From Chloroflexota bacterium (GTDB taxonomy: Bacteria > Chloroflexota > UBA11872 > VXNJ01), in the NCBI GenBank assembly GCA_965261345.1, contig OZ253449.1, positions 1,536,001 to 1,600,000 of the forward strand: 64,000 nt of DNA, given 5' to 3'. Shown one piece after another: positions 1 to 64,000 of the stretch (within the stretch, counting starts at the first letter, position 1; each line of letters opens with the position of its first letter). The translations under genes and the position numbers were made by a program. The notes below the pieces were generated by a model. It worked only from the letters and a program-made list of their open reading frames with translations, was not told the DNA's origin and ran no database searches.

Positions 1-42
1 TCAAGCATTTACAATTTCCCGCTTTAGCATTGCCAAAGCACC

Positions 43-118
43 GCCCCTATCGTCTAGAGGACTAGGATGACACCCTTTCAAGGTGTAGACAGGGATTCGA
101 ATTCCCTTGGGGGCACCA
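43..118 (+). tRNA. tRNA-Glu (anticodon TTC)
   Basis: Acceptor stem GCCCCTA/TGGGGGC, anticodon stem ACACC/GGTGT with loop CTTTCAA, T-arm GGGA-TTCGAAT-TCCC, encoded CCA end; 76 nt. Confidence 0.95.
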
Positions 119-167
119 GATCAAGTTCGCCGCGATCACCGGCGGTCCGCCAGCGGCAGCAGGCCGG

Positions 168-1460
168 CTAGCCTTCGTAGACGCGCACCTGCTGGCGCAG
201 TGCCGCCCAGGAGAACCAGAAATCATTGCCGTGCACGATCGGGGTGAGGGCGCTGCCGGCGAGCGGCCCGGCGACTGCGATCCCCAGCGAGTTCCATTCG
301 CTACCGGTCTCTGAGTCCTGGATCTGGCCGTCGACGGGTTCAAACGCCAGTTGGCGCCCGGCAAGGACCGGGTCGAACACCCCGGCCGATCCCACGTCGC
401 GCGATTCGGCAATAGTGCCGGCATCGAGCGCCGAGGCGGTTCCTTGCTGGAAGAAGATCACGATCGCCCGCCCGCCGATCCGATCACTGACCACCCCGCG
501 CTGCGAAAGCAGTAAATAAGGGAAGGCAACCTGCTCGCCGGCGATTTCGACCACCACCACCCGCTCGGTGGCCGGCAGGCGCTCATCCGGCTGGCCGAAA
601 AATAGGAACGGAGCGCGATTGCCGGAGTCGTAATTGAGATACGGATTGGATCCGTAACGGCGCGAATATCCGGTCTGCTCGGTTAGTACCAGCCCATCGG
701 GATAACTATCCAGATAGGTTTGAAAGGAGGCAATCGCCATCGGCAGAAAGCCCAGGCGATATCCGGTTAGGGTGCCCACTATTGCCTGGCCGGTCGACTG
801 TTGCCACCACGACTCGGTTTCATCGTCCCACAGGATCAGGTTCGAGGCGCGCAGGTTGGCGCTCACCCCCAGCCGCAGGGTTCGGTTCTCGACCTGCCGG
901 GAAAAGCCGATCGCGGTGTTGCACAGCGGACAGAAGGTGACCGCAACCGGCAAGCCGTCGATCTGGTCGTTGACGATCTCGTGCCAGGTAAGAACCCGCA
1001 GCGGGTAGGCCCGCACCAGGTCTCCCAATTGCAGGACTGCAATCGGCTCGTTGGGTGGCAGGCCGGCGGCCATCTCGGCGGCGCGGGCGAATTGCGGCGC
1101 ATCGATCGGCGGAATGATGTCGCGCCCGGCAGCGGCCTGGGTTATCTCTGAGAGGTGAACCGATTTGATCGAGAAATCGGTCTGCCAGCCGTCCTCACGC
1201 CAGATGCTGGCCGATTGCTGCTCGTCTGGCGCCAGCGGGATGAGGGCCACATCCTCCAATACCGCCGCCGGCGGGCGGTAGCGGCCGGCCGGCGGCCTGG
1301 TGGAGGCTTGTGTTGGCTCCATTGGAATCGGCGCCGGGCTGGCGGCCGGGGTAGGTACCGGAGCGGGTACCGCACTGCCGCCGCAGGCGGTAAGGATCGC
1401 CGCCGCCGCGGCACCCAGAATCGCCCGCCGCGAGGTGGTCGCTAGGCGTTCTCGTGCCAT
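168..1460 (-). CDS. DUF3179-family lipoprotein with Tat-like signal
   Basis: ATG at 1460; SRRAILG twin-arginine, LTAC lipobox, Pro-rich linker; motifs IPPID.PQF, AYPL..L.WHEIVND, TFCPLCNT, S.W.Q..G.AI.G, FWFSW. Confidence 0.8.
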   Translation of the reverse strand: MARERLATTSRRAILGAAAAAILTACGGSAVPAPVPTPAASPAPIPMEPTQASTRPPAGRYRPPAAVLEDVALIPLAPDEQQSASIWREDGWQTDFSIKSVHLSEITQAAAGRDIIPPIDAPQFARAAEMAAGLPPNEPIAVLQLGDLVRAYPLRVLTWHEIVNDQIDGLPVAVTFCPLCNTAIGFSRQVENRTLRLGVSANLRASNLILWDDETESWWQQSTGQAIVGTLTGYRLGFLPMAIASFQTYLDSYPDGLVLTEQTGYSRRYGSNPYLNYDSGNRAPFLFFGQPDERLPATERVVVVEIAGEQVAFPYLLLSQRGVVSDRIGGRAIVIFFQQGTASALDAGTIAESRDVGSAGVFDPVLAGRQLAFEPVDGQIQDSETGSEWNSLGIAVAGPLAGSALTPIVHGNDFWFSWAALRQQVRVYEG

Positions 1461-1876
1461 AGCAGAACCGGACAGTGGGCGTTCTTTAGCACGTGCTGGG
1501 GGGTTGGCCCAAGGTCGCATCCGAGATCGCCGAGAAACTGGTGCGACCCGATGATGATCTCGCCGGCGCCGCGGGCGCGGGCATATTCGACGATCGCCCG
1601 TCCGGCGTCGCGGGATTGCTCACAGTGGACGATCGTTCGCACCGCAGAATCCTCGCCGACGGCTTTTACGGCGCGCGCCAGTAGTTGTTCGCCGCTGCGC
1701 CGCTGGGCGGGATCGGCCTGATTGACCGAGCGGTTCCAGCCGACTTCGATTACGTGCAGGATGACGAGGTTTGTCTCGCGCTGGTGGGCCCGTTGGGCGG
1801 CCAGCCCGATCAGTTGGCGATCGCCCGGTTTGCCTTGAATGGCGACCAGAGTGTCGCCGCGGGGACTGGGGGTCAG
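1442..1876 (-). CDS. Universal stress protein (UspA-like), probable CTG start
   Basis: Frame stays open upstream of the 66-aa ORF to a CTG overlapping the recA stop; TLVAI...LVILHVIE...AIVEYA...IIIGS...[11 protein letters not shown] is a full USP domain. Confidence 0.7.
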
Positions 1877-2916
1877 CTTGCCAGGTCCTCGTTGACCGCC
1901 TGGCGGATGGCCGACTCGAGCTCGACCGCGATGTCGCCGTTTTCCTTAAGCGTCTGGCGCGAGCGCTCACGGCCCAGCCCCAACCGGATATCACCGTAGG
2001 AGAGGTAGGCGCCGGCCTTGGTGATCAATCCGTGCTCAAGACCCATGTCGATCAGGCCGGTCTCACGCGAGATCCCCTCGTTGTAGAGGATGTCGAATTC
2101 ACAGGTGCGAAACGGGGCTGCGACCTTGTTCTTGACCACTCGCACGCGGGTGCGGTTGCCGACCACGGTGGTGCCGTTCTTGAGTGCTCCGATTCGCCGG
2201 ATATCGATGCGTACCGAGGAATAGAACTTGAGCGCCCGTCCACCGGGAGTGATTTCAGGGCTGCCGAACATGACCCCGACCTTTTCACGCAGCTGGTTGA
2301 TAAACACCACCGAGGTGTTGGTTCGGGCCACGGTGCTGGTGAGCTTGCGCAGTGCCTGCGACATTAAGCGCGCCTGCAGGCCGACATGGGTATCACCCAT
2401 GTTGCCCTCCAGTTCGGCGCGCGGAGTGAGCGCCGCGACCGAGTCGATCACGATGATGTCGAAGGCGTTGGAGCGGAGCAGCTCTTCGGTTATTTCCAGG
2501 GCTTCTTCACCGCTGCCGGGCTGGGATATAAACAGCTCCTCGGCGATGACCCCGCAGCGGACCGCATAGCCGGGATCGAATGCGTGTTCGGCGTCAATGA
2601 TCGCGGCGTAGCCGCCGGTTTTTTGGGCCTGGGCGATAACGTGCTGGGCCAGGGTGGTCTTGCCTGAGGACTCGGGTCCAAATATCTCAATGACCCGGCC
2701 GCGTGGAATTCCGCCGACCCCCAGGGCCAGATCCAGTGCCAGCGAACCGGTCGGGATCACGTCGACCTTTTGCCGTTCGCCTTCCGAGAGCCGCATGATG
2801 GCGCCCTGCCCGAAACGCTTGTTGATGCTGGCCAGGGCAATATCTAAGGCCTTGCTGGCGGCTTTATCCCTTGCCTTGGCCACCTTGCTGGCGGCTTTAT
2901 CCGTTGCCGTGGCCAC
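1873..2916 (-). CDS. recA: Recombinase RecA
   Basis: [65 protein letters not shown]. Confidence 0.99.
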
Positions 2917-3040
2917 TTAGCACTTCCCAAGGTGATAAACGGTGGTAGAAATAGAATCAAATTGATCTGACAAATTATATGACAGATATATAACGCGGGA
3001 ACTGCTAAACGCCTACGTTACCAGTTGATCGGAGACATTT

Positions 3041-4078
3041 ATGAGCGTAACAATGCCGGCTGTGCGAATCCATGGGCCGGGTGATGTGCGCCATGAATGG
3101 GTGGACGTTCCCGGTGTGGGTCCGGACGAGGTGCGGATCGAGATCGCCCATACTGGAATCTGCGGTACCGACCTTCATATCTACGACGGTTGGCAGATGG
3201 GGGCGATGGTCACCCTGCCCAATTACCCGGCGGTCATAGGACACGAATTGGCCGGAACGATCGTTGAGGTCGGCTCGGCCGTAACTACCCGCCGAGTCGG
3301 GGAACGAGTGACGGTGCAGCCGCAGGTCTATTGCGGAGTCTGCGTAATGTGTGAGCGCGGCAGCGGCAACATGTGCCGCAACAAAATCCGGTTTTCGCGT
3401 GGCGGAGCCTGGGCCCGCTACATGGTGGTGCACGCCAAGCAGGCCTACCTAATTCCCGACAAGGTCTCAACCCAGCTGGCGGCGCTGTCCGAACCTCTGG
3501 GCTGCGCACTGCGCGGCCTGCAGCGGGCCCGCCTGCAACCCGGTGATACGGTATTTGTCGCCGGCGGGGGCACCATCGGGTTACTGCTGGCGGCGCTGGC
3601 CCGAAAACTCGGCGCGAGCCTGGTAATCGTCTCGGAGCCGTTTGCCAACCGGCGCCGGATCGCCGACGCGCTGGGGGTTGACCTGACGATCGATCCGCTA
3701 AATGAGAACGTTGCCGCAACCGTGGCCGAGGCCACCGGCGGGATCGGGGCCGATGTCTGCCTGGAGGCGGCCGGTCCGGTCGCGGCGGCGCTAGATTGCA
3801 TCTCCACGGTCCGCGACGGCGGGACGATCATCATGATGGCGCTCGCTCATCCTGACCAGGTGTTCGCGATGCAACAAAATGATCTCGTTCTGCGTGAGAT
3901 CGACGTTCGCGGCACGGTTTTGCTCGACAACGACTTGGAGGGCGCACTGCGCCTGCTTCCACAGCTGGGGCTGGAGCCGCTAATTACCCACGTGTTGCCG
4001 CTCCAGGATGCGCCGCAGGCAATCGCGATGTGCAAACGGGGCGAGGCCACCAAGGTTCTTTTCGACACCAGCATGTAG
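3041..4078 (+). CDS. Zn-dependent medium-chain alcohol dehydrogenase (threonine/sorbitol DH-like)
   Basis: GICGTD, GHE, structural Zn CGVCVMC...C, GGGTIG nucleotide-binding motif. Confidence 0.92.
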   Translation: MSVTMPAVRIHGPGDVRHEWVDVPGVGPDEVRIEIAHTGICGTDLHIYDGWQMGAMVTLPNYPAVIGHELAGTIVEVGSAVTTRRVGERVTVQPQVYCGVCVMCERGSGNMCRNKIRFSRGGAWARYMVVHAKQAYLIPDKVSTQLAALSEPLGCALRGLQRARLQPGDTVFVAGGGTIGLLLAALARKLGASLVIVSEPFANRRRIADALGVDLTIDPLNENVAATVAEATGGIGADVCLEAAGPVAAALDCISTVRDGGTIIMMALAHPDQVFAMQQNDLVLREIDVRGTVLLDNDLEGALRLLPQLGLEPLITHVLPLQDAPQAIAMCKRGEATKVLFDTSM

Positions 4079-4225
4079 GCGCTTTCCGCGCCGCCGCCCC
4101 CCCGGCGGCAGCGCGACCATTTAGATCGGGCGGTGTGATCTAGCGGCCAGGCGGAGGCCAATCGGGCGGGCGCGTAGCTGCTCGACGGCGGTTGCCGCGA
4201 CCACGACTGGTTAAGATGTTTGATA

Positions 4226-4252
4226 TTTGTGTGCTATATTCTGCTACACAAA
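4226..4252. promoter_or_regulatory. Inverted-repeat operator candidate over an extended -10-like element upstream of the T4SS/Tad operon
   Basis: TTTGTGT-N13-ACACAAA enclosing TGCTATATT in an AT-rich patch just before the regulator start. Confidence 0.45.
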
Positions 4253-4279
4253 CACAAAGCAAACAGAGAGTGCTAACCG

Positions 4280-4975
4280 GTGAATCACGCGCGACCGCTG
4301 CCCGCATTCGACCACCCCGATGGCCTACCGATCGATGACGGGCAGTGTCCGCTGCGCGCGGTTTTGGTCGTGGCTCCCGATGCGGCTGCGGCCGACGCGG
4401 TATTGCGCATTCTCCAGCGACACCGGACCTGCCGCTTTCTGGCCTGGGCGCAGAGTGCCGAGGGGGCGGTGCGACGCCTGTCGGCCGAACGCTTCGACCT
4501 GGTACTGCTGGTTGGCTTCGGTCCGACCGTGGCGCTGGCGGCGATTCGCCGCCTGCGCGCCTGCGTGGGCAGTGCGCGCACCCTGGTGCTGGCCAAATTT
4601 CCGGCCACCTCCGCCCTAATCGACCAGCTTGTCGCCGCCGGGGCCGGGGGGCTGCTCGATTGCAACCGCGGCTTCGCGCAACTGCCCGGGGCAGCGGTAA
4701 TCGTTGCCCGCGGTCACTCCATATTTCCGCCCGGCAGCCGATCCCCCGGGCCCGGGCCCGGATTGCTCCCCGGGGAGGGCCCGGAGAAATTGACCGCGCG
4801 CGAACGCGAGGTAATGGGGCTGATCGCCCAGGGCCGAACCGCCCGCCAGACGGCCGAGGCGCTCTCGCTTAGCGTCTATACCGTCGAGAACTACCTGCGG
4901 TCCTGTTATCGCAAGCTGCACTCGTCCAATCGGGTGCAGGCCTGCAACGTGGCCCGCTACTACGGGTTCATCTAG
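4280..4975 (+). CDS. NarL/LuxR-family regulator with degenerate receiver domain
   Basis: C-terminal LTAREREVMGLIAQG...TVENYL...KL...NRVQA HTH; REC-like N-terminus reads FDLVLLVG where the phospho-Asp is expected. Confidence 0.85.
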   Translation: MNHARPLPAFDHPDGLPIDDGQCPLRAVLVVAPDAAAADAVLRILQRHRTCRFLAWAQSAEGAVRRLSAERFDLVLLVGFGPTVALAAIRRLRACVGSARTLVLAKFPATSALIDQLVAAGAGGLLDCNRGFAQLPGAAVIVARGHSIFPPGSRSPGPGPGLLPGEGPEKLTAREREVMGLIAQGRTARQTAEALSLSVYTVENYLRSCYRKLHSSNRVQACNVARYYGFI

Positions 4976-4976
4976 G

Positions 4977-5384
4977 TTGGCGACTCCGATTGATGCGCCG
5001 GACCGGCGCGGCGGCAATCCCTATCGCCGCGCCGTTGCCGTGGTCGGGATCGGCCAGCTGCTTTCCATCCTGGCCCTGGCGGTGCTGGCCGAAGTGGCCG
5101 CCGCCGCCGAAATCGTGGCCGCGCCAACGGGCGCTGACCCGATCACCTTCGCGGTCAATTCGCTCAAGACTTTCCTGGCCACCATCGCCACCGTGGTGGT
5201 GGCGGCCTCGATCGGCTGGAAAGCGGTTGTGGCCTGGTCGGCCGGTAGCGTCGAGGCGCAACGCGAGGCGCAGCGCTTTGCGATGCAGTCACTGCTGGTC
5301 TACGGATTGGTGATGGCATTTAACTTCGGCCTGCTCCAGGGCGCGGTCGAGTACCTGGTCAACACGATGGGTGGTCGCGTCTGA
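4977..5384 (+). CDS. TrbC/VirB2-like T4SS pilin
   Basis: Leader plus two hydrophobic helices separated by a short charged loop (WSAGSVEAQREAQRF); lies before PrgI and VirB4. Confidence 0.6.
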   Translation: MATPIDAPDRRGGNPYRRAVAVVGIGQLLSILALAVLAEVAAAAEIVAAPTGADPITFAVNSLKTFLATIATVVVAASIGWKAVVAWSAGSVEAQREAQRFAMQSLLVYGLVMAFNFGLLQGAVEYLVNTMGGRV

Positions 5385-5812
5385 GCTACCCGATTCCGAT
5401 ACCGGCCGACATCGAAGATGTATCGCAGCGGTTCCCGATCGCCGGTTTTTACCTAACGCCCAGGGAGCTTATCTGGGTGGTGGTGGCGGCAACGATTGAG
5501 GCCGCCCTGGCCGCCCTGACGGTATCTGCTGGTTTTGCCTGGCCCACGCTGGCGGCGCTTGCGGTTCCACCGATCTGCTGCTTTGCGGTCTTGCAGCTAC
5601 CGGTCGAGGGCGCCGCGCTGGAACGCTGGCTAATAGATGTTGCCCGCTTCCATTTCCGGGGTCGGATGCTCTGCCGGGACCGCCCGCCTCAATCGGAGTC
5701 TGAGAGGCTGGAACTGCCGGTGGTTCTCTATACGATCGCCTGCCCCGGCCGCCGGCTGGCCAACGGTGAGCGGACCCGCGGCGGATACCGCTTTGAAATT
5801 TCTAACCGCTAG
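5381..5812 (+). CDS. PrgI/VirB3-like membrane protein (probable CTG start)
   Basis: In-frame extension from CTG overlapping the pilin stop gives ..IPIPADIEDVSQRFPIAGFYLTPRELIW + 2 TM + PVEG..LERWL, a PrgI-like pattern. Confidence 0.6.
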   Translation: MSYPIPIPADIEDVSQRFPIAGFYLTPRELIWVVVAATIEAALAALTVSAGFAWPTLAALAVPPICCFAVLQLPVEGAALERWLIDVARFHFRGRMLCRDRPPQSESERLELPVVLYTIACPGRRLANGERTRGGYRFEISNR

Positions 5813-8114
5813 GCTGGCCGGTCCGGCGGATCCGGATGGCACGCTTGACCTGGGAATCGCCGGCGTAACCGACGCCGGGATCGAACTTTCCGACGGAGGC
5901 TGGGTGGGAGCGTTGCTGCTTGACCCGGTCGATATCGAATCGCTCAACCCGGCTCAGTTGGAAGGGCTAATAGCCCGCCTGGCCACGTTCTGGGCCACGC
6001 TGGGGAACCCGTTGCAGCTATTGATTAGCAATCGCCGCTATGCAATCGATCACTACCTATCCGGGGCGATTGCGCGATGGCCGCAGCGTTGGGGCGCCAA
6101 GTTGGCGCTGCGCCGCAAGCTGCTAGGCGATGCGGGGTCTGGTGAATCATGGCGCGCGGTGCTCTCGGCCCACGCGGCCGCCTCCAATCTGCGATATCTC
6201 TCGGCCCTGGCGGTGTGCGGTGGACCGCCGGCCGGGGCAGCTGGCGGCGCCCAGGTACTGGCCGAATCGCTCGGGCAGGTCTCCCGGGCGCTGGAACAGG
6301 CCGGAATCGGCCACCGGCGCCTCGATGGCTTAGAACTTGCCCTGCAGCTGGAGCTGGCGTTCTTTGGCAGCGGGCGGGAACTGCGTTCGGCGCTCCAGTC
6401 GGTGGGGTCGATTGCGCTTGAAGGAAAGGTCAGCAATCTGGCTTTTGAGCAGGTCGACCCACTGCCCGAGTGGGTCAGGTTCGGCCTGCGCTCGATCTCC
6501 CTGCCAGCTGCTGTTGGTGAGCGCCAAATTGCCGCTGGTTACCTGCGGGCCCTGCCGCGCGCGGTAGACCCGGGGTGGCTGGCGCTGGCTGGAAAACTCG
6601 CCTGCGACTTCGACCTGGCCCTGCACGTCGTCCCGGTCGGTCAGGGCGAGGTGATGAACCGGGTCAAGCGGGCTGAACGCCAGATCGCCGGGACCCTGAT
6701 CGACGCCGAACTGGCAAATCCGGACAAGATTCGGGAGCAGCGCTGGCGGGCCGAGGACGTCGACCGGTTGGCCGAAGCAATGCGCGGGCGCGACGGCTAT
6801 TTCAAGCTGGCCGCCTTCTACGCCGTTAGCGCCGACGGCCCCGATGAGCTGGCCCGCGCCCGCGAGGGCCTCGCCGGGCAGTTGGCGGCCAGCTCGATGG
6901 TGGGCGCCGGGGCGGTCGGTTACCAGCGCGAAGCCTGGCTCTCGACCCTTCCACTGGGCCGTGAAAAGCTCCCACGCCGGCGTGGGATCACCTCGCGCCC
7001 GCTGGCCGCCGGAATTCCCTTCGCCGGTCGCGGCCGCTTCGATGAAGATGGCTGGCTGCTTGGATCCTGCGGGAGTGGATCCGGTCCGGCCGGTCCCTTC
7101 CTTTTCAACCCCTTTGGTCCCGGTTACGAGAACCCGCACCTGGCGATCTTGGGCCAAAGCGGGGCCGGCAAGACCCACCTGGCGCGGGCTATCGCCCACT
7201 GCGCCTGGCTCTGGGGGGCCGAGGTCGCCCTGCTCGATCCCAAGGACGAATACCGGGCGCTGGCGCGGCGCTGTCAGGGGTCAGAGATCGCGATCGAGCT
7301 CGGCGGCGGCTCAGCGCTCAACGTGTTCGACGGCGCCGCTGCCGCCGGACCGCGCGAATTTGCCGGGGCCCTGGCCGACGTGGCGCGCTTCTGGCGGGCC
7401 GCGCTGGGCAGGTTATCGGGCCAGCAGGAGACCCTGCTCGAATCGGCGATTGAGGCGGTCTGCGGCGCCCCGGCCAACCGAGCCGGCAGCCGCACCCCGC
7501 TGGCTTCCGACCTGGCGGCCGAAATCGCTAGCCGCCGGTCGGCTGATCCCGCCGATCCGGCCTCCGATCTGGCCGATCGGGTGCGCCGTTTTACCGGACC
7601 GGCCCTGGGCGGACTTTTCGGATCCCCGACCAATGTGAGCCTGGACAACGACTTCCTGCTGTTTCAGCTGGCCGGCCTGCGGGCCCAGGATGTAGATCTC
7701 TACGTGTTGGCGGTGCGCTTGTGCCTGCTCGCGCTAACCCGCTGGCTGGACCGACCGGCCGAGCGGCGGCTCATCCTGGTCGACGAGGCCTGGAGCCTTT
7801 TGCACGAACCGGCCGGAGCCAAATTCCTGCTCGATCTGGCCAAGACCGCGCGCTCGCGTGGGGCGATGCTGGTGCTGGTCACCCAGGACGCCACCGATTT
7901 TTCCGCCAACCCGCTGGCCCGCTCGATCCTGGCCAACTGTTCGGCCACGTTCATCTTCCGTCAGCACCACGCCCACGCCGCCAACCTGGGCGAGCTCTTC
8001 AACCTGGATCGCCCGGCCAGCGCCCGCATCGCCACCCTGCCGCGCGGCCAGGCGGTGGCCGCGTTGGCCAGCGGCGAGCGGATCCCGCTAAAGGTCCTTG
8101 ACCACCCTTGGTGA
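5793..8114 (+). CDS. VirB4/TraE-like T4SS ATPase
   Basis: NPHLAILGQSGAGKT Walker A, LDPKDEY, LILVDEAW Walker B, ARSRG, VTQD..DF, ILANC; TTG start at 5793 inferred. Confidence 0.88.
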   Translation: MKFLTARLAGPADPDGTLDLGIAGVTDAGIELSDGGWVGALLLDPVDIESLNPAQLEGLIARLATFWATLGNPLQLLISNRRYAIDHYLSGAIARWPQRWGAKLALRRKLLGDAGSGESWRAVLSAHAAASNLRYLSALAVCGGPPAGAAGGAQVLAESLGQVSRALEQAGIGHRRLDGLELALQLELAFFGSGRELRSALQSVGSIALEGKVSNLAFEQVDPLPEWVRFGLRSISLPAAVGERQIAAGYLRALPRAVDPGWLALAGKLACDFDLALHVVPVGQGEVMNRVKRAERQIAGTLIDAELANPDKIREQRWRAEDVDRLAEAMRGRDGYFKLAAFYAVSADGPDELARAREGLAGQLAASSMVGAGAVGYQREAWLSTLPLGREKLPRRRGITSRPLAAGIPFAGRGRFDEDGWLLGSCGSGSGPAGPFLFNPFGPGYENPHLAILGQSGAGKTHLARAIAHCAWLWGAEVALLDPKDEYRALARRCQGSEIAIELGGGSALNVFDGAAAAGPREFAGALADVARFWRAALGRLSGQQETLLESAIEAVCGAPANRAGSRTPLASDLAAEIASRRSADPADPASDLADRVRRFTGPALGGLFGSPTNVSLDNDFLLFQLAGLRAQDVDLYVLAVRLCLLALTRWLDRPAERRLILVDEAWSLLHEPAGAKFLLDLAKTARSRGAMLVLVTQDATDFSANPLARSILANCSATFIFRQHHAHAANLGELFNLDRPASARIATLPRGQAVAALASGERIPLKVLDHPW

Positions 8115-9274
8115 GACCGGCGCTGGCGCTGGCCCTGCTCGCGCTGCTGCTAATTGCCCCCATCGCCCGGGCCGAGGAACCGGAACCGATCGGCGGGCCG
8201 TCACCGGCGCCGGGTCCGATCTGGCCGATCGGCGGACTGGTCCTGGGGGAGGACTGGCAGAATCCGCAGGCCGCCGCCGCGGCGATTGGCAGTGGGATGG
8301 TGGCCGAGTTGACTCAGCTGATATCGGGCCCCCTAAATTGGGTCTGGCGGTGGCTGTTCCTGGTTCCCGACGCGATCGATCCGGCGCGGGCCGGCGAGGT
8401 CGACGCCGCCCTGGCCAGGATCGCCCCGGTCGGGGCCAGCGGGCCGATCTTTGACGGCCGCGGGGCCGCCGAAGCGGTCGAACAGGCCTGGCAGAATTCG
8501 CGCCGTATCGCCCTGTCGGCCCAGCAACCCTACCTGGGACTGGTGCTCGGCGCGTTCGTGCTCTGGAGCCTGGCGATGCTCTTCCTAGGTCGCCCGGTCG
8601 ACCTGGCGGCGGCGATGGGCCGGCTGGCGGTTGCATTAATCGGCGGTCTGGCTTCGTTCCAGTTCGTGGATATGCTTTTGCGCGCCGACGACCTGCTGGT
8701 AATCCTGTTCTCGCAGATCGGGGTTGGCCAGGTCCTGCTAAGCACCCCCAGCGAGCTGATTGCCAGTTGGCAGGGCGATGCCCAGCCAACCGATCTGGCC
8801 GATCTGGGCGGGGCGCTGCTGGAGGGGGTCTGGTACGGACTCTTCCGATCCTTCCTGCAACTGCTGCTGTTATTTGGCTTGGCCGCGATCGCGGTGCGGC
8901 TGCTGCTCCGCCTGGTCTGGATATGGGCCCTGACGGTGGCCGCGCCGCTGGTGCTGACCCTGGCGGTCTTCCCACCGGCAAGGCAGTTGCCGGCAATCTG
9001 GCTCAGACGGTTGCTGCGGGTGGTGTTTGAAAAGGCGGCGATGGTGCTGGGGCTCTCGGTCACCTTTTCGGTCATCGCGCTGCAGCCGCCGGGCCTGCTG
9101 AGCCTGGTGCTTGCGATCGCGGCGCTGTTCGTGGCCCAGGCCTTTCCCGGGCTGCTGCTGGACTCGCTTGCATCGGCCGCCGGACCGAGCGGGCAATCGG
9201 TAATTTCCCAGGTCAACGCCCGGATAACCCAGCTGCGCCTGGCCCGGCGGGCCCTCTCCCGGGTCGGCCAATGA
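8108..9274 (+). CDS. VirB6/TrbL-like polytopic membrane protein
   Basis: Signal peptide, many TM helices, RL.WIW.L.V.APL.L.L..FP......W pattern typical of VirB6-like proteins; follows VirB4. Confidence 0.6.
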   Translation: MVRPALALALLALLLIAPIARAEEPEPIGGPSPAPGPIWPIGGLVLGEDWQNPQAAAAAIGSGMVAELTQLISGPLNWVWRWLFLVPDAIDPARAGEVDAALARIAPVGASGPIFDGRGAAEAVEQAWQNSRRIALSAQQPYLGLVLGAFVLWSLAMLFLGRPVDLAAAMGRLAVALIGGLASFQFVDMLLRADDLLVILFSQIGVGQVLLSTPSELIASWQGDAQPTDLADLGGALLEGVWYGLFRSFLQLLLLFGLAAIAVRLLLRLVWIWALTVAAPLVLTLAVFPPARQLPAIWLRRLLRVVFEKAAMVLGLSVTFSVIALQPPGLLSLVLAIAALFVAQAFPGLLLDSLASAAGPSGQSVISQVNARITQLRLARRALSRVGQ

Positions 9275-9302
9275 CGAAGGCGGCTCTAATCGGCAACGTT
9301 CA

Positions 9303-9515
9303 ATGCCGCTAATCTGGCGCGCCGTCCTGCGTCGCCTAACGCTGCGGGTGGGCCTTGCAGCCATCCGGTTGCTAGAGCCCGGCGGGACCTCCGAGAGCGA
9401 TCCGAGCGCGCGCTGGTTGCTCCTTTCAATCCTCGCGCTGCTGGTCCTCCTCCTGCTACCCGGCCTCTTTACGGTCGTGCTGGCCGCCGGCCTGATCGCC
9501 GTCATCGGCAGCTGA
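9303..9515 (+). CDS. Small membrane protein
   Basis: 70 aa with a long C-terminal hydrophobic segment; its stop overlaps the next inferred start. Confidence 0.45.
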   Translation: MPLIWRAVLRRLTLRVGLAAIRLLEPGGTSESDPSARWLLLSILALLVLLLLPGLFTVVLAAGLIAVIGS

Positions 9516-11524
9516 CCCTGGACCGGCCAATTGCGCCGGATAATGACCGGCTGCCAATTAGTTATTTCCGGGCGTTGCCCGAACGGGCATGGGTCCTGCC
9601 GCTGCGTAGCGATAACGACCACGACCCCCAGGCTGGTTTGCACGCTGGTCTCAACTTCCTTACCGGGTCCGAATCAGTCGAGATCCGCTACCTGCTAAGT
9701 CCGGCCCCGAAAGGCGCAGCCGAATCGATTCGGCGTGCCGCCCAGCGCTATCGGCTGGGGATCCGGCCGGGCCGGTTCGGGTTGGCCGGACAGCTGGTTG
9801 CCGGAGCCGGCTGGCTGGTTCGGGGGCTGGCCGCACTTACCGCCACCGTTCCGCCGGCCCGCCCCCAGCCGCCTGACGAGCTCTTCTTGCAGATGACTGC
9901 GCGCGCCGACCAACCGCTGTTGACCTGTGCCATCCTGGTTCAAATCCGTGCCGGAGAGCGGCGAACCATCCTGATTGCGCGGGCCCTGTCCCAGGCCTTG
10001 GCCCAGCACGCCTCGCCCTGGAACCGACTCCGCTTAAAGCAGGTCAGATCGAAGCGGGCCGCCTATGAATTTGCCGGCTGGCAGATCCCGCGCCGCGACT
10101 GCTTTGCCCTAAGCGCGAGCGAGGCGGCCGCGCTCTGTGAACTTCCCGGGTCCGAGGCACGGGATCCCAACCTGAAGCGCGCCGCGGCCGCCCAGGTGCG
10201 AGCGGCAGCGATGGTGCCACGCGGCCAGGGCCTTTTCTTGGGCTGGGCCGAGGCCGGAGAGGACCGGCTGGATCAGCGTTACGGATTGGATATCGACGAT
10301 GCCCTAAAGCACGTCCTGACGGTCGGCCCGACCGGGACCGGCAAGAGTACCTTTCAGTACTGGTATGCCATATCGGCGATTGAATCCGGGCTGGGAATGC
10401 TGCTGCTCGATCCGAAGGGCGATCTGGCCCGGGCGGTCCTGGACGGCGTCCCCGAGGCGCGGGCCAAGGATGTGGCCTTTTTGGACTTTGCCGATACCGA
10501 CCGACCGATCGGACTCAATCCGCTGGCGGTGAGCGATCCGGCCGAGGCCGACCAGACCGCGGCTGCGGTTTCGACGATGATGCGTGAGCTGATCACCGGC
10601 GAGGGCATGCAGTGGGGGACCACGATGTCGCAGGCATTCTCCTACGGGTTTCGGACCCTGGCGGCGAATCCGCAGATCGAACCGACGATGCTGGACTTGG
10701 AACGCCTCTTTAGCGACCGGCAATGGCGCGCCGAGCTCGTCGCCAACGTCGACGATCCGTTCGTTGCCGCCTACTGGGCCAACCAGATCGACCGCCTCGG
10801 CGAGCGGCAGTTCGAGCTCAATTTCGGATCGGCGCTGCGGCGGATGGCGATCCTGGTAAACGACCCGCGGATTCGCAATATCCTGGCCCAGCCGCGGCCG
10901 GCGGTGCGCTGGGACCGCGCGCTGGCGCGGTCAGGGATCGTGCTGGTGAATCTGGACCAGGCCGATAACGCCCTCGGGATCGCCGGCTCGCGGCTGCTGG
11001 GCAGCATCATCGTTACCCAGTTTTGGCAAGCGGTGCTGCGCCGCCCGCGCCCGAACCGGGCTGCCTTTATCTGTCTCATCGACGAATTCCAGGAGTTCCT
11101 CGACACCGGCCGCAACATGGGCGCGTTCTTCGAGCGGGCCCGCAGCTATCGGGTGGGGATGTGCATCGCCACCCAGACCCTGGCGCAGCCGCGGCTGCGC
11201 CCGATCCGGCGCACGGTGAGCGTGAACGCCCGCACGCAGGTCATTTTTGGTGGGCTGCGCGACGAGGCCCGGCACTTTGCACTGGCCACCGAACCGTACT
11301 TTTCGGCCCGCGACCTCGATCGCCGCGATGCCTTCCAGATGACGGTCAGCACCCTGGTCAAGAATCAACCGGCGCCGCCGTTTTCGGCCCATGTGGCCGC
11401 CTTACCCGAGCCCGACTGGGACCGCCTGGAAGAGCGCCGCCAGCGCGCCCGCGCCCTATTTGGGGCCGACCGGGCAGCGCTCGCTGAAAGGGTTCGGGAG
11501 CGCTACGGGCCACGCGCCCAGTAG
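9512..11524 (+). CDS. VirD4/TraG-like coupling ATPase
   Basis: HVLTVGPTGTGKS, LDPKGD, FLDFAD...GLNPL, LIDEFQEF, ARSY, ATQ; start is CTG 9512 or TTG 9575. Confidence 0.85.
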   Translation: MTLDRPIAPDNDRLPISYFRALPERAWVLPLRSDNDHDPQAGLHAGLNFLTGSESVEIRYLLSPAPKGAAESIRRAAQRYRLGIRPGRFGLAGQLVAGAGWLVRGLAALTATVPPARPQPPDELFLQMTARADQPLLTCAILVQIRAGERRTILIARALSQALAQHASPWNRLRLKQVRSKRAAYEFAGWQIPRRDCFALSASEAAALCELPGSEARDPNLKRAAAAQVRAAAMVPRGQGLFLGWAEAGEDRLDQRYGLDIDDALKHVLTVGPTGTGKSTFQYWYAISAIESGLGMLLLDPKGDLARAVLDGVPEARAKDVAFLDFADTDRPIGLNPLAVSDPAEADQTAAAVSTMMRELITGEGMQWGTTMSQAFSYGFRTLAANPQIEPTMLDLERLFSDRQWRAELVANVDDPFVAAYWANQIDRLGERQFELNFGSALRRMAILVNDPRIRNILAQPRPAVRWDRALARSGIVLVNLDQADNALGIAGSRLLGSIIVTQFWQAVLRRPRPNRAAFICLIDEFQEFLDTGRNMGAFFERARSYRVGMCIATQTLAQPRLRPIRRTVSVNARTQVIFGGLRDEARHFALATEPYFSARDLDRRDAFQMTVSTLVKNQPAPPFSAHVAALPEPDWDRLEERRQRARALFGADRAALAERVRERYGPRAQ

Positions 11525-11645
11525 TGGCCGGTCAGGGACTGCAAATTTCCGTCTAGCCGGATGCCCCGGCCCGGCAACAGGATTTGGCAGCGGGGAACTT
11601 CTCGCCCGCAAATGATCCTCCAACGTCAAAGCTGCAAGGTCTGAT

Positions 11646-12041
11646 TTGATATCCAACTTTCCGCCTGAAACTCCAACCCCGCTGGTAGTCCTCGGCCTGG
11701 CCGGGGCGGCCCTGCTGGCGCTGGGCCTGCGGCGCCAGCATCCTCTGGTCGAACCCCGATCGGAACCGCGCGAATTTGTAATCCTGCCGCCGCCCGACAA
11801 CCGCCGGCCGGCCGGCCAGATGCTGGCCGAAATCGCCAACACTCCGGAACTGGGGCGCCGTTCGCTGCCGGGCTTGGCGGCCAAGCCGCAGGTAGCCGCG
11901 CTGGGCCGGTCGCTTCAGATCAACCGCCGGGAAATTTCCTACCGCGATTTTTGTTGTGGTGGATTGGCGATCGGCCACGCGGCCCGCCTGGAGCGTTTTT
12001 ATCCCGGCATCCGGGTGCTGCCGCAGGAGGCAATTTCATGA
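11646..12041 (+). CDS. Hypothetical membrane-anchored protein
   Basis: N-terminal TM; fills the operon gap and its stop overlaps the Flp ATG (ATGA). Confidence 0.5.
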   Translation: MISNFPPETPTPLVVLGLAGAALLALGLRRQHPLVEPRSEPREFVILPPPDNRRPAGQMLAEIANTPELGRRSLPGLAAKPQVAALGRSLQINRREISYRDFCCGGLAIGHAARLERFYPGIRVLPQEAIS

Positions 12042-12235
12042 TCGGCCCAATGTTGCAGCGCCTGCGTTCCGCGCTCGGCCGGTTCATCTCGGCCGGCGAC
12101 GGTTCGGCCACCGAGTACATCATCATCGCCGGCCTGGCGGTGATCATCCTAGGGGCCGCAGTCAGCGCCTGGAACGAGGGCCTGCAGACCTACCTTGAAG
12201 AACTGCTTACCGACTTACAAGCGCTGGGCGCCTAA
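12038..12235 (+). CDS. Flp-type (type IVc) pilin
   Basis: AGGAGG RBS, 65 aa, basic leader, DGSATEY followed by a hydrophobic helix. Confidence 0.75.
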   Translation: MIGPMLQRLRSALGRFISAGDGSATEYIIIAGLAVIILGAAVSAWNEGLQTYLEELLTDLQALGA

Positions 12236-12661
12236 TTGCCGATCGGTCAATCGGGCGCCGCCCTGCGGCTGGCCGGCCGGAATGGATCGGCCGCCACCGA
12301 GGCGATCCTGGCGCTTATGGTGCTGGTACCGCTGTTTGCGGCAATGATTTCGCTGGGCGACCTCTGGGCCGACCAGCTGGCGCTAGATCACGCCGCCGCC
12401 GCTGCGGTCCGGCGTGCGGCCGTCCAGGGCGGCGATTCGCCCGAACTGCGATCGCAGATTGCCGCCGATCTGCTGGCTGCCGGCCTCCCGGCCGCGGCGG
12501 TATCGGCCACCGTCATGCCGGCCAGACCCTCCTGGCAGGAGCCGATTACGGTTTCGCTGGAATTGCCACGGCGACTTCAGCTTCCGCTGCTGGGCGGCTG
12601 GGACCTGGTGCTCCAGAGCCGTTTCAGCGGCCTAAATGAAGTGGGACCCGGCCCGATTTGA
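12236..12661 (+). CDS. TadE-like pseudopilin
   Basis: RNG/SAATE prepilin motif with E+5, hydrophobic helix, LDHAAAAAVRRAAV. Confidence 0.8.
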   Translation: MPIGQSGAALRLAGRNGSAATEAILALMVLVPLFAAMISLGDLWADQLALDHAAAAAVRRAAVQGGDSPELRSQIAADLLAAGLPAAAVSATVMPARPSWQEPITVSLELPRRLQLPLLGGWDLVLQSRFSGLNEVGPGPI

Positions 12662-13131
12662 CCGTCCCGAAACTCTCCGGCGAGCGGGGGTCGGTGGGAG
12701 TTCAGGCGCTGCTGCTGCTCGGCCTCTTCCTGCTGATTTTTGCGCTGGTGGTCGAAATTGGCGCCCTGCGTACCAGACAGCTCCGCCTGCAGGCGGTCTT
12801 CGACCGGGCGGCCCTGGCCGGTGTCGGGGCGATCGATGGTGCCGAGCTGGCGGCCGCCGGCCGACTGGTCCTTGACCGGAGCGCAGCCGAGGCGCGAACG
12901 CGCCGCTATCTGGAGCTGAACCTGGCCCCGCTGGAGGGCCAGCTGGTGGGTCAGAACGCTGCCCAGGCCGCCCGGTCGGCCCTGGTCGGAGTCGTTATCA
13001 GCGGGCCCGACCAGGGCACGGTGACCCTCTCCGGGCGGCTCAACCTGGCGGTTGGCTACCTGGGGTTGGCGGGGATCGAATCCCCGAAAAGTTTCCAATT
13101 TCGGGCAACCGCCCGGCTGAAAGGACATTGA
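12658..13131 (+). CDS. TadG/Tad-domain pseudopilin
   Basis: GERG/S leader, TM, LVVEIG...LQAVFDRAALAG motif. Confidence 0.75.
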   Translation: MTVPKLSGERGSVGVQALLLLGLFLLIFALVVEIGALRTRQLRLQAVFDRAALAGVGAIDGAELAAAGRLVLDRSAAEARTRRYLELNLAPLEGQLVGQNAAQAARSALVGVVISGPDQGTVTLSGRLNLAVGYLGLAGIESPKSFQFRATARLKGH

Positions 13132-13548
13132 TTGGCAATGCAGAGGATTTCGTGGCCGCTTATGGCTCTGGCAGTGGTGTTGTTGGCCGGTGGCCTGCTC
13201 ATCGGATTGCGCCTCAGCGGGAGCGGCTGGCCGGTCGAACCGACCCCGGCGTCGCAACCGGACGGGCCGCCCCAGGCGCTGGCGGCGGTCGCGATCGAAA
13301 TCGGCTCGGAGGCGGGTTCCGGTCGGTTGCAACTTGCAGTCGGCGAGGAATCGCGGTTGTGGGTTGAGACCGAATTGGAAGACGGCAGCCAGCGCCGCGA
13401 CGCACCGGTTGTTTGGTCCAGTTCCAACCCGCAGGTTGCCGCCGTCGGTCCGGATGGAACGTTGCTGGCGCACTCGCGTGGGCAGGTCACGGTGCGGGCC
13501 GACCTGAGCCCGCTTTCGGCCGAGATCGAGGTCACGGTTGATGGTTAG
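13132..13548 (+). CDS. Membrane-anchored Ig-like (Big_2) protein
   Basis: N-terminal TM; VVWSSSNPQVAAVGPDGTL.A...GQVTVRA. Confidence 0.75.
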   Translation: MAMQRISWPLMALAVVLLAGGLLIGLRLSGSGWPVEPTPASQPDGPPQALAAVAIEIGSEAGSGRLQLAVGEESRLWVETELEDGSQRRDAPVVWSSSNPQVAAVGPDGTLLAHSRGQVTVRADLSPLSAEIEVTVDG

Positions 13549-15193
13549 GCGGCCGCCGTGGTCGGCGGCTGCGGCAATCCTCGGCCGGCTGCTGCTGCTC
13601 GCGCTGCTGCTCGCCCTGCCCTTGGGCGCTCCGGCAAGGGCCGATCACGGGCAGTGGGAGGAGCGCCCGGTATGGATCGAACCGGTCACCGAAACCCGGA
13701 CGCGGACGGTTCCGGGTCACTGGGATGAGCAGCAGCGATGGATCCCCGGCTACACAATCCGCCGGGTAGTTACCGAAACCCGGCCGGTTGAAATTGAATA
13801 TCAGGCGTTCGTGCCGCAGGGCCATTGGGAGACGGTTCGGGTCTGGCTGGTGGCCTATGAGCAGCGCTGCACGCAGGTGTGGCAGTGGTACCAGCAGTGC
13901 TCGAATTTCTGGACCAACTGCCAGCTTGTCTACGGCCCGCAGGAACAATGCGAACGGGTTGACGTCTCGCATTGGGAGGAGTCCCAGGAATGGGTGAACA
14001 CCTCCTACTGGGAGACCCGCACGCGGATCGAGATGCGGGAGTTTGAGACCACGATCGAGGAAGAGTTCCCCGGATACTGGGAGTCCTACCAGGTCTGGGT
14101 CCCTTCGCGGACCGAAACCTACCAGCACACCCTGGCCGCGGGCCACTGGGAAACCGAGCTGGTCTGGGTGCTGCTCGAACATGATGCCGACCCGGAGCCG
14201 GTCGGCGAACCCGGGCCGGAGGGATCGGGCTGCGTACCGCCTGGCATCTACAAGGTCGTAGACAACTACGTCGGAACCCACCAGTGGACCGATTCAAACG
14301 GAGTGGTCCATTACGAGACGACCACCTCGGGCGGGGACAACCCGTGGTGGGCGGTCCGGCTGGGGTCGATCTCTAAGGGAGTTGGCTCGCGCTACGATTC
14401 CCAGGCATTCAATGGCCGCGGCATCGGCGCCGACGGCAAACTGCTTGCCGGGCGTTTCTATCGCAATTACCTCCCCGACGGGCAGTGCTACCGGGCGGTG
14501 AGCGTGGTGTTCTTCCAGGACGACACGGTAAGGACTGGCGATCTCGACCACCAGACCCAGACCGGGAACCCGGGCGAGCCGACCGAAACGCCGACCGAAA
14601 CCCCGGGCGAGCAACCGGTGCCACCGACTGAGAACCAGCCAACTGAGAACCCCATCGACCAGGTTCCCGGGGGTGATCAGGGACCGGCTGTGACCCCAAC
14701 TCCAACCGGTCCAGGGTCAGACCCCGACCAGGCCGGCGAACCCTCCACCCCGACCATGGAAGGTCCAGGATCGGTCGATCCCCCGCTGGCTCCGGTTGGT
14801 GGATTTGACTTTGCGGTGGTGCTCGAGGGCACCACCCATCGGCCGGGACCGGGCCGGCCGGCGATCGAGCTCCTGCGCGGGGCCCCGGTTGCGGTCTACC
14901 TGGTACCGCGCCTGCAGACCCCGGCCGACGCTCCCGGCGCCGGGGTGAGCTTTACCGGCTGGCAATTCGTCGCCGGGCCCAATGACCATCCCCAGGGTCC
15001 GCGCGCCGGCGAGCGCTTTTCGCCGCTGCAACCGCTGCGACTTCGGATCGACGACCTCCCGCCGGACTCCCAGCAGGCCATCCAAATCAGCTTGCAGGTC
15101 ACAGTGCGGGTGAGCGGGTCCGGCGGGGAGATGGAAGATTTCGACCTCCCGGTGGTCCTGACCGCCACCATCTTCTACCAGGCGATAACTTGA
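13538..15193 (+). CDS. Secreted Trp-repeat protein, candidate adhesin
   Basis: Signal peptide (ARA), repeated G/S-H/Y-W-E..W units, Cys cluster, Pro/Thr/Glu linker, beta-rich C-terminus. Confidence 0.7.
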   Translation: MMVRRPPWSAAAAILGRLLLLALLLALPLGAPARADHGQWEERPVWIEPVTETRTRTVPGHWDEQQRWIPGYTIRRVVTETRPVEIEYQAFVPQGHWETVRVWLVAYEQRCTQVWQWYQQCSNFWTNCQLVYGPQEQCERVDVSHWEESQEWVNTSYWETRTRIEMREFETTIEEEFPGYWESYQVWVPSRTETYQHTLAAGHWETELVWVLLEHDADPEPVGEPGPEGSGCVPPGIYKVVDNYVGTHQWTDSNGVVHYETTTSGGDNPWWAVRLGSISKGVGSRYDSQAFNGRGIGADGKLLAGRFYRNYLPDGQCYRAVSVVFFQDDTVRTGDLDHQTQTGNPGEPTETPTETPGEQPVPPTENQPTENPIDQVPGGDQGPAVTPTPTGPGSDPDQAGEPSTPTMEGPGSVDPPLAPVGGFDFAVVLEGTTHRPGPGRPAIELLRGAPVAVYLVPRLQTPADAPGAGVSFTGWQFVAGPNDHPQGPRAGERFSPLQPLRLRIDDLPPDSQQAIQISLQVTVRVSGSGGEMEDFDLPVVLTATIFYQAIT

Positions 15194-15828
15194 GTAGGCT
15201 GCTGTCGCTGCAGGCCGGGATGCTACTGCTTGCGCTGCTTTTGGGCCTGGCGGCGGCGTTGATTTGGATTAGCGACGGGCGAACCGGCCCGGCGATCGTT
15301 GCCGATGTTGATGTTGCCGCCGGCGCCCGGATCCTCCCTGACGATCTGCGCTTGGTTACCGTACCGCGGGCGGCCCTGCCCCCGGGTGCGATCGCCGATA
15401 AGGCCCAGGCGGTCGGAATGTATGCGCGCGGTCCACTGCCGGAGGGTCAATACCTGCTGCCCGGTAACCTAGCGAGCGATCCGGCCGGCGCTCTGGCCGA
15501 GTCAGCGGTTCAGATTCCCGCTGACTGGGCGCTGGTGGGTGTGGCAATGTCCTACCAAAATGCCTTGGGCGGGGCGCTAACGCCGGGGCAAAGCGTAGAC
15601 CTCTATGCGATCGGCAAGCGCGCCGGATCGACTCCGGTTCTGATCGTTCCCGGCGCGAGGCTTATCGACCTGCGCAATGGTTATGGAGCAAGCGCCGGCC
15701 CCGGTGGTGACGGCGACCGCGCCGACATTATGGAATCGGTGCTGCTGGCCCTTCCGCGGCAGCTGGTGGAAGCGGTCGTGGCCAGGGTTTCTGATTCGAT
15801 CTTCGTGCTGGCGCTAAGGCTCGAGTGA
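15190..15828 (+). CDS. CpaB/RcpC-like SAF-domain pilus assembly protein
   Basis: TM, VADVDVAAG..I..DDL SAF domain, G.L.PG..VDL motif. Confidence 0.8.
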   Translation: MSRLLSLQAGMLLLALLLGLAAALIWISDGRTGPAIVADVDVAAGARILPDDLRLVTVPRAALPPGAIADKAQAVGMYARGPLPEGQYLLPGNLASDPAGALAESAVQIPADWALVGVAMSYQNALGGALTPGQSVDLYAIGKRAGSTPVLIVPGARLIDLRNGYGASAGPGGDGDRADIMESVLLALPRQLVEAVVARVSDSIFVLALRLE

Positions 15829-17096
15829 TGTTGGCCGAGGTCGCCCCCGACCGCCCCGCCGATTCCGGCGAGCTGGATCTGCAGCTGGATTTCCTGCGCG
15901 AGCAGCTGCTGGGCCAGGTTGGTCCGGCCCAGCTGGATCCGTTCCGCCAGGCTGAGGGGCAGCGCGAGCAGTTGCGCGACCTGGTTGGCACGCTGCTGGC
16001 CCAGCTGGATCCGGCCGCCCCGGCCGGCCCCGACCGGGTTGAGGAACTGCTCTCGGAGCTTGTCGGCCTGGGCCCGTTGGACCCGCTGCTTAGCGATCCG
16101 GCGATAACCGACATCCTGGTCAACTCGCCCGATGAGGTCTGGGTGGAGCGTCGGGGGCGCCTTGAGCGGACCGGAATCTCTTTCCGCAGCCTGGACCAGC
16201 TGACCGCGTTGATGGAGAAGATCGCCTCCCTGGTCGGCCGCTCGCTGAGCCTGCAGACCCCCTGCGTCGACGCCCGAATGGCCGATGGCTCGCGCGCCAA
16301 CCTGGTAATTGCCCCGGTCGGAGGTCCGTGCCTGTCGATCCGGCGACACCGCCAGGAGCTGCGCCCGCTGGCCGGATCGGCCTCGTCCTGGACCGCTGGC
16401 GGGGGCATGAGCGAGGTGATGGCCGGGTTATTTGAGCGGGCCGTGACCGCCCGCTGCAATTTCCTGATCGCCGGATCGACCGGAGCTGGCAAATCGACCC
16501 TACTGGCGTCACTGCTAGCGCATGTGCCGCCCGGCCAACGGCTGGTGGTAATTGAGGACACCCAGGAACTCCCCCTCCCGGGCGGCGGCCACACGGTGCG
16601 CTTGCAGTGCGTGCACGACCAACGGCTGGCCAGCTCCGGCCAGCGCCGGGTGGGACTGGCCGATCTGGTGGTCAACGCTCTGCGGATGCGGCCGGATCGC
16701 CTGGTGGTGGGTGAGATCCGCACTCCGCGCGAGGCCTACGTGACGATCGAGGCGCTAAACACCGGTCACCCGGGATCGGGCTCGACCATTCATGCCGACT
16801 CGGCGATCGATGCCCTGGGCCGACTGGAGATGCTAATCCGGCGCGAGCACGGTGGATTTTCTGCGGTCGACGTGCGCGAACCGATCGCCCGCGCGTTCGA
16901 TTACGTCGTCCAGGTCGCCCGCCTGGATTCGGGCCGCCGGGTGGTGCGCGAGGTGGTCGAGGTTGCCGGGCTGGACGGGGACAACTACGACCTGCGTCCG
17001 GTAATCAACTTCAACCCGACCGGCGGATTCGTGGCCGATCCCAACTACAAGATGGGGCCGCGGGCGCTGGGCCGCTTCGCCGCCATCCGGACCTAG
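15825..17096 (+). CDS. tadA: CpaF/TadA pilus ATPase
   Basis: GLGPLDPLL.DP.ITDILVN, VDARMADGSR, GSTGAGKS, IEDTQEL, LRMRPDRLVVGEIR, NTGHPGS.STIHA. Confidence 0.93.
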   Translation: MMLAEVAPDRPADSGELDLQLDFLREQLLGQVGPAQLDPFRQAEGQREQLRDLVGTLLAQLDPAAPAGPDRVEELLSELVGLGPLDPLLSDPAITDILVNSPDEVWVERRGRLERTGISFRSLDQLTALMEKIASLVGRSLSLQTPCVDARMADGSRANLVIAPVGGPCLSIRRHRQELRPLAGSASSWTAGGGMSEVMAGLFERAVTARCNFLIAGSTGAGKSTLLASLLAHVPPGQRLVVIEDTQELPLPGGGHTVRLQCVHDQRLASSGQRRVGLADLVVNALRMRPDRLVVGEIRTPREAYVTIEALNTGHPGSGSTIHADSAIDALGRLEMLIRREHGGFSAVDVREPIARAFDYVVQVARLDSGRRVVREVVEVAGLDGDNYDLRPVINFNPTGGFVADPNYKMGPRALGRFAAIRT

Positions 17097-17121
17097 TCCC
17101 GGCCCCGCCCTCAAGTCCTCG

Positions 17122-17967
17122 ATGGCATCCCTGCTACTTTTCCTGGCGATCGTCGTCAATCTCCTGGCGTTAAGCGGGATCGCCTCGCGCCTGGTCGCCA
17201 GGCTGGTCCGACTGGCGCCGGCGCGGGCGCTGGACCGGTTAATTCGGGCGAGCCGCCTGCCGGTGGGTCTGCCGGTGATCCTGGGGCCGACCGTGCTGGC
17301 GATGGGGGCAACCGCTCGCTGGTTATGGGAGTATTCGATCCTGCTGGCGATCGTTTTGGCGCTGGCGCTGGGGATAGCCCCGTTCGTTGCCCTCTGGCTT
17401 CGGGCCGCGGCCCTGGCAGTGCCGCTCGAGCTGGAGGTCATTGCCGTCACGCGGCAGCTGGCCGCGCACCTGCGGGCGGGCGAGAACCTGTACCGATCGA
17501 TCGTCGCGGTGGCGGGCGCCCAGGCCCGGGAGACCCGCACCAGCCTGTTGCGGGCGTCCAACGAATTCCGACTCGATCGCCCGCTGGCAACCGCCCTGGC
17601 CCATCAGGCCGAACTGGCCGAATCGGCGCCGCTGGCGCTCCTGCTCGGGGTGCTGGCCCAGGTTGCCGATCACGGAAGTACCGGGGAATCGGCCGCCGCG
17701 GTGCTAGATCTCTTGGCCCAGCAGCTAGAGCAGGAGCAGCGGTCGCGCGCCGATTTGAAGGAACAGACCCGCGGGGTGGCGATCCAACTGTACGTAGTTG
17801 CGGGCGCCATCCCGCTTATGGCGTTCTGGCTCTGGCAGACGTCGCCGCACGGCTACTCAGTATTCGAACTCCCGCTCGGAAAGGCCCTGCTGCTCCCGCT
17901 CGGGGTGGCGGTCGAACTCCTGGGGCTGCTGCTTTTCTGGTACTGGACGCGGACCGGTCAAACGTGA
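17122..17967 (+). CDS. TadB-like (T2SSF) membrane protein
   Basis: LAAHLRAGENL, EFRL..PL..AL, TM pattern; follows TadA. Confidence 0.75.
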   Translation: MASLLLFLAIVVNLLALSGIASRLVARLVRLAPARALDRLIRASRLPVGLPVILGPTVLAMGATARWLWEYSILLAIVLALALGIAPFVALWLRAAALAVPLELEVIAVTRQLAAHLRAGENLYRSIVAVAGAQARETRTSLLRASNEFRLDRPLATALAHQAELAESAPLALLLGVLAQVADHGSTGESAAAVLDLLAQQLEQEQRSRADLKEQTRGVAIQLYVVAGAIPLMAFWLWQTSPHGYSVFELPLGKALLLPLGVAVELLGLLLFWYWTRTGQT

Positions 17968-18752
17968 GTGGGCCGGCGCTGGCGATCGGGATTCTGGCAC
18001 TGGCGGCGGCGGCCCTGCTTATCGCGGCACTTGGCGATCGCATCAGCGGTCACTGGCCATTCCGGGGAGCGCCTGCGGCCGGCGGGCCGCCCCGCCAACC
18101 GGGATCGGGGCCGGCGGCGGTTTCACGCCGGCTGCGCTTGACCCAGTTGGGGATTGCCGCCGGCGGCCTGGCCACGGGCCTGCTGCTTAGGCCCACGGCG
18201 CCGCTGCCGGGGATCCTGCTGGCGCTGGCGGCGCCGGCCATCGCACTGCTGCTGCCCAGGATCAAACGTCAGCGGGCGGCCGAAGCCAGGCGGGCCCGCC
18301 TGATGTCCCAAATTCCGCTGCTGATTGCCCAACTGCGCGCCCAGGTGGCGATGGGTAACGGCCTGGTGCGATCGCTGCGCACGATCGCTAACTCCCCGCT
18401 GTCGAGTCCCGAGCTCGCCCATCAATTGCGGTCGGTGCTGGCCGCCCACGGCCTGGGCCGCCCGATGGATGTGGCCCTGCTCGAATTCGGCAAGGATCTG
18501 GGATCGGTGGAGATCGAAATCCTGGCGCGCGCGGTCGCCCAGGCGCGGCGGCTGGGTAGCGGTTTGGATGAGACCCTGGCGCGATCCGAATTCGAGCTAT
18601 CGGCAGTTCGCCGCCGCCGGGTCGCGGCCGCCGCCGCGCGGGCCCAGGTGCGCGCCCAGCTCCTGATCGTTAGCTGCTATCTGCCCGCGTTCCTAGCGCT
18701 GGTGCTGGCGCCGTTGTTCATCAGTGTGTTGGGTGGCCTGGGGAGTCGATGA
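17964..18752 (+). CDS. TadC-like (T2SSF) membrane protein
   Basis: GTG overlapping the TadB stop; IPLLI..L...V.MG.GL, LG.P...AL, C-terminal LPA TM. Confidence 0.78.
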   Translation: MSGPALAIGILALAAAALLIAALGDRISGHWPFRGAPAAGGPPRQPGSGPAAVSRRLRLTQLGIAAGGLATGLLLRPTAPLPGILLALAAPAIALLLPRIKRQRAAEARRARLMSQIPLLIAQLRAQVAMGNGLVRSLRTIANSPLSSPELAHQLRSVLAAHGLGRPMDVALLEFGKDLGSVEIEILARAVAQARRLGSGLDETLARSEFELSAVRRRRVAAAAARAQVRAQLLIVSCYLPAFLALVLAPLFISVLGGLGSR

Positions 18753-19213
18753 ATTTCCCGGGTTGCTGTCTCTCGAGCGGCCTGGCGACCGGGCCGGGAG
18801 GTCTGCTGGCGGGACTGTTGATCTGGGCGGCGGTCACGGATCTGACCCGCCGCCAAATCTCCAACCGCATGGTTGCGATCGGTCTGGCGTTGGGACTGGG
18901 CCTGGCCGTTTGGCAGGATGTGTTGGGATGCAGCGTACTCGGGGCGGTTGCCGGTGGGTTATTGCTTTCCCTCCCCAATCTGTTCGCCCGCGGCTCGGTC
19001 GGGATGGGCGACATCAAATTGTTTGCCGTAATCGGGCTGTTCGGTGGTCCGGCGACCCTGGCCTGGGTTCTCGGCCTCAGCGCCCTGGGAGCCTGGCTCT
19101 ACTGGTTGGGCCAAAAATTGCTCGTTTCGCACCGAGAAAAATCCATCGCGATTCCGCTGGCGCCCTTTGCCCTGCTGGGTGATCTGGCAGCATCGCTTTC
19201 CGGGTTTTACTGA
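18749..19213 (+). CDS. A24 prepilin peptidase (TadV/CpaA-like)
   Basis: TDL.RRQISN, GMGDIKL aspartyl motifs, IPLAPF. Confidence 0.85.
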   Translation: MNFPGCCLSSGLATGPGGLLAGLLIWAAVTDLTRRQISNRMVAIGLALGLGLAVWQDVLGCSVLGAVAGGLLLSLPNLFARGSVGMGDIKLFAVIGLFGGPATLAWVLGLSALGAWLYWLGQKLLVSHREKSIAIPLAPFALLGDLAASLSGFY

Positions 19214-19534
19214 GCGCTCCGGAGTTGTGCCCACCTGCCGTGATAGCGGGAACTCTAGCGAAGGTGGAAACGCGACATTGACCCGCCGGCCGAGCCCGTA
19301 GGAATAACCATTTGAGATGTAACTGCCGCTTTACCGCCACGGTGATTGACCAGAGGATCGGAACCGGTAACAAACTGTCAATGGGGCAGTAATTGCCACC
19401 ACGACGCATTGCACGGTCCAGTCAAATGTCCAATAACATAGGGAAGGCATGCGCCAACACGGCGGACCGTCGCCGCGGTTGTAATGGCGGCCGCCTGCCA
19501 GATTGACATTACAGCCAGAGTAAAAGGAACAAAT

Positions 19535-20206
19535 ATGCAGGATCAATCAAACAATCAATCCGGACCTTCGGGCCAACCCGAATCAAGCGGGCCGACGTTC
19601 GAACAGATGCTTGAAAAGCAACTGGGGCAATACCTGGCCGAGGCCGGAGAGCTGTCGGCCAGGATATCCGACTTGCAAAAGGATCTCGAAGGCAGGGCGG
19701 CTGCCTTGAAGGCCAACCTGGACTCGCAGATTGCCGAACAGCGCAAAAACCTGGATGCCCACGTCGCCGACTTGCGGCTAAATTCCGGCCCGGCGATCGA
19801 GGGATTGCGCCAGCAGAAGGCGGCAGTCGATAGCAAGATTCGGGCGTTCGACAGCTTCCGCAAAAGGCTGTCGGGCGAAATCGTCGACGCCCTTCCAGAC
19901 GACGCCAGCGAATGGCCAAGGACCGCATCCGATAAGGTTGTGAGCTTGCTGGAACGGGTCGGCCATCCGCTCCATTACCGCGAAATCTACCGGCGCCTGG
20001 CCGAATTGGGCGTGGTAACAACCCGCAGCGCCCGCCCGGCCGAGACCTTTCTGCGCAACTACTACAAGGACGTTAGGCTGTTCCGCCCAAAGCGGGGGAC
20101 CTATTTTCTGGCGGCCAAGCAGCGCGGCGCCAAGAGCGTTGGCAGTCGACGCAGGTCGAAGCCGGATCCCGAACCCAAAGAGGGTTCCGATTCCTTAGAT
20201 ACGTAA
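19535..20206 (+). CDS. Coiled-coil + HARE-HTH-like DNA-binding protein
   Basis: AAAAGGA RBS; heptad-rich N-half; VVSLLERVGHPLHYREIY...G.Y.L winged-HTH pattern; basic tail. Confidence 0.65.
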   Translation: MQDQSNNQSGPSGQPESSGPTFEQMLEKQLGQYLAEAGELSARISDLQKDLEGRAAALKANLDSQIAEQRKNLDAHVADLRLNSGPAIEGLRQQKAAVDSKIRAFDSFRKRLSGEIVDALPDDASEWPRTASDKVVSLLERVGHPLHYREIYRRLAELGVVTTRSARPAETFLRNYYKDVRLFRPKRGTYFLAAKQRGAKSVGSRRRSKPDPEPKEGSDSLDT

Positions 20207-21040
20207 CGGTTTCGATCCCTTAGCGGGCGTTCGGGTTTCCGAAATATGGTCTTGGAGGGCTGCCGCCGCCGGTGATCGGATTGAAATCAGTCAAGTCGTA
20301 CGGTGTGAGTGGGGAAATGGTGGATCGGTTGCGAAAGCGGCGGTAAAACCAGCGTTAATTCATTGGCGCCGGATTGCATAGGATGCGTGGGGCGCAGGGA
20401 AATCGGGTCCTCCCACGGCCCCAACGATGATTGATATTTGCGGCAATTGCTGGACATTTCTCCAATTGACCGGCAGGGTCGTTTTCTTGTCCCGGAGATT
20501 GTGCTATCTAGCGGATTGAACCGACGGCGTTTGAGCGGCAAGGGCCCACTGACCGGCACTTGAATACATTCATTTCCCGGGTGCCGGAAAGTGACCCGCC
20601 GAACAACATCGGCATCGCCGACCCCGGCGTTGCCGGAGCGCAATGGTTAATTGATAGCGGTCCCGGTTCAAAGTACCGTCCGGTATGGACTCGCAGATGA
20701 GATTGCTCAATGCAAGGCGGCCGATAGTCAGCGGTCGCTGGCGGAAACGTCGGTCCGGTGGCCGAGGTCGGCGCGCGGGCGGGGACCGCGACCGCCAGCA
20801 CTCCACCGCGGCGGCAATCTAAGGGCGGTTGGCTGCCGGTTGCCAAATACAATCGAAACGAGATCGGCGCGTGACCGGTGCCAGTATTGCTACGTGGAAG
20901 ATCTTTCCGGAGTGGATCCTTGGGCCAACCGCCCCGCCGACATCGACCCGAACAGACGGGATGGCGGCTATTTCGCAGCGGTGCCAATAGCGGCGCCAAC
21001 TGCCGATCGGAACCGGTTCTGCTAACAGAGCTCTTACCGC

Positions 21041-21886
21041 ATGAGAAATAGGTTGCGGGCGCCGTTTTGCCGTTGGCAAACCTTTTGTCCGCGCTTTTTG
21101 ACAGTTGCGGTGCTCGTGCTGGCAATGTCTGGGTTGCTTATTGCCGCCTGCGATGACGAATCAGAAGATACGGAGCCGGCGAGCGCTGGCGGTTCGGCGA
21201 TCGCGGCAACCCCTGCGACGTTGCCGCCGCAGACCACGCCGACACTTCCCCAACCGCTTCCTCCACCACCTGCGCCGGCGCCAACCGCCGCTCCCGCGAC
21301 CTCAACCCCCGAGCCAACCGCCACCGCGGCACCGGTTGAGTCGACTCCCACCCCGACTGGAGATCAATCACTGGCGGCCTACCTGGAGGCCTGTGAGGCA
21401 GGTATTTTGCTGCTAGGGCGGGAGAATGCCGGTGTCCTGCCGGAAGATGACGAGCTGGCGACCTGGGGAGATATCGCCATGTTTTCCGAAATCGTGGCCG
21501 ATTTCTACAGCCAATTGGACCCGCCGGCCGAGATTTTCGACTTCCACGACGCCCAGCTGCGATCGATCCGGGGCCTTGCCGACCTGGCCCGTTCGCACCC
21601 CAGCGAGGACTCCTTCATAGCAGCCCTGGAGGCATTGGTTGAGCAAACCTTCCAGGTTCTGTTTGCACTGCCCGCCGACGTGGCCGCTGACCCGGAAGCG
21701 GCGGCGGCGGCGCTGGAAGCGGCCTTACAGGAAACTTACGCTGAATTTTTTGGGCCGGACCTGCTTGCCGCGTTCCAGGACCTGGAGGCGGCACTCGGCG
21801 CGCTTTCCCCGGAGGTGCGCTCGGAACTGGACAGTTCGACCTGCTATCAACTGGTCGACAGCCTGTCCCAGCCGGTCGCCCCGTAA
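21041..21886 (+). CDS. Acidic lipoprotein with Pro-rich linker, function unknown
   Basis: LIAAC lipobox, P/T/A linker, helical domain bracketed by two Cys; exact start uncertain. Confidence 0.7.
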   Translation: MRNRLRAPFCRWQTFCPRFLTVAVLVLAMSGLLIAACDDESEDTEPASAGGSAIAATPATLPPQTTPTLPQPLPPPPAPAPTAAPATSTPEPTATAAPVESTPTPTGDQSLAAYLEACEAGILLLGRENAGVLPEDDELATWGDIAMFSEIVADFYSQLDPPAEIFDFHDAQLRSIRGLADLARSHPSEDSFIAALEALVEQTFQVLFALPADVAADPEAAAAALEAALQETYAEFFGPDLLAAFQDLEAALGALSPEVRSELDSSTCYQLVDSLSQPVAP

Positions 21887-21994
21887 TCTGGTCCAACCCC
21901 GAAACCGGGATCGGATAGAGCCAGCTAAGACGGCTACCGCAACGTTTAGCCGCAGGCGTTTTGCCAGCGAGTTGGCTGCCGGATGAAGCGGTGC

Positions 21995-23476
21995 TTAGCT
22001 TTTCTGCACCAATTTTTGCGCTTCCTCCGGGTCCGCCATCACCGAAGGCCCCTTAAGGAACGAGGCGACCGCGCCGAGCAGCAGCAGCAGCGCCATCCCG
22101 GAGTAGAGCAGGTTTATGCCGGCCACGAATGCGAGCGCCGCACCGCGGCCGGGCCCGCCGCTAACGCTTCCCAGGTCAGGTGAAAAGCCCATCGCCACCA
22201 TCGTGGCGGTCACCACCGTGGTGGCGATGGCAACCGAGGTGACGTTGGCCGAGTTGCGAACCAGACTCAGCAGAGCCGAAACGATTCCATGCCGGCTGGA
22301 TCGAGCGGCGCCGAAGACCGATGCGGTATTGGGTGAGCCGAACAGGCCGGTCCCGGCGCTCTGGGCGATCAACCCCGCCACGATCACCCACACCGGAGTG
22401 TTATCTGAAACGCGCGAGATCGTGAAGATACCGGCCGCGGCCAGCACCAATCCGGCAACGTTGAAGAACCGATAACCGAACCGATCCGATAGCCGTCCGG
22501 CGATCGGCCCCATGATGGTCATCGTCACCGCGGTGGGGAGTATTAGCAATCCCACCTGACCCGGCGCGAAACCCAGTACGCCCTGCAAGTAGAAGGGCAT
22601 GAGAAACCGGACTGAACCCACGCTGAGGAACGAGCTGAAGCCGGCCAGCACCCCGAGCAAGAAGATTCGATTTGCAAAAAGACTCAGGTCGAGCATCGGG
22701 TTTTTGGCCCGCCGCTCCCACCAGATGAAGCCGATAAGCATGGAAATAAACAGCAGTCCGGCCGCCACTATCGCCGGCGATCCCCAACCCAGCCGATAGC
22801 CGTTGGTCATAAGCAGCAGGAAGGTTACCAGCGATCCGGTCGAAAGGGTCGCCCCGGGCCAGTCGAAACGGACCCCGCGGCGTCCCTTGAAGAACAGCTT
22901 TGAATCCATCAGCAGCAATGCGCCGGCCAGCGCGATCAGCGCCAGCGGGAAGTTGATCAGGAACACCCAGCGCCAGCCCAAAGCGCTCACCAGAAGACCG
23001 CCCAGCACCGGGCCGGCCATCCCGCCGGCGCCGATCACGCTCATGTGTGAGCCGATTCCCTTGCCCCGCTCCTTAGCTGAGAAAACGGTTGTGATCATTG
23101 CCATGCCGGTGCCCTGGGTCATGGCCGCCCCAATTCCCTGGACTATCCGGGAAAGGATCAGCGTCAATACGTTGGTCGACGAACCGGCAAATATCGACGC
23201 TCCCATCAGCAGCACCAGCCCGGTTACGTAGACCTGTTTTCGACCGACCATGTCGGAGAGGCGCCCCATCGGTAGGAGCAGCGCGCTGATCGTTAGGGTC
23301 TGGGCGATTACCACCCACTGGACGGTGGGCAGATCGGTCTCAAAGTGATCGGCGATCGTTGGCAGCGCGATGTTGACCATGCCAAAGGACATGACCCCGG
23401 TAAACGAACCCAGGCCGACGGCGGCAAAGACCCACCATTTGTAACGCGGACTATCGGCGAGGATGTGGCTTAGCAA
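21995..23476 (-). CDS. MFS efflux transporter (DHA2/EmrB-QacA, 14 TMS)
   Basis: NIALP.I, GRLSD..GRK, GP.LGG.L....GWRWVFLINFP. Confidence 0.92.
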   Translation of the reverse strand: MLSHILADSPRYKWWVFAAVGLGSFTGVMSFGMVNIALPTIADHFETDLPTVQWVVIAQTLTISALLLPMGRLSDMVGRKQVYVTGLVLLMGASIFAGSSTNVLTLILSRIVQGIGAAMTQGTGMAMITTVFSAKERGKGIGSHMSVIGAGGMAGPVLGGLLVSALGWRWVFLINFPLALIALAGALLLMDSKLFFKGRRGVRFDWPGATLSTGSLVTFLLLMTNGYRLGWGSPAIVAAGLLFISMLIGFIWWERRAKNPMLDLSLFANRIFLLGVLAGFSSFLSVGSVRFLMPFYLQGVLGFAPGQVGLLILPTAVTMTIMGPIAGRLSDRFGYRFFNVAGLVLAAAGIFTISRVSDNTPVWVIVAGLIAQSAGTGLFGSPNTASVFGAARSSRHGIVSALLSLVRNSANVTSVAIATTVVTATMVAMGFSPDLGSVSGGPGRGAALAFVAGINLLYSGMALLLLLGAVASFLKGPSVMADPEEAQKLVQKS

Positions 23477-23759
23477 GATCCCGCCAACAACCAGGGAGGG
23501 GCGATCGAGGAATCGGCCGGGGGCCTGAACCGCCGAGCTATCGGTGGGTGCTGGGCAGGCAGCGACGTGATTCCGCTCAACCTGCCACCTCGAACTGCGC
23601 GAGCTCCTTGTCGCCTGCCGTTCGATAAATGACAGGTCACATCGATCATTTTTACTTCGTAGGGGTGTTCATACAACCCAGCGATAGGGCCGCCCGTAGG
23701 GCCGCCGCTATGGCCGGGATGCAAAACGGCGGTGTGGGCGCAATGCTGAGCGGAAATAA

Positions 23760-25499
23760 TTGGACATGAGTTCAATACGGCAAGACTGCCCCCAGACCGG
23801 TATCAAAGACCTTTCGCTGGTACGGCGGCGGGCGATTCGTGCCTGGTGCATGTATGACTGGGCCAATTCGGCATTTGCCACCAGCGGGGTGGTGGCGATC
23901 TTCCCGGTCTACTTCGTGTTCCTGTTTAAGGAGGCGCTGGGCGATAGCGCGACGATTCTTGGCATCACCTTTACTGGAAGCTCGGTGTGGAGCCTGGCGA
24001 TCGCGGTCTCGACCGCCACGGTTGCCCTCTCGAGCCCGGTGCTGGGAGTGATCTCCGACCGCGTACCGATAAAGAAAGCGCTGCTGTGGGTCTACACCGG
24101 CGTGGGATCGCTGTTTACGGTGCTGGCGTTCTTTTCCGTGTACACCGGCCAGCCCTGGGCCTGGCTGATCGGAATGTTTACGCTCGCCAACGTCGGATTT
24201 GCGGGAAGTCTGGTCTTTTACAACTCCTTCCTGCCGCACCTGGGTCCACGGCATCTATCGGACGAAATCTCCAGCCGCGGATTTGCTTATGGATACGCCG
24301 GCGGCGGTCTGCTGCTGCTGCTGCACCTGGGGCTTATCCTGGCGACCCAGAATACCGACTTTGCCGACCTAGCCACCCGCGCAGCCATCGCGTCGGTGGG
24401 CATCTGGTGGTTTGGGTGGGCTATTTGGACCCTGCGGGTCCTGCCCGAACCTCCGATTTCCCGACCAATGGCCCGATTGAAGGCCCCGGCGGCGCTGGCG
24501 TTTGGCTTTAGAGAGCTCGGGAAGACATTTGGGCAGATCAAGCGGTTCAAGGTGGTCCTTACCTACCTGGGTTCGTTCCTGCTGTTTAACGACGGAATCC
24601 AGACCGTACTGGCGATCGCCGGAGCATTCGCCGCCGACACGTTGGGTATCCCGCTGGCGTTCAACATGGGAACGATCGTGATCATCCAGTTCATCGCCAT
24701 ACCCGGAGCGCTGGCGTTTAGCCGGCTGGCCGATAAGTTCTCCACCAAGACGGCGCTGACTGTTTCCTTGGCCGGCTGGGTAGTAATCGTGTTGTTTGGA
24801 GTGGCGGTGGCGCCGCTGGCGCCGGCTGCGCATGCTCAATTCGACGTGCAGCTCAGCTATCTGCCAGAAAGCGGAATCTACCGGGTGGCCAAAGCGCCGG
24901 ATGCATCGGATGCCGAACTGACCCTGCGCCACGGCGGCCAGGATTGGATCCTTGCCGAAAACGCGACCATTGCCGCGGACTTGGCCGCGGGGCTCCCGCA
25001 GGCCGTGGACGCAGCCGACGATTTCCGTTACAGCCTCTCGATCTTGGGTGGCCAATTGGACGGTGCGTCGGCGGTTGGAGCGCTGCACCCGTCGTCGCTT
25101 GGCCGCGGACCGATTGACTGGTGGCCGACAAAGGTCCGCAGCCTGCTCTGGGGTCCGCTGGGACTGGATGCCGGATACCAGTGGCTGGTGCTCGGCGTCC
25201 TGGTCGGGATGGTCATCGGCGGTAGCCAGGCGCTCGCCCGAAGTCTCTTCGCGCAGATTACGCCGGAAGCCCGCAGCGGTGAATTCTTCTCATTTTTCGG
25301 ATTCATGAGCCGGGTCTCGGCGGTTTTTGGCCCAACCCTCTACATCGTGGCAACCGCCGTTTTCGACACCCGGGTTGCGGTCACCTCGATTCTGCTGATC
25401 ATCGTCGCCGGCACGATCGCCCTCAAATGGGTGGACGTGGCCGAGGGCGTACGGGTGGCGACCGGCGAAGATGCGGGCGGTGGTTACGGCCGCGGATAG
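23760..25499 (+). CDS. MFS transporter, ATG22/UMF1 family, with a large insertion
   Basis: AW.MYDWANSAF, FYNSFLP, SSRGFA.GY.GG, NDG..T, GGSQALARSLF, EFF.FF. Confidence 0.88.
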   Translation: MDMSSIRQDCPQTGIKDLSLVRRRAIRAWCMYDWANSAFATSGVVAIFPVYFVFLFKEALGDSATILGITFTGSSVWSLAIAVSTATVALSSPVLGVISDRVPIKKALLWVYTGVGSLFTVLAFFSVYTGQPWAWLIGMFTLANVGFAGSLVFYNSFLPHLGPRHLSDEISSRGFAYGYAGGGLLLLLHLGLILATQNTDFADLATRAAIASVGIWWFGWAIWTLRVLPEPPISRPMARLKAPAALAFGFRELGKTFGQIKRFKVVLTYLGSFLLFNDGIQTVLAIAGAFAADTLGIPLAFNMGTIVIIQFIAIPGALAFSRLADKFSTKTALTVSLAGWVVIVLFGVAVAPLAPAAHAQFDVQLSYLPESGIYRVAKAPDASDAELTLRHGGQDWILAENATIAADLAAGLPQAVDAADDFRYSLSILGGQLDGASAVGALHPSSLGRGPIDWWPTKVRSLLWGPLGLDAGYQWLVLGVLVGMVIGGSQALARSLFAQITPEARSGEFFSFFGFMSRVSAVFGPTLYIVATAVFDTRVAVTSILLIIVAGTIALKWVDVAEGVRVATGEDAGGGYGRG

Positions 25500-25569
25500 C
25501 CCGGAAACGGCACCCGGCAACCGGTCCGATTATCTGTCAATTTTTAGAACCGGCGCAGCGGTGTTTGAC

Positions 25570-26531
25570 TCAAACGCGCACGACCGCGTCTACCCATTCG
25601 GCCACCATTGCGGGCCCGTCGACCGAGGTGCATACGGCCATGTTGGATTCACGATCGCCATGTTCGATGGTCCGTAAGATCTGGCCTTCGTATTCAACTG
25701 CAATATGGGTTCGTCGCACGGTCGCGTGCCGGCCGCCCAGGGCCACGTGCACCGCGAGCGGATCGTGCAGGTAGGTGCGCTCGTCAAAGTTTGAGCCGTC
25801 CAGGCCGTAGCGCTGGCTGAACGCCAGGAACGGTTCGCGCATTTCGGCGATGAGCCGGACCAATTTCTGCGAGACTGGGCCGCCGCTTTCGGCCAGGCGA
25901 TCACAGTCAGCGCGCCTAAGGTAGGCCTGCAAGGTCACGTCGAGCGGTACCAGGGTCATATCCAGGCGGGATCCGAGCACCACTTCGGCGGCGAGCGGAT
26001 CGGCATTTAGATTGGTCTCAAACGACGCGGGCCAGGCGATCGCGCTGCGATCGACTAGGCCACCCATGATCGTTACCGGGCCAAGCATCTCCGGCAGATT
26101 CGAATCCATCTGCAGCGCCAGCGCCAGATTGGTGAGGGGCCGACCGTAACCAGGCCCACTTGCCCCGGAGCGCTGCTGGCGGCGTTGATGATAAAGCGGG
26201 CCGCATCATCGCGCCGCGACTGGTGATCGGAGACCGCTAACTCGCTTTCCGAGAGCACGCCAACACCCTCGTGACCCCACATGGCGTTCCAGTGGAAGTC
26301 CTCCACGCTGCTGCGGCGCAGGGGCCCTGACCGTCCTGCCACAACCGGGACGTGCGCTTTGGCCGACGCCCCCAGCAGCGCCCGGGCGATTGCGGCTCGA
26401 AGCGGCGCATGGGCGTGATTGGTGGTCACGCCGACCAATTCAGCATCGTTTTGGGCGATGAGCAGCCCCAGCGCCAGCGCATCGTCCACATCGGTGCCGA
26501 TGTCGGAATCAAATAACAGTTGGGGAATCAC
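25570..26531 (-). pseudogene. Nucleoside hydrolase (IUNH family), frameshifted
   Basis: DSDIGTDVDDALAL, ETNLNADP.AA, LHDPLAV; the GPLTNL motif is broken at the G4 run 26136-26139. Confidence 0.8.
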
Positions 26532-26646
26532 ACGCAATCCTTTGGAAAAGCTGGCTTGCAAGTTGTGGGCATTTCCGGTTCGAGGATTGGCCACGGGAGA
26601 TCGGGACTGCCTATTTGGCGCCGTCGCCAAGGGGAATGTACCCGGA

Positions 26647-27489
26647 TCATCCCTTGACCGCCGAACCCACGACCGACTCGGAAAAGGCTCGCTGGAACAC
26701 GAGCAGAATTGCCGCCGGGACCAGGCAGAGCACCGCCGCGCCGGCAAAGAGCGCCCCCCAATCGACCCCATACTGTCCAAACAGTCGGGCCAGGGCTACC
26801 GATCCCACATCCATCGACGGATCGGTGGTTACCAGTAGTGGCCAGAGGTAGGCTTGCCACTGGAAGACAAAGATGATGATGCCGGCTCCGACCATCGCCG
26901 ACCAGGTAAGTGGCAGGTAGACGTTCCAAAGCACTCGCCAGGCGCCGGCGCCGTCGATCTCGGCGGCTTCGGCGAGCTCGCGCGGGATGTCAAGAAAGAA
27001 CTGGCGCAGCAGAAAGATTGCCAGTCCATTGCCTACGCCGGGAAGAATCAGTCCGAGATAAGTGTTTTGCAATTCCAGGGTGCGCGCGGCCTTGGCCAAG
27101 GGGATGGCTAGCGCCTCGAACGGGACCATGAAGGTGAGAACCACAACCGCCAGCACGAAGCCGCGTCCACGGAACTCGAATGCGGTGAGCGCGTATGCGG
27201 CCATGGCCGAAACCAGCAGACCCAGGACCACGGTTGCCGAGGTTACGACCAACGAGTTGACGATGGCCCGTCCAATCGGTCCGGTGGCAATCGCGCTGAG
27301 GTTGTCGATCGTGACCGACTCGGGGACGAAAGTGTTCCAGCCAAGGCTCCTGAACGCGCGCGCCACCTCCACGCTGGGGCGCAACCCGGCGGCCACCGTC
27401 CAGGCTAGTGGAGTTAGCCAGAGAACCGATACGAGCGGCAACAGCACGATCAGCGGGCGTCGGAACCAGGGCGGCATTTCACGCCGCAT
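26647..27489 (-). CDS. Carbohydrate ABC transporter permease (MalG-type)
   Basis: NSL.V, IFLLRQFF..IP.EL.EAA.IDGA loop, YLWPL. Confidence 0.92.
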   Translation of the reverse strand: MRREMPPWFRRPLIVLLPLVSVLWLTPLAWTVAAGLRPSVEVARAFRSLGWNTFVPESVTIDNLSAIATGPIGRAIVNSLVVTSATVVLGLLVSAMAAYALTAFEFRGRGFVLAVVVLTFMVPFEALAIPLAKAARTLELQNTYLGLILPGVGNGLAIFLLRQFFLDIPRELAEAAEIDGAGAWRVLWNVYLPLTWSAMVGAGIIIFVFQWQAYLWPLLVTTDPSMDVGSVALARLFGQYGVDWGALFAGAAVLCLVPAAILLVFQRAFSESVVGSAVKG

Positions 27490-28386
27490 TGGAGATTCCC
27501 GCCCGGGCCTGGCCCAGCAGTCGAAATTGAATGGTTGCGACCAAGGCCATAAGCAGGATCAGGATGGTGATCTGGGCGGCGGCCGGTCCGGGGTCATTGA
27601 AGATGAAAGCCTGGGTGTAGATCTTGTACATGACCAGGTTGGTACTTCCGGCCGGACCACCGCGGGTGAGGATCTGAACTGGCACGAAAAGCAGGAAGTT
27701 GGCAACTGTGGCGGCCACCAGGACGAAGCTCAGTTGCCGCCTGACCATCGGGGTAACGATTGCAGTTAGCCTGCGCCACCAGCCGGCGCCGTTGATTGCG
27801 GCGGCTTCCAGCATCTCGATCGGGACATTCTTTATGCCCGCCACCAGAAAAATCATCCAGTACCCGACCCCGATCCACGAGGCGATGACCATGATCACGA
27901 AGGGGGCCTGGACCGGGGATGTGAGAAACGGTTGGTCCGGCAGGCCCAGGATTGCCAAGGCGCTGTTGACCAATCCGTCGCTGGGTCGGAACCACACCCC
28001 CAGACGATGGACGAGACAACCGGCGGCACCGCCATTGGCAGAAAAATCAGGGTGCGCCACAACCCGACGCCGGGCAGGCGTTGGGCCAGCACCACCGCTA
28101 GCCCGTAGGCCAACAGAACCTGCAACGGGTTGATGATCAGGTTAAAAACCAGCGTTGTAACTACGGAGGCGCGAAAGCTTGGCGACACCAGCAGCCCGGA
28201 GTAATTGGCCAGGCTCCAGGCCCCATCATCATTAAAGCTCCCGATCAGGGTATCGACCGTAGGGACGATCCGGGTCAGGATCAACATCGCGAGCGCCGGC
28301 GCGAGGAAGACTAAGGCGCTGGCGGCCCCCGGCCGCAGGCGGCGGCGTCGCGGATTGGACTCCGCCGCCTGCCCCGGTTGGGCCAT
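27479..28386 (-). pseudogene. Carbohydrate ABC permease (MalF-type), frameshifted
   Basis: F.APAL, RTLIFLP, EAA.INGA, ILTRGGP; reading frame switches at the C5 run 27997-28001. Confidence 0.82.
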
Positions 28387-28477
28387 TGCGATCTATTTCT
28401 CCCCGCTGGCGGTAATCATTCCGACGCGGGCGCCGCGCCGCGCGAAAACGCGGCCGATCGCGGTTTGCGGCTAGCGG

Positions 28478-29882
28478 TCATGCGATGCTGGCCAGGACCT
28501 CCGCTAACTCGGCTTGGGCGCCGTCCAGGGTTTCGCGCACATCCAGGCCGTTGCGGATGTCTTCGAAGGCGCGGGTCATTACCTCCTCAAAGAGGATGTA
28601 ACCCTCACTCCTGGGCCGTCCGACCGCAGTGGTTTCCAATTCATATTCGACAAGTTGGCCAGCCGTCGTTCCACCCTCGCCGCGATCCCACGGCGGAGAG
28701 CTGATAAAGGCCGGCAGGGCACCGATTAAGGCGGGCGGGGCCACGTCGACGCTTAAGAAAGCGTCGCCACCGGTGTCCGATGTGGTCACCCAGGTGGCAA
28801 AGATACTTGCCGCATCTGTGTTCGGGCTGTTCGGGTTAACGCCGAGCGAGAGCGCCCCGGTCGGAGTGACGATTGGCTGGCCCTCAAAGTAACGGATGCG
28901 GGGCGAAACCAAGGTCGAAATCGAGTCCGCCTCCGGCTTCCCAAATGCCGCCCCAGTGAGTCCCACCAAGGTAGAAGGCGATGTCGCCGGCCGCAAATGC
29001 ACCGCTAGTTTCTCCTGCGGGCATGCCGCGAGGCGCGATTCCATCATCGCCGAACAAACTGGCGTAGAACTCCATTGCCTCAATCCAACCGTCATTGTTA
29101 ACGTCCGGTTCAAGGTTGCCGTCGCCAGTTAGGCTCGATCCGCCGCCGAGCGATTCCATGAGCGGTTGCAGCTGATAGTAGCGGCTCACCTGGTCAAACT
29201 GGAACCCCCAGGTGGCGCCACCGTCCATTGCCTGCCCCGCCAGGTCGATCAATTCGTCCCATGTCATTCGATCTTCGGGCGAGGTCGCCGGATAGGCGAT
29301 GCCGGCCTGGTCAAGCAACGATTTGTTGTAGTAGAGGATCTGGGTCGACGTGTTCAGCGGCAGGGCCATCAAAGCACCATCGACTTCGGATGCCGACAGG
29401 GCCGTTTCGACCCAGTCGGATTTGGCGTCACCAACGGTATCGGAGACATCGAGCAGGAATCCCTGCGCCGCCAACGCTGCCACCCGCGGTTGATCTGCGA
29501 TGTAGACGTCTGGGCTGTCACCGCCATCGCCAATTCGGCTCTGGATCACCTGGTTTAGCTCGCCGAACGGGACCGATTCGTAGGTGACCGTAATGCCAGG
29601 GTTTTCGGCTTCGAAGGCATCAATTAGAGGCTGGACCCCATCGGGACCGTAGAAGCCGAGGAACGAGATCTCAACCGGTGCGGCGGCCTCAGCCGCCGGC
29701 TCAGGTTCGTCGGTATCTGGTGCGGGCTCACTAGCTGCCGGCGCGGTCGTTGTTCCCGCATCGGTGGCGGTGGATCCGGAATCTTCATCCCCCGAATCGC
29801 ACGCTGCCAAGCCCAATGCCGCCAGCATCATCAAGCTGATGATGGTCACCAACGCTCGCCATCGGAACGTGGTTGTACTCAT
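28478..29882 (-). pseudogene. ABC sugar/nucleoside-binding lipoprotein, frameshifted
   Basis: LAAC lipobox, FE.ENP.I.V, LYYNK.L...G, TWDE; one extra base near 28890 splits PHP/YFEG. Confidence 0.82.
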
Positions 29883-30287
29883 GAATTACCCCTTGCAAAG
29901 GGTCGCAATGCGGCAACTCAACTTCGAGATTCTATGGTTGAGGCTTCGAATTAGGCTGGCCGTTTTAGGCAACGGTTCGCCCGGAACGGGGGTTCCAATT
30001 GCCGGCGGAGGCCATCGTCGGCCGACCGGTAAGGGCAGGCCTTCCGCGCCCTATCGCGAATCTACGGCCACGGCGGCGGGATTGATCCTGTTGCTTAAGA
30101 AACTTTGGGAACCCAGGGCGGTTGCCAATCGGAAGAATCCGAGCTCGCCGAATGGACCGGTTAATGGTTAGTTTTTGAGGCGCTGTCAGCGCGCCCGGCG
30201 GCCCCCGGTTTTTTGCGAATTTGCCAGGAGGAAACGGCACCTCACAACCAAAAGTGCCTGTATATCGTCGAAGTTTCCCCCAGGGTC

Positions 30288-32060
30288 CTAGCCAGGCCCA
30301 TCAACCGCAACGGTAATGATGTCCACATTGTGGTACTTGCGATGTTGGACCGACGAAGCATAGTGCCGCAGCAGGCGAAACGAAAAATCCCGATCGTCGG
30401 GTGCCCCTGGCTCGTCGCTTAAGAATGCCAATCGGTCCTCGATGTTCTCCTCTTCCGAAGCGGCCGCGAACTCAAGTTCAATCCGGCCTGGTCCGCGGCG
30501 CGCGCTAACTATCAAGTTATGCCTTGTATTGGCGACCTGATCGCCCAGGATCGGCAGCAGGCTCGCTAGGGTCTCCTCCCCGGCCGAACGCAGCCGATCG
30601 ATCGCAGTCTTGTTCCAACCGGCACTGGTGGCCAAATCAAGCAGGAAGCGGTCAATCTTCGGCAGAGCGGAAAGGCCAAGCTCGACCTTGAGGCGCTTGC
30701 GCCGCGACGTGGTCAATTCCATCAATGTCGTTAGCGCAATGACGCAAATTGCCCCGATAGTCATACCGTCGCTGAGAAAGATCTTTCATGGCCCATTGAG
30801 CAGATCGGGAAAGATCAGTTGGTTCTGAAAACCTATTCCCAGCCATAGCGAAATTCCCACGATCGTCGACTTGCGGCTGTCTATTCCGTCTTGGAAGACG
30901 GTTCGCATCCCCCGAACAAAGAGCAGCGCCACCATGACCAATATGTACGCCACCAGGACCGGGCGCGGGATGGCGCCGATTACGCTGATCAACTTCGGCG
31001 ACAGCGCCGTCGCGATCAGAATTGCCCCTCCGAAAACTCCAACCCGACGCGCAGCTACCCCGGTAAGGATTATTCGCGCCGAATTGGAGGAACCAATTCT
31101 GGTTGGCAGCGTACCGGCGAATGCGGCGAGCAGGTTGACCAATACAAGGATGTTGTGGGCGCCTTGGACCACCCGAAAGTCGGGCGCCCGCGGGCGACGC
31201 CAGGCTACCTGCTGGATGGCGACTGTTTCGCTGATGGAGTTAACGGTAGTTGCCAAATTCACGAAGATGAATCCCGGCAGCAGAGCCCAAAAGGTGGTGT
31301 TGAAACTCAAATCGAAACCCGGCCAAACAACCGTGGGAATGCCGATCCAGGGGGCGTTGGCCACTTTCTGGAAGTCATACACATCGAACGGTGCTGCCAC
31401 AACGCAACCCGCCAGGATTGCGATTACCGGTGCCCACTGTTGCCAGGCCGGCGAGGCAAAGAGCTTTAGGCCAACAAAAACTACCAGCGTCGCCGCGGCG
31501 ATGGTCGGAGCGGCGGCCGGTGGTGAACCTGCGGAATTGTCAGACACCCTGGAAAGCACGACTGAGATGACTGTTGCTGCCAGCAGCATCAGAACGGTGC
31601 CGGACACCGCCGGAGTTATTATTCGGCGCAATTTCGACAGTTGGGCAATCAGGCCGAACTGAATCAACGCCGATGCTGCAATAAGCGTCGATAGCAGGGC
31701 GGGACCGCCCGCCAACAGGGTTGAGGTGGATACCGCAATAAATGCCGTGGCGGTGACCACGCTGATCGGATAGCCTGATCCGAATCGTCACACACGGTAC
31801 GTCTGCGCGATATGGGCCAATCCGCAAATCACCAAACTCGTAAAGAAAATCCAGGCCAAATAGTCCTGGGACTGATCGCTAGCTTGGGCCACGATGGCGG
31901 TGGTGGCGGCCATCGCCGCCAATCGACCTACGACATTTTGAAAGCCGTGGCCGAGCGCGGCCAGGGGCGGCGGAGACTCGTCTGGTTGGTAGAGAATCTC
32001 GTCGTTTAGCGCGGCTGTGCTCAAAGGCTGTTCCCCGGGATTGATAGGCTGCAGCCGCAT
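30288..32060 (-). pseudogene. NCS2 xanthine/uracil permease with C-terminal HATPase-like domain, disrupted
   Basis: Y.PDE.PP, TP.VSG.V, TGVAARRVG, IPRPV; frameshift near 31790 and in-frame TGA at 30786-30788. Confidence 0.78.
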
Positions 32061-32648
32061 GCTTTCGCCCGACGGCATGCGGTCTTGCCAGAGCGCTCAG
32101 CTATCCTATCGCCGACCATCGGATTGCAAGATTTTTTCTTCAGCGTCAGGGACCATCCGGCAGCTTTGCACTTGCCATGCGGTAACGGTGCTGCCATCGT
32201 CACCCGATAGTGTCGCCGCGCGCCCTTTACGAGCGACTACCGCGTGGCTGCCCGGGCTCGCCGGACGTCGATTAACAACCTTGTCGCAGGGCTCAGAATG
32301 AGGTGGCTGGAATCAGCTGCAAATCCAGGTAATACGGCCGCGGGATTTTGTAATCCAGGGTGCGTCGGCGCCGCTAGATAGGTTTCTCTGCCACGTTCGC
32401 CAATCGCTTGGCGACGATCGATGAGCACTTAACCCGTTGCATCAATCTAGATGCTCAGATATAAAAACGGAGAAGGGGTTATTGGGCGTTCCGCCGGCAA
32501 TAGAGTATTTAAGTAATCGACCGATGCGACCAACCCCACCCATCCCAACTTACGGCAACGGCGCATTGCTGAAAGATCGATTTCGACGAGCGAGTGACGT
32601 AGGTTTGCGGGCGAAGCGCGCCGGCGGATGCGAGGCAAGGCGAGGAAG

Positions 32649-33122
32649 ATGAACGGTCCGGAAGCATTCATGGCGCGCGCGATCGAGATCTCGCGCCGAC
32701 AGGGGTTATCAGGGCGCGGCGGCCCGTTCGGGGCGGTTGTGGTCAGCAACGGACGGGTGATTGCCGAGGGGTGCAACCAGGTGACCTCGGGCATCGATCC
32801 GACCGCGCACGCCGAGATCGTGGCGATCCGCGCCGCCTGCCGCAATCTCGGTCGCTTCGACCTGGCCGGGTGCGAGATCTATTCGAGCTGCGAACCCTGC
32901 CCGATGTGCCTGGCGGCCATCTTCTGGGCGCGCCTGGACCGCGCCTACTTTGCCAACGACCGCGAAGATGCGGCGCGGATCGGATTCGACGATGCCGAGC
33001 TCTACCGCCAGATAACCCTGCCGGTAGATAGCCGCGCGATCCCCATGATCCACCTCCCCAGCCGTGAGGCGCTCGACGTCTTTAGCGCTTGGGAAGCCTT
33101 TCCCGACAAGGTCCCGTACTGA
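32649..33122 (+). CDS. Nucleoside deaminase (guanine deaminase-like)
   Basis: GGPFGAVVV, DPTAHAE, SCEPCPMC, GFDD. Confidence 0.92.
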   Translation: MNGPEAFMARAIEISRRQGLSGRGGPFGAVVVSNGRVIAEGCNQVTSGIDPTAHAEIVAIRAACRNLGRFDLAGCEIYSSCEPCPMCLAAIFWARLDRAYFANDREDAARIGFDDAELYRQITLPVDSRAIPMIHLPSREALDVFSAWEAFPDKVPY

Positions 33123-33662
33123 CGCTACGCGCGCCCCGACGGGCGGCGCTAGGCTGGAATTCCGCACCAGCAGTTGCGGAACGTCGCGCGATCAAGAATC
33201 TCGCCGATGCGGGCTTGAGCCCGAGGCAGATGCTCGGGATGGCGCAGCTGGAATCGACGGGGTCGGTCATCGGCGCCGTGAGCAGCAGCGACCAATTCCG
33301 AGTACAAGCCCACGGCACGGCCGCAGGTGCTGTGGAAGGCGCTAGAGCACGCCAAATCACATGGTCACTAAATGCGGGGCGATTGCCCGCCAGATTGAGG
33401 TTTCCCGCAACGCTGCGCGCTAAAAAGCCCGTGCTCGCACTCCACCATTGAACCGATGGCCGCAAATAATTGCGGGAAGCGGCCGAGAACGATCGCGGCC
33501 ATCCGGCCTGACAAAGTCGCTGAGCATCGACAGGAGTAGCCTAAAGCCTATGGTGATTAACACGCGCTGGCAACCGGGCAATCAGCGACCAACAGTTGAG
33601 CTTGACCTCAATCCGACTTCTAAACTAGTCTGATACCTAGTCTTTTGCCTTTGGAGCGAATC

Positions 33663-33923
33663 ATGAGCAAGAAATGGGCGGTCCAAGACGCCAAATCGAG
33701 GTTCAGCGAGTTCCTCGATACCACTCTTGCCGAAGGGCCGCAGATCGTGACCAAGCGAGGTGTGGAAACGGCAGTGCTCCTTCCCATTGAGCAGTGGCGG
33801 ATGCTGGAGCGGATGACCAGGCCGGACCTGAAGGAGTTGCTCCTCGCCTCGGAAGCGCGGACCGAGGACCTTGCACCGCCGCGCCGACGGCATCGCCACC
33901 GAACACCCTTGGTCGTCGAGTAG
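33663..33923 (+). CDS. Phd/YefM antitoxin
   Basis: W.VQDAKSRFSE...GPQIVTKRG..TAVL. Confidence 0.9.
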   Translation: MSKKWAVQDAKSRFSEFLDTTLAEGPQIVTKRGVETAVLLPIEQWRMLERMTRPDLKELLLASEARTEDLAPPRRRHRHRTPLVVE

Positions 33924-33930
33924 GCCCATC

Positions 33931-34344
33931 GTGTACCTTCTCGATACCAACGTGGTCTCGGAGCTGCGTCGGCCCCGTCCACATGGCGCTGTCCTGGATT
34001 GGATCTCGGATGTGCCTGCGGAACAGCTCTTCATGTCTGCAGTTACGGTTGGTGAGATACAGGCGGGGATCGAGATTACCCGCGAGCAGGATGCGGCTAA
34101 AGCGGCGGAGTTGGAAGCATGGTTGGACAAGGTTCTGGCCTGCTTCGGCGTATTGCCAATGGACGCACCCACATTCCGGGAGTGGGCACGGCTCATGCCC
34201 AGGAAGTCAGACACAATGACCGAAGACGCCATGATTGCTGCGACCGCCACTGTGCACCGGCTGACAGTGGTCACCGGCAACGTGAGCGACTTCGGGCAGT
34301 TTGGGGTTCAGTTGCAAAACCCCTTTGAAGGCGAGGCGCGATGA
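33931..34344 (+). CDS. vapC: VapC PIN-domain toxin
   Basis: YLLDTNVVSE, S..T.GEI..G, DAMIAATA, VVT.N..DF. Confidence 0.9.
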   Translation: MYLLDTNVVSELRRPRPHGAVLDWISDVPAEQLFMSAVTVGEIQAGIEITREQDAAKAAELEAWLDKVLACFGVLPMDAPTFREWARLMPRKSDTMTEDAMIAATATVHRLTVVTGNVSDFGQFGVQLQNPFEGEAR

Positions 34345-34635
34345 CCACGGCTCAGCGGGACCAGTTAATGGCAGGACAGACGATACCGGCGCAACCAATG
34401 TCTACGATGAGCGTACCTGATTTGCTGGATGGGAACTGGCTCGTTTCGCCCTTGCAGCGTCACGCTGGATGAACAATCAAGCCGAATTCCTGAACCAGGC
34501 GTTAGCCTTGTGATCGCCCGGTTATTTCTTATCCCACAATCGCTGCGTGTTGACAGAAATGGCTCAAAACTGACGGCGATTGAAGCGCCCTAATTACCTC
34601 CGTCAAATCGGACGGGCATTTCGAATTTCAGGCGG

Positions 34636-35769
34636 TTATTCAAGCGGAGCCAGGACCTTCCACGCGCAGTACTGGCGATTACGTCGGTTTTGTCCTACCT
34701 GAGCAATGATTTCCTTTTCCTGTAGTCGGGCAAAAGCCCTTTGCGCGGTCGCAAAAGCGACGTTCAATTTGATCGCTGCTTTTCCCACCGTCCAGAACGG
34801 GTTCTCGGCAAACAGCATCAGCGCCTTCTCCACTGTTGGTGCCGAATCACCTTTAACTTGCTTACGCCATTCTTCAAACAGACCGCTGATCGATCGGATG
34901 TACCCGACAGCTTGATCTGACTGCAGGCGAATGCCGCGCAGGAAATAAAGCAGCCACTCCTCCCATTCGCCACGTTCAGTAATCGCCTGGAGGCGATGGA
35001 TGTACTGGTTGCGCGTCGCATCAATATAGACGCTCAGATACAGCAACGGGGAAGGGATTATTTGGCGTTCCAGCAGCAGCAGCGCAATGAGCAATCGACC
35101 GATGCGACCATTCCCGTCCTTGAATGGATGAATCGCCTCGAACTGGGCGTGCGCAAGCGCAATGTGAATCAGCGGGGGAAGCCGATCGTCGTGTAAAAAA
35201 TTTTCCCACGCGTCCAGGCAGTCTGCAAGATCGGACGGCGGCGGCGGAACATAACTTGCCTCTTGCAGCGCGTCCCCGGGAGAGCCAATCCAGTTTTGAG
35301 CCTTACGAAACTCGCCGGGTCCAACGGATTCTGTCTTTTGCCCCGCCATTAGGCGTGCGTGCAATTCACGAACTAAGCGCAACGATACCGGGAGGGAATC
35401 CAAACGCTGCTGCCCGTATTCAAGGGCGGCTACGTAATTGGAAACTTCCCAATAATCCGCGGTTGGTTGGATGTTAGGGGAACCGGCTTCAATTGAAAAC
35501 AGCTCTCTAACTGAAGTCCGGGTGCCCTCGATGCGACTGGAAAAAACCGCCTCCGCGCGAATGAGTAACGGGATCAATCGAAGAGGATTGGCCCACCTCG
35601 ATCCCTCGCCGGCGAGTCTCCCAATAGCTAGGTCAGCGTGCGAGAGAGCAACGACCAAATCTTCACTCCAGGTAAGCGGTGGCGGAAGCGGAGCCGGAAT
35701 GAAGGCGTAGTAGCCATCCGGACAATACTGCTTGCGGCCATGCGCTGCGCGGGGCCTTGACTGAGTCAC
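34636..35769 (-). CDS. Fic-family protein
   Basis: SSRIEG inhibitory motif, HPFKDGNGRIGR, C-terminal HTH. Confidence 0.92.
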   Translation of the reverse strand: MTQSRPRAAHGRKQYCPDGYYAFIPAPLPPPLTWSEDLVVALSHADLAIGRLAGEGSRWANPLRLIPLLIRAEAVFSSRIEGTRTSVRELFSIEAGSPNIQPTADYWEVSNYVAALEYGQQRLDSLPVSLRLVRELHARLMAGQKTESVGPGEFRKAQNWIGSPGDALQEASYVPPPPSDLADCLDAWENFLHDDRLPPLIHIALAHAQFEAIHPFKDGNGRIGRLLIALLLLERQIIPSPLLYLSVYIDATRNQYIHRLQAITERGEWEEWLLYFLRGIRLQSDQAVGYIRSISGLFEEWRKQVKGDSAPTVEKALMLFAENPFWTVGKAAIKLNVAFATAQRAFARLQEKEIIAQVGQNRRNRQYCAWKVLAPLE

Positions 35770-36154
35770 TAAATCTGATTGCTCAGTTATCGAGCGTGAA
35801 AATAAAGAGGTTGCTTATTCTCGTATAGTGTGCGGAATGAAAATAAGCGACACGCTTGCCAGTGGGCAGCACCCCGGCCCGCCAACTTTTTGTTCGCGTT
35901 ACCCGAAAGCGAACATCCAAAGCGGCAGATCAATCTAAAAGCGTCCCAGTCCAATTGAGGCTGGTCACGGTTGGGCATTTTCACGGGCTTGAAAGATCTA
36001 GGTTTCCGTAGAAAAATGAGCCCATAGTCGGGGTCGCCATCAAGTGGCAAGCAGCGGGTCGTTTACAAACCCGAATTGATCGCCCCATGCCGACGCGAAG
36101 CTTGGCAAAGTAGGCTGATCTGGCGATCAATTTGCACTTTGAGGGAATTGGCAA

Positions 36155-36973
36155 TTGTCCAGCGCAATGAATAAGTTTGCGGATTCCTCGCGGCGGCTGA
36201 CGCAATCGCACGCATTCGAATTCGGCATCATCGCCGTCATCCTGCTCAATGCGGTGCTACTGGGAATCGGGACGTTGCCGGAGATGGATCGCAACTATGG
36301 CGAATTGATGGGTCGGGTTTACCAAGTAACGCTCGGGGTATTCATAGTCGAGGCGCTACTGAAGATGTACGCCGCCCGACCTCGTCTGGCCGGTTATTTT
36401 CGGGACGGGTGGAACGTCTTTGATTTCCTGGTGATAGTGTTTGCGTTGATTCCGGCGACCGGCCAATTCGCGGTGATCGCGCGGTTGGCGCGACTGCTGC
36501 GAGTGCTGCGCTTGGTTTCGTCGATCAAGGAATTGCGCCTCATCGTTGGCGCCTTGGTCCGCTCGATTCCCAGCGTAGGTCATGTCATGGTGCTGATGGG
36601 CATCATCGTCTACGTCTACGCCATCATCGGCTACCACCTCTTTGGGCAGCACGACCCCGAGAACTGGGGGAACCTGGGACTCGCATTCCTCTCGCTTTTC
36701 AACATCATCACGTTGGAGGGTTGGACGGTTCTCATGTACACCGCGATGGGATTTAGCGGGCTGGCTTGGATCTACTTTGTAAGTTTCATAGTTATCGGAA
36801 CCTTTGTGGTGGCAAATCTGTTCATCGCCATCATCATCAACAACTTGGATGAAGCCAAGATGGAGCGATTGCGCGAATTAGAGCGGCCGGTCTCGCGCGA
36901 AGAACTCCTGCGTGAAATCAGAACCACCCAGGATGCGTTGCGGCGGCTTGAAACCCGTATCGGCGATCACTAG
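36155..36973 (+). CDS. Prokaryotic voltage-gated cation channel (BacNav/Cav-like)
   Basis: WN.FDF, S4 ARLARLLRVLRL, filter TLEGW, NLFIA, C-terminal coiled coil. Confidence 0.92.
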   Translation: MSSAMNKFADSSRRLTQSHAFEFGIIAVILLNAVLLGIGTLPEMDRNYGELMGRVYQVTLGVFIVEALLKMYAARPRLAGYFRDGWNVFDFLVIVFALIPATGQFAVIARLARLLRVLRLVSSIKELRLIVGALVRSIPSVGHVMVLMGIIVYVYAIIGYHLFGQHDPENWGNLGLAFLSLFNIITLEGWTVLMYTAMGFSGLAWIYFVSFIVIGTFVVANLFIAIIINNLDEAKMERLRELERPVSREELLREIRTTQDALRRLETRIGDH

Positions 36974-37353
36974 GCTGCCCGCGATCGCATTCGGTTGGAG
37001 CAGATCTTTGCAATGTACTTCCGGAGTTTGGGACGAATCACCTCACGAACCGTTCAATTTGCCGGCAACACTGGCAGGCAATGGGCTCTCGGGTAGACAT
37101 AATCGCTGTCAAAATTTGTAGCTTGACCCATTTGCGTCCGGGCTTGGTGAGAGCGGCTTGGTCAATTCTTCGGTGAGTGTTTTGGGACGATCTGGCTAAC
37201 GGCGACCGCCCCGGATCGCGCCCGCCAGAATGCCAGCAAACTCATTTGATCGTGATTTTTGATCTCTTAGCGATTAGGGGGCGCTAGTCCCGTAGGGGCA
37301 CAAGCCGCTGCGGAGCCGTGAACAACGCCGGTTACTTCTGCAGGGAACGTCAG

Positions 37354-38127
37354 TTACTTTTGCAGAGTTTTCTCCCGGATTATTTCCTCCTTCTCTAGCC
37401 CAGTCCGGTAACTGGGTACGTCAAATTCAAGCACCACGGCGTGATGGACGATTCGGTCGGCCGCCGCCGCGGTGGCCATCGGGTTGGGAAAGATCTTGCC
37501 CCATTCGCTAAAGACCAGGTTCGAGGTGATCCCAATCGAGCGCCGCTCGTAGCGCTCGGCGATCAACGTAAACAGCACCTCGGCCTCATCGGTCCCCTGC
37601 GGCAGGTAACCCAGATCGTCGATGATGATCAGGTCGATGTAGTCGAGCTTGCGCAACAGCCGGGGCAGTTCCAGGTCGCGCTTGGCCGCCAGAAGTTCCT
37701 GCACCAGCCGGTAGGCGGGTGCAAACAGCACCGATCGGCCGTTCTCGACCAGCTTGTGTCCGATCGCACACAGGGCATGGGTCTTGCCGGTCCCGGGCAG
37801 GCCGAAGGCCAGGACGTTGACGGCCCCGTCCAGGAACTGACCCTCGAGCAGGTCCTGGAGCTGGGCGCTGAGCGGCGGCGGCAGGTTCTGGCGATCGAAG
37901 TTGTCCCAGGTCTTCCCCGGCGGGAGCTTGGAGGACTTGCGCAGCCGGTCCACCCGGCGCTGGCGCCGATCGTCCATCTCCTGGCAGAAGACTTCGAGCA
38001 GGGTATCGAGCGCGTCGACATGACCGGCATCTACGAAGCGCTCAACCGCCTCGGTCCCGATCGTGGGCAGCCGCAGCTCCTTGCACATGAGCTTTATCTG
38101 CCGGGCGGCAACGGATGGCGCGGTCAT
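37354..38127 (-). CDS. istB: IstB helper ATPase
   Basis: GLPGTGKTH, IIDDLGY, ERYERRS, TSN..FSEW, DRIVHH. Confidence 0.95.
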   Translation of the reverse strand: MTAPSVAARQIKLMCKELRLPTIGTEAVERFVDAGHVDALDTLLEVFCQEMDDRRQRRVDRLRKSSKLPPGKTWDNFDRQNLPPPLSAQLQDLLEGQFLDGAVNVLAFGLPGTGKTHALCAIGHKLVENGRSVLFAPAYRLVQELLAAKRDLELPRLLRKLDYIDLIIIDDLGYLPQGTDEAEVLFTLIAERYERRSIGITSNLVFSEWGKIFPNPMATAAAADRIVHHAVVLEFDVPSYRTGLEKEEIIREKTLQK

Positions 38128-39650
38128 CGTCGGGCCCCGGTAAGCAAACGATCGTAGATTGCCAGGTCGGGTGTTGCCAGGGATGCCAGCTCGGGTATCG
38201 ACGGCGAGCGCGGCGCGACCAGATCGCGCACGTTCTGACAGTCGAAGCGCTCGCCCTTATCCAGGAGTCCGGCCAGGGCCCTGGCCACGTCGGCCTCCAT
38301 GGTTGTGGCCGCCAGTTGCAGGATGCGCAGGTAATTGACGTCGGCGCTGTGCTGACCGCGCCACCCCAGGAGCGCATCGTAGGCGCGGCGGAAGGTAAGG
38401 GTGGGGAAGAGCTGGTCGCGCCAGCGGTAGCGGGCAAATGCGCCCGGTTTCCTAACCAGCGAGGCGATTACGTGGCGGTAATTGACGCGGGCGCGCCGGG
38501 CGCCGCTGACGCGCTCGATGCGCTCGATGAAACTTCCCTTGTAGTAGACGTCCAGGTGCTCGGGGTAGAGACGGGCTTCCACCTTTTGCCCGATCAGGCG
38601 CGGTGGTACCGTGTAGGTGCGATTGGAGACCCTGATGGTGCTCCATTTGCGCACCCGAGCCTGGTACGTGACGTAATCGGGCAGGGGAGTCGGCGGTAGG
38701 GGCCGAAGGTGTGAGCGCTCAATCTCCGTCCTGGCCGCTGCCGCCCGGTTCTTTTTGTCGACTATCGCCAGCACGAAGTCCCGGTAGTCGCCGACGCAGT
38801 AAAAGTCCGAACTCCCGCGCAGCAGCAGCTCCTGCCGCAAAAGATTCTTCATCCGCCGGTGGGCCTGCTCCACGACCCCGTTCTCGTGCGCCTTGCGCGG
38901 ATTGGTGCGAGTTGACTTTAAGCCGTAGTGCTCCAGAAGCTGGCGATAGGTCCGGTTCAGGGTCCGGCCGCCGGTCTTCCGCAGCTCGTGGGTGACCGCC
39001 GAGAGGTTGTCGGAACGGATGATCTGCGGGGTCCCGCCCAGCTCGTAGAGAGCGTGCTGCAATCCCGACTTGAGGGACATGAAGCTCTCGGTCGAGGAAA
39101 GCTCGACGTAGCGCCAGCCGGAGTGGGAGAGCACGAACTCGAACAGGAGATGCGGGAAGGGCGTCCCGGCGATCGTCACCTCCAGCTTGCTGGCGCTGGT
39201 GAAGTCCAGCTGCGCCTCCCGGCCCGGCGGATGGACCTGGGGGAAGTAGACCTCCCGGTCGGGGCCTGAGAGCGCCCGCCAATCGCGGACCCGGCGCTGC
39301 AGGGTGCGCAGTTGTGCTGACGAGAACCGATCCGGGTACTTGCCGCAGAGCCGCTCCAGGATGGTGGTGGCCTGCAGTACCCCGTTGCGGTCGCTTTGCA
39401 GGAGCGGCACGACCTCCTCTTCCCATACCCCTCCGAAGGGATCGGGGTGGGTGCGCCAGTGGCGATCTTGCCTTTTGCTATCGGACGGGAGCTTCCCTTC
39501 GCGCCAGTTATGGCCCGAGCGCGCGCTCATCCCGGCCACCGCCGCGGCGGTGGCCATCTTCTTGCTTGCATCAGTTGCAGCCTCAGTAGTGTGACTTGTC
39601 GATCGGTGACCAAATCGGCGTCTCCAGTCGGGAGATCTCCAATCAGTCAT
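38124..39650 (-). CDS. istA: IstA transposase (apparent 5' frameshift)
   Basis: LRTLQRR, AQLDFT, RSDN, ENG.VE; the expected N-terminus LVTDRQV lies in another frame, implying a 1-nt loss near 39565. Confidence 0.88.
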   Translation of the reverse strand: MTDWRSPDWRRRFGHRSTSHTTEAATDASKKMATAAAVAGMSARSGHNWREGKLPSDSKRQDRHWRTHPDPFGGVWEEEVVPLLQSDRNGVLQATTILERLCGKYPDRFSSAQLRTLQRRVRDWRALSGPDREVYFPQVHPPGREAQLDFTSASKLEVTIAGTPFPHLLFEFVLSHSGWRYVELSSTESFMSLKSGLQHALYELGGTPQIIRSDNLSAVTHELRKTGGRTLNRTYRQLLEHYGLKSTRTNPRKAHENGVVEQAHRRMKNLLRQELLLRGSSDFYCVGDYRDFVLAIVDKKNRAAAARTEIERSHLRPLPPTPLPDYVTYQARVRKWSTIRVSNRTYTVPPRLIGQKVEARLYPEHLDVYYKGSFIERIERVSGARRARVNYRHVIASLVRKPGAFARYRWRDQLFPTLTFRRAYDALLGWRGQHSADVNYLRILQLAATTMEADVARALAGLLDKGERFDCQNVRDLVAPRSPSIPELASLATPDLAIYDRLLTGARR

Positions 39651-39913
39651 ATCAATAGGGCTGCAAAAGTAACTGTCGTCAGTTCTGCAAAAGTAACTGC
39701 CGTCGAACAGAGCCGTCTAGGAATTGGGTGCGGGCGAGATTGAGCCTGATTCCCAACTGAACTCCGCGCCGCTCTAACGCTAGCGCTGCATGGATTGATC
39801 GGCGGGAAGGTTTGCCAGCGCCCGCGGCTCTATGATCTGCCCCAAGCTAGTGTCAAGATGTCAATATCGCCGGAAACTGCGCACCTAGGCATGACTTTCC
39901 CCGTGATCGGTTG

Positions 39914-41576
39914 GACGCGTCCCCTTAATTGGTGTAAGTAATCCCTTCCTCTACCAGGGATTGGACAACGACTGCCTGCAGGCAGTCGTTGTCGGCAAGG
40001 GCCGGAAATATCGGGGTCCTTTGCGGCTGGTGGGGTCCTTTGCGCTGCGCGACGGGCGATCGCCCGTCGCTGACGCCCATTGTTGCAGCAACGCCCCGGC
40101 GATCTCCGGTATTGGCGCGCTGGCGGGCAGGGTTTTGGGTAGGCGAACCCGGGGACCCCGAGACGCGCCCTTGCCGCCGGAGCGCCTCCGGGGCCCGCAG
40201 TCAGCTCAGAAGTTCGGGGCCGGCACCAGAGCGTAACCCGATCCGTCGTCTTCGGTGATCGCCACCACCCGGCCGATCATGTCCATGGACTCTTTGGACA
40301 TATAGCGGCGCTCGACGCAGAGCCATTCGTCGTTTTGTTCACACAGGATCGCCCCCACCAGGCGCACGACCGAGTCGTCGTCGGGGAAGAGCTGGACCAC
40401 CCTGGTGCGGCGCTTTAGCTCGGCTATCAGCCGCTCCAGAGGGTTGGTGGACCAGATCTTGCGCCAGTGCCCGGGCGGGAAGTTAAGCGAACGCGGTAAG
40501 CTCTGGCCTCGCGGTCGTCTACGTAATCGCCCAGGCGCGGATCCAGTTGCTCCATGGCGACGGCGAAGGCGTGGTAGGTGGAGACCGCGCGCTCGCGGTC
40601 GGGCTTAGGCAAAGATAGAGGCGAACGCGGCCATCGCCAGCCGCCGCTGCGAGGGCCTGACCCGTCGGGCGATGTTTCTGCCGAAGTGGATGCGGCAGGC
40701 CTGCCAGGCCGCATCGGGCAGGATTCTCTCCACCGCCGCGGCAATAGCGCTGTGGGCGTCGGATATGACCAGCTTCACGCCCCTGAGGCCGCGCTCTGTC
40801 AGGGAGCGCAGGAAATCCTCCCAGAAGACCTGGTCCTCGCCGCGGCCGACCTCAAGGCCCAGGAGCTCGCGCCGGCCGTCGTCGCACACCGCCATGGCGA
40901 TCGCCACCGCGCGCGAGCGCACCGCATGGCCCGAGCGGGCCTCTACATAGGTGGCGTCCACGTACAGGTAGGGGTAGCCGGCGCCGGAGAGATCGCGCTG
41001 GCGGAAGGCGCTCACCGTTTCGTCTAGCCCCTGGCAGATGCGCGAGACTTCCGACTTGGAAACGCCGCTGTGGATGCCCAGCGATTTGACCAGCTCGTCC
41101 ACCTTGCGGGTGGATACGCCTTCGATGTAGGCGGTCATCACGACCGCGTACAGGGCCCGGTCGATGCGACGCCGCCTCTCCACGAACTCGGGGTAGTAGC
41201 TGCCCGATCGGAGCTTGGGCAGGGCGATCGTTATGTCGCCGGCCTGGGTCGCGAGGGTGCGCTTGCGGGATCCGTTGCGCTGGTTCTTGCGCTCCCTGGT
41301 GCGCTCGTGCGGTCCGGCGCCGATGTGGGTTGCCGCGCCGGCGTCGATGAGCTCCTGGTAGCCGCGTTGAACGAGCTGGCGGACGAACTCACCGCTGTCG
41401 AAACCGTCAGCGGACAACTGGGTGATGAGGGACTGATAATCGAACTGGGCCATCGATGTGGCTCCTCTGCGAAGTAAGTGGAATGACTTCAGTAGAGGAT
41501 TGCACGATGGCCCTTTGTCATCGTGCTTGGGCTTACTTCAAGCTGTCGCTTTTACACCACTTCCTGGGACGCGATC
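39914..41576 (-). mobile_element. IS256-family element with frameshifted transposase (40206-41453)
   Basis: RNG.R.R, PKLRSGSY, GVSTRKV, YLYVDA, VISDAH, STNPLERL, FP; IRs CGCGTCCC-N5/6-TGGTGTAA; 8-9 bp target duplication GATCGGTT(G) at 39905 and 41577. Confidence 0.9.
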
Positions 41577-41705
41577 GATCGGTTGCTGATCCGCGGCAAT
41601 TGCAGGTCGGCAGGAATCAGTTGGTGTCGGTTCGCAATGTTTAAAAGGCGCCCCCGGCGCACGTGGGCAATCGCCTTATCTAACCAATAAAGAATCGCAA
41701 CGACC

Positions 41706-42674
41706 ATGCGCGTACTTCTAATTCCCGGCCTGACGATGTCTAAAGTCTCAAACGACCAGCTAGATAAAATCCGCTCCGCCGCCGGCCCCGGCGCCGAAGT
41801 CACGGTCGCCGACTCCCAAAAACACGCGTTGGAGTTAATTGACGGTGCCGACGTGTTGCTTGGAAGCCTTTCCAAGGAACTCTTTGCCAAGGCCAAGCGT
41901 CTCAAATGGGTCCACGCCATTGCGTCGGGCGTCGATGGTTATCTGTTCGACGATTTCAAGAACAGCGATGTCACGTTGACCGGCGAAAAGGGCCTGGTTG
42001 GCCCGCATCTGGCCGATCATGCGTTTGCCCTGCTGCTGGCACTTGCGCGATCGCTCAAACCGGCGATGCAATTGCGGGGACAAGCATGGGATTCACGGGT
42101 CGCGATGCGACGCGTAGCCTTCGAACTCTCCGGCCGAACGATGGGAATAGTCGGTTTTGGCGGCACCGGCCGCGCTATCGCCAGGCGAGCCGATGGATTC
42201 GAAATGGCAGTCCTGGCCGTCGATCTCTTGCCGGTTCCTGGAATGGAAATCGTCCCGGTGGTTGAGCCGTTGACGCAATTGGGGAAAATGCTTGCGGTAT
42301 CAGATGTAGTTGCCGTTTGTACGCCGCTCACATCTGAGACCTTTCACCTCTTTGACCGCGAAACTTTCGCCCTAATGAAACCGGGCTCAGTGATCGTCAA
42401 CGTCACCCGCGGTGAAATCATCGAGCTCGAAGCCGTAATCGAAGCAGTCGAGTCAGGCCATCTGCGCGGCGCGGCGCTCGATGTCGTCGAAGGCGAACCA
42501 CTGCCTTCCGATCACCGCGTTTTTGGAATCGAGAACATCGTCATGACGCCACACACCGCCGGTGCCTCGCAGCTTCGAATCGGGAGAAACATTGATCGTT
42601 TCTGCGAAAATCTGCGCCGCCTTCGCGACGGTTGCGAACTGGTAGGGATCGTCGATAAGCAGGCTGGTTTTTGA
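41706..42674 (+). CDS. D-2-hydroxyacid dehydrogenase
   Basis: GIVGFGGTG, PLT.ET, VN..RG, AALDV...EPL, TPH.AG. Confidence 0.93.
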   Translation: MRVLLIPGLTMSKVSNDQLDKIRSAAGPGAEVTVADSQKHALELIDGADVLLGSLSKELFAKAKRLKWVHAIASGVDGYLFDDFKNSDVTLTGEKGLVGPHLADHAFALLLALARSLKPAMQLRGQAWDSRVAMRRVAFELSGRTMGIVGFGGTGRAIARRADGFEMAVLAVDLLPVPGMEIVPVVEPLTQLGKMLAVSDVVAVCTPLTSETFHLFDRETFALMKPGSVIVNVTRGEIIELEAVIEAVESGHLRGAALDVVEGEPLPSDHRVFGIENIVMTPHTAGASQLRIGRNIDRFCENLRRLRDGCELVGIVDKQAGF

Positions 42675-42766
42675 TCTTGACCAACTAATGAGCGCACCGC
42701 CGCCGGCACGCTCGCGCTCAGATCAATTCGCGGTTATCGCGTGTCGAATTCTGCGATTCGGTCTTT

Positions 42767-43051
42767 TTATCCGTCCACAACCACCATGTTGATATTTGAG
42801 GACTTGGTCCGGATTTCACTCCACGCGGTTTATTCGGGTGAATCCAACCACTCCCTGGCCGCTTGGGCGATGGCAAACTCCAACTAAGCAATACGCTTAG
42901 GTTTCCAACTTCCCTTGATCACGGTAATTTCACCGCCGCGGGCGATGAATTTCCCGCCGTGGCCCTCAACCGTCGCGGTAACGCGTTCGAGAAATTCGCC
43001 GTAAAGCGCTCGGTCGGTGATTTCGACATCGACTATATCGAAGCCGGCCAT
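42767..43051 (-). pseudogene. DUF1330-family protein with two in-frame stops
   Basis: GGKFIARGG...EF..A..W..SPE; TAG at 42884-42886 and TAA at 42830-42832. Confidence 0.8.
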
Positions 43052-43242
43052 GGTGCCTACCGGTTCTCTGGCCAATCATGGGCGTTAGCCCGCCCACCTG
43101 TTTTCAATTGTGTCCACCGCTCGCGCGAACCCCTTTTCAAATTCTGGTAGCCTGGCTCAGCTAAAGGATTTCGCAGATTCGGCCGGTGCCGTTGTGCAGC
43201 TTGAGGGCAGCCGGGAAATGGCTGTCGTGACCGGTGCGTATC

Positions 43243-44930
43243 CTAATGTCCGATCAGGCCAACCTGCGGGTGCGTCCAGGCCAGTTTTGAAAGCGTTTCC
43301 ATAAAGTGGGCGCGCGTGAGATGCATGTCCCAAACCGGTACGTCAATTACCATCGGCGCCGCAAGCTCGATCGCACTCGGAATCAATGAAACAAGGTCCA
43401 TTGGGTCCTTAGCGTGCATACCGATCGCGCCGAATGATTCGGCTAATTTGACCAGGTCTGGATTTACGAGATCGGTTTCGTAGGTCCCGTCGAACAGGTC
43501 ATCTAGTTCGCTGGCGACATTGCCGTAGGAGTCATTCCTAAACACGATCGTGACCACGTTGATTTTGTAGCGGACGGCGGTGGCGAGCTCGGTGGCATTG
43601 AAAAGGAATCCGCCATCGCCGCAAATTGCGAACGCGGGTTGGTGCGGTGCCGCCACCTTTGCTCCCAGGGCGGTTGGAAAGGAATATCCGAGGTTGAACG
43701 AATATCCCGAATCTATGTAGGTGTTTGGGTGGTTTACTTTGGAGTGAGTCCGGGCGTAATAACCAAATTGGCTAACGCCCCAAGCGACGTGAGCGTCGGA
43801 CGGAATCGCCTGATTGACGGCTTCTACGATCGGGTACTGAGGTTCCTTGAACCGAATGTCGTGATAGGCAATCAATTGGCGGGCCGCGGTCACCGCGTCG
43901 GCGGGCGAGGGGCAGTCACCGGCTACGGCTTCAACCAGATGCGGAGTCCAAGCTTTCAAAGTTGCCCGGGCGTCGCCGTGCAATGGAATTGCGTTGGCCT
44001 GCACCCGGGTGAGTTCGGAGTCATCAATATTGATGTTTATGAGGGTGGAGGACTCTCCGGCCGGGTTCCCCAATGAGAATCGCGTGCCAACCCCGATGAC
44101 CAGGTCGGAAGATTGCATCACGTCGTGTTGATCGTTGATCTCCTGTCGCTCGGCACTGGGGCTAATGCAAGAGCCGTAGCAGAGTGGGTGATTGTCAGGC
44201 AGCGATCCCTTGCCGCCAGGCGACGTAATCACCGGAATATCGGTTTTCTCAACCATTTCGCGCAGGGCCGCCTCCGCGCCGGATCGGATCACGCCACCAC
44301 CGGCAAAAATGAGTGGAAAGCTCGACTTGGCCACCAATGCGGCAGCGTCGCGGAGTTGGTCGGGGCTGGGGACAATGTGTGCGATCGGGGCCGGATTGGG
44401 CAATTGCACGTCGTCCCGTTCCACCCCCACTTCGGGCGGGAAATTTATCAATACCGGCCGTGGTCGACCGGTCCGCATTTGCCTGAATGCTTCCGTTACC
44501 ACTCCGGGAACATCGCCTGGAGTATTAACCTGCTGATGCCATTTGATCAATGGTTCGGCCACTCGCGATTGGCCCCAGATCTCGTGAACGGCGTCGAGCC
44601 GTTTGCTGATCTGCCGCCTCGGAATCTCGCTGGCGATGACCAGCACGGGCACCGAACGCGCAAACGGGGTAGTTAAGGCAGCAGCAGCGTTGTAGAGCCG
44701 GCTCCTGGGATTACCAAAACAACACCAGGTTTGCCCGATATTCGGGCGTACCCATCGGCCATGTGGACCGCACCCGCTTCGTGCCGGGTCGTGATCTTGC
44801 GAATGCGTGGTTCGTCACGCAGCGCGGCAATGATCCCGGACATGTGAATCCCCGGGATTCCGAATATGACCTCGGTTCCCTCCCGAACCAGGGATGCGAC
44901 CAAGGCTTCTCCACCGCTCAGTTTTGGCAT
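43243..44930 (-). pseudogene. Thiamine pyrophosphate-binding enzyme (acetolactate synthase-like), frameshifted
   Basis: FGIPG.H, RHE.GA..MADGYAR, GRPRPV, GDGGF...N; frame break near 44700. Confidence 0.85.
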
Positions 44931-45823
44931 TGTGGAACCCGGAAACTGTTCATCGTCGTTGGGGAGCACCCAGGAGGTAGTTGCGCGGATGAATCATTAC
45001 CGCCGCAGTTGGCCTTGCAGTTTACCGGAGCCGATGGATTGACGGCAGATTCGGACATTTCGAGAAATTTATTGCGCCCGTCATCGCCGAACTAGAACTG
45101 ACGCACCTCAACTAAAGTCAGCATCTTCATTGACCTGGCCCTTGTAAGGGGGTGCGAGAAGTCGCCCGACACCGCTGCGCCCGCCCGGCAGGGCCGCAAA
45201 TCCCGACCACTTCCCTGGGGCGCCGCAAGGATCGCTTTAGCGCCGGCCAGAGCAAGGCGTTACCGAGTCTTAAATTCCGTGGGGATCGGACCCAGCGCCG
45301 AGCGCTGGCTGATCCTTGCGGACCCGAGCGGCGCCGGACGCATTTGCCAGAAGCTCTCTGAACATCAGGACCATCGCCCACCTCGACGGCCGCTGGAAGA
45401 CCGACTGACCCTCGGGGATCGTCACTTAGCATTGGCGCTTTGGCTTCGGCTATGTCGCCGCAATTCTCCGCACACCGGATCCGGGCCGTTACCGTCTGCC
45501 CGACCGGTCCCGCTACCTGCAACACGGTACTTTCCTCTGGCGGGGCTTTGGGATCGCCGCTAAAGGGGCACGGTGACCAAGGGGCTCGACGGGGTGGCGG
45601 CCCAACTTCTGGCCCTGCGCGGCTTCACAAAGCAGATTGATAACACCGAAAACCGATTCCGGCCAAGGCAATTAACCGCACCGGGCTAGCGATTTCTAGG
45701 CTGGCGAACGGAATCGCAAGGGATTCGAGCTTGCTCATCAATAATTATTCAACCAGTAGCAGAGATGAGCGCCATTTTCGAGAACCAGTTGGACTAAGCG
45801 TCCGGCGTTCGGGAGTTAGATAT

Positions 45824-47386
45824 ATGAAATTTAAAGATGCCGTTGATGCAATTGCGAAGTACCACGAATTGCATCGCATTGCCGGTGCGCACGTCGTCGA
45901 TCACCGCCGGCTCAATCCTGATGAATTGCGTGATGCGCTGCACAAAGTGAAACCGCAGTACGTCCACGAAGAAACAATCCGATCTAATTTCGAGCAGGCG
46001 CTATTCAAAGAAGAGAGCACCCAACTGCGAGTCCTCTCGCGATTGATCCTTGTTGACGTGCTACTGAACCAGTACGGATTCGAGTTGCCGTTTAACGAAA
46101 CCGAGGAATCGGTCATTGCATTCGAGCAGATGGTCGTCGACCGGTCCAATGAAATTGAACTGATCGATTTGGGGTGTGCAGGCAACACATCTACGCGATT
46201 TAACAACCTCAAGCTCTACGAATTCGTATTGGAAGTCGCTTGGCAAAATGACGATGACAAATCTCCTGACGAAGTCAATCTTCTGCGGAAGCTTCGGGAG
46301 CGATTAGCGGTCACCGAATCTGATCATCGACTGATGGAGGCAAAGCTCGGCAAGTACCCGAAATTGGAAAACTCGCTCCACGCACGGGACGAGATCGATG
46401 AAGCGCGTAGGTACCTGCACGGTCTTGGGCTGTTATTTGCAATTCGCCGCGATGACGATGTCGACGTGGACCTTGTCCCAGAAGAAGTTGCCGAGACGAT
46501 TAGAAGCTTGGTTAACCGACACATGCGGGACGAAGCCTACAGCCTGATGATGGCTGAGCGGCCGGTTCGGAAAAAGGCGCACCTACAGAGCGTCTTGGAA
46601 AAGAACGGTGTCGAATTCGGCAAATACGACACTCTGGAAACGTTGACTTCCCTAGTCGTTGACTACGTTCCGGCCGCAAAGGCAATCAGCAGCAATTCAC
46701 CACGCTACGGCTTATCTAATAAACAGCTTTCGTCCTGGTGCCGAGATCTCGGTGCGCCTGTCTACGGTACAACGGATGAAATGGTGGACCGGATAATCCG
46801 CCACTTTGACCGCCGACGGCCAGTGGTGGAGCATGAGGATGATGCACGGGCTACGTGGTATGACTACTACGAAGAATTGGCGACCCGCGATTACGGCACC
46901 CTCCGCTCTCAAGAAATCATTGCGAAAGACTTGGAAATCGAGTCGAAGTTTGAGGACGCGACCAAGTACCTCTTTTCTGAAAAGCTGAAGCACGCTCCCC
47001 TTAAACAACCTGGGTCGAACCATCCGGATGGGTTGCTCAGCCTCGGCTCGTTCTACCTAATGTGGGACAACAAGTCGAAAGAAACACCAGTAAACCTTCG
47101 CGACCACACAAAACAATTCGACGCATATATGGAGAGCGCGGAAAAACCGGTACCGATTTTCTTGGTGATCGGCCCCGCATTTACGAAAGATTCTGAATAC
47201 GAGGCAATCCGGTATCGCGCCGAGCATTTCGACCGGGCAATCACTTTGATAACCGCCGGCGAGTTGCGGGAATTGGCCGAGGAGTGGGCAAATTCCGACA
47301 ACAAACGCCGCGAAGAACCTTTTCCACTAGGGTTGCTGGGCGCCAACGGGCGGTATTCGCGAAATCAATTGGGAAAACTCGCCTAG
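45824..47386 (+). CDS. Hypothetical protein: TerB-like + SAP-like + PD-(D/E)xK nuclease-like
   Basis: AW..D...S.DE..LL..LR..L (TerB-like), LSNKQLSSWCRDLG....GT..E.VDRI (SAP-like), E...HPDG...WDNKS. Confidence 0.6.
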   Translation: MKFKDAVDAIAKYHELHRIAGAHVVDHRRLNPDELRDALHKVKPQYVHEETIRSNFEQALFKEESTQLRVLSRLILVDVLLNQYGFELPFNETEESVIAFEQMVVDRSNEIELIDLGCAGNTSTRFNNLKLYEFVLEVAWQNDDDKSPDEVNLLRKLRERLAVTESDHRLMEAKLGKYPKLENSLHARDEIDEARRYLHGLGLLFAIRRDDDVDVDLVPEEVAETIRSLVNRHMRDEAYSLMMAERPVRKKAHLQSVLEKNGVEFGKYDTLETLTSLVVDYVPAAKAISSNSPRYGLSNKQLSSWCRDLGAPVYGTTDEMVDRIIRHFDRRRPVVEHEDDARATWYDYYEELATRDYGTLRSQEIIAKDLEIESKFEDATKYLFSEKLKHAPLKQPGSNHPDGLLSLGSFYLMWDNKSKETPVNLRDHTKQFDAYMESAEKPVPIFLVIGPAFTKDSEYEAIRYRAEHFDRAITLITAGELRELAEEWANSDNKRREEPFPLGLLGANGRYSRNQLGKLA

Positions 47387-47653
47387 GGTTGGCAACCAAT
47401 GCGAAAAACGAAATTTGTCGTGTCCGCGTTTTGGCGAAACTTCAATGCGCAAAAGGCTGAGCGTCAGACGATTCGTCGGATTGAGCCTGTGATCAACTGT
47501 CGCTACTGCACCCGATTGTCACGGGCATACACGCCGGTTCGGCACCGACTCGAATTTGCGAATGGACAGAGCGCCGCGCAGCCGACTGTATCTGAACCAA
47601 GCGTGTTACAAGGCTTGACCAGCATGACGCCGCCGCGATTGGAGAGGAACTAG

Positions 47654-49324
47654 TTGACTACATTCGCGCAGGCGACGAAGCTATGGCTGATCGCAATCCT
47701 TTTTGTGGCTCTCTCGCTGATTTTGGCAACCGGGGCGAATGCCAATAGCCCCGACTTTGCAATCGCTGGCGGTTGGTTTTTTACTCAAGGCGGAGGCGAC
47801 ACCGCCCGCTCCGACGATGGATTCGCCGTAATTGATGACGAGGGCGCAAAGTTCTGGACCGCGTTTCAAGCCAGTGGCGGCGTCGGGGCCGTTGGCTATC
47901 CTATTTCAGTCCGATTCCAATGGGATGGATTTGTAACCCAGGTCATGCAAAAAGCCGTTTTTCAATGGCGGCCGGAAACTGACAGCGTCGCCTTTGTAAA
48001 CGTTTTTGACGATCTCTCACGCCATGGCTTCGACGACCAACTGGCCACCCTCCTGGTCCCTGAACCAGAAGTGTTTAACGACGAGACTGGTCTCAGCTTC
48101 GGACAAATAATTGCCAAGCGCACGGCGCTTCTGGAACCCGAACCGGCGTTATTGGCCGTCTACCAAGCCGCCGCAGATCCGTTGCGCAATTACGGCTTGC
48201 CGCAATCCAGCGTTAGGCAATACGACGGATTGCGGGCAATCCGCCTGCAACGGGTGGTTCTACAAATCTGGACTAGCGACTTCCCCTGGGCCCAAGCGGG
48301 AACCGTAACCATTGCCAACGGTGGGGACCTGGCAAAGCAGCTGGGCCTATTTAGGGCGACAGGATCCGCGTTCGTGCCCATGTCGCCGCCGGGCTCGGAA
48401 CCAGGACTTGTGGAACCGAGCGAGCTAACAACTGCGCGGGAACTTTTGTCCGAAATCGCGATTGAAGCCGAGCGCGCTGACGGGTATAGCCGCGCCGACT
48501 GGCGCCACTGGAGCGACTTCGACGGCGATGGCTGCAATACCCGCTGCGAGGTACTAGCAGACGAGCGACGCCCAAATGGCGACTGGTATTCGGCCTTCGA
48601 CGGACAGGTAACTGACAATCCCTCGACCTTTGATATTGACCACATTGTTCCACTGGCGGAAGCACACGAATCAGGCGGCTGGGCCTGGGACGAAGAAACC
48701 CGGGAACTTTTTGCCAACGATCAGGAATACGCACATTCATTAATTGCCGTTTCGGCCAGCTCCAACCGCAGCAAGGGCAAGCGCGACCCAGCCGAATGGC
48801 TACCCTCAGCCGAAGGAGCCCATTGCTTCTATGCCGAGGCCTGGGTTGTCGTCAAATGGCGTTGGCAGCTCGGCGTTGACCAAACCGAACACGACGCATT
48901 GAAAGGGATCCTGGACGATTGCCCAGCAACTTCGCTAAGCGAAATTGCACCGCCGCAAGCGAGCCCCGCCACTTCGACCCCCACCATGGATCCCGCCACT
49001 TCGACCGGCACTATGAACCCCGGGACCACGTCGGCGCAAGTACAGATCGAATATTGCGATGCAAGCGCCGAACTGGTCCAGATCAGCGGTCCGGCAGGCT
49101 TTGATCTGGGTGGTTGGCAGATCAGCGACCAAGGTCCGCAGTTTAGCCACACGTTCAGTCCCGGAACGAATCTGCGCGACGACGGCAAGATATTGATCGC
49201 GTCCGGCCGCGCTACGGGCGATCTAAGACCCTGGGGCGGCCGCTTCGTCTGGAACAACGACGGCGATGTGGCCACACTCACCGACCCAACGGGTCGGGTG
49301 GTTGCCACGCGCGATTGCAGCTAA
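47654..49324 (+). CDS. Secreted HNH (DUF1524-like) nuclease with N-terminal surface domain and lamin-tail domain
   Basis: Signal peptide; FW..FQ..GG...GYPIS..F; DGDGCNTR, DIDHIVPLAEA, SNRSKG..DP.EW.P; DL.GW.I.D...VWNNDGD. Confidence 0.82.
   Translation: MTTFAQATKLWLIAILFVALSLILATGANANSPDFAIAGGWFFTQGGGDTARSDDGFAVIDDEGAKFWTAFQASGGVGAVGYPISVRFQWDGFVTQVMQKAVFQWRPETDSVAFVNVFDDLSRHGFDDQLATLLVPEPEVFNDETGLSFGQIIAKRTALLEPEPALLAVYQAAADPLRNYGLPQSSVRQYDGLRAIRLQRVVLQIWTSDFPWAQAGTVTIANGGDLAKQLGLFRATGSAFVPMSPPGSEPGLVEPSELTTARELLSEIAIEAERADGYSRADWRHWSDFDGDGCNTRCEVLADERRPNGDWYSAFDGQVTDNPSTFDIDHIVPLAEAHESGGWAWDEETRELFANDQEYAHSLIAVSASSNRSKGKRDPAEWLPSAEGAHCFYAEAWVVVKWRWQLGVDQTEHDALKGILDDCPATSLSEIAPPQASPATSTPTMDPATSTGTMNPGTTSAQVQIEYCDASAELVQISGPAGFDLGGWQISDQGPQFSHTFSPGTNLRDDGKILIASGRATGDLRPWGGRFVWNNDGDVATLTDPTGRVVATRDCS
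48965..49033 (+). repeat. Degenerate 27-bp tandem repeat encoding the linker PATSTPTMD/PATSTGTMN/PGTTS
   Basis: CCCGCCACTTCGACC occurs twice 27 bp apart, with a third degenerate copy. Confidence 0.7.
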
Positions 49325-49795
49325 CCGCATCAGTCGGCGCGCTAGCTACAGATCTGACGTTAGTCTGCCACCGCAGGGCTCAACATTCCAGACCCGAGAT
49401 GTTGCTGATTCGATTGGGGCGTTACCGCTCATCAATTTGCGTCGAAGCCGACCAGATTACCGGAATCTGCACTTGGAGGGATCAATGGAGCCCGGTATGA
49501 CGCTGCGGCGGCTGTTCCGGTTCGTTCCCTGCGAGATGGGTTTCGGGATCGGGGCTAATTGGCTCAAGAACGCCTTCTGCGCCAATCCAATGCGATCTGT
49601 CGTCATCAGCATGTGGACGGCCACTGAGATCTGCCCGGACACGGACATCGGATGTGGCCGCCCTTGGCCGCCGTTGGGAAATTTTCATGGCCACTGGCCG
49701 GCTCCCCCTCATTGGTACCAGCGGGAATGTGAATAATCTGGTTCCAACGAAAGGGGACTGCAATGGCGAAGCGAAAGTACTCGCCCGAACAGATC

Positions 49796-51722
49796 AGAAC
49801 AGCCAGTCCAACTGGTACCAGGACAAGGAGTGAAAGTCTCCCGTGATGAAGGGCGAGAGCCAGCCCACATCAGCCCGCGAGCCGTGCGCGGGTAACCGCG
49901 AGGTTACCCGTGAAGCGTCGGTAGCGGGGCATGCGAGCCGGGCTATCGAGCGCCGAAATACCGGTTCGGAGCGCCGAGACCGTGATTCTGGTCGAAGGCA
50001 ACACCGACAGCGGCGATATTGGCAAGTCGCTGATCTGGGCTCCGCGGCGTCGAAGAACTCGCGCACGTATGCACGTCCATCCCCGGGACCTGGGAGACCT
50101 GTCCAGCGCCCCAACGCACTCGCAGCATTGGGGCCGCATCGGGAAGGAAGGAGTTTCGCAATCCGATGATGCACGATGTGCAGAAGTCTGATGCGGCCAT
50201 AGTACCTGCGAAGGCGGCGAACAATGGGGCGTAAAACCCCGGCGGAGCCGCCGGAGGAAAGGGCCGCAAGCAAGAGGAACGCGCCAGGCACCGGCACGGA
50301 CTACACCCAGGGGTGGGTTCCCGTGTCACCCGGAGCCGAACGCGTACGGCAACACGCCAAAGAGAACCCAGAGGGAAAACTCACCGCGCTCTTACACCAC
50401 ATAGACCTTGACGCGCTAAGGGATGCGTTCTACGGGCTAAAACCCAATGCCGCTCCCGGCGCCGACGGGATCACGTGGAGGATGTACGAGGAAAACCTGG
50501 AAGAGAAACTTCTCGACCTTAAAGACCGCGTGCACAAAGGAGCATACCGAGCGACCCCCGTCCTGCGGGTAGCGATACCCAAACCGGACGGCGGGAAGCG
50601 AGCGCTTGGAATCGCATCCATAGAGGACAAGATCCTGCAGCGGGCGGTGTGTCAACAGATCCTTGACCCGATCTATGAATCGGAGTTCGCCGGGTTCGCA
50701 TACGGGTTCCGGCCAAAAAGATCAGCGCACGACGCGCTGGACGCCCTGGCCTACGCCATCGAACGGAGAAAAGTCAACTGGATTCTTGACGCCGACATAA
50801 AAGGCTTCTTCGACCATCTCGACCGCGAGCGACTCATCTCGTTCCTGGGAGAGCGAATCGGAGACAACCGCGTCCTGCGCCTAATCCGCAAATGGCTGAG
50901 CACCGGAGTAATGGAAGCCGGAGAACTATCCGACAGCGTGCAGGGAACACCGCAAGGGGCGCCGATATCGCCGCTGCTTGCCAACGTGTACCTGCACAAA
51001 GTCCTGGACTCATGGTTTGCCAAGGAATGGCGACCCAAAAGCGCCAGCGGCGAGGTCTACATCGTCAGGTATGCCGATGACTTCGTCCTGGGATTTGAGT
51101 ACCGCAGCGATGCGGTCAGATTTGCAAAGGATTTGCGAGACAGGCTAGAAGAGTACGGATTAGAGCTTGCAGCCCACAAGACCCGCCTGATCGAGTTCGG
51201 CCGATACGCGATCGAGAATCGCCGCCAGCGTAACGACAGCCGTCCGGAGACTTTTGACTTCCTCGGCCTAACGCATTACTGCCGGACGATGAGCAACGGA
51301 AAGTTCGGACTGGGACGCAAGCCCATCGCCAAGCGCGTCAGACGCACCCTGAAGGCGATCAAAGAGAAGCTGCGTATGCGCATGCACGACGATCCCGCGC
51401 AGACCGGGCAATGGCTCGGGATGGTGCTGAACGGATGGCTCAACTATTACGCCGTCCCCACCAGTTATCCGTCCCTTTGTCGATTCCGCCAACGGCTGCA
51501 ATGGCATTGGAAACGCACCCTGCAGCGTCGCTCGGACAAAGATCGCACCACCTGGGAGCGCATCAGCCAGCTTTGCGACCAACTCTGGCCGCCCGTCCAA
51601 ATCCGCCACCCATGGCCCGCCCAGCGCTTTGCCGTTAGATACTCAAGCTAGGAGCCCGGTGCGTTAACGCGCACGCCGGGATCTGTACGGGGGGCATCGG
51701 GCAACCGGTGTTCCTACCGTGA
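49796..51722 (+). mobile_element. Group II intron (ribozyme + RT); boundaries +/-1 nt
   Basis: Domain V GAGCCCGGTGCG-TTAA-CGCGCACGCCGGGATC and domain VI ending CCTACCGTGA; removal rejoins IS3 orfA in frame. Confidence 0.88.
50224..51651 (+). CDS. ltrA: Group II intron reverse transcriptase/maturase without endonuclease domain
   Basis: AAPGADG, IPKPDGG.R.LGI, YGFRP.RS.H.A, DADI..FFD, GTPQG..ISPLLAN.YL, YADD, FDFLG, GW.NYY. Confidence 0.95.
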   Translation: MGRKTPAEPPEERAASKRNAPGTGTDYTQGWVPVSPGAERVRQHAKENPEGKLTALLHHIDLDALRDAFYGLKPNAAPGADGITWRMYEENLEEKLLDLKDRVHKGAYRATPVLRVAIPKPDGGKRALGIASIEDKILQRAVCQQILDPIYESEFAGFAYGFRPKRSAHDALDALAYAIERRKVNWILDADIKGFFDHLDRERLISFLGERIGDNRVLRLIRKWLSTGVMEAGELSDSVQGTPQGAPISPLLANVYLHKVLDSWFAKEWRPKSASGEVYIVRYADDFVLGFEYRSDAVRFAKDLRDRLEEYGLELAAHKTRLIEFGRYAIENRRQRNDSRPETFDFLGLTHYCRTMSNGKFGLGRKPIAKRVRRTLKAIKEKLRMRMHDDPAQTGQWLGMVLNGWLNYYAVPTSYPSLCRFRQRLQWHWKRTLQRRSDKDRTTWERISQLCDQLWPPVQIRHPWPAQRFAVRYSS

Positions 51723-52898
51723 ATCAACAAGCTCCGGGCGATAGAGCTGGGCATCGCCCAGGGCGACACCGTCGAGCAGAGCTGCCGCAAGGCGGCGATC
51801 AACGTCCAGACCTATTACCGCTGGCGCTCCCGCTACGGCGGAATGACGATCGCCGAGGCCAAGGAAGCCAAGCGCCTGCGCGAGGAGAACACGCGCTTAA
51901 AGAAGGTGGTGGCCGACCAGGCCCTGGACATCCAGATCCTTCAATGAGAGGCCTTAAGGAAACTTCTAAGCCCGGAGCGGCGGCGCAAGTGCGTCGATCA
52001 CATCCGGGCGATCTTCAAGGTCTCCGAACGCAGGGCCTGCCGGGTGCTGGGCCAGCCCCGCCGCACCCAGCGCTACATCCCAAAACCCGATCCGGAAGAG
52101 GACAACCTCACCGCCGAGATCAGGATGCTTTCCCTCAAACACCCCCGCTATGGCTACAAGCGCATCACCGCCCTGCTTAAACACTCGGGCTGGAAACTGA
52201 ACCGCAAACGGGTATTGCGCATCTGGCGCGCGCAGGGCCTTAAGGTCCCGATCCGAAAGGTCAAGAAGTCGCGCCTCTGGCTGGAGAACGGACGCTCTAC
52301 GCGGCTTATGGCCGAGCGCCCGAATCACGTCTGGGCCTACGACTTTACTTAACCAGCGCACCGAGGACGGCAGACCGCTGCGGATCCTGACCGTGGTCGA
52401 TGAGTTCACCCGCGTGGCCTTAGCGGCCCGGGCGGCCCGATCCTTCCCTGCCGGGGACGTGATCGAGGTCATCGCGGATCTCATGCTCATCCACGGGGTC
52501 CCCGAGCACATCCGCTCTGACAACGGCCCCGAATTTACTGCCAAAGCGATAAGGCAATGGCTATCGGCAAACCAGGTCAAGACCGTCTACATCAAGCCCG
52601 GAGCACCATGGGAGAACGCCTATGCCGAATCCTTCATCTCCAGGGTGAGGGACGAACTCCTGGAGCGCGAGATCTTCTACACCCTCGAGGAGGCCAGGGT
52701 GATGCTGGAGCGCTTCCGGATCGACTACAACAGCGTGCGTCCGCACAGTGCGCTCGGCTACCTATCGCCCCTGGAAGCGATCGCGGCGGCGGCGTGATGG
52801 AGTACCTGCAAGTTGCAATCCGGCTGCTGCCGGCCGGCCTCATCGACGGCCTGGGGTCCGCCTTCGTGGGCGCTGCGGGCGCCTGCAAAATCAACCTC

Positions 52899-52930
52899 GC
52901 CGCCAACTCTCCTGCAGGAGAGTTGGCGGC
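52899..52930. repeat. Perfect 32-bp palindrome
   Basis: GCCGCCAACTCTCCTG|CAGGAGAGTTGGCGGC, within the IS3 3' region. Confidence 0.9.
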
Positions 52931-53317
52931 ACCCTCCCACAAGACAATGTCTCAAACCACCTGGTACCAAAACCGGGGACCTGCCAGCCACCAGCAGGCA
53001 GTTCCCGATGACCGTCCACAATCAGCATGGAAATTTCGGATGGTGCGGAGCGACGAATCAGATTCGAAGTCCGAATCCGATTACCGCTATTCGAGCGCAA
53101 TTCGAAGTTCCCCAGTTGAGGGACGTCGCGTCGCGCTGACCAGACCCAAACCCGGCAAGACTCATCCGTTTTTTGATACAAATCTTGGCGAAAGGCCACT
53201 ACATCGAGCGCCCGAGTCCGTCTGAGGAATCGCCGGTGGATGTGAAAGTTAGATCCGCCAACGGCGCAACAGCGTAAATTTCTCGAAGGTCGCTGCGACT
53301 GAATCAACACGCGTTCA

Positions 53318-53352
53318 AAATACTGTAAATGTATGAACTAGCCACAGTATTT
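53318..53352. promoter_or_regulatory. Inverted-repeat operator candidate of the TA operon
   Basis: AAATACTGT-N17-ACAGTATTT ending 4 bp before the antitoxin ATG. Confidence 0.6.
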
Positions 53353-53356
53353 CCAA

Positions 53357-53623
53357 ATGAAGAAGAACATCACTGTCGCAGTTGACGCAGAGTTGTATCG
53401 TCTAAACCGAATTAAAGCTGCCGAAACCGGGACAACCGTGACTTCAATGGTGCGCAATTTCCTGCATTGGAATGTGTACGGCCGGACCCCGAGTGGGGAA
53501 TTATCGGGCCACTATGATGACGTGCGCGCCATATTCGCGCTAGCAGATGCCAGTGAACATGAATTTGGCGTCGCAGACATGCTTCCGCGCGATCAACTGC
53601 ATGATCGAAATGCAGTTCGTTGA
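53357..53623 (+). CDS. RHH-type antitoxin
   Basis: KNITVAVD.EL....RIKAAE.GT.V..MVR; C-terminal RD.LHDR; overlaps the PIN gene. Confidence 0.8.
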   Translation: MKKNITVAVDAELYRLNRIKAAETGTTVTSMVRNFLHWNVYGRTPSGELSGHYDDVRAIFALADASEHEFGVADMLPRDQLHDRNAVR

Positions 53624-54047
53624 TACCAACATCCTCATTCAAGCGGTCGGCAAGCGCTGAAATGAGTTGGAGAAAAGGCAGGCGGCTCGACGAATACTCG
53701 AATCCGAAGATTTTGCAGTCTCGGTGCAAGTCTTGCAAGAGTTTTACGTTCAAATTGCGCGAACATCTAGCCCGGTCGGTATATCGCACGAATCAGCAAG
53801 CCGGATCATCGACGGGTTAATTGAATCTAGGGGTGTAAAGATCCAAACGAAAACCCTAAAGGTGTTGCGCTCGGCGCTAGCTTTTCGCGCTCGAATCGCA
53901 TTAAGTGCTTGGGATTGCACGATTTTGGCTGCGGCTCAAGCCTGCGGTTGCGAAGAGATATTATCCGAAGATTTCAGTCATCAGCTCGACTACGGCGGGA
54001 TGCGCGTGATCAACCCTTTCGTCGACCTATGTAGATCGTCCGCATGA
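53610..54047 (+). pseudogene. PIN-domain toxin with in-frame TGA
   Basis: FVDTNIL, S.QVLQEF, WD..I..AA...GC..I.SEDF, INPF; TGA at 53658-53660. Confidence 0.82.
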
Positions 54048-54098
54048 TCGACTTCGCGTAACAGCCTTAGGAAATTCGACAACTACTGCGGCAATTGA

Positions 54099-54136
54099 CG
54101 CATTGACTCACTGTTTTTGTAATCGAAACAGGCCGT
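54099..54136 (+). repeat. Orphan IS end nearly identical to 62876-62914
   Basis: CGCATTGACTCACTGTTTTTGTAA.C.AAACAGG..CCGT at both sites. Confidence 0.8.
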
Positions 54137-54418
54137 CAGTAGAGGGCGGCAAGATGGCCCTGCGCATCGTGTGCGCTTACATTTACAACCCGGTTGTTTT
54201 ACGCCACACTCCAGAGAACGTGATTCGGGGTGGTGGACGCACATTCACATTTACGCCGACCGCACCAAGGGCGTGAATCGTGATTTACCCGTCGCGAGTT
54301 GACATTAAATCCTCAATCGGCGCGAAAATAATGGGAAACGAAAAGAAAACCAAATCGTTGAAGTTCGCCTTTATCAGGAAGACAACACGAATGGGATAAG
54401 AAAAGAACAGGAAACGAA

Positions 54419-55651
54419 TTGAAAATGATTGGACAGACGAGCCATTACAGTACCCCTGACCATTGGGTTATCTATGAATTCAGTGCGATAGCATCAGCGC
54501 TTATTAAGGCTAAAACTGCTGCCGCTACCCTGAACCGGTTGCCGTACCTGCCGCAATGGATCGAGCAGGCACACGAAGAGCAACTGCGGTTAGAGGCGGC
54601 CGGAACAACTTTGATAGAAGGTGCCGTTTTCTCAGAGCGCGAAAAAGAAGAAGCACTTTCAGCCAATGCCGAGATGAGTAGCGTATTTAATCATTCTCAA
54701 AGGCAATTGAGGGCGGCCGATGCAACCTACCGTTGGATTCGAGAGCAACCAGCGGCGCGAAAAATCGACGCGAGATTCGTATTTGAATTTCACCACCAAC
54801 TTGTAACCGGTTGTGATGACGACCATTGCGAACCTGGCGCGCTGCGACGAACCGGTGCGGAAGCCACTTTTGGAATACCTAGGTGCAGGGGCGCGCGAGG
54901 AGGCGGCGAACTTGCTAACGCATTCGATGGACTAATGACGGCATTCGCTGGCGAGTTTCGACGGCATGATCGCATTGTGCAAGCGATGGCGGCTCACTAC
55001 CATCTCGGTGCCATGCACCCATTTGGCGACGGCAATGGTCGTACCGCGCGGGCATTGGAATCATTCATGCTGCGAGCGGCCGGCGTTAACGAAATGGTGA
55101 TGGTTAGTTTGTCAAATTACTACTACGAGCATGAAAATTCTTACTTTAAATCATTGGATGAATCTCGAAAACAGGGGCACAATCTGACCCCATTTCTCAT
55201 GTTCGCGCTTGACGCGGTTGAATCCCGCTGTAACGCCCTTGCGGATGAAATCGTCATCAACAACAAACGTATCCTCTACCGGGAATTTGCCAGGTCACTT
55301 TTCGGGCGATTACAGAGCCCCCGCCGACGAGCGATCGTTACCCGACAACTGCACATCATTGATGTTCTACTCGGATCCGACAGCATGGAACCCGACGAAT
55401 TGCTCTTAAAAGTCTGGATGCACTATGACGGCTTGAAGCACAAAATACGGGCGTTTGTCAGGGATTTGTCGGGGTTATTAAATCAATTTGCAATCGTGTA
55501 CAGGGATAACCAGTTGTCGGTGGACCTTGACTGGCCACTTAAAACCGCCGGATCGGACCGAATGCAGCAGTACGAACAAATGCCGGCAGCTGCAACCAGC
55601 GCGTTTCCTTCGATGGCGGAACTGTCAAAGTTGTTGGGTCGAAACCGTTGA
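54419..55651 (+). CDS. Fic-family protein
   Basis: TTLIEG, HPFGDGNGRTAR. Confidence 0.9.
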   Translation: MKMIGQTSHYSTPDHWVIYEFSAIASALIKAKTAAATLNRLPYLPQWIEQAHEEQLRLEAAGTTLIEGAVFSEREKEEALSANAEMSSVFNHSQRQLRAADATYRWIREQPAARKIDARFVFEFHHQLVTGCDDDHCEPGALRRTGAEATFGIPRCRGARGGGELANAFDGLMTAFAGEFRRHDRIVQAMAAHYHLGAMHPFGDGNGRTARALESFMLRAAGVNEMVMVSLSNYYYEHENSYFKSLDESRKQGHNLTPFLMFALDAVESRCNALADEIVINNKRILYREFARSLFGRLQSPRRRAIVTRQLHIIDVLLGSDSMEPDELLLKVWMHYDGLKHKIRAFVRDLSGLLNQFAIVYRDNQLSVDLDWPLKTAGSDRMQQYEQMPAAATSAFPSMAELSKLLGRNR

Positions 55652-56095
55652 CAATTCGTGCCGATTGAATTCCCATTCGCGCGGTTTCCACTTCATTGGG
55701 CCCAGCCCGATTTCAGATCGATGATCTGCGCACGAATGGATCGCAGCAATGGTGCTTACAGGAGCGCTTGAGGTGGTATAGGAAACCTGGTTAAGTGGTC
55801 TCTAGTCCGCGGTTATGTGGTGTGGTTGCTCAGCGATTCGGTCAGAGGTTAAATGTCCAGGAAAAATGCCAGTCCTTCTTTAACAGAGGGCCCGACATTG
55901 AACCTGCAGCAACGCGCCCGGATTCAAGTCCTTCGATGCGTCCTGGCGCACCAGGTTACGGTCGCCTAAGCGTCCAATGTGCTCGACGTTTCCGAGCGCC
56001 ATATCTGGCTGGCGTTTGCTTTCCGTCTACAAGGAAGCAGCGGGAGGCGCGAATAGTATTCACCGATTCGAATCGTCCACGAAAAGAATCGGCAC

Positions 56096-57784
56096 CTACT
56101 CGCCGACGCCATCTGGTTGGTATCCAACCAACCAGGTGCTACCGGCCACGGCAACAAATCGCACGATGGCTTTGTGTCCATCGGCGTCTTGAAGGCCGAT
56201 TGGCTCCCTCAGTTCGAACGGCGCTGGTTGCGATTGGCATTCGTGGATAGCCACGTTTTGTGTGTACAAGTAGGTTCGACCAAGCGGATCCTTGATCGGA
56301 TTGAGCCGGCCTGATATTCCGGGCACCCGCCCTGTGCGGTCGTCAAAGATCACTGATCCTCCACCGGGGCACAGAGCAAGCTGCATCGTTAACGCATATT
56401 CTGACGGTACCCAGTCGAGCTCTACGGCGGCTGCGATCCCGTCGCCGGCTGCGAATACCATCATTTTTTGACCGAGATCGTGAAGTTGCAGGTTCGCCGT
56501 ACCATTACTGTCAGTGATTGCGGATCGGTAGGTTCCGTTCGGAAATAGCGCCGAAATGTGGACACCTGGGGCGGGGGAATTGTCAATCAGGGCCGTGACG
56601 CTTGACCCATCGCCCAGGCTTAGGCTGCGCAACTGGGTCCAGGGGGAGACTTCGACATCGTTGGCGCGGGAAGAAAAATCTCCCCCGTATACGATTGCCG
56701 TTTCAATGTGCTGGGACACGGAACTGAGATGTTGGGATACGCGCCTGACACCGCCAGCGCGGTTAGTAGGTAGGGTGGCGGACGATTTGCACTCGATGAC
56801 CGCCAGGCGATTTGGGTCGTCGATGACAAGATCAGCTTCCGCCCCATTGCTAGCCCGGTAATGGCCAAGGCCTTGTGCCAGGCCACTATTGGTACGGTGC
56901 TTGAGGATCTCGGATACGACCCAAGTCTCAAATAACGGACCCCTGAGCGGGTGCGTTCGCAACTGATCCACGGTCTTGATGCCCAGAAGGTAACAAACCA
57001 AGCCAGTGTCGATGAAATGAAGCTTTGGCATCTTTATTAGTCGTTTTCGGATGTTTGCGTGGTACGCTGACAGCCGATAAGCAATGTAGGCAATCTCTAG
57101 CATGCCGAACCAGGATTTCGCCGTCGGCTGCGTAATTCCGGCGTCGCTGGCCAGAGAGGACAAATTCAATAGTTGCGCTGTCCGACCAGCGCACAGTTGC
57201 ACAAACCGTCGAAAGTCCGATAGATCCCCGATGTTTCTAATTGACCTCACGTCCCGCTCCAAATAGGTGCTGACGTAGGAGCGGTACCAATCGGTCGGAT
57301 CTAGTGATTGGTCAAAGGTTCTCGGGTACCCGCCTGTCAGGATGGATTCGAACATATCCATAGGTGCGAGTCCAAAACGTGTGATTTCGCCGCGCGTTAG
57401 TGGCAGCAACTCGTGTACGGTTGTCCTGCCTGCGAGCGATTGCTGCACCGATTGCAGCAACGCAACGTTGTGCGATCCGGTAAGGACCCATTTCCCGGGT
57501 CGCGGATCCTGGTCAATCGACGGTTGAAGGTACGACAGCAATGCCGGTATGTTTTGCACTTCGTCGATGATCGCCCCGTCGGGGAATTGGGAAAGAAAAC
57601 CGCGAGGATCCGACTCGGCTAGAGCACGAACATCTGGGAATTCGAGATTTGCGTAAGGTAGGTGTGGAAATAATGCTCTGCAAAGGATTGTTTTGCCGCT
57701 TTGCCTTGGACCGGTCAGTGTCAATGTCGAGAATTGGGCCGCAGACTTTAATAGCAACGGTGAAATGTCACGATCGATCAACAA
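56096..57784 (-). CDS. AAA_14 ATPase-DUF4143 protein with extra C-terminal domain
   Basis: GPRQSGKT, IIDEVQ, LTGS, SLAGR, GGYP, YLERDV, PKL.F.DTGL, E.DL...IE.K. Confidence 0.9.
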   Translation of the reverse strand: MLIDRDISPLLLKSAAQFSTLTLTGPRQSGKTILCRALFPHLPYANLEFPDVRALAESDPRGFLSQFPDGAIIDEVQNIPALLSYLQPSIDQDPRPGKWVLTGSHNVALLQSVQQSLAGRTTVHELLPLTRGEITRFGLAPMDMFESILTGGYPRTFDQSLDPTDWYRSYVSTYLERDVRSIRNIGDLSDFRRFVQLCAGRTAQLLNLSSLASDAGITQPTAKSWFGMLEIAYIAYRLSAYHANIRKRLIKMPKLHFIDTGLVCYLLGIKTVDQLRTHPLRGPLFETWVVSEILKHRTNSGLAQGLGHYRASNGAEADLVIDDPNRLAVIECKSSATLPTNRAGGVRRVSQHLSSVSQHIETAIVYGGDFSSRANDVEVSPWTQLRSLSLGDGSSVTALIDNSPAPGVHISALFPNGTYRSAITDSNGTANLQLHDLGQKMMVFAAGDGIAAAVELDWVPSEYALTMQLALCPGGGSVIFDDRTGRVPGISGRLNPIKDPLGRTYLYTQNVAIHECQSQPAPFELREPIGLQDADGHKAIVRFVAVAGSTWLVGYQPDGVGE

Positions 57785-57879
57785 AGCCGATCTCCTATAG
57801 TATGCAAATCCAAAACGGCACTTGGATAAAGCATACTATTCCGACCTAGGCTGTGGGTTGGCGCAGGGCTTCTCACCCG

Positions 57880-58254
57880 GAGAGCCACCAGGTCCCGGGT
57901 CTTGCGCCTCCAACGGATCCGAGTTCAGATCACACCAGTTCAGGGAGATGGTTGCCGCCCTTAGCGCCCGCCAGAAGTTCATTCACGCCGGAAGGCCCCA
58001 GACCAACGGTTGCGTCGAACGGGTCCAAGGGACCATCCTTCAGGAGTGCTGGAAGCCGGCCTTTGCCCGTTACCTGGTCCCCAAGCAAACTGGATTAAGA
58101 CGCGAGTTGAACCGTTATCTGCGCTACTACAACCGCGATCGCGCTCACACCGGCAGGTGGAACCTGGGCAGGACCCCCGAAGCGGTCATCGGCAAGGGCA
58201 GAATCTATGCTTGAGAAACAGCGGGATGTGTCGCTAGATCTCCGAAACGGGACA
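57880..58254 (+). mobile_element. IS481-like 3' remnant
   Basis: NGSEF, RPQTNG.VER, YN.DR.H.G; terminus ...GAAACGGGACA; left boundary approximate. Confidence 0.7.
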
Positions 58255-59047
58255 GGCTAGTTGCCGAACTGCGCTTGGCCGGGGCGAGGACCATCACTTC
58301 CGCCAACGCCGTGTTAGATGAATTCGTTGAGCGCTTCAATGCTCGGTTCGCAGTACCCGCCAGGCAAGCAGATCAGGCTTATCGGGTCCTTGAACCAGAA
58401 CTGGATCTGGCCGCGGTCCTCTGCTTTAAACACTCCCGCCGGGTGGGCCGCGACAACACTGTCAAGTACAAGTGGAAGACCGTGCAGCTCCTGCCCGGAC
58501 TCGATCGACTTACCTACGCTGGCGCAACAGTGGAAGTGCTAGAGCATCCCGACGGCCAGCTGCGGGTGCGACACGAAGGGAAGGTTATCCCGATACAGCT
58601 GGCGGCGCCACGACCGGGGGCATTGCGCGCCGCGGGCGGTATGCTCGCCCCAACCCCCGATCTGGGGCGCACCGAAAAGATCCTTGCCGATACGGCCTTA
58701 AGCCGGGACCAACTGCTCAGCCTGGCGCGGCTCGAACCGGCAGAGCCAGCCGATGGCAATGGAATCCGCCATGAGCAACTTGACAAGCGCAAGCCAACCC
58801 GGCGGCAGTTGGCGCTCTGGAAGCCGGTACAGCACGCAAAGCTACAGGGGCACTCGCTGCTGCGGGCGATTGCCAGGCAATTGGGGGTCTCACGCAACAC
58901 CATACGCAAGTACACTCATGCGCTAACCCCGCCGATGAACCGATTGCCAGACAGGATCCAGGTCGCAAGTATCCGAGAGTGATCGCGGTCATCACCACTG
59001 ACATATTCGCTGGTCAATTGGACTGACATAGTCGCTGAGCTACGACA
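58255..59047 (+). mobile_element. ISNCY/IS1202-like 3' remnant
   Basis: RL..ELRLAG..T...AN..L..F...FN.RF, R.V..DNT; end with two ACTGACATA.TCGCTG repeats (58997, 59022) and terminal ACA. Confidence 0.72.
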
Positions 59048-59096
59048 CAGAAGTGGGGAATTTCGGTGATCGTCAACACAATGATCCCAGGACAAG

Positions 59097-60154
59097 TTAC
59101 GCCGCCAGCAGCTTTTCGGCCCGCAGCAGGTTGGATAGCCCGGCCAGCAGCAGCAGGCGCTGGGTGTTCTTGTAGAGCCCGCGGTACCTGACCTTCCCGT
59201 TGCCGAACCAGCACTTGAGATCGTAGAACGGGTGCTCCACCCTGGCGCGCATCGATGACTTCGCCTGCTCGGCTCGCTCCTGGTCAGAATCCTTGTCGAG
59301 GAGTTTGCGCTTCCCCTTGCGCATGGCGATCCTGAACTCGACCTCCTCCTCCGGCAGCCTCTCCTCAATCCCCTGGTAACCGGCGTCTCCCCATACGGTC
59401 TTCTCTTTACCGGTGAGCAGGAATCCGGCCACATTCAGGTCGTGCACGTTGGCCGGGGTGGTGACAAGGGAGTGGACGATTCCCGATCCAGAGTCCACCC
59501 CGACATGGGCCTTCAGGCCGAAGCGCCACTGATTGCCCTTACTTGGCGGAACGCATCTCGGGATCGCGTTTCTTTGCGCGGTTCTTGGTCGAGGACGGCG
59601 CGGCGATGATGGTGGCGTCGACGATGGTTCCCTGCTGCAGCCGCACGCCCTTGGCGGCAAGGTGGTCGATGATGCGCTGGAAGATCTTTGCGGCCAGGCC
59701 GTTCTCCTCCAGGCGGCGACGGAAGTTGAGGATGGTGGTCTCGTCGGGCAACGGTCCATCCAATGCAAAGCCGCAGAATCGGCGCACCGACTCAATGTCG
59801 TAGAGAGCGTCCTCCATCGCTGGATCGGAGAGGTTATGGGTTATCTGCGCCACATGCACGCGCAGCATCTTTTCCAATGTGTAGGGACGGCGGCCGTTGC
59901 CGGCCGTGGGATATACGGGTCCAATCAGATCTTCCAGCTCTGACCAGGGGACCAGGCTGTCAAGGCGGTCAAGGAAGAGTTCGCGCCCGGTCTTGCGCTT
60001 CTTGCTCTCGAATGCGACGTCGGCGAAGGTGCGTTCGGACACGGTCGGGGTTCCAACTCTGCCAGATGTCATGTTCTGATTTTGGATCAGATATCCGATT
60101 CAGCCCAGAGCCGGATAGCCGGCCGGGGTTGGCGGAGACTAATTCAGAGTTGCC
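59097..60154 (-). mobile_element. IS5-family element, frameshifted transposase, one end not found
   Basis: LSDP.MEDAL, PDETTILNFR, VDAT, FG.K.H.GVD, DAGY.G, RA.VEHPF; extra T in AAG-T-AAG near 59540; end GGCAACTCTGAATT at 60154 next to TTAG. Confidence 0.88.
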
Positions 60155-60385
60155 TTAGGATTCCCGCTCAGATTCTCCGGTGATTCTCAGCATTTGCTGG
60201 GCGCGCTCAATTCGCTGACGGAGACTGTCTTGGAACTCGGGATCGCGTTTGCGATTTTCGATGTGCCCCGCAATAGCCATTCGAACAATCTGCACGACCG
60301 GCTTGCCTTCGACAGCCGCGACAGTATCCAATTCTTCCGCTTGCTCGGCCGAGAGGCGGACTGTCATTGCTTTCTGCGGATCCAT
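60155..60385 (-). CDS. Ribbon-helix-helix (CopG-like) regulator
   Basis: AMTVRL......L..VA..EG.....IVR.AI. Confidence 0.75.
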   Translation of the reverse strand: MDPQKAMTVRLSAEQAEELDTVAAVEGKPVVQIVRMAIAGHIENRKRDPEFQDSLRQRIERAQQMLRITGESERES

Positions 60386-60391
60386 GATCGA

Positions 60392-60451
60392 ATTTTCATC
60401 AATGGTTCGATGGTTGTCAAATGTCGGGCGATCATGATGTCTTGGTATACT
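60392..60451. promoter_or_regulatory. Divergent sigma70-type promoters
   Basis: Minus strand: TTGACA-17bp-GAAAAT, 6 nt before the RHH ATG. Plus strand: TGGTATACT extended -10 (60443-60451) before the Ubl gene. Confidence 0.6.
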
Positions 60452-60489
60452 GGTGTCACTGGAGTTTGCCGCGGAGTTAGAAGGAAATC

Positions 60490-60801
60490 ATGACCACGAC
60501 CGAACAACCAGAGGCTACCGGGACGGCCACGCACAACGCGGAAAAACCCGAACCGAAGCTGTTTCATATCCAGATTGACCGTGAGCACTACAAGATCTCT
60601 GAGGAGAAGGTATCTGGCGCTGAGCTCCGTCGCGTGCCCTGTAACCCAATTCCCCCCGACCGCGACATCTTCCAGGTGGTGCCCGGTCACGACGACCGGA
60701 AGATCAAGGACGACGACACAGTAGAGGTCTACGACGGCCTTCGCTTCTTCACCGTGCCCAACACAATCAATCCGGGCGGCTCTACCGCCTGCATAGGCTG
60801 A
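60490..60801 (+). CDS. Multi-ubiquitin-domain Ubl protein
   Basis: AAGGA RBS; F.I.ID...Y......SG.EL...D..I.DD..V....G.RFF, ending NPG-GSTACIG. Confidence 0.82.
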   Translation: MTTTEQPEATGTATHNAEKPEPKLFHIQIDREHYKISEEKVSGAELRRVPCNPIPPDRDIFQVVPGHDDRKIKDDDTVEVYDGLRFFTVPNTINPGGSTACIG

Positions 60802-60814
60802 ACGAGGGCCGATC

Positions 60815-61207
60815 GTGACCCTACCTCAGGCAGACCGTGAATTCCTAGACGGCCTCGACATCGATTACGAAGTTGTCGGTGAATCTGGAATGATCTGTGT
60901 CGTCTTGAAGGGGTGGGAGTTGCCTGCAGGATTTGACCAAGAGATAGCGGATACCTTGATCCGGCTTGCGCCAGGGTACCCAGACATCCCCCCCGACATG
61001 TGGTGGCTCGATCCACCAGCGCGTCTTGCGGGCGGTGTGGATCCTCGCAACACGGGAGTGTATGAGGGATATCTCGGCCGTAAATGGCAGCGCTGGTCCA
61101 GACACCTCAATGCCGGACAGTGGAAGTCCGGTATCGACTGTCTGGAAACCTACGTTGCCCTGATTCGGCAGGAGTTGCAGCGGAGTGTTCCGGCGGGCGT
61201 GCGATGA
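60815..61207 (+). CDS. Prokaryotic E2/UBC-fold protein
   Basis: LP..D.EFL, LP.G, PGYPD.PPDM.W..P, WQRWSRH. Confidence 0.85.
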   Translation: MTLPQADREFLDGLDIDYEVVGESGMICVVLKGWELPAGFDQEIADTLIRLAPGYPDIPPDMWWLDPPARLAGGVDPRNTGVYEGYLGRKWQRWSRHLNAGQWKSGIDCLETYVALIRQELQRSVPAGVR

Positions 61208-62586
61208 CCGTCACACTAGTCATTCCTCAGCCTATTGCTGATGAGCTATATCGGGCGACCACAGCAAAAATGGAAACAGCTGGCGTTCTTTTGGCCCGAT
61301 ATGCGGAAACACCAACAGGGAACATCCGGATGTTGGCGCGCCAAATCCTTTGGGTGAGTGAAGAGGCCTACCAGTTACGAAGCTCGTCGAAGCTGAGCAT
61401 TAGTTCGGAGGGATACGTTTACTCGCTCGCTGCTGCTGAAGCCGACCAGGCCGTGCCCATCTGGGTGCACACACACCCTGGAAGAAAGTCAACACCCACG
61501 CCTAGTAAATGCGACGAGTTTGTTGACAGACAGCTCGCCGACGTGTTCAGGCTCCGGTCAGGGAGTAATTTCTACGGTGCACTAGTACTTGCGATGGCCG
61601 GTAGTTGGCTTAGCTTTAGTGGACACATTGAGTCCCAAGATTTGCGCATCGAGATCGACCGTATCTGGGTAACCGGACGTCGGCTTGTGTTGGCGATCAA
61701 TGCGTCTGCAATATCACGGCCAATATCCAGGGATTTCGATCGCAACATTCGAGCTTTCGGCGGTCAAATTCAGCGAATGCTTGGAGACCTTTGCGTAGCA
61801 GTGGTCGGCTGTGGAGGAACGGGTTCCTCAGTAATCGAACAGCTGGCTCGGCTCGGCGTGCGCAATTTCATCTTGTTTGACCACAAGGCGTTGACGGACA
61901 GCAATGTAACCCGCGTATATGGCTCCAGTCGGTCAGATGTTGGTCGTCCGAAGGTAGACGTCTTGGCGGACCATGTTGCGCGAATCGCGCCGGATGCCCA
62001 AGTAGTAACTCAAAAGGCTGCGATCAATGAAGAGTCGGCCGCGAGGCAATTGCTAGATGCAGACGTGGTTTTTGGCTGCACCGATGACAACTCAGGTCGC
62101 CTGGTGTTGTCTCGTGTTGCCTCCTACCTAATGACGCCAATAATTGACTGCGGCGTATTGCTGAGTAGCGGAGACGGTGGTGGGATCGAAGGAATCGATG
62201 GCCGCGTCACATTGCTAGGGCCAGGCATGTCCTGCTTGGTTTGCCGGGGGAGGATCGATTTCCTCCGTGCGGCCGCCGAATCCCTCCCGACCGCAGAGCG
62301 CCAACTTCGCATTGATGAGGGGTATGCGCCTGCGCTTGTTGGCATCGAACCTGCAGTCGTTACGTTTACCACTAGCGTTGCGTCGGCAGCAGTAAGTGAA
62401 CTACTCGAACGGCTGATTCACTTCGGGCCCGAACCTGCCCCGTCTGAGATTCTGCTCCGCATGCACGAACGCGAAATATCCACTAACGACCAACAGCCTC
62501 TAGCTGGACACTATTGCCATCCAGATGCCGGCAAGCTTGGTTTTGGAAATGCCGAGCCTTTCCTGGAGCAGGCGTGGGACCGGTAA
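61204..62586 (+). CDS. JAB peptidase-ThiF/E1 fusion
   Basis: ATGA-coupled start; ETAGV...HTHP...PS..D JAB motif; VVGCGGTGS, SN..R, GCTD...GR, CLVC, EGY. Confidence 0.88.
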   Translation: MTVTLVIPQPIADELYRATTAKMETAGVLLARYAETPTGNIRMLARQILWVSEEAYQLRSSSKLSISSEGYVYSLAAAEADQAVPIWVHTHPGRKSTPTPSKCDEFVDRQLADVFRLRSGSNFYGALVLAMAGSWLSFSGHIESQDLRIEIDRIWVTGRRLVLAINASAISRPISRDFDRNIRAFGGQIQRMLGDLCVAVVGCGGTGSSVIEQLARLGVRNFILFDHKALTDSNVTRVYGSSRSDVGRPKVDVLADHVARIAPDAQVVTQKAAINEESAARQLLDADVVFGCTDDNSGRLVLSRVASYLMTPIIDCGVLLSSGDGGGIEGIDGRVTLLGPGMSCLVCRGRIDFLRAAAESLPTAERQLRIDEGYAPALVGIEPAVVTFTTSVASAAVSELLERLIHFGPEPAPSEILLRMHEREISTNDQQPLAGHYCHPDAGKLGFGNAEPFLEQAWDR

Positions 62587-62933
62587 AGATATTCGTTGCT
62601 TGGTGGCATTCGCTGCCGCTCCCATGGCGGGTATGGCGCATTGTTGGCCGAGTCGGTGACGGAGATGCAATTCCGCTCTGGTTGCCATATGGAGGTGTAG
62701 TTCTAGTTGGACGGATGCGCCGGCCGACATGGGCCGCTCTCGATTGTCCGTGCCGCACAGGCCATAGGCTCCTTCTAAACCTGGACGGGGATCGGCACCC
62801 TTCGTGGACAATCGGCTCGCTAACGCCACTGACAATCATGCCAAGCATCGATTCAGTGACCCCTGAGCGTCGCTGCGCATTGACTCACTGTTTTTGTAAC
62901 CCAAACAGGGCCGTTGCCTCACTAGATTTGTAA
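62574..62933 (+). pseudogene. DUF6527-like protein, C-terminus replaced by IS sequence
   Basis: W...DCPC..GH...LNL....P.W.....LT..PSI......C, then IS end at 62875. Confidence 0.7.
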
Positions 62934-64000
62934 CCCAAATCCACAGGGAGGCAACCGATGCGAGGAAAGAAGCTGAGCCGGGCGGTGCGGAAGGAGCTGC
63001 TAGCGGCCTTAAGGGGCCGCTATGCGAGGGCGTCCAAGATCGACAAGGGCGGAATCCTTAACGAGTTCGTGGCTCTATCTGGCCACAACCGCAAATACGC
63101 AACCCGATTGCTGGGCAATGCTGCAAGCCCTGCTCCGGCACCGCCCACCAAGTCCTCATACCGCATCTACGACGAGGCCGTCAGGGACTCCTTGATCATC
63201 CTTAAGGGAAGCGGCCGATCGGATCTGCGGCAAACGGTTGCAAGCGATATTGCCCAGCCTGATCGAATCACTGGAAGGGCATGGCCACCTGCAGCTTGAT
63301 CTGGACCTTAAAAGCAAGCTCTTCGCGATCAGCCCGGCATCGATCGATCGCCTCCTCAAACCAGTCCGCAAGACCGCCGGCAGCAGTCGACGGCGTCACC
63401 CCCGCCGCCGCAACCGTCATCACGCCAAGGTCCCGATCCGGACGTTTGCCGATTGGCATGGCCCCGACCCCGGCTACCTGGAAATAGATCTGGTGGCCCA
63501 CTGTGGTGGCAACATGGCCGGGAGCTTCATCCAGTCCCTGTCGGTTACCGATGTGTGCTCGGGCTGGGTGGAGGCAGTCCCGCTGCTGGCAAGGGAGCAG
63601 ACGCTTGTGACCGAGGCGCTTGAGGTTATAGGCGGGCGGGTACCGGTGCCAATACTTGGAATCGATACTGACAACGACAGCGCCTTTATCTCCCAGACCC
63701 TTATCGATTACTGCCAAGAGCGTGAAATCGAGTTCACCCGCTCACGCGCCTACCGCTCCAACGATCAGGCCTACATCGAACAGAAGAACGGCGCCGTAAT
63801 CAGACGCTTTGCCGGTTACGAGCGCTTTGCCGGCCTCATCGCCGGACAGACCCTGGCCCGACTCTTTGCCTTAGTTGGTCTCTACACCAATTTCTTCCAA
63901 CCGTCTTTCAAACTGATCTCCAAGCAGCGCTATGGAGCCAGAACCCAAAAGCGCTACGACCGTCCGCTAACTCCCTGCCAGCGCCTGCTCGATCACCCCG
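62875..64000 (+). mobile_element. ISNCY-like integrase-core transposase element, frameshifted, runs off the window
   Basis: TG end with two (C/G)TTG.CTCACT...TTTGTAACCC repeats; ORF from 62958 RY..A....K..IL.EF; frameshift near 63203; ICGKRL, EIDLVAHCG, DTDNDS.F, RSR.Y..ND.A.IEQKN. Confidence 0.88.

What the first reader, a model, noticed from the sequence alone, without database searches (positions are those of the whole stretch)
4280..19213. Single operon fusing a relaxase-less minimal T4SS with a complete Flp/Tad pilus: candidate undescribed contact-dependent transfer system
Seen: 18 co-oriented, mostly overlapping genes: LuxR, VirB2-like pilin, PrgI, VirB4, VirB6-like, small TM, VirD4-like, TM protein, Flp, TadE, TadG, Ig-like, Trp-repeat protein, CpaB, TadA, TadB, TadC, prepilin peptidase. 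No relaxase, integrase, cell-wall hydrolase or secretin is present. Known: conjugative T4SS need a relaxase; relaxase-less minimal T4SS occur in Patescibacteria; archaeal Ups pili act with the VirB4/VirB6-like Ced importer for DNA exchange; Tad-like Kil machinery mediates contact killing in Myxococcus. Inference: Tad pili capture a partner and the T4SS moves DNA or protein, for chromosomal exchange/repair (recA is nearby) or host/prey interaction. I do not know a characterised operon with this architecture but cannot confirm novelty.
Basis: partly seen in the sequence, partly recalled or inferred. Interest (0 to 1): 0.88.

Follow-up and report, generated by a model that had tools for sequence, protein, structure and literature searches.

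The report
Relaxase-less Tad pilus–T4SS operon, ICE-derived
A real 18-gene operon in a small-genome Chloroflexota bacterium joins a type IV secretion core to a complete Tad pilus; it appears to be a kept, still-selected remnant of a widespread but unstudied kind of conjugative element that has lost its DNA-nicking and integration genes.

Summary
In detail: 18 co-oriented, mostly overlapping genes at 4280-19213. VirB4, a VirD4/TrwB-fold coupling ATPase, a VirB6-like membrane protein and a full Flp/Tad set are there. No relaxase family was found anywhere in the 2.39-Mb genome.

The architecture is not unique. In four other Chloroflexota families, Tad genes lie contiguous with VirB4 in 7 of 7 loci fetched. 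An Embleya (Actinomycetota) plasmid has the same gene set.

Those relatives carry what this operon lacks:
- a MOBC (Replic_Relax) relaxase beside the coupling ATPase;
- an M23 or NlpC/P60 wall hydrolase;
- a tyrosine or serine recombinase.

In the sister family the VirB4 half and the coupling-ATPase/relaxase/Tad half lie 37-49 kb apart in IS-rich islands.

So the window holds a relaxase-, recombinase- and hydrolase-less, compacted derivative of an ICE class with a built-in Tad pilus. It is intact in 6 of 7 species of the genus and shows signs of purifying selection.

The substrate is unknown.

The parts
4211..4240 (+). only sigma-70-like promoter match in 3800-20500, 40 nt upstream of the first gene
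   Evidence: 1 found; shuffles mean 2.4, so weak on its own
4280..4975 (+). NarL/LuxR-type response regulator (receiver-like N-terminus + GerE HTH)
   Evidence: GerE 4.3e-14; MadR family 1.4e-13 over the full length; also heads the VirB4 module in the sister family
4977..5384 (+). small secreted two-helix membrane protein ('VirB2-like' by position and topology only); lineage-restricted and extremely conserved
   Evidence: no Pfam/NCBIfam match; helix hairpin, pLDDT 86; 73-90% identity across two families; only 2 clusters with E<1e-10 among 1.84 billion representatives
5477..5812 (+). VirB3/PrgI-like small protein with two N-terminal TM segments; overlaps the virB4 ORF
   Evidence: conserved in the genus and weakly in the sister family; no family match
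5637..8114 (+). VirB4-family ATPase (longest ORF; true start probably later, since relatives align from about residue 31-36)
   Evidence: AAA_10, TraG P-loop; NF045971 1.5e-33, TIGR00929 2.5e-31; PDB 4ag5 6.5e-15; Walker A GQSGAGKT and DEAW box read
8108..9274 (+). VirB6-like polytopic membrane protein
   Evidence: TrbL 0.0066, below cut-off; signal plus about 7 TM segments; follows VirB4 in all relatives
9303..9515 (+). 70-aa protein with a C-terminal TM helix
   Evidence: similar small ORF in the same gap in 4 genus genomes; 4 of 5 listed strain SNPs synonymous
9575..11524 (+). type IV coupling protein (VirD4/TrwB fold), no predicted TM segment, with a 230-aa N-terminal alpha/beta domain
   Evidence: AF2 pLDDT 82; Foldseek TrwB 1.2e-12, Cag-beta 1.8e-12; profile vs PDB DotL 1.2e-8, TrwB 1e-6; no TM
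11646..12041 (+). 131-aa single-TM protein in the slot that holds the MOBC relaxase in relatives
   Evidence: no family; conserved at 42-52% in the genus; relaxase occupies this position in 6 of 6 sister-family loci
12038..12235 (+). Flp prepilin
   Evidence: sequence read; 48-70% identical in relatives
12236..12661 (+). TadE pseudopilin
   Evidence: PF07811 1e-5
12658..13131 (+). TadG/TadE-like pseudopilin
   Evidence: PF13400 0.0038, below cut-off
13132..13548 (+). membrane-anchored Big_2 (Ig-like) protein
   Evidence: PF02368 4.9e-6; part of the Tad module in the sister family too
13538..15193 (+). 551-aa secreted Trp-rich repeat protein of no known family; conserved member of the Tad module
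   Evidence: no family; no Atlas lead; 32-53% identical in relatives
15190..15828 (+). CpaB/RcpC
   Evidence: SAF 1.9e-12; TIGR03177 7.6e-18
15825..17096 (+). TadA/CpaF ATPase
   Evidence: T2SSE 1.8e-41; best NCBIfam TIGR03819 'TadA family conjugal transfer-associated ATPase' 5.4e-74, below its cut-off
17122..17967 (+). TadB
   Evidence: T2SSF 1.1e-10
17964..18752 (+). TadC (GTG start chosen at the TadB stop overlap)
   Evidence: T2SSF 2.1e-6; translation
18749..19213 (+). A24 prepilin peptidase
   Evidence: PF01478 3.9e-13

Best explanation
The operon is a chromosomally kept, compacted derivative of a conjugative-element class found across Chloroflexota, and also on actinomycete plasmids. In that class a Flp/Tad pilus is built into a monoderm-type T4SS gene cluster.

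The ancestral set was: regulator, ParA/CpaE-like ATPase, small pilin-like protein, VirB3-like, VirB4, VirB6-like, wall hydrolase, coupling ATPase, MOBC relaxase, Tad pilus genes, recombinase. This genus lost the relaxase, the recombinase, the hydrolase and the ParA-like gene. Everything else remains as one transcription unit.

Proposed working (inferred):
1. The response regulator switches the unit on.
2. The A24 peptidase matures Flp, TadE and TadG.
3. TadA, TadB, TadC and CpaB build a Flp pilus that attaches to another cell and pulls it close. The Big_2 and Trp-rich proteins are accessory or adhesive parts.
4. VirB4, the VirB3-like and VirB6-like proteins and the small two-helix protein form the envelope channel.
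5. The soluble coupling ATPase feeds a substrate into the channel.

The genus has no relaxase but has kept the coupling ATPase. I therefore think the substrate is no longer a relaxase-led element strand. My split is: protein or nucleoprotein export to a contacted cell about 35%; relaxase-independent DNA exchange or uptake about 25%; adhesion only, with a vestigial T4SS, about 15%; the rest unknown.

Shown here: gene identities, the ICE ancestry, the losses, conservation, and a hint of purifying selection. Inferred: co-operation of pilus and channel, direction of transport, and substrate.
For: Identity of parts.

Genus conservation:
- VirB4 was found in 5 of 6 other genus genomes.
- 17 of 18 genes were found by tblastn, colinear, in G002, G003 and G005. 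G001 showed 16. G004's contig ends after 5 genes. The 18th gene (small70) was seen by eye in the gap.

Selection:
- A roughly 4%-diverged strain contig spans 4117-19497. Its coding indels are 15 nt and 3 nt; its 1-nt indels are all intergenic.
- Of the 35 strain SNPs listed for contig X5 (out of 117), 25 are synonymous and 10 are not.

ICE ancestry:
- Sister-family VirB4 module: LuxR, ParA-like, small protein, VirB4, VirB6-like, M23 peptidase.
- In G370 it is preceded by ImmA-like and HTH genes and followed by a tyrosine integrase and Replic_Relax.
- In 5 full loci (4 genomes), the coupling ATPase is followed by Replic_Relax (1.2e-32) and then the same Tad gene order. A sixth locus (G019) has lost TadA-C.
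- PF13814 is the MOBC relaxase superfamily and pairs with VirD4-type coupling proteins (PMC5357655, passages).
- All 7 sister-family genomes with the close TadA also have the close VirB4.

Phylum-wide:
- 19 genomes outside the order have a TadA of 45-55% identity. In 11 of them a VirB4 lies 4-27 kb away on the same strand of the same contig.
- 7 of 7 fetched loci read TadA, TadC, (Flp, TadE, TadG), CpaB, VirB4. M23 and the coupling ATPase follow in 3 of them.
- G138 adds Replic_Relax (1.2e-11) and a large serine recombinase.
- The Embleya plasmid carries PrgI, VirB4-like, T4CP, replication-relaxation, NlpC/P60 and then SAF, TadA, TadB, TadC, TadE, TadG, all on one strand.

Losses:
- Relaxase searches found nothing in the own genome.
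- tblastn with the sister-family relaxase and ParA-like protein found nothing.
- PF13814 was found in 0 of 19 genomes of the own family (G000 included), against 19 of 38 in the sister family.
Against: - No expression data exist: no RNA run holds the stretch. Co-transcription is inferred from spacing only.
- No test shows that pilus and T4SS act together. Gene order between the Tad and VirB4 parts differs among lineages: Tad is upstream of VirB4 in four families and downstream of the coupling ATPase here.
- One genus member (G006, complete) lacks the whole operon, so it is dispensable.
- The hydrolase that monoderm T4SSs usually need is missing from the operon. Only an unlinked M23 gene exists, at 782 kb.
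- The coupling ATPase has no membrane anchor, unlike canonical T4CPs.
- The pilin role of the small protein is unsupported by family or fold.
- The SNP count is a tool-selected subset: 35 of 117, all from the first half of the operon.
- The polarity of evolution (loss here rather than gain elsewhere) rests on outgroup parsimony, not on a rooted tree.
- Relaxase families outside the seven Pfam models searched could have been missed.
Confidence: 0.6

Rival explanations
1. It is still a DNA-conjugation or mobilisation machine. An unrecognised relaxase would nick the chromosome or another element, and the coupling ATPase and T4SS would export the strand, with the Tad pilus as mating pilus. The relaxase could be a new family, the 131-aa protein in the relaxase slot, or an enzyme supplied in trans.
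For: A full MPF-like core plus coupling ATPase is kept and conserved. Relatives are relaxase-bearing elements. In G002 the block sits exactly between two genes that are adjacent in G000, a clean block insertion or deletion. A degraded second copy exists in G002.
Against: Seven relaxase Pfam families were searched and none found in a single-contig, 95%-complete genome. PF13814 is absent from all 7 genus genomes. No recombinase lies in the ten flanking ORFs scanned. No flanking direct repeats were found. The 131-aa protein has one TM segment and no nuclease-like match.
Confidence: 0.12
2. It is a bacterial counterpart of the archaeal Ups + Ced pair or of Helicobacter ComB. Tad pili would bring sister cells together, and the VirB4/VirB6-like channel would import or exchange chromosomal DNA without a relaxase. 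This would replace the ComEC route that the genus has lost.
For: ComEC (PF03772) was found in 0 of 7 genus genomes. It was found in 35 of 38 sister-family genomes and in 8 of 12 genomes of the other genera of the own family. No relaxase was found. Weak P-loop-level matches to CedB and CedD models exist. Archaeal Ced is homologous to conjugation machinery (PMC9905601, search listing and abstract only).
Against: The Ced matches are tiny: 46-58 residues, 15-25 bits, against cut-offs of 600-700. ComB and classical Ced work without a VirD4-type coupling protein, yet here it is kept at about 70% identity. G006 lacks both ComEC and the operon, so the operon is not a necessary substitute. recA adjacency is trivial.
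Confidence: 0.13
3. Two unrelated functions merely share a transcript. The Tad half would make an adhesion pilus that is under selection. The VirB4 half would be a leftover of a dead element carried along, or serve only pilus-related export.
For: The halves are separate loci in the sister family. Tad pili alone serve adhesion in many bacteria (established knowledge; review abstract PMC13170226). The VirB4 half diverges faster than the Tad half: VirB4 37-40% and VirB6-like 37-38% identity to the sister family, against TadA 55-58% and the coupling ATPase domain 60-63%.
Against: All VirB4-half ORFs are intact in six species at 44-89% identity. In that half, strain SNPs are 25 synonymous to 10 non-synonymous. 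All 7 sister-family genomes with the close TadA also hold the close VirB4. Tad and VirB4 are contiguous in four further families. NCBIfam names the nearest TadA model 'conjugal transfer-associated'.
Confidence: 0.15

Closest known systems
Monoderm (MPF-FATA-type) conjugative elements with a VirD4 coupling protein and MOBC (Replic_Relax) relaxase
   Same: VirB4 (best NCBIfam model: CD1110 family), PrgI/VirB3-like and VirB6-like proteins, and a coupling ATPase of TrwB fold. Relatives keep the hydrolase, the MOBC relaxase next to the coupling protein, and a serine or tyrosine recombinase (PMC5357655).
   Different: The window's copy has no relaxase, recombinase or hydrolase. It has a soluble coupling protein, a small secreted two-helix protein, and a complete Tad pilus in the same unit.
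Relaxase-less T4SS of Patescibacteria (PMC12102498, abstract and passages)
   Same: The VirB2-like / PrgI-VirB3 / VirB4 / VirB6 gene set in a reduced-genome Terrabacteria lineage, mostly without a relaxase and thought to be co-opted for another role. Type IV pili act alongside it.
   Different: There the coupling protein is usually far from virB4 and the pili are not Tad pili in the same operon. Here the small protein matches no pilin model. I made no VirB4 tree, so membership of that clade is untested. The only link seen is 23-24% identity to one Peregrinibacteria protein.
Type IV pili encoded by conjugative elements as mating aids (IncI R64 thin pilus; cited in PMC12102498)
   Same: A type IV-filament pilus encoded together with a T4SS and used to form or stabilise mating pairs.
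   Different: Those are type IVb pili of diderm plasmids that carry a relaxase. Here it is a Tad/Flp pilus of a monoderm, in one operon, without a relaxase.
Cutibacterium acnes linear plasmids and the Embleya sp. NBC_00896 plasmid (tad locus beside conjugation genes)
   Same: VirB4-family ATPase and DNA-translocase or coupling genes lie directly upstream of a tad locus in a monoderm (PMC5696575, passages). The Embleya record shows PrgI, VirB4-like, T4CP, replication-relaxation, NlpC/P60, then Tad, all on one strand.
   Different: These are plasmid-borne with a relaxase (Embleya) or an FtsK-like translocase (C. acnes). Tad gene order differs, and identities are only 28-35%. The authors call the functional link of pili and transfer 'unclear'.
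Archaeal Ups pili + Ced DNA importer
   Same: The idea of a pilus for cell contact plus a VirB4/VirB6-like relaxase-free DNA channel.
   Different: Only P-loop-level similarity to Ced models. Ced has no VirD4-type coupling protein. Ups and Ced are separate loci.

Membership tests
Conjugative T4SS / ICE | VirB4-family ATPase | tested here: met
Conjugative T4SS / ICE | type IV coupling protein | tested here: met
   fold TrwB 1.2e-12, Cag-beta; profile DotL 1.2e-8; sequence-only Pfam match below cut-off
Conjugative T4SS / ICE | relaxase (any MOB family) in the element or genome | tested here: not met
   PF03432, PF08751, PF03389, PF02486, PF01076 and PF13814: 0 hits in G000. The PF07514 hit is a 41-column HD piece of an OB-fold/HD protein 230 kb away. 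Other relaxase models were not searched.
Conjugative T4SS / ICE | integrase/recombinase and element borders | tested here: not met
   none among 10 flanking ORFs or in the operon; no flanking repeats; tRNA-Glu lies 4 kb away, not adjacent
Conjugative T4SS / ICE | cell-wall hydrolase in monoderm systems | tested here: not met
   none in the operon; M23 present in sister-family and G138/G094/G154 loci
Tad/Flp pilus (monoderm form) | TadA ATPase, TadB and TadC platform proteins | tested here: met
Tad/Flp pilus (monoderm form) | Flp prepilin with G/xxxxEY-type site, and a dedicated A24 peptidase | tested here: met
   sequence read (motif recalled); PF01478 3.9e-13
Tad/Flp pilus (monoderm form) | TadE/TadG pseudopilins and CpaB | tested here: met
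   (TadG below cut-off)
Tad/Flp pilus (monoderm form) | TadZ/CpaE localisation ATPase | tested here: not met
   a ParA/CpaE-like gene sits in the sister-family VirB4 module but has no tblastn match in G000
VirB2/TrbC or T4SS pilin family | match to a pilin model or pilin fold | tested here: inconclusive
   no Pfam/NCBIfam match; helix hairpin with signal peptide fits the topology; Foldseek best E 1.1, none of the listed hits a pilin; family confined to this order
Patescibacteria-type relaxase-less T4SS | VirB4 inside the Patescibacteria/FATA clade | not tested
   no reference tree built; only 23-24% identity hits
Archaeal Ced/Ted DNA importer | CedB- or CedA-family membership | tested here: not met
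   NF041017 25.5 bits vs cut-off 700; NF053655 21.3 bits vs cut-off 600

The most novel reading that the evidence does not exclude
In this genus, which has no ComEC and no relaxase, the operon is a bacterial analogue of the archaeal Ups + Ced pair. Flp pili would pull sister cells together. The VirB4/VirB6-like channel, fed by a soluble VirD4-like ATPase, would exchange chromosomal DNA without a relaxase. It would be a domesticated conjugation machine serving recombination or repair in a streamlined genome.
Probability: 0.12. Interest if true: 0.9.

Novelty: new variant of a known kind. Interest (0 to 1): 0.6.

Why it matters
How monoderm bacteria make mating contacts is known mainly from surface adhesins.

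Here a Tad pilus is physically built into VirB4/coupling-protein clusters in at least six Chloroflexota families and on an actinomycete plasmid. My searches of open papers found no experimental study of this. The only print mention called the link 'unclear'. If the Tad pilus is the mating pilus of these elements, a whole class of conjugative systems in Terrabacteria has been overlooked. PLSDB even types the Embleya plasmid 'non-mobilizable'.

The window's copy adds a second point. It gives a dated series for the exaptation of conjugation machinery: full ICE in relatives, then a split island, then a compact relaxase-free operon kept in a reduced genome. This parallels what is proposed for Patescibacteria.

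Tried and rejected
- Fold search of the small two-helix protein: generic helical hairpins only, best E 1.1.
- Four-copy complex prediction of that protein: 'no answer', score 0.00. No conclusion drawn.
- ESM Atlas for the Trp-rich protein: no usable hit.
- RNA evidence: no RNA holder listed. The runs laid were contigs only, so nothing can be said on expression.
- Flanking att-like repeats: none beyond chance-length matches.
- Whole-locus tblastx against the genome timed out. It was replaced by tblastn of flank ORFs.
- Idea that the degraded G002 fragment is closer to the window's operon than G002's own copy: rejected (73.0% against 72.4% over the same 185 residues).
- Idea that the coupling-ATPase/Tad module stands alone without VirB4 in G019 and G036: withdrawn. 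G019's locus has lost TadA-C, and neither genome has a close TadA.
- High GC as a sign of recent transfer: not relied on. The operon is the highest-GC 15-kb window of the genome (67.6% against mean 61.7%, sd 2.2). But it is also 2-12 points above its flanks in four other genus genomes whose own GC differs. That fits a compositional bias of these genes as well as transfer does.
- PF07514 hit as a relaxase: rejected.
- Supplementary tables of the Patescibacteria and IME papers were not seen. They may list Chloroflexota or Tad-linked systems.

Full report
**What is there**

The window is G000:C1:1536001-1600000 of a single-contig 2.39-Mb genome, 95% complete. Its nearest database proteins are labelled Chloroflexota MAGs.

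Between 4280 and 19213 lie 18 + strand genes. Of the 17 junctions, 12 overlap or abut, and the largest gap is 121 nt. The only promoter-like match sits at 4211-4240.

Family searches identify:
- a NarL/LuxR response regulator;
- a VirB4 ATPase (also PDB 4ag5, 6.5e-15);
- TadE, a Big_2 protein, CpaB, TadA, TadB, TadC and an A24 prepilin peptidase;
- with sub-threshold scores, a TrbL/VirB6-like polytopic protein and a TadG-like pseudopilin.

The Flp gene (12038-12235) shows the G/SATEY processing site; the motif is recalled, not tested.

The 'VirD4-like' gene is a true coupling-protein homologue by fold. The AF2 model has pLDDT 82. Foldseek's best hits are TrwB and Cag-beta at about 1e-12, ahead of HerA and DotL. 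A profile of 15 relatives hits DotL at 1.2e-8 and TrwB at 1e-6. It has no predicted membrane segment, and it carries a 230-residue N-terminal domain.

Four small or orphan proteins complete the unit:
- a secreted two-helix protein;
- a VirB3/PrgI-like protein with two TM segments;
- a 70-aa TM protein;
- a 131-aa TM protein.

None of these matches a family. The flanks are housekeeping genes: recA on the other strand, an alcohol dehydrogenase, a HARE-HTH protein, and MFS and ABC transporters. No recombinase is among them.

**Relaxase and competence genes**

Genome-wide searches with PF03432, PF08751, PF03389, PF02486, PF01076 and PF13814 found nothing. PF07514 hit 41 columns of an OB-fold/HD-domain protein 230 kb away, which I do not regard as a relaxase.

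ComEC (PF03772) is also missing.

**The genus**

- VirB4 is present in 5 of 6 other genus genomes.
- tblastn finds 17 of 18 genes, colinear, in G002, G003 and G005. It finds 16 in G001, and 5 up to the contig end in G004.
- The 70-aa gene is visible in the same gap in 4 genus genomes.
- Identities run from about 32-36% (peptidase) and 45-52% (CpaB) through 56-58% (VirB4) to 74-78% (TadA). The two-helix protein reaches 67-89% over the spans tblastn aligned.
- G006 lacks VirB4, the coupling ATPase and the close TadA.
- PF13814 and ComEC are absent from all 7 genus genomes.

The block changes place within the genus. In G002 it lies exactly between genes that are neighbours in G000 at 1618134|1618194. 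The dehydrogenase that abuts it in G000 lies 17-47 kb away from it in G002, G003 and G005.

Contigs from other studies bridge the operon:
- one at about 4% divergence spans 4117-19497;
- one at 0.8% divergence spans 5211-19500;
- two contigs of a third study together cover 6594-18094.

In the 4% strain, indels inside genes are 15 and 3 nt, and the 1-nt indels are intergenic.

Of the 35 differences that the tool listed for the 0.8% strain (out of 117), 25 are synonymous and 10 are not. This is a partial sample covering only 5484-11516. It still points to purifying selection.

**The sister family (f2)**

Here the same genes form two loci.

The first locus is: LuxR, a 516-aa ParA/CpaE-like ATPase, the two-helix protein (74-78% identical to the window's), VirB3-like (detected in 2 of 5 loci), VirB4 (37-40%), VirB6-like (37-38%), and an M23 peptidase.

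The second locus is: the coupling ATPase (60-63% identity in the ATPase domain; its N-terminal domain is a separate or fused ORF), a Replic_Relax protein, then Flp, TadE, TadG, Big_2, Trp-rich protein, CpaB, TadA, TadB, TadC and the peptidase, in the window's order. I found 5 full loci in 4 genomes, plus a sixth in G019 that lacks TadA-C. Replic_Relax scores PF13814 1.2e-32 over the full profile.

PF13814 is the MOBC relaxase superfamily by CONJscan, and it is found with VirD4-type coupling proteins (PMC5357655, passages).

Where both loci share a contig, they are co-oriented and 37-49 kb apart. This holds for G037, G040 and the two copies in G370. G370's two copies are 88-93% identical in the modules, but the DNA between them differs.

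That island holds:
- ImmA-like and HTH genes upstream;
- a tyrosine integrase and a second Replic_Relax gene after M23;
- a type IIG restriction-modification gene and a PLD/SNF2 helicase;
- IS110 copies, and an IS481-type gene at each end.

An integrase also follows M23 in G020.

All 7 sister-family genomes of the sample with the close TadA also have the close VirB4. Kin are not independent, so this is no statistic.

**The phylum and beyond**

All three searches used the same 401-genome sample. The tallies include genomes the tool flags as unpublished (G251, G356, G292, G200, G174); no locus described here comes from them.

- The coupling ATPase matched in 93 genomes.
- VirB4 matched in 100 genomes.
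- TadA at E <= 1e-60 matched in 229 genomes.

By my hand count of the two tables, about 30 genomes outside the genus have VirB4 followed within 1-7 kb by the coupling ATPase on the same strand. The window's VirB4-to-T4CP proximity is therefore the common state, and the sister family's split is the odd one.

Nineteen genomes outside the order hold a TadA of 45-55% identity, well above the roughly 40% of ordinary TadA copies:
- in 11 of them a VirB4 lies 4-27 kb away on the same strand (families f8, f13, f18, f36);
- in 5, VirB4 is on another contig;
- in 3, none was found.

All 7 loci I fetched read TadA, TadC, (Flp, TadE, TadG), CpaB, VirB4. M23 and the coupling ATPase follow in 3 of them. G138 also has PrgI- and ParA-like genes upstream, a Replic_Relax gene (1.2e-11) after the coupling ATPase, and a large serine recombinase 7 kb on.

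Outside the phylum, the linear plasmid NZ_CP108778.1 of Embleya sp. carries, on one strand: PrgI family, VirB4-like, T4CP, replication-relaxation, NlpC/P60, then SAF/CpaB, TadA, TadB, TadC and TadE/TadG genes. Identities to the window are 28%, 29% and 35%.

NCBIfam's best model for the window's TadA is TIGR03819, 'TadA family conjugal transfer-associated ATPase'.

**Reading**

The window's operon is one member of a class of conjugative elements in which a Tad pilus is part of the T4SS gene set. Relatives have the relaxase, hydrolase and recombinase. This genus has none of them, yet keeps every other gene intact across deep divergence.

I read it as a domesticated apparatus rather than a decaying one. 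The pilus most likely makes and tightens cell contact. The VirB4/VirB6-like channel, with a soluble coupling ATPase, moves a substrate that is no longer a relaxase-led strand. All of this is inference.

Keeping the coupling ATPase argues for export of a recognised substrate (protein or nucleoprotein). Loss of ComEC leaves room for a Ced-like DNA role. Neither was testable here.

**Literature**

I searched for Chloroflexota/VirB4/Tad; Tad pilus/coupling protein/conjugation/monoderm; Tad/T4SS/relaxase/ICE/Flp pilus; Tad pili/conjugation/Actinobacteria; TIGR03819 and the NCBIfam name; VirB4/VirD4/TadA/Flp; and tad locus/conjugative/VirB4/relaxase.

I found no experimental study of a Tad-linked T4SS. 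The nearest papers are:
- The C. acnes plasmid paper. [quoted passage not shown]
- A Frankia genome paper. It notes Tad-like operons coinciding with putative prophages, and VirB4/VirD4-like genes near integrase or excisionase genes (PMC2266912, passages).
- The Patescibacteria T4SS survey (PMC12102498, abstract and passages).
- The TFF survey, stating that Tad is the type most often on plasmids (PMC6668835, passages).

Subscription journals and supplements were not searchable.

**Verdict**

The operon is a new variant of a known kind. Interest is 0.6, mainly for the unstudied Tad + T4SS class it points to and for a clean example of conjugation machinery kept after losing its relaxase.

Noticed in passing
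whole genome G000 and genus g1: ComEC (PF03772) was found in 0 of 7 genus genomes, four of them single-contig. It was found in 35 of 38 sister-family genomes and in 8 of 12 genomes of the other genera of the own family. The genus also has smaller genomes, 1.9-2.4 Mb against 3-4 Mb.
   Followed up: partly
window 4977-5384 and relatives (A1): The small two-helix protein is 73-90% identical across two families in which VirB4 is only 37-58% identical. Its family has just 2 clusters with E<1e-10 among 1.84 billion representative proteins, and 16 loci among 185,579 species genomes, all Chloroflexota MAGs.
   Followed up: partly
L023 (G002:C1:1455000-1472000), about 13722-14665: A degraded second copy: only the last 185 residues of VirB4 and 83 residues of the VirB6-like protein remain.
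   Followed up: partly
L058-L061 (G370:C1:285000-364999): The island between the two modules carries a type IIG Eco57I/MmeI-like methylase-nuclease, a PLD + SNF2 helicase, two IS110 copies, and an IS481-type gene at each end in opposite orientation. ImmA-like M78 and HTH_3 genes lie divergent from the LuxR gene.
   Followed up: partly
L018, L020 (sister family, downstream of the M23 gene): Large secreted-looking proteins lie next to the VirB4 module: a trypsin-PPC protein, an RCC1-repeat/glucose-sorbosone dehydrogenase protein, and a leucine-rich-repeat protein.
   Followed up: no
L087 9980-13870 (G138): Between the relaxase and the serine recombinase lie Prok-E2_D, JAB-like and AAA ATPase genes. 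This is a ubiquitin-like conjugation-type cassette, possibly cargo of the element (matches near or below cut-off).
   Followed up: no
window 4280-19213: The operon is the highest-GC 15-kb window of the genome (67.6%; mean 61.7%, sd 2.2). In four other genus genomes it is also 2-12 points above its flanks.
   Followed up: partly
window 13538-15193: The 551-aa secreted protein has about nine repeats of a G/H-x-W-E...W motif, then a Pro/Thr/Glu-rich linker. It matches no family, and a strain variant has a 15-nt in-frame deletion in the linker at 14630.
   Followed up: partly
L075 (NZ_CP108778.1, Embleya plasmid): PLSDB/MOB-suite types this plasmid 'non-mobilizable' although it is annotated with VirB4-like, T4CP and replication-relaxation genes. 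The same typing is given to the Streptomyces sp. BHT-5-2 record, which has VirB4 and T4CP matches.
   Followed up: no
window 19484-20206: The first gene after the operon encodes a coiled-coil protein with a C-terminal HARE-HTH domain (3.2e-4, below cut-off). It is not conserved next to the operon in relatives.
   Followed up: no

Follow-up and report, generated by a model that had tools for sequence, protein, structure and literature searches.

The 64,000-nucleotide stretch of Chloroflexota DNA analysed here (contig OZ253449.1, positions 1,536,001 to 1,600,000, referred to as the window) carries on its plus strand four co-directional, overlapping or near-abutting ORFs for a Ubl, an E2, a JAB-E1 fusion and a DUF6527 protein, which constitute a Type I Bub operon (formerly "6E.1/DUF6527") of the subtype in which separate genes encode Ubl and E2. 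The last gene, bubE, is cut by an insertion sequence (IS), and its product is most likely inactive, judging from the residues lost. For the joint reading, namely Bub identity, a pathway modelled on homology, a mobile/defence-island setting, horizontal origin and loss of BubE, we estimate a probability of about 0.85. The features, in window coordinates, are the following:

60155..60385, minus strand: RHH (CopG/DUF6290-like) gene, 76 aa, divergent from the operon
60386..60489, no strand: candidate divergent promoter/operator region, with a TTGTCAA box and heptads of presumed function
60490..60801, plus strand: bubA, Ubl precursor, 103 aa, single beta-grasp domain (PF14452)
60815..61207, plus strand: bubB, E2-like protein, 130 aa from a GTG start, its frame differing from that of bubA (PF14462)
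61204..62586, plus strand: bubCD, JAB/JAMM peptidase fused to an E1 adenylation domain, 460 aa (PF00899)
62574..62874, plus strand: truncated bubE, DUF6527 serine protease, native for residues 1-100 plus the initial base of codon 101
62875..64000, plus strand: left part of the IS, about 1.71 kb in total, with a frameshifted rve-integrase transposase, running past the window end to about 64583

Gene layout and assignment to Type I Bub

The genes are tightly spaced, with a 13-nt gap between Ubl and E2, a 4-nt overlap between E2 and E1, and a 13-nt overlap between E1 and the DUF6527 gene, which stands last and overlaps the E1 stop. The bubCD ORF was listed from 61084, and translation probably begins at ATG 61204, where start and E2 stop share the bases ATGA; the resulting length of 460 aa fits homologs with 64-73% identity (458-463 aa among the matches listed). 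The DUF6527 ORF spans 62514-62933 and its likely start is GTG 62574. Among the products, BubA matched Multi_ubiq PF14452 (E 7.3e-8, 32.9 bits, cut-off 24.5), BubB matched Prok-E2_E PF14462 (E 8.1e-35), BubCD matched ThiF PF00899 (E 4.9e-33) and, below the cut-off of 25, Prok-JAB (19.2 bits), and the bubE product matched PF20137 (E 7.2e-8, 32.7 bits, cut-off 23.6, model positions 2-51 of 63), with no second DUF6527 match elsewhere in the genome. Neither PADLOC nor NCBIfam has a model that the Ubl, E2 or DUF6527 protein matches.

Searching contigs with the single E1 protein as query did not find relatives, and a profile search of genome contigs with the E1 alignment gave 189 relatives, of which 80 were kept. 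Ubl, E2 and E1 were present together in 76 of the 80 fetched loci and a DUF6527 gene was located downstream in 78 of the 80; because this gene order recurs across related loci, we concluded that the layout is not a chance arrangement. This was consistent with the first-pass annotation of the window, which had described four tightly linked Ubl, E2, JAB-E1 and DUF6527 genes, all of them present on the plus strand.

A Type I Bub system from Citrobacter sp. RHBSTW-00271 was characterized by Ye, Gong, Chambers and Corbett (bioRxiv 10.1101/2024.11.21.623953; PDB 9ea4, 9eae and others), and its proteins were the best PDB matches of two window products: BubCD matched Citrobacter BubCD 9ea4 (E 6.4e-28, the significant match spanning residues 193-411 only and the JAB part reaching 7.2 bits), and BubB matched Citrobacter BubB 9eae (E 3.9e-7, "qrwsrh" identical, "DM" aligned). 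The Ubl had no significant PDB match by sequence (9d5b, "Multi-ubiquitin domain-containing protein", E 0.9). Because of these structure matches, together with the aligned crossover-loop Tyr and the identical QRWSRH, we placed the operon in Type I, unfused subtype, and the Bub-type assignment of the first-pass annotation is upheld.

The Ubl-E2 fusion (BubAB) by which the paper's text defines Type I is not present in the window, where the two genes lie in different frames with stops and the 13-nt gap between them. However, Table S1 of the same paper lists 31 unfused operons among its 139 Type I rows, so the missing fusion does not exclude membership, and both the Bub type and its unfused subtype have already been described. 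A frameshifted BubAB fusion was considered as the origin of the split and rejected, since in 74 of 76 related loci a stop likewise separates Ubl from E2, and the stretch beyond the Ubl Gly differs in length, from 0 to 29 aa in the 71 loci measured (L081, L082 and L089, in which the tblastn match crossed a stop, were left out of this count).

The Citrobacter system shares with the window a JAB-E1 fusion whose crossover loop lacks Cys and contains a Tyr, an E2 with Asp, Ser and His in an identical QRWSRH context, a Ubl with a conserved C-terminal Gly that in the window, too, is predicted to need trimming, and a DUF6527 gene in last position. The Citrobacter Ubl has three beta-grasp domains and is fused to the E2, whereas the window Ubl is a single domain in its own gene with a 7-aa tail; moreover, BubE is truncated in the window, unlike in Citrobacter, and sequence identity is low, the E1 domain matching at E 6.4e-28. 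Another counterpart is the Table S1 row for Bradyrhizobium sp. Ghvi (our locus L089), which has the same layout of Ubl, E2, DUB-E1 and DUF6527, an E1 52% identical to that of the window and an intact bubE; Table S1 gives no regulator for it, yet we found an RHH homolog upstream. Another published operon with the identical four-gene order, described as laterally transferred, is adjoined by an HTH-Xre/DUF955 pair (CapH/CapP-like) and not by an RHH gene.

Two further families were compared. Bil (bacterial ISG15-like) systems are, like the window operon, bacterial conjugation systems made up of Ubl, E2, JAB and E1, but they have a separate JAB gene, an E1 with tandem adenylation and a Cys domain, and a Cys-E2, none of which is found here; the window has a JAB fused to a single adenylation domain, a Prok-E2_E protein whose active-site position holds Ser, and a DUF6527 gene. 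The E2-E1 fusion near a cyclase and an effector that marks CBASS Cap2/Cap3 is also not found: the PADLOC "E1-E2" models match the adenylation region only (for example residues 232-357 on positions 299-430 of 579), and the scan of neighbouring genes showed no cyclase family.

Catalytic residues of the conjugation enzymes

BubCD combines JAB/JAMM and E1 adenylation parts in one ORF. In the JAB part, E24 is kept in 77 of 80 relatives and H89, H91, S101 and D104 are each kept in 79 of 80; the E1 part has GCGGTGS at residues 202-208 and a crossover-loop Tyr374. The first-pass annotation had noticed a CLVC motif followed by EGY in place of Cys, and indeed C344, C347 and Y374 are present and segment 348-383 contains no Cys. 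Y374 is kept in all 80 related E1s, only one of which has a Cys in the crossover loop, and its counterpart in 9ea4 is the Tyr at chain position 372 (counted on the printed alignment), which was taken as Y370 of the paper. In BubB, the WQRWSRH reported earlier is located at residues 91-97; all 77 related E2s have S95 and H97, and 74 of 77 have D61, with Ser in place of the catalytic Cys, and Asp61, Ser95 and His97 form the putative active site. According to the Citrobacter study, BubCD Y370F and BubB S333A/H335A abolish conjugation (10.1101/2024.11.21.623953). By analogy with these residues, Tyr374 and Ser95, the latter in a QRWSRH identical to the S333/H335 site, would be the E1 and E2 nucleophiles, as the first-pass annotation had proposed.

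Conserved cysteines also exist in the window clade, and a thioester mechanism through E1 C344/C347 and E2 C28, instead of Tyr374 and Ser95, has to be weighed against this oxyester reading. Every one of the 80 E1s has C344 and C347, and C28 is kept in 74 of 77 E2s; the aligned positions of Citrobacter BubCD and BubB are not Cys. The window clade E1 has a CxxC...HxC motif, the CxxC part of which is missing from the Citrobacter E1. ThiF, MoeB and UBA5-type E1s, however, carry a structural zinc site at the base of the crossover loop, and C344/C347 with the invariant H436/C438 resemble it (C438, conserved in all 80, falls outside the printed alignment with Citrobacter BubCD); we regard these four residues as a putative Zn site. 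C28 is N-terminal in the E2 and far in sequence from the canonical Cys position, which the invariant S95 fills, and the invariant Y374 and S95/H97 align with the Citrobacter residues whose mutation abolishes conjugation. We therefore regard thioester chemistry as very improbable and retain Tyr374 and Ser95 as the candidate nucleophiles.

The predicted mature C-terminus of BubA is Gly96 (...TINPG), followed by the 7-aa tail GSTACIG. Across 76 relatives I93, P95 and G96 are invariant and N94 is kept in 75, whereas positions 97-98 are variable.

Interruption of bubE and genomic setting

The 1.7-kb IS begins at 62875 within bubE, and codon 101 straddles the junction. The first-pass annotation had ended the operon at 62933, which is the stop of a chimeric ORF: native bubE ends at 62874, and 62875-62933 is IS sequence, the first 59 bases of which give the tail ALTHCFCNPNRAVASLDL and the stop codon at 62931-62933. 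A query reaching into the IS gave 18 genome matches, with the near-full copies starting at window 62874/62875 (query 25-26), and copies of 1.6-1.7 kb with 89-99.7% identity are among those listed from the genome. The IS has a 51-nt terminal repeat and an rve match (PF00665); past the window edge, an IS3-like element and an inverted end fragment come next. No target-site duplication was recognisable at the IS ends, of which the right one abuts another element.

Sequencing-run contigs X1 and X2, from one sample that is probably the source, matched 60100-62902 with 0 differences and ended 28 nt inside the IS, which is below the 31 nt by which we counted a junction as bridged. No uninterrupted bubE was seen among the sequencing-run contigs, which drop rare variants, and the X5 contigs from another study contained IS sequence only.

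C58, C60, H64 and Ser91 of BubE are present, and the family-invariant His102 and strands 7-8 are replaced by IS-encoded sequence, leaving the zinc ligands and the Ser without the His of an intact Ser-His dyad. Relatives run on for about 20 more residues as "...RRC-HF.(V/I)R.G.I.W...", and an AF2 model of one full-length relative (L028, pLDDT 86.7) shows 8 strands, of which the final two span 100-106 and 109-112. Citrobacter BubE S92A or H102A abolish cleavage, according to the study of that system (10.1101/2024.11.21.623953). BubE is most likely inactive here, because the IS cuts after codon 100 and removes His102 and the last two strands. Nevertheless, the IS-encoded tail has a His four residues past Cys101 and MAFFT puts it on the family His, so some residual activity of the chimeric protein may be conceivable.

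The missing 3' end of bubE was found neither directly behind the IS nor behind the inverted end fragment, and a genome-wide search with the C-terminal pieces of 75 relatives did not find the C-terminal remainder. One candidate 3' piece (E 0.002, genome position 1505363) was rejected, as it lies inside an unrelated 367-aa ORF. The chimeric bubE-IS ORF 62574-62933 should not be annotated as an intact DUF6527 protein. The cut in bubE had not been mentioned in the first-pass annotation.

The broken bubE and the IS elements to either side raise the possibility that the operon is silent or decaying, a remnant whose remaining genes have been neither expressed nor selected since the IS insertion and which conjugates nothing. 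Around the locus lie IS5-like, integrase-fragment, IS and IS3-like sequences, the bubE 3' end was not found in the genome, and downstream of the IS several elements are nested together, where a simple insertion would have left bubE resuming behind it. The rest of the operon, however, does not look decayed: the RHH gene, bubA, bubB and bubCD are full length without internal stops and keep all residues invariant among relatives, the start/stop overlaps and promoter-region motifs are intact, and the 99.7% identity of the IS to another copy suggests a recent insertion. A decaying remnant thus appears unlikely to us, though with a real share of the probability, and we prefer a Bub operon that has most likely lost BubE activity.

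The neighbourhood contains GmrSD-like, reverse transcriptase, PIN, Fic, IS and HigB sequences and a DUF4143 ATPase (PADLOC PDC-S01, E 2.6e-100); the operon sits in a mobile/defence island. No close E1 homolog was found among the 40 relatives searched, the best being 34% identical, and the operon was probably acquired horizontally.

The divergent RHH gene and the proposed pathway

Of 76 related loci, 62 encode a homolog of the window RHH protein (53-76% identity) in divergent orientation and no more than 400 nt from the Ubl match, and we regard this gene as the fifth gene of the Bub system. It was absent from the first-pass annotation. Below the Pfam cut-offs, the protein matched DUF6290 (18.1 bits) and RHH_1 (16.6 bits), and four relatives reached the DUF6290 cut-off. 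The AF2 monomer (pLDDT 86) has an extended N-terminus and helices at 13-26, 30-46 and 49-75; its top Foldseek PDB matches were CopA_SO 6iya, CopG, Arc and PutA (probability <=0.99, E >= 0.087), superposing at an rmsd of about 1 A over 40-43 residues. By profile the best PDB match was the CopG-family 6iya at E 0.059, which is not significant, so that with CopG, Arc and MetJ, binders of tandem short repeats, the window shares a predicted RHH fold and promoter repeats of 8-nt period but no significant sequence similarity. MetJ binds 8-bp met boxes.

The intergenic region 60386..60489 would serve as operator and promoter. A TTGTCAA box at 60414-60420 is exact in 46 of 57 aligned relatives; on the minus strand it reads TTGACA, followed after 17 nt by GAAAAT, just upstream of the RHH start. 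Two heptads, TGGTATA (60443-60449) and TGGTGTC (60451-60457), lie 8 nt apart, and each departs from the consensus at one base; a degenerate third unit lies upstream. Of 57 relatives, 39 have two or more TGGTATC-like heptads (<=1 mismatch), compared with 0.7% of shuffles, and 45 of the 57 spacings between successive heptads measure 8 nt. The Ubl ATG is preceded by a Shine-Dalgarno-like AAGGA. A sigma-70 consensus scan gave 3 promoter-like sites where 1.6 +/- 1.1 were expected, a difference that alone is not significant. The RHH protein is likely the transcriptional repressor of the operon.

Described Bub regulators, which are frequent and not obligatory, are CapW (WYL-HTH), CapH+CapP (HTH and M78 peptidase) and CapK+CapS (STAS-wHTH and kinase) (PMC13373217); these, like the RHH gene, are located just upstream of the Bub promoter, and their folds differ from it. 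No Peptidase_M78, WYL or STAS/kinase gene was found in the ORFs from 45.7 kb to the operon and 5 kb downstream (upstream of 56 kb, ORFs of at least 110 aa), and the RHH gene occupies the regulator position instead. Of the 14 loci without an RHH gene, six carry an upstream Peptidase_M78 gene (four of these with an HTH gene, CapP/CapH-like) and one a kinase-like gene. The Bub papers searched, PMC13373217 among them, yielded no mention of an RHH regulator.

Whether this gene might be an orphan antitoxin or an unrelated neighbour was also considered, since it weakly matches a RelB/CopG-type antitoxin NCBIfam model (E 4.1e-4, 20.5 bits, cut-off 50) and CopA_SO antitoxin structures, and in L038, L048 and L060 a Fic gene lies downstream of it on the same strand. 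However, it keeps the identical divergent position in those 62 loci, which represent many phyla and differ in the gene on its far side; the identities of its homologs fall in the range of the operon proteins, the shared intergenic region carries the conserved repeats, and loci lacking it include those with the CapP-like or kinase-like genes. An orphan antitoxin or chance neighbour is accordingly improbable, and membership in the Bub system remains our reading.

Modelled on the one characterized system, that of Citrobacter, the pathway would proceed as follows. The RHH protein would bind the 8-nt-spaced TGGTATC-like repeats and repress the shared promoter region. Upon expression, the BubCD JAB domain would trim the 7-residue BubA tail and expose Gly96, which the E1 domain would adenylate, with crossover-loop Tyr374 accepting the Ubl as an oxyester; the Ubl would then move to BubB Ser95, aided by His97 and Asp61, and be attached to target lysines. 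In intact systems BubE, a Ser-His protease, would take the Ubl off again; with bubE cut, the pathway in this genome, if expressed, would operate without a dedicated deconjugase. The first-pass annotation called the pathway probably anti-phage; for Bub operons in general this is a candidate role.

Further, we tentatively propose, at somewhat less than even odds, that the unfused Type I Bub clade is under an undescribed regulator class, a divergent RHH repressor of about 70 aa acting on 8-nt-spaced TGGTATC repeats over a shared, near-palindromic TTGTCAA/TTGACAA -35 box and interchangeable with CapH+CapP in that position, and that this genome is a natural bubE-null carrying a conjugation arm without its deconjugase.

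The locus adds nothing to Bub chemistry. It represents a compact, widespread subtype, with a single-domain Ubl and a separate E2, that occurs in many uncultured phyla; the candidate RHH repressor and its operator offer a handle for asking what turns Bub operons on, and a natural allele without the BubE catalytic His bears on whether hosts tolerate unchecked Ubl conjugation.

Organization of the operon and its assignment to the Bub systems

Four open reading frames on the forward strand were located within 60490-62933 of the window:

60490-60801, +, bubA, ubiquitin-like protein (Ubl), 103 aa, Multi_ubiq PF14452 (E 7.3e-8)
60815-61207, +, bubB, E2, 130 aa, Prok-E2_E PF14462 (E 8.1e-35)
61204-62586, +, bubCD, JAB-E1, 460 aa, ThiF PF00899 (E 4.9e-33)
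62574-62933, +, bubE, DUF6527 protein, 119 aa, PF20137 (E 7.2e-8, model positions 2-51 of 63)

The Prok-JAB match of the JAB-E1 protein was sub-threshold in Pfam (19.2 bits, cut-off 25). The Ubl and E2 genes are spaced by 13 nt, and the JAB-E1 reading frame is open from 61084 with an ATG at 61204 that overlaps the E2 stop as ATGA, giving 460 aa, the length of the E1 homologs at 64-73% identity among the matches listed (2359 proteins with E <= 1e-10). The likely start of bubE is GTG 62574, with a 13-nt overlap with the E1 stop.

The first-pass annotation had proposed a Bub-type, probably anti-phage operon with Ser (E2) and Tyr (E1) as nucleophiles, and both motifs it had named were present, namely WQRWSRH in E2 and, in E1, CLVC followed by EGY 24 residues on. 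By sequence, the nearest solved proteins were BubCD (9ea4, E 6.4e-28, E1 residues 193-411) and BubB (9eae, E 3.9e-7) of the characterised Citrobacter operon of Ye et al. The E1 segment 'DEGYAP' was aligned opposite 'ERGYIT' of BubCD, whose Tyr stands at chain position 372 as counted on the printed alignment; we took it as Tyr370 of Ye et al. because the crystallised chain has two additional N-terminal residues. Similarly, E2 'WQRWSRH' was opposite BubB 'YQRWSRH' (which holds S333 and H335 of Ye et al.) and 'PDMWW' opposite 'LDMFY' (which holds D299). For the Citrobacter system, Ye et al. reported that the BubCD crossover loop has no Cys, that Y370F and S333A/H335A abolished conjugation both in vitro and in cells, that the JAB domain cleaves behind the conserved Ubl Gly, and that DUF6527 (BubE) acts as a weak Ser-His protease and strips conjugates (bioRxiv 10.1101/2024.11.21.623953). 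Conservation was counted over 80 related loci, which were fetched with an alignment of E1 homologs.

Table. Conservation of candidate catalytic residues in relatives
E1 Y374: kept in 80/80
E1 loop segment, any Cys: 1/80
E1 JAB part, E24: kept in 77/80
E1 JAB part, H89, H91, S101 and D104: kept in 79/80 each
E2 S95 with H97: kept in 77/77
E2 D61: kept in 74/77

Taken together, the alignments to BubCD and BubB and the residue conservation support by homology a Bub-type operon whose candidate nucleophiles are Tyr and Ser, and we put the probability of a Type I Bub operon at about 0.9. Cysteines specific to the clade could in principle carry a Cys-based chemistry, but this is unlikely, as C344 and C347 of E1, together with H436 and C438, resemble what we presume to be a structural zinc site, and C28 is distant in the E2 sequence from the active-site position.

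In the text of Ye et al., fusion of Ubl to E2 is the defining trait of Type I (bioRxiv 10.1101/2024.11.21.623953), whereas the Ubl and E2 of the Type I operon assigned here lie in different frames and are unfused. A frameshift artefact was ruled out as the cause of this layout, since, of the 76 loci with all three of Ubl, E2 and E1, 74 had a stop that ended the Ubl ORF ahead of E2; in the other two, L086 and L087, Ubl and E2 were fused. For two of the 74 (L045 and L073), where the best E2 match was noted ~3 kb downstream of E1, the count rests on the stop that ends the Ubl ORF. The coordinates of these matches (L045 6614-6988, L073 6632-7006) are listed as ~1.2 kb downstream of E1 and ~3 kb beyond Ubl, and they may represent an additional E2 or an additional operon. 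Table S1 of Ye et al. holds 139 Type I rows, 106 fused and 2 without Ubl (bioRxiv 10.1101/2024.11.21.623953), which leaves 31 unfused; one of these, Bradyrhizobium sp. Ghvi, corresponds by its contig to our locus L089. The unfused layout is therefore already catalogued, and the class and its chemistry are likewise in print. Frameshifts or disruptions may also affect the operons of L020, where the BubE match begins only at query residue 52, and L033, where the E1 match begins at residue 128 in a different frame.

The terminal I-N-P-G of the Ubl was invariant (G96 in 76/76), and the tail beyond the Gly was variable, ranging from 0 to 29 residues over 71 measured loci and reading GSTACIG in the window. 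This pattern suggests that the mature C-terminus is most likely Gly96 and that the tail is most likely a substrate of the JAB domain.

A divergent putative ribbon-helix-helix gene and the intergenic region

One further gene, a conserved fifth member of the system, lies upstream of bubA:

60155-60385, -, putative ribbon-helix-helix (RHH) gene, 76 aa, RHH_1 and DUF6290 Pfam matches sub-threshold

In 62 of 76 loci an RHH homolog with 53-76% identity was encoded divergently at the corresponding place, no more than 400 nt from the Ubl match; the gene beyond it varied between loci. Among the 14 loci where the RHH gene was absent, six had an upstream Peptidase_M78 gene (L036, L043, L061, L083, L085 and L088), four of these six also with an HTH gene (CapP/CapH-like), one (L047) had a GHKL-kinase-like gene, two had other HTH genes and five had nothing recognisable. 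Peptidase_M78 was not seen in the RHH-bearing loci scanned; the neighbour scan covered all loci up to L060 and, from L061, the RHH-lacking loci with L063 and L064. In the AlphaFold2 model of the RHH protein (pLDDT 86), an extended N-terminus precedes helices at 13-26, 30-46 and 49-75, and the top-ranked Foldseek PDB matches of the model were RHH proteins (the CopA_SO DNA-binding domain, CopG, Arc, PutA and ParG) with probability up to 0.99 and rmsd of ~1 A over 40-43 residues, but with E >= 0.087. The main text of the two Bub preprints makes no mention of an RHH regulator.

We aligned the 110 nt after the RHH start codon, on the operon strand, from the window and 57 relatives. A TTGTCAA box (60414-60420 in the window) was exact in 46 of the 57 relatives, and at least two TGGTATC-like heptads with at most one mismatch were present in 39/57, against 0.7% of shuffled sequences, and 45 of 57 successive spacings were 8 nt; the window heptads are TGGTATA at 60443 and TGGTGTC at 60451. 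On the minus strand the box reads TTGACA and is followed, after 17 nt, by GAAAAT, which ends 7 nt ahead of the RHH ATG, so the box may serve the RHH promoter. Further, we lean towards the RHH protein being a repressor of the operon, with the heptads as its putative operator.

Truncation of bubE by an insertion sequence

A query from 62850 into the following ORFs gave 18 matches across the 2.39-Mb genome. Near-full copies of the insertion sequence (IS) start at query position 25-26, which corresponds to window 62874/62875; full copies are ~1.71 kb, and the copy at the operon was 99.7% identical to another. This copy spans window 62875-64000 and continues to about 64583. It encodes an rve-integrase transposase frameshifted over two reading frames and has a 51-nt end sequence; behind it come an IS3-like element and an inverted piece of this IS's own left end. 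At least 9 long copies with 86-100% identity are present in the genome, several of which adjoin other repeats.

BubE of relatives reads '...PSID.ITPERRC-HF.(V/I)R.G.I.W...' followed by ~20 residues more, and is mostly 111-140 aa long (78 ORFs found; ORF length plus query offset), the sole exception, on the short contig L051, being 90 aa. The window BubE matches the family as far as R100, and the gene stays native through the first base of codon 101; past this base the frame runs through IS sequence as ALTHCFCNPNRAVASLDL and then a stop, and therefore the invariant His of the family, equivalent to Citrobacter H102, is lost. MAFFT opened a 3-residue gap and set His105 on the family His, so that the window was scored as conserved in the invariance count, although at the DNA level His105 is IS sequence. 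In the AlphaFold2 model of the full-length BubE of relative L028 (pLDDT 86.7, eight strands), the part removed in the window corresponds to the last two predicted strands, residues 100-106 and 109-112. The 3' end of bubE was not found behind the IS, behind the inverted IS end fragment ~3.4 kb further on, or in a search of the whole genome. Short-read contigs from two runs of one sample covered 60100-62902 without difference and end 28 nt inside the IS. BubE is thus very probably inactivated.

Genomic neighbourhood and proposed function

The upstream neighbours also include a PIN protein and integrase fragments, besides the following:

47654-49324, +, GmrSD_C endonuclease domain and lamin-tail domain (LTD) protein, 556 aa
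50224-51651, +, reverse transcriptase, RVT_1 (E 2.4e-36)
54419-55651, +, Fic/DOC protein, a few kb upstream of the operon
56096-57784, -, DUF4143/AAA_14 ATPase, PADLOC candidate defence family PDC-S01 (E 2.6e-100)
59097-60072, -, IS5-type transposase (DUF772 and DDE_Tnp_1), frameshifted into two overlapping ORFs

The IS5-type transposase marks the upstream edge of the remaining Bub module, as it is directly behind the RHH gene. Downstream, the IS is followed by the IS3-like element, a higBA-like pair and then housekeeping genes; the HigB_toxin gene (genome 1602321-1602854, L009 4321-4854, minus strand, E 1.4e-23) lies just outside the window, directly behind the IS nest, and its 78-aa partner had no Pfam match. 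The DUF4143/AAA_14 ATPase has an extra C-terminal ~200 aa without Pfam match, and a gene of this type is also upstream of the Bub operon in L015. Four of the scanned relatives (L038, L048, L054 and L060) also had a Fic gene no more than 2 kb upstream of their Bub operons; in three of the four it lay downstream of the RHH gene on the same strand. Among 40 genomes from its genus, family or order, none had a close E1 homolog, the best match showing 34% identity over a part of the protein; the closest E1 anywhere, among the matches listed, was 73% identical, and the related loci are spread over many phyla. Together with the defence and IS neighbours, this fits horizontal acquisition of the operon into a mobile/defence island.

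By analogy with the Citrobacter work, from which all steps are drawn, the RHH protein would control operon expression, JAB would trim BubA to Gly96, and Gly96 would be adenylated, moved to Tyr374, transferred onto Ser95 of BubB and finally onto target lysines. According to PMC13373217, an anti-phage role is still undemonstrated for Bub operons. On co-expression, BubE nearly eliminated conjugates and S92A or H102A restored them (bioRxiv 10.1101/2024.11.21.623953); by this result, if BubE is lost, conjugation would be expected to run unchecked here whenever the operon is on. Instead, the operon may be silent and heading to decay. The new feature of this Chloroflexota genome is the most likely loss of the BubE reverse reaction, and the locus makes two modest additions, namely the RHH gene with its heptads as a conserved module and a naturally truncated bubE.
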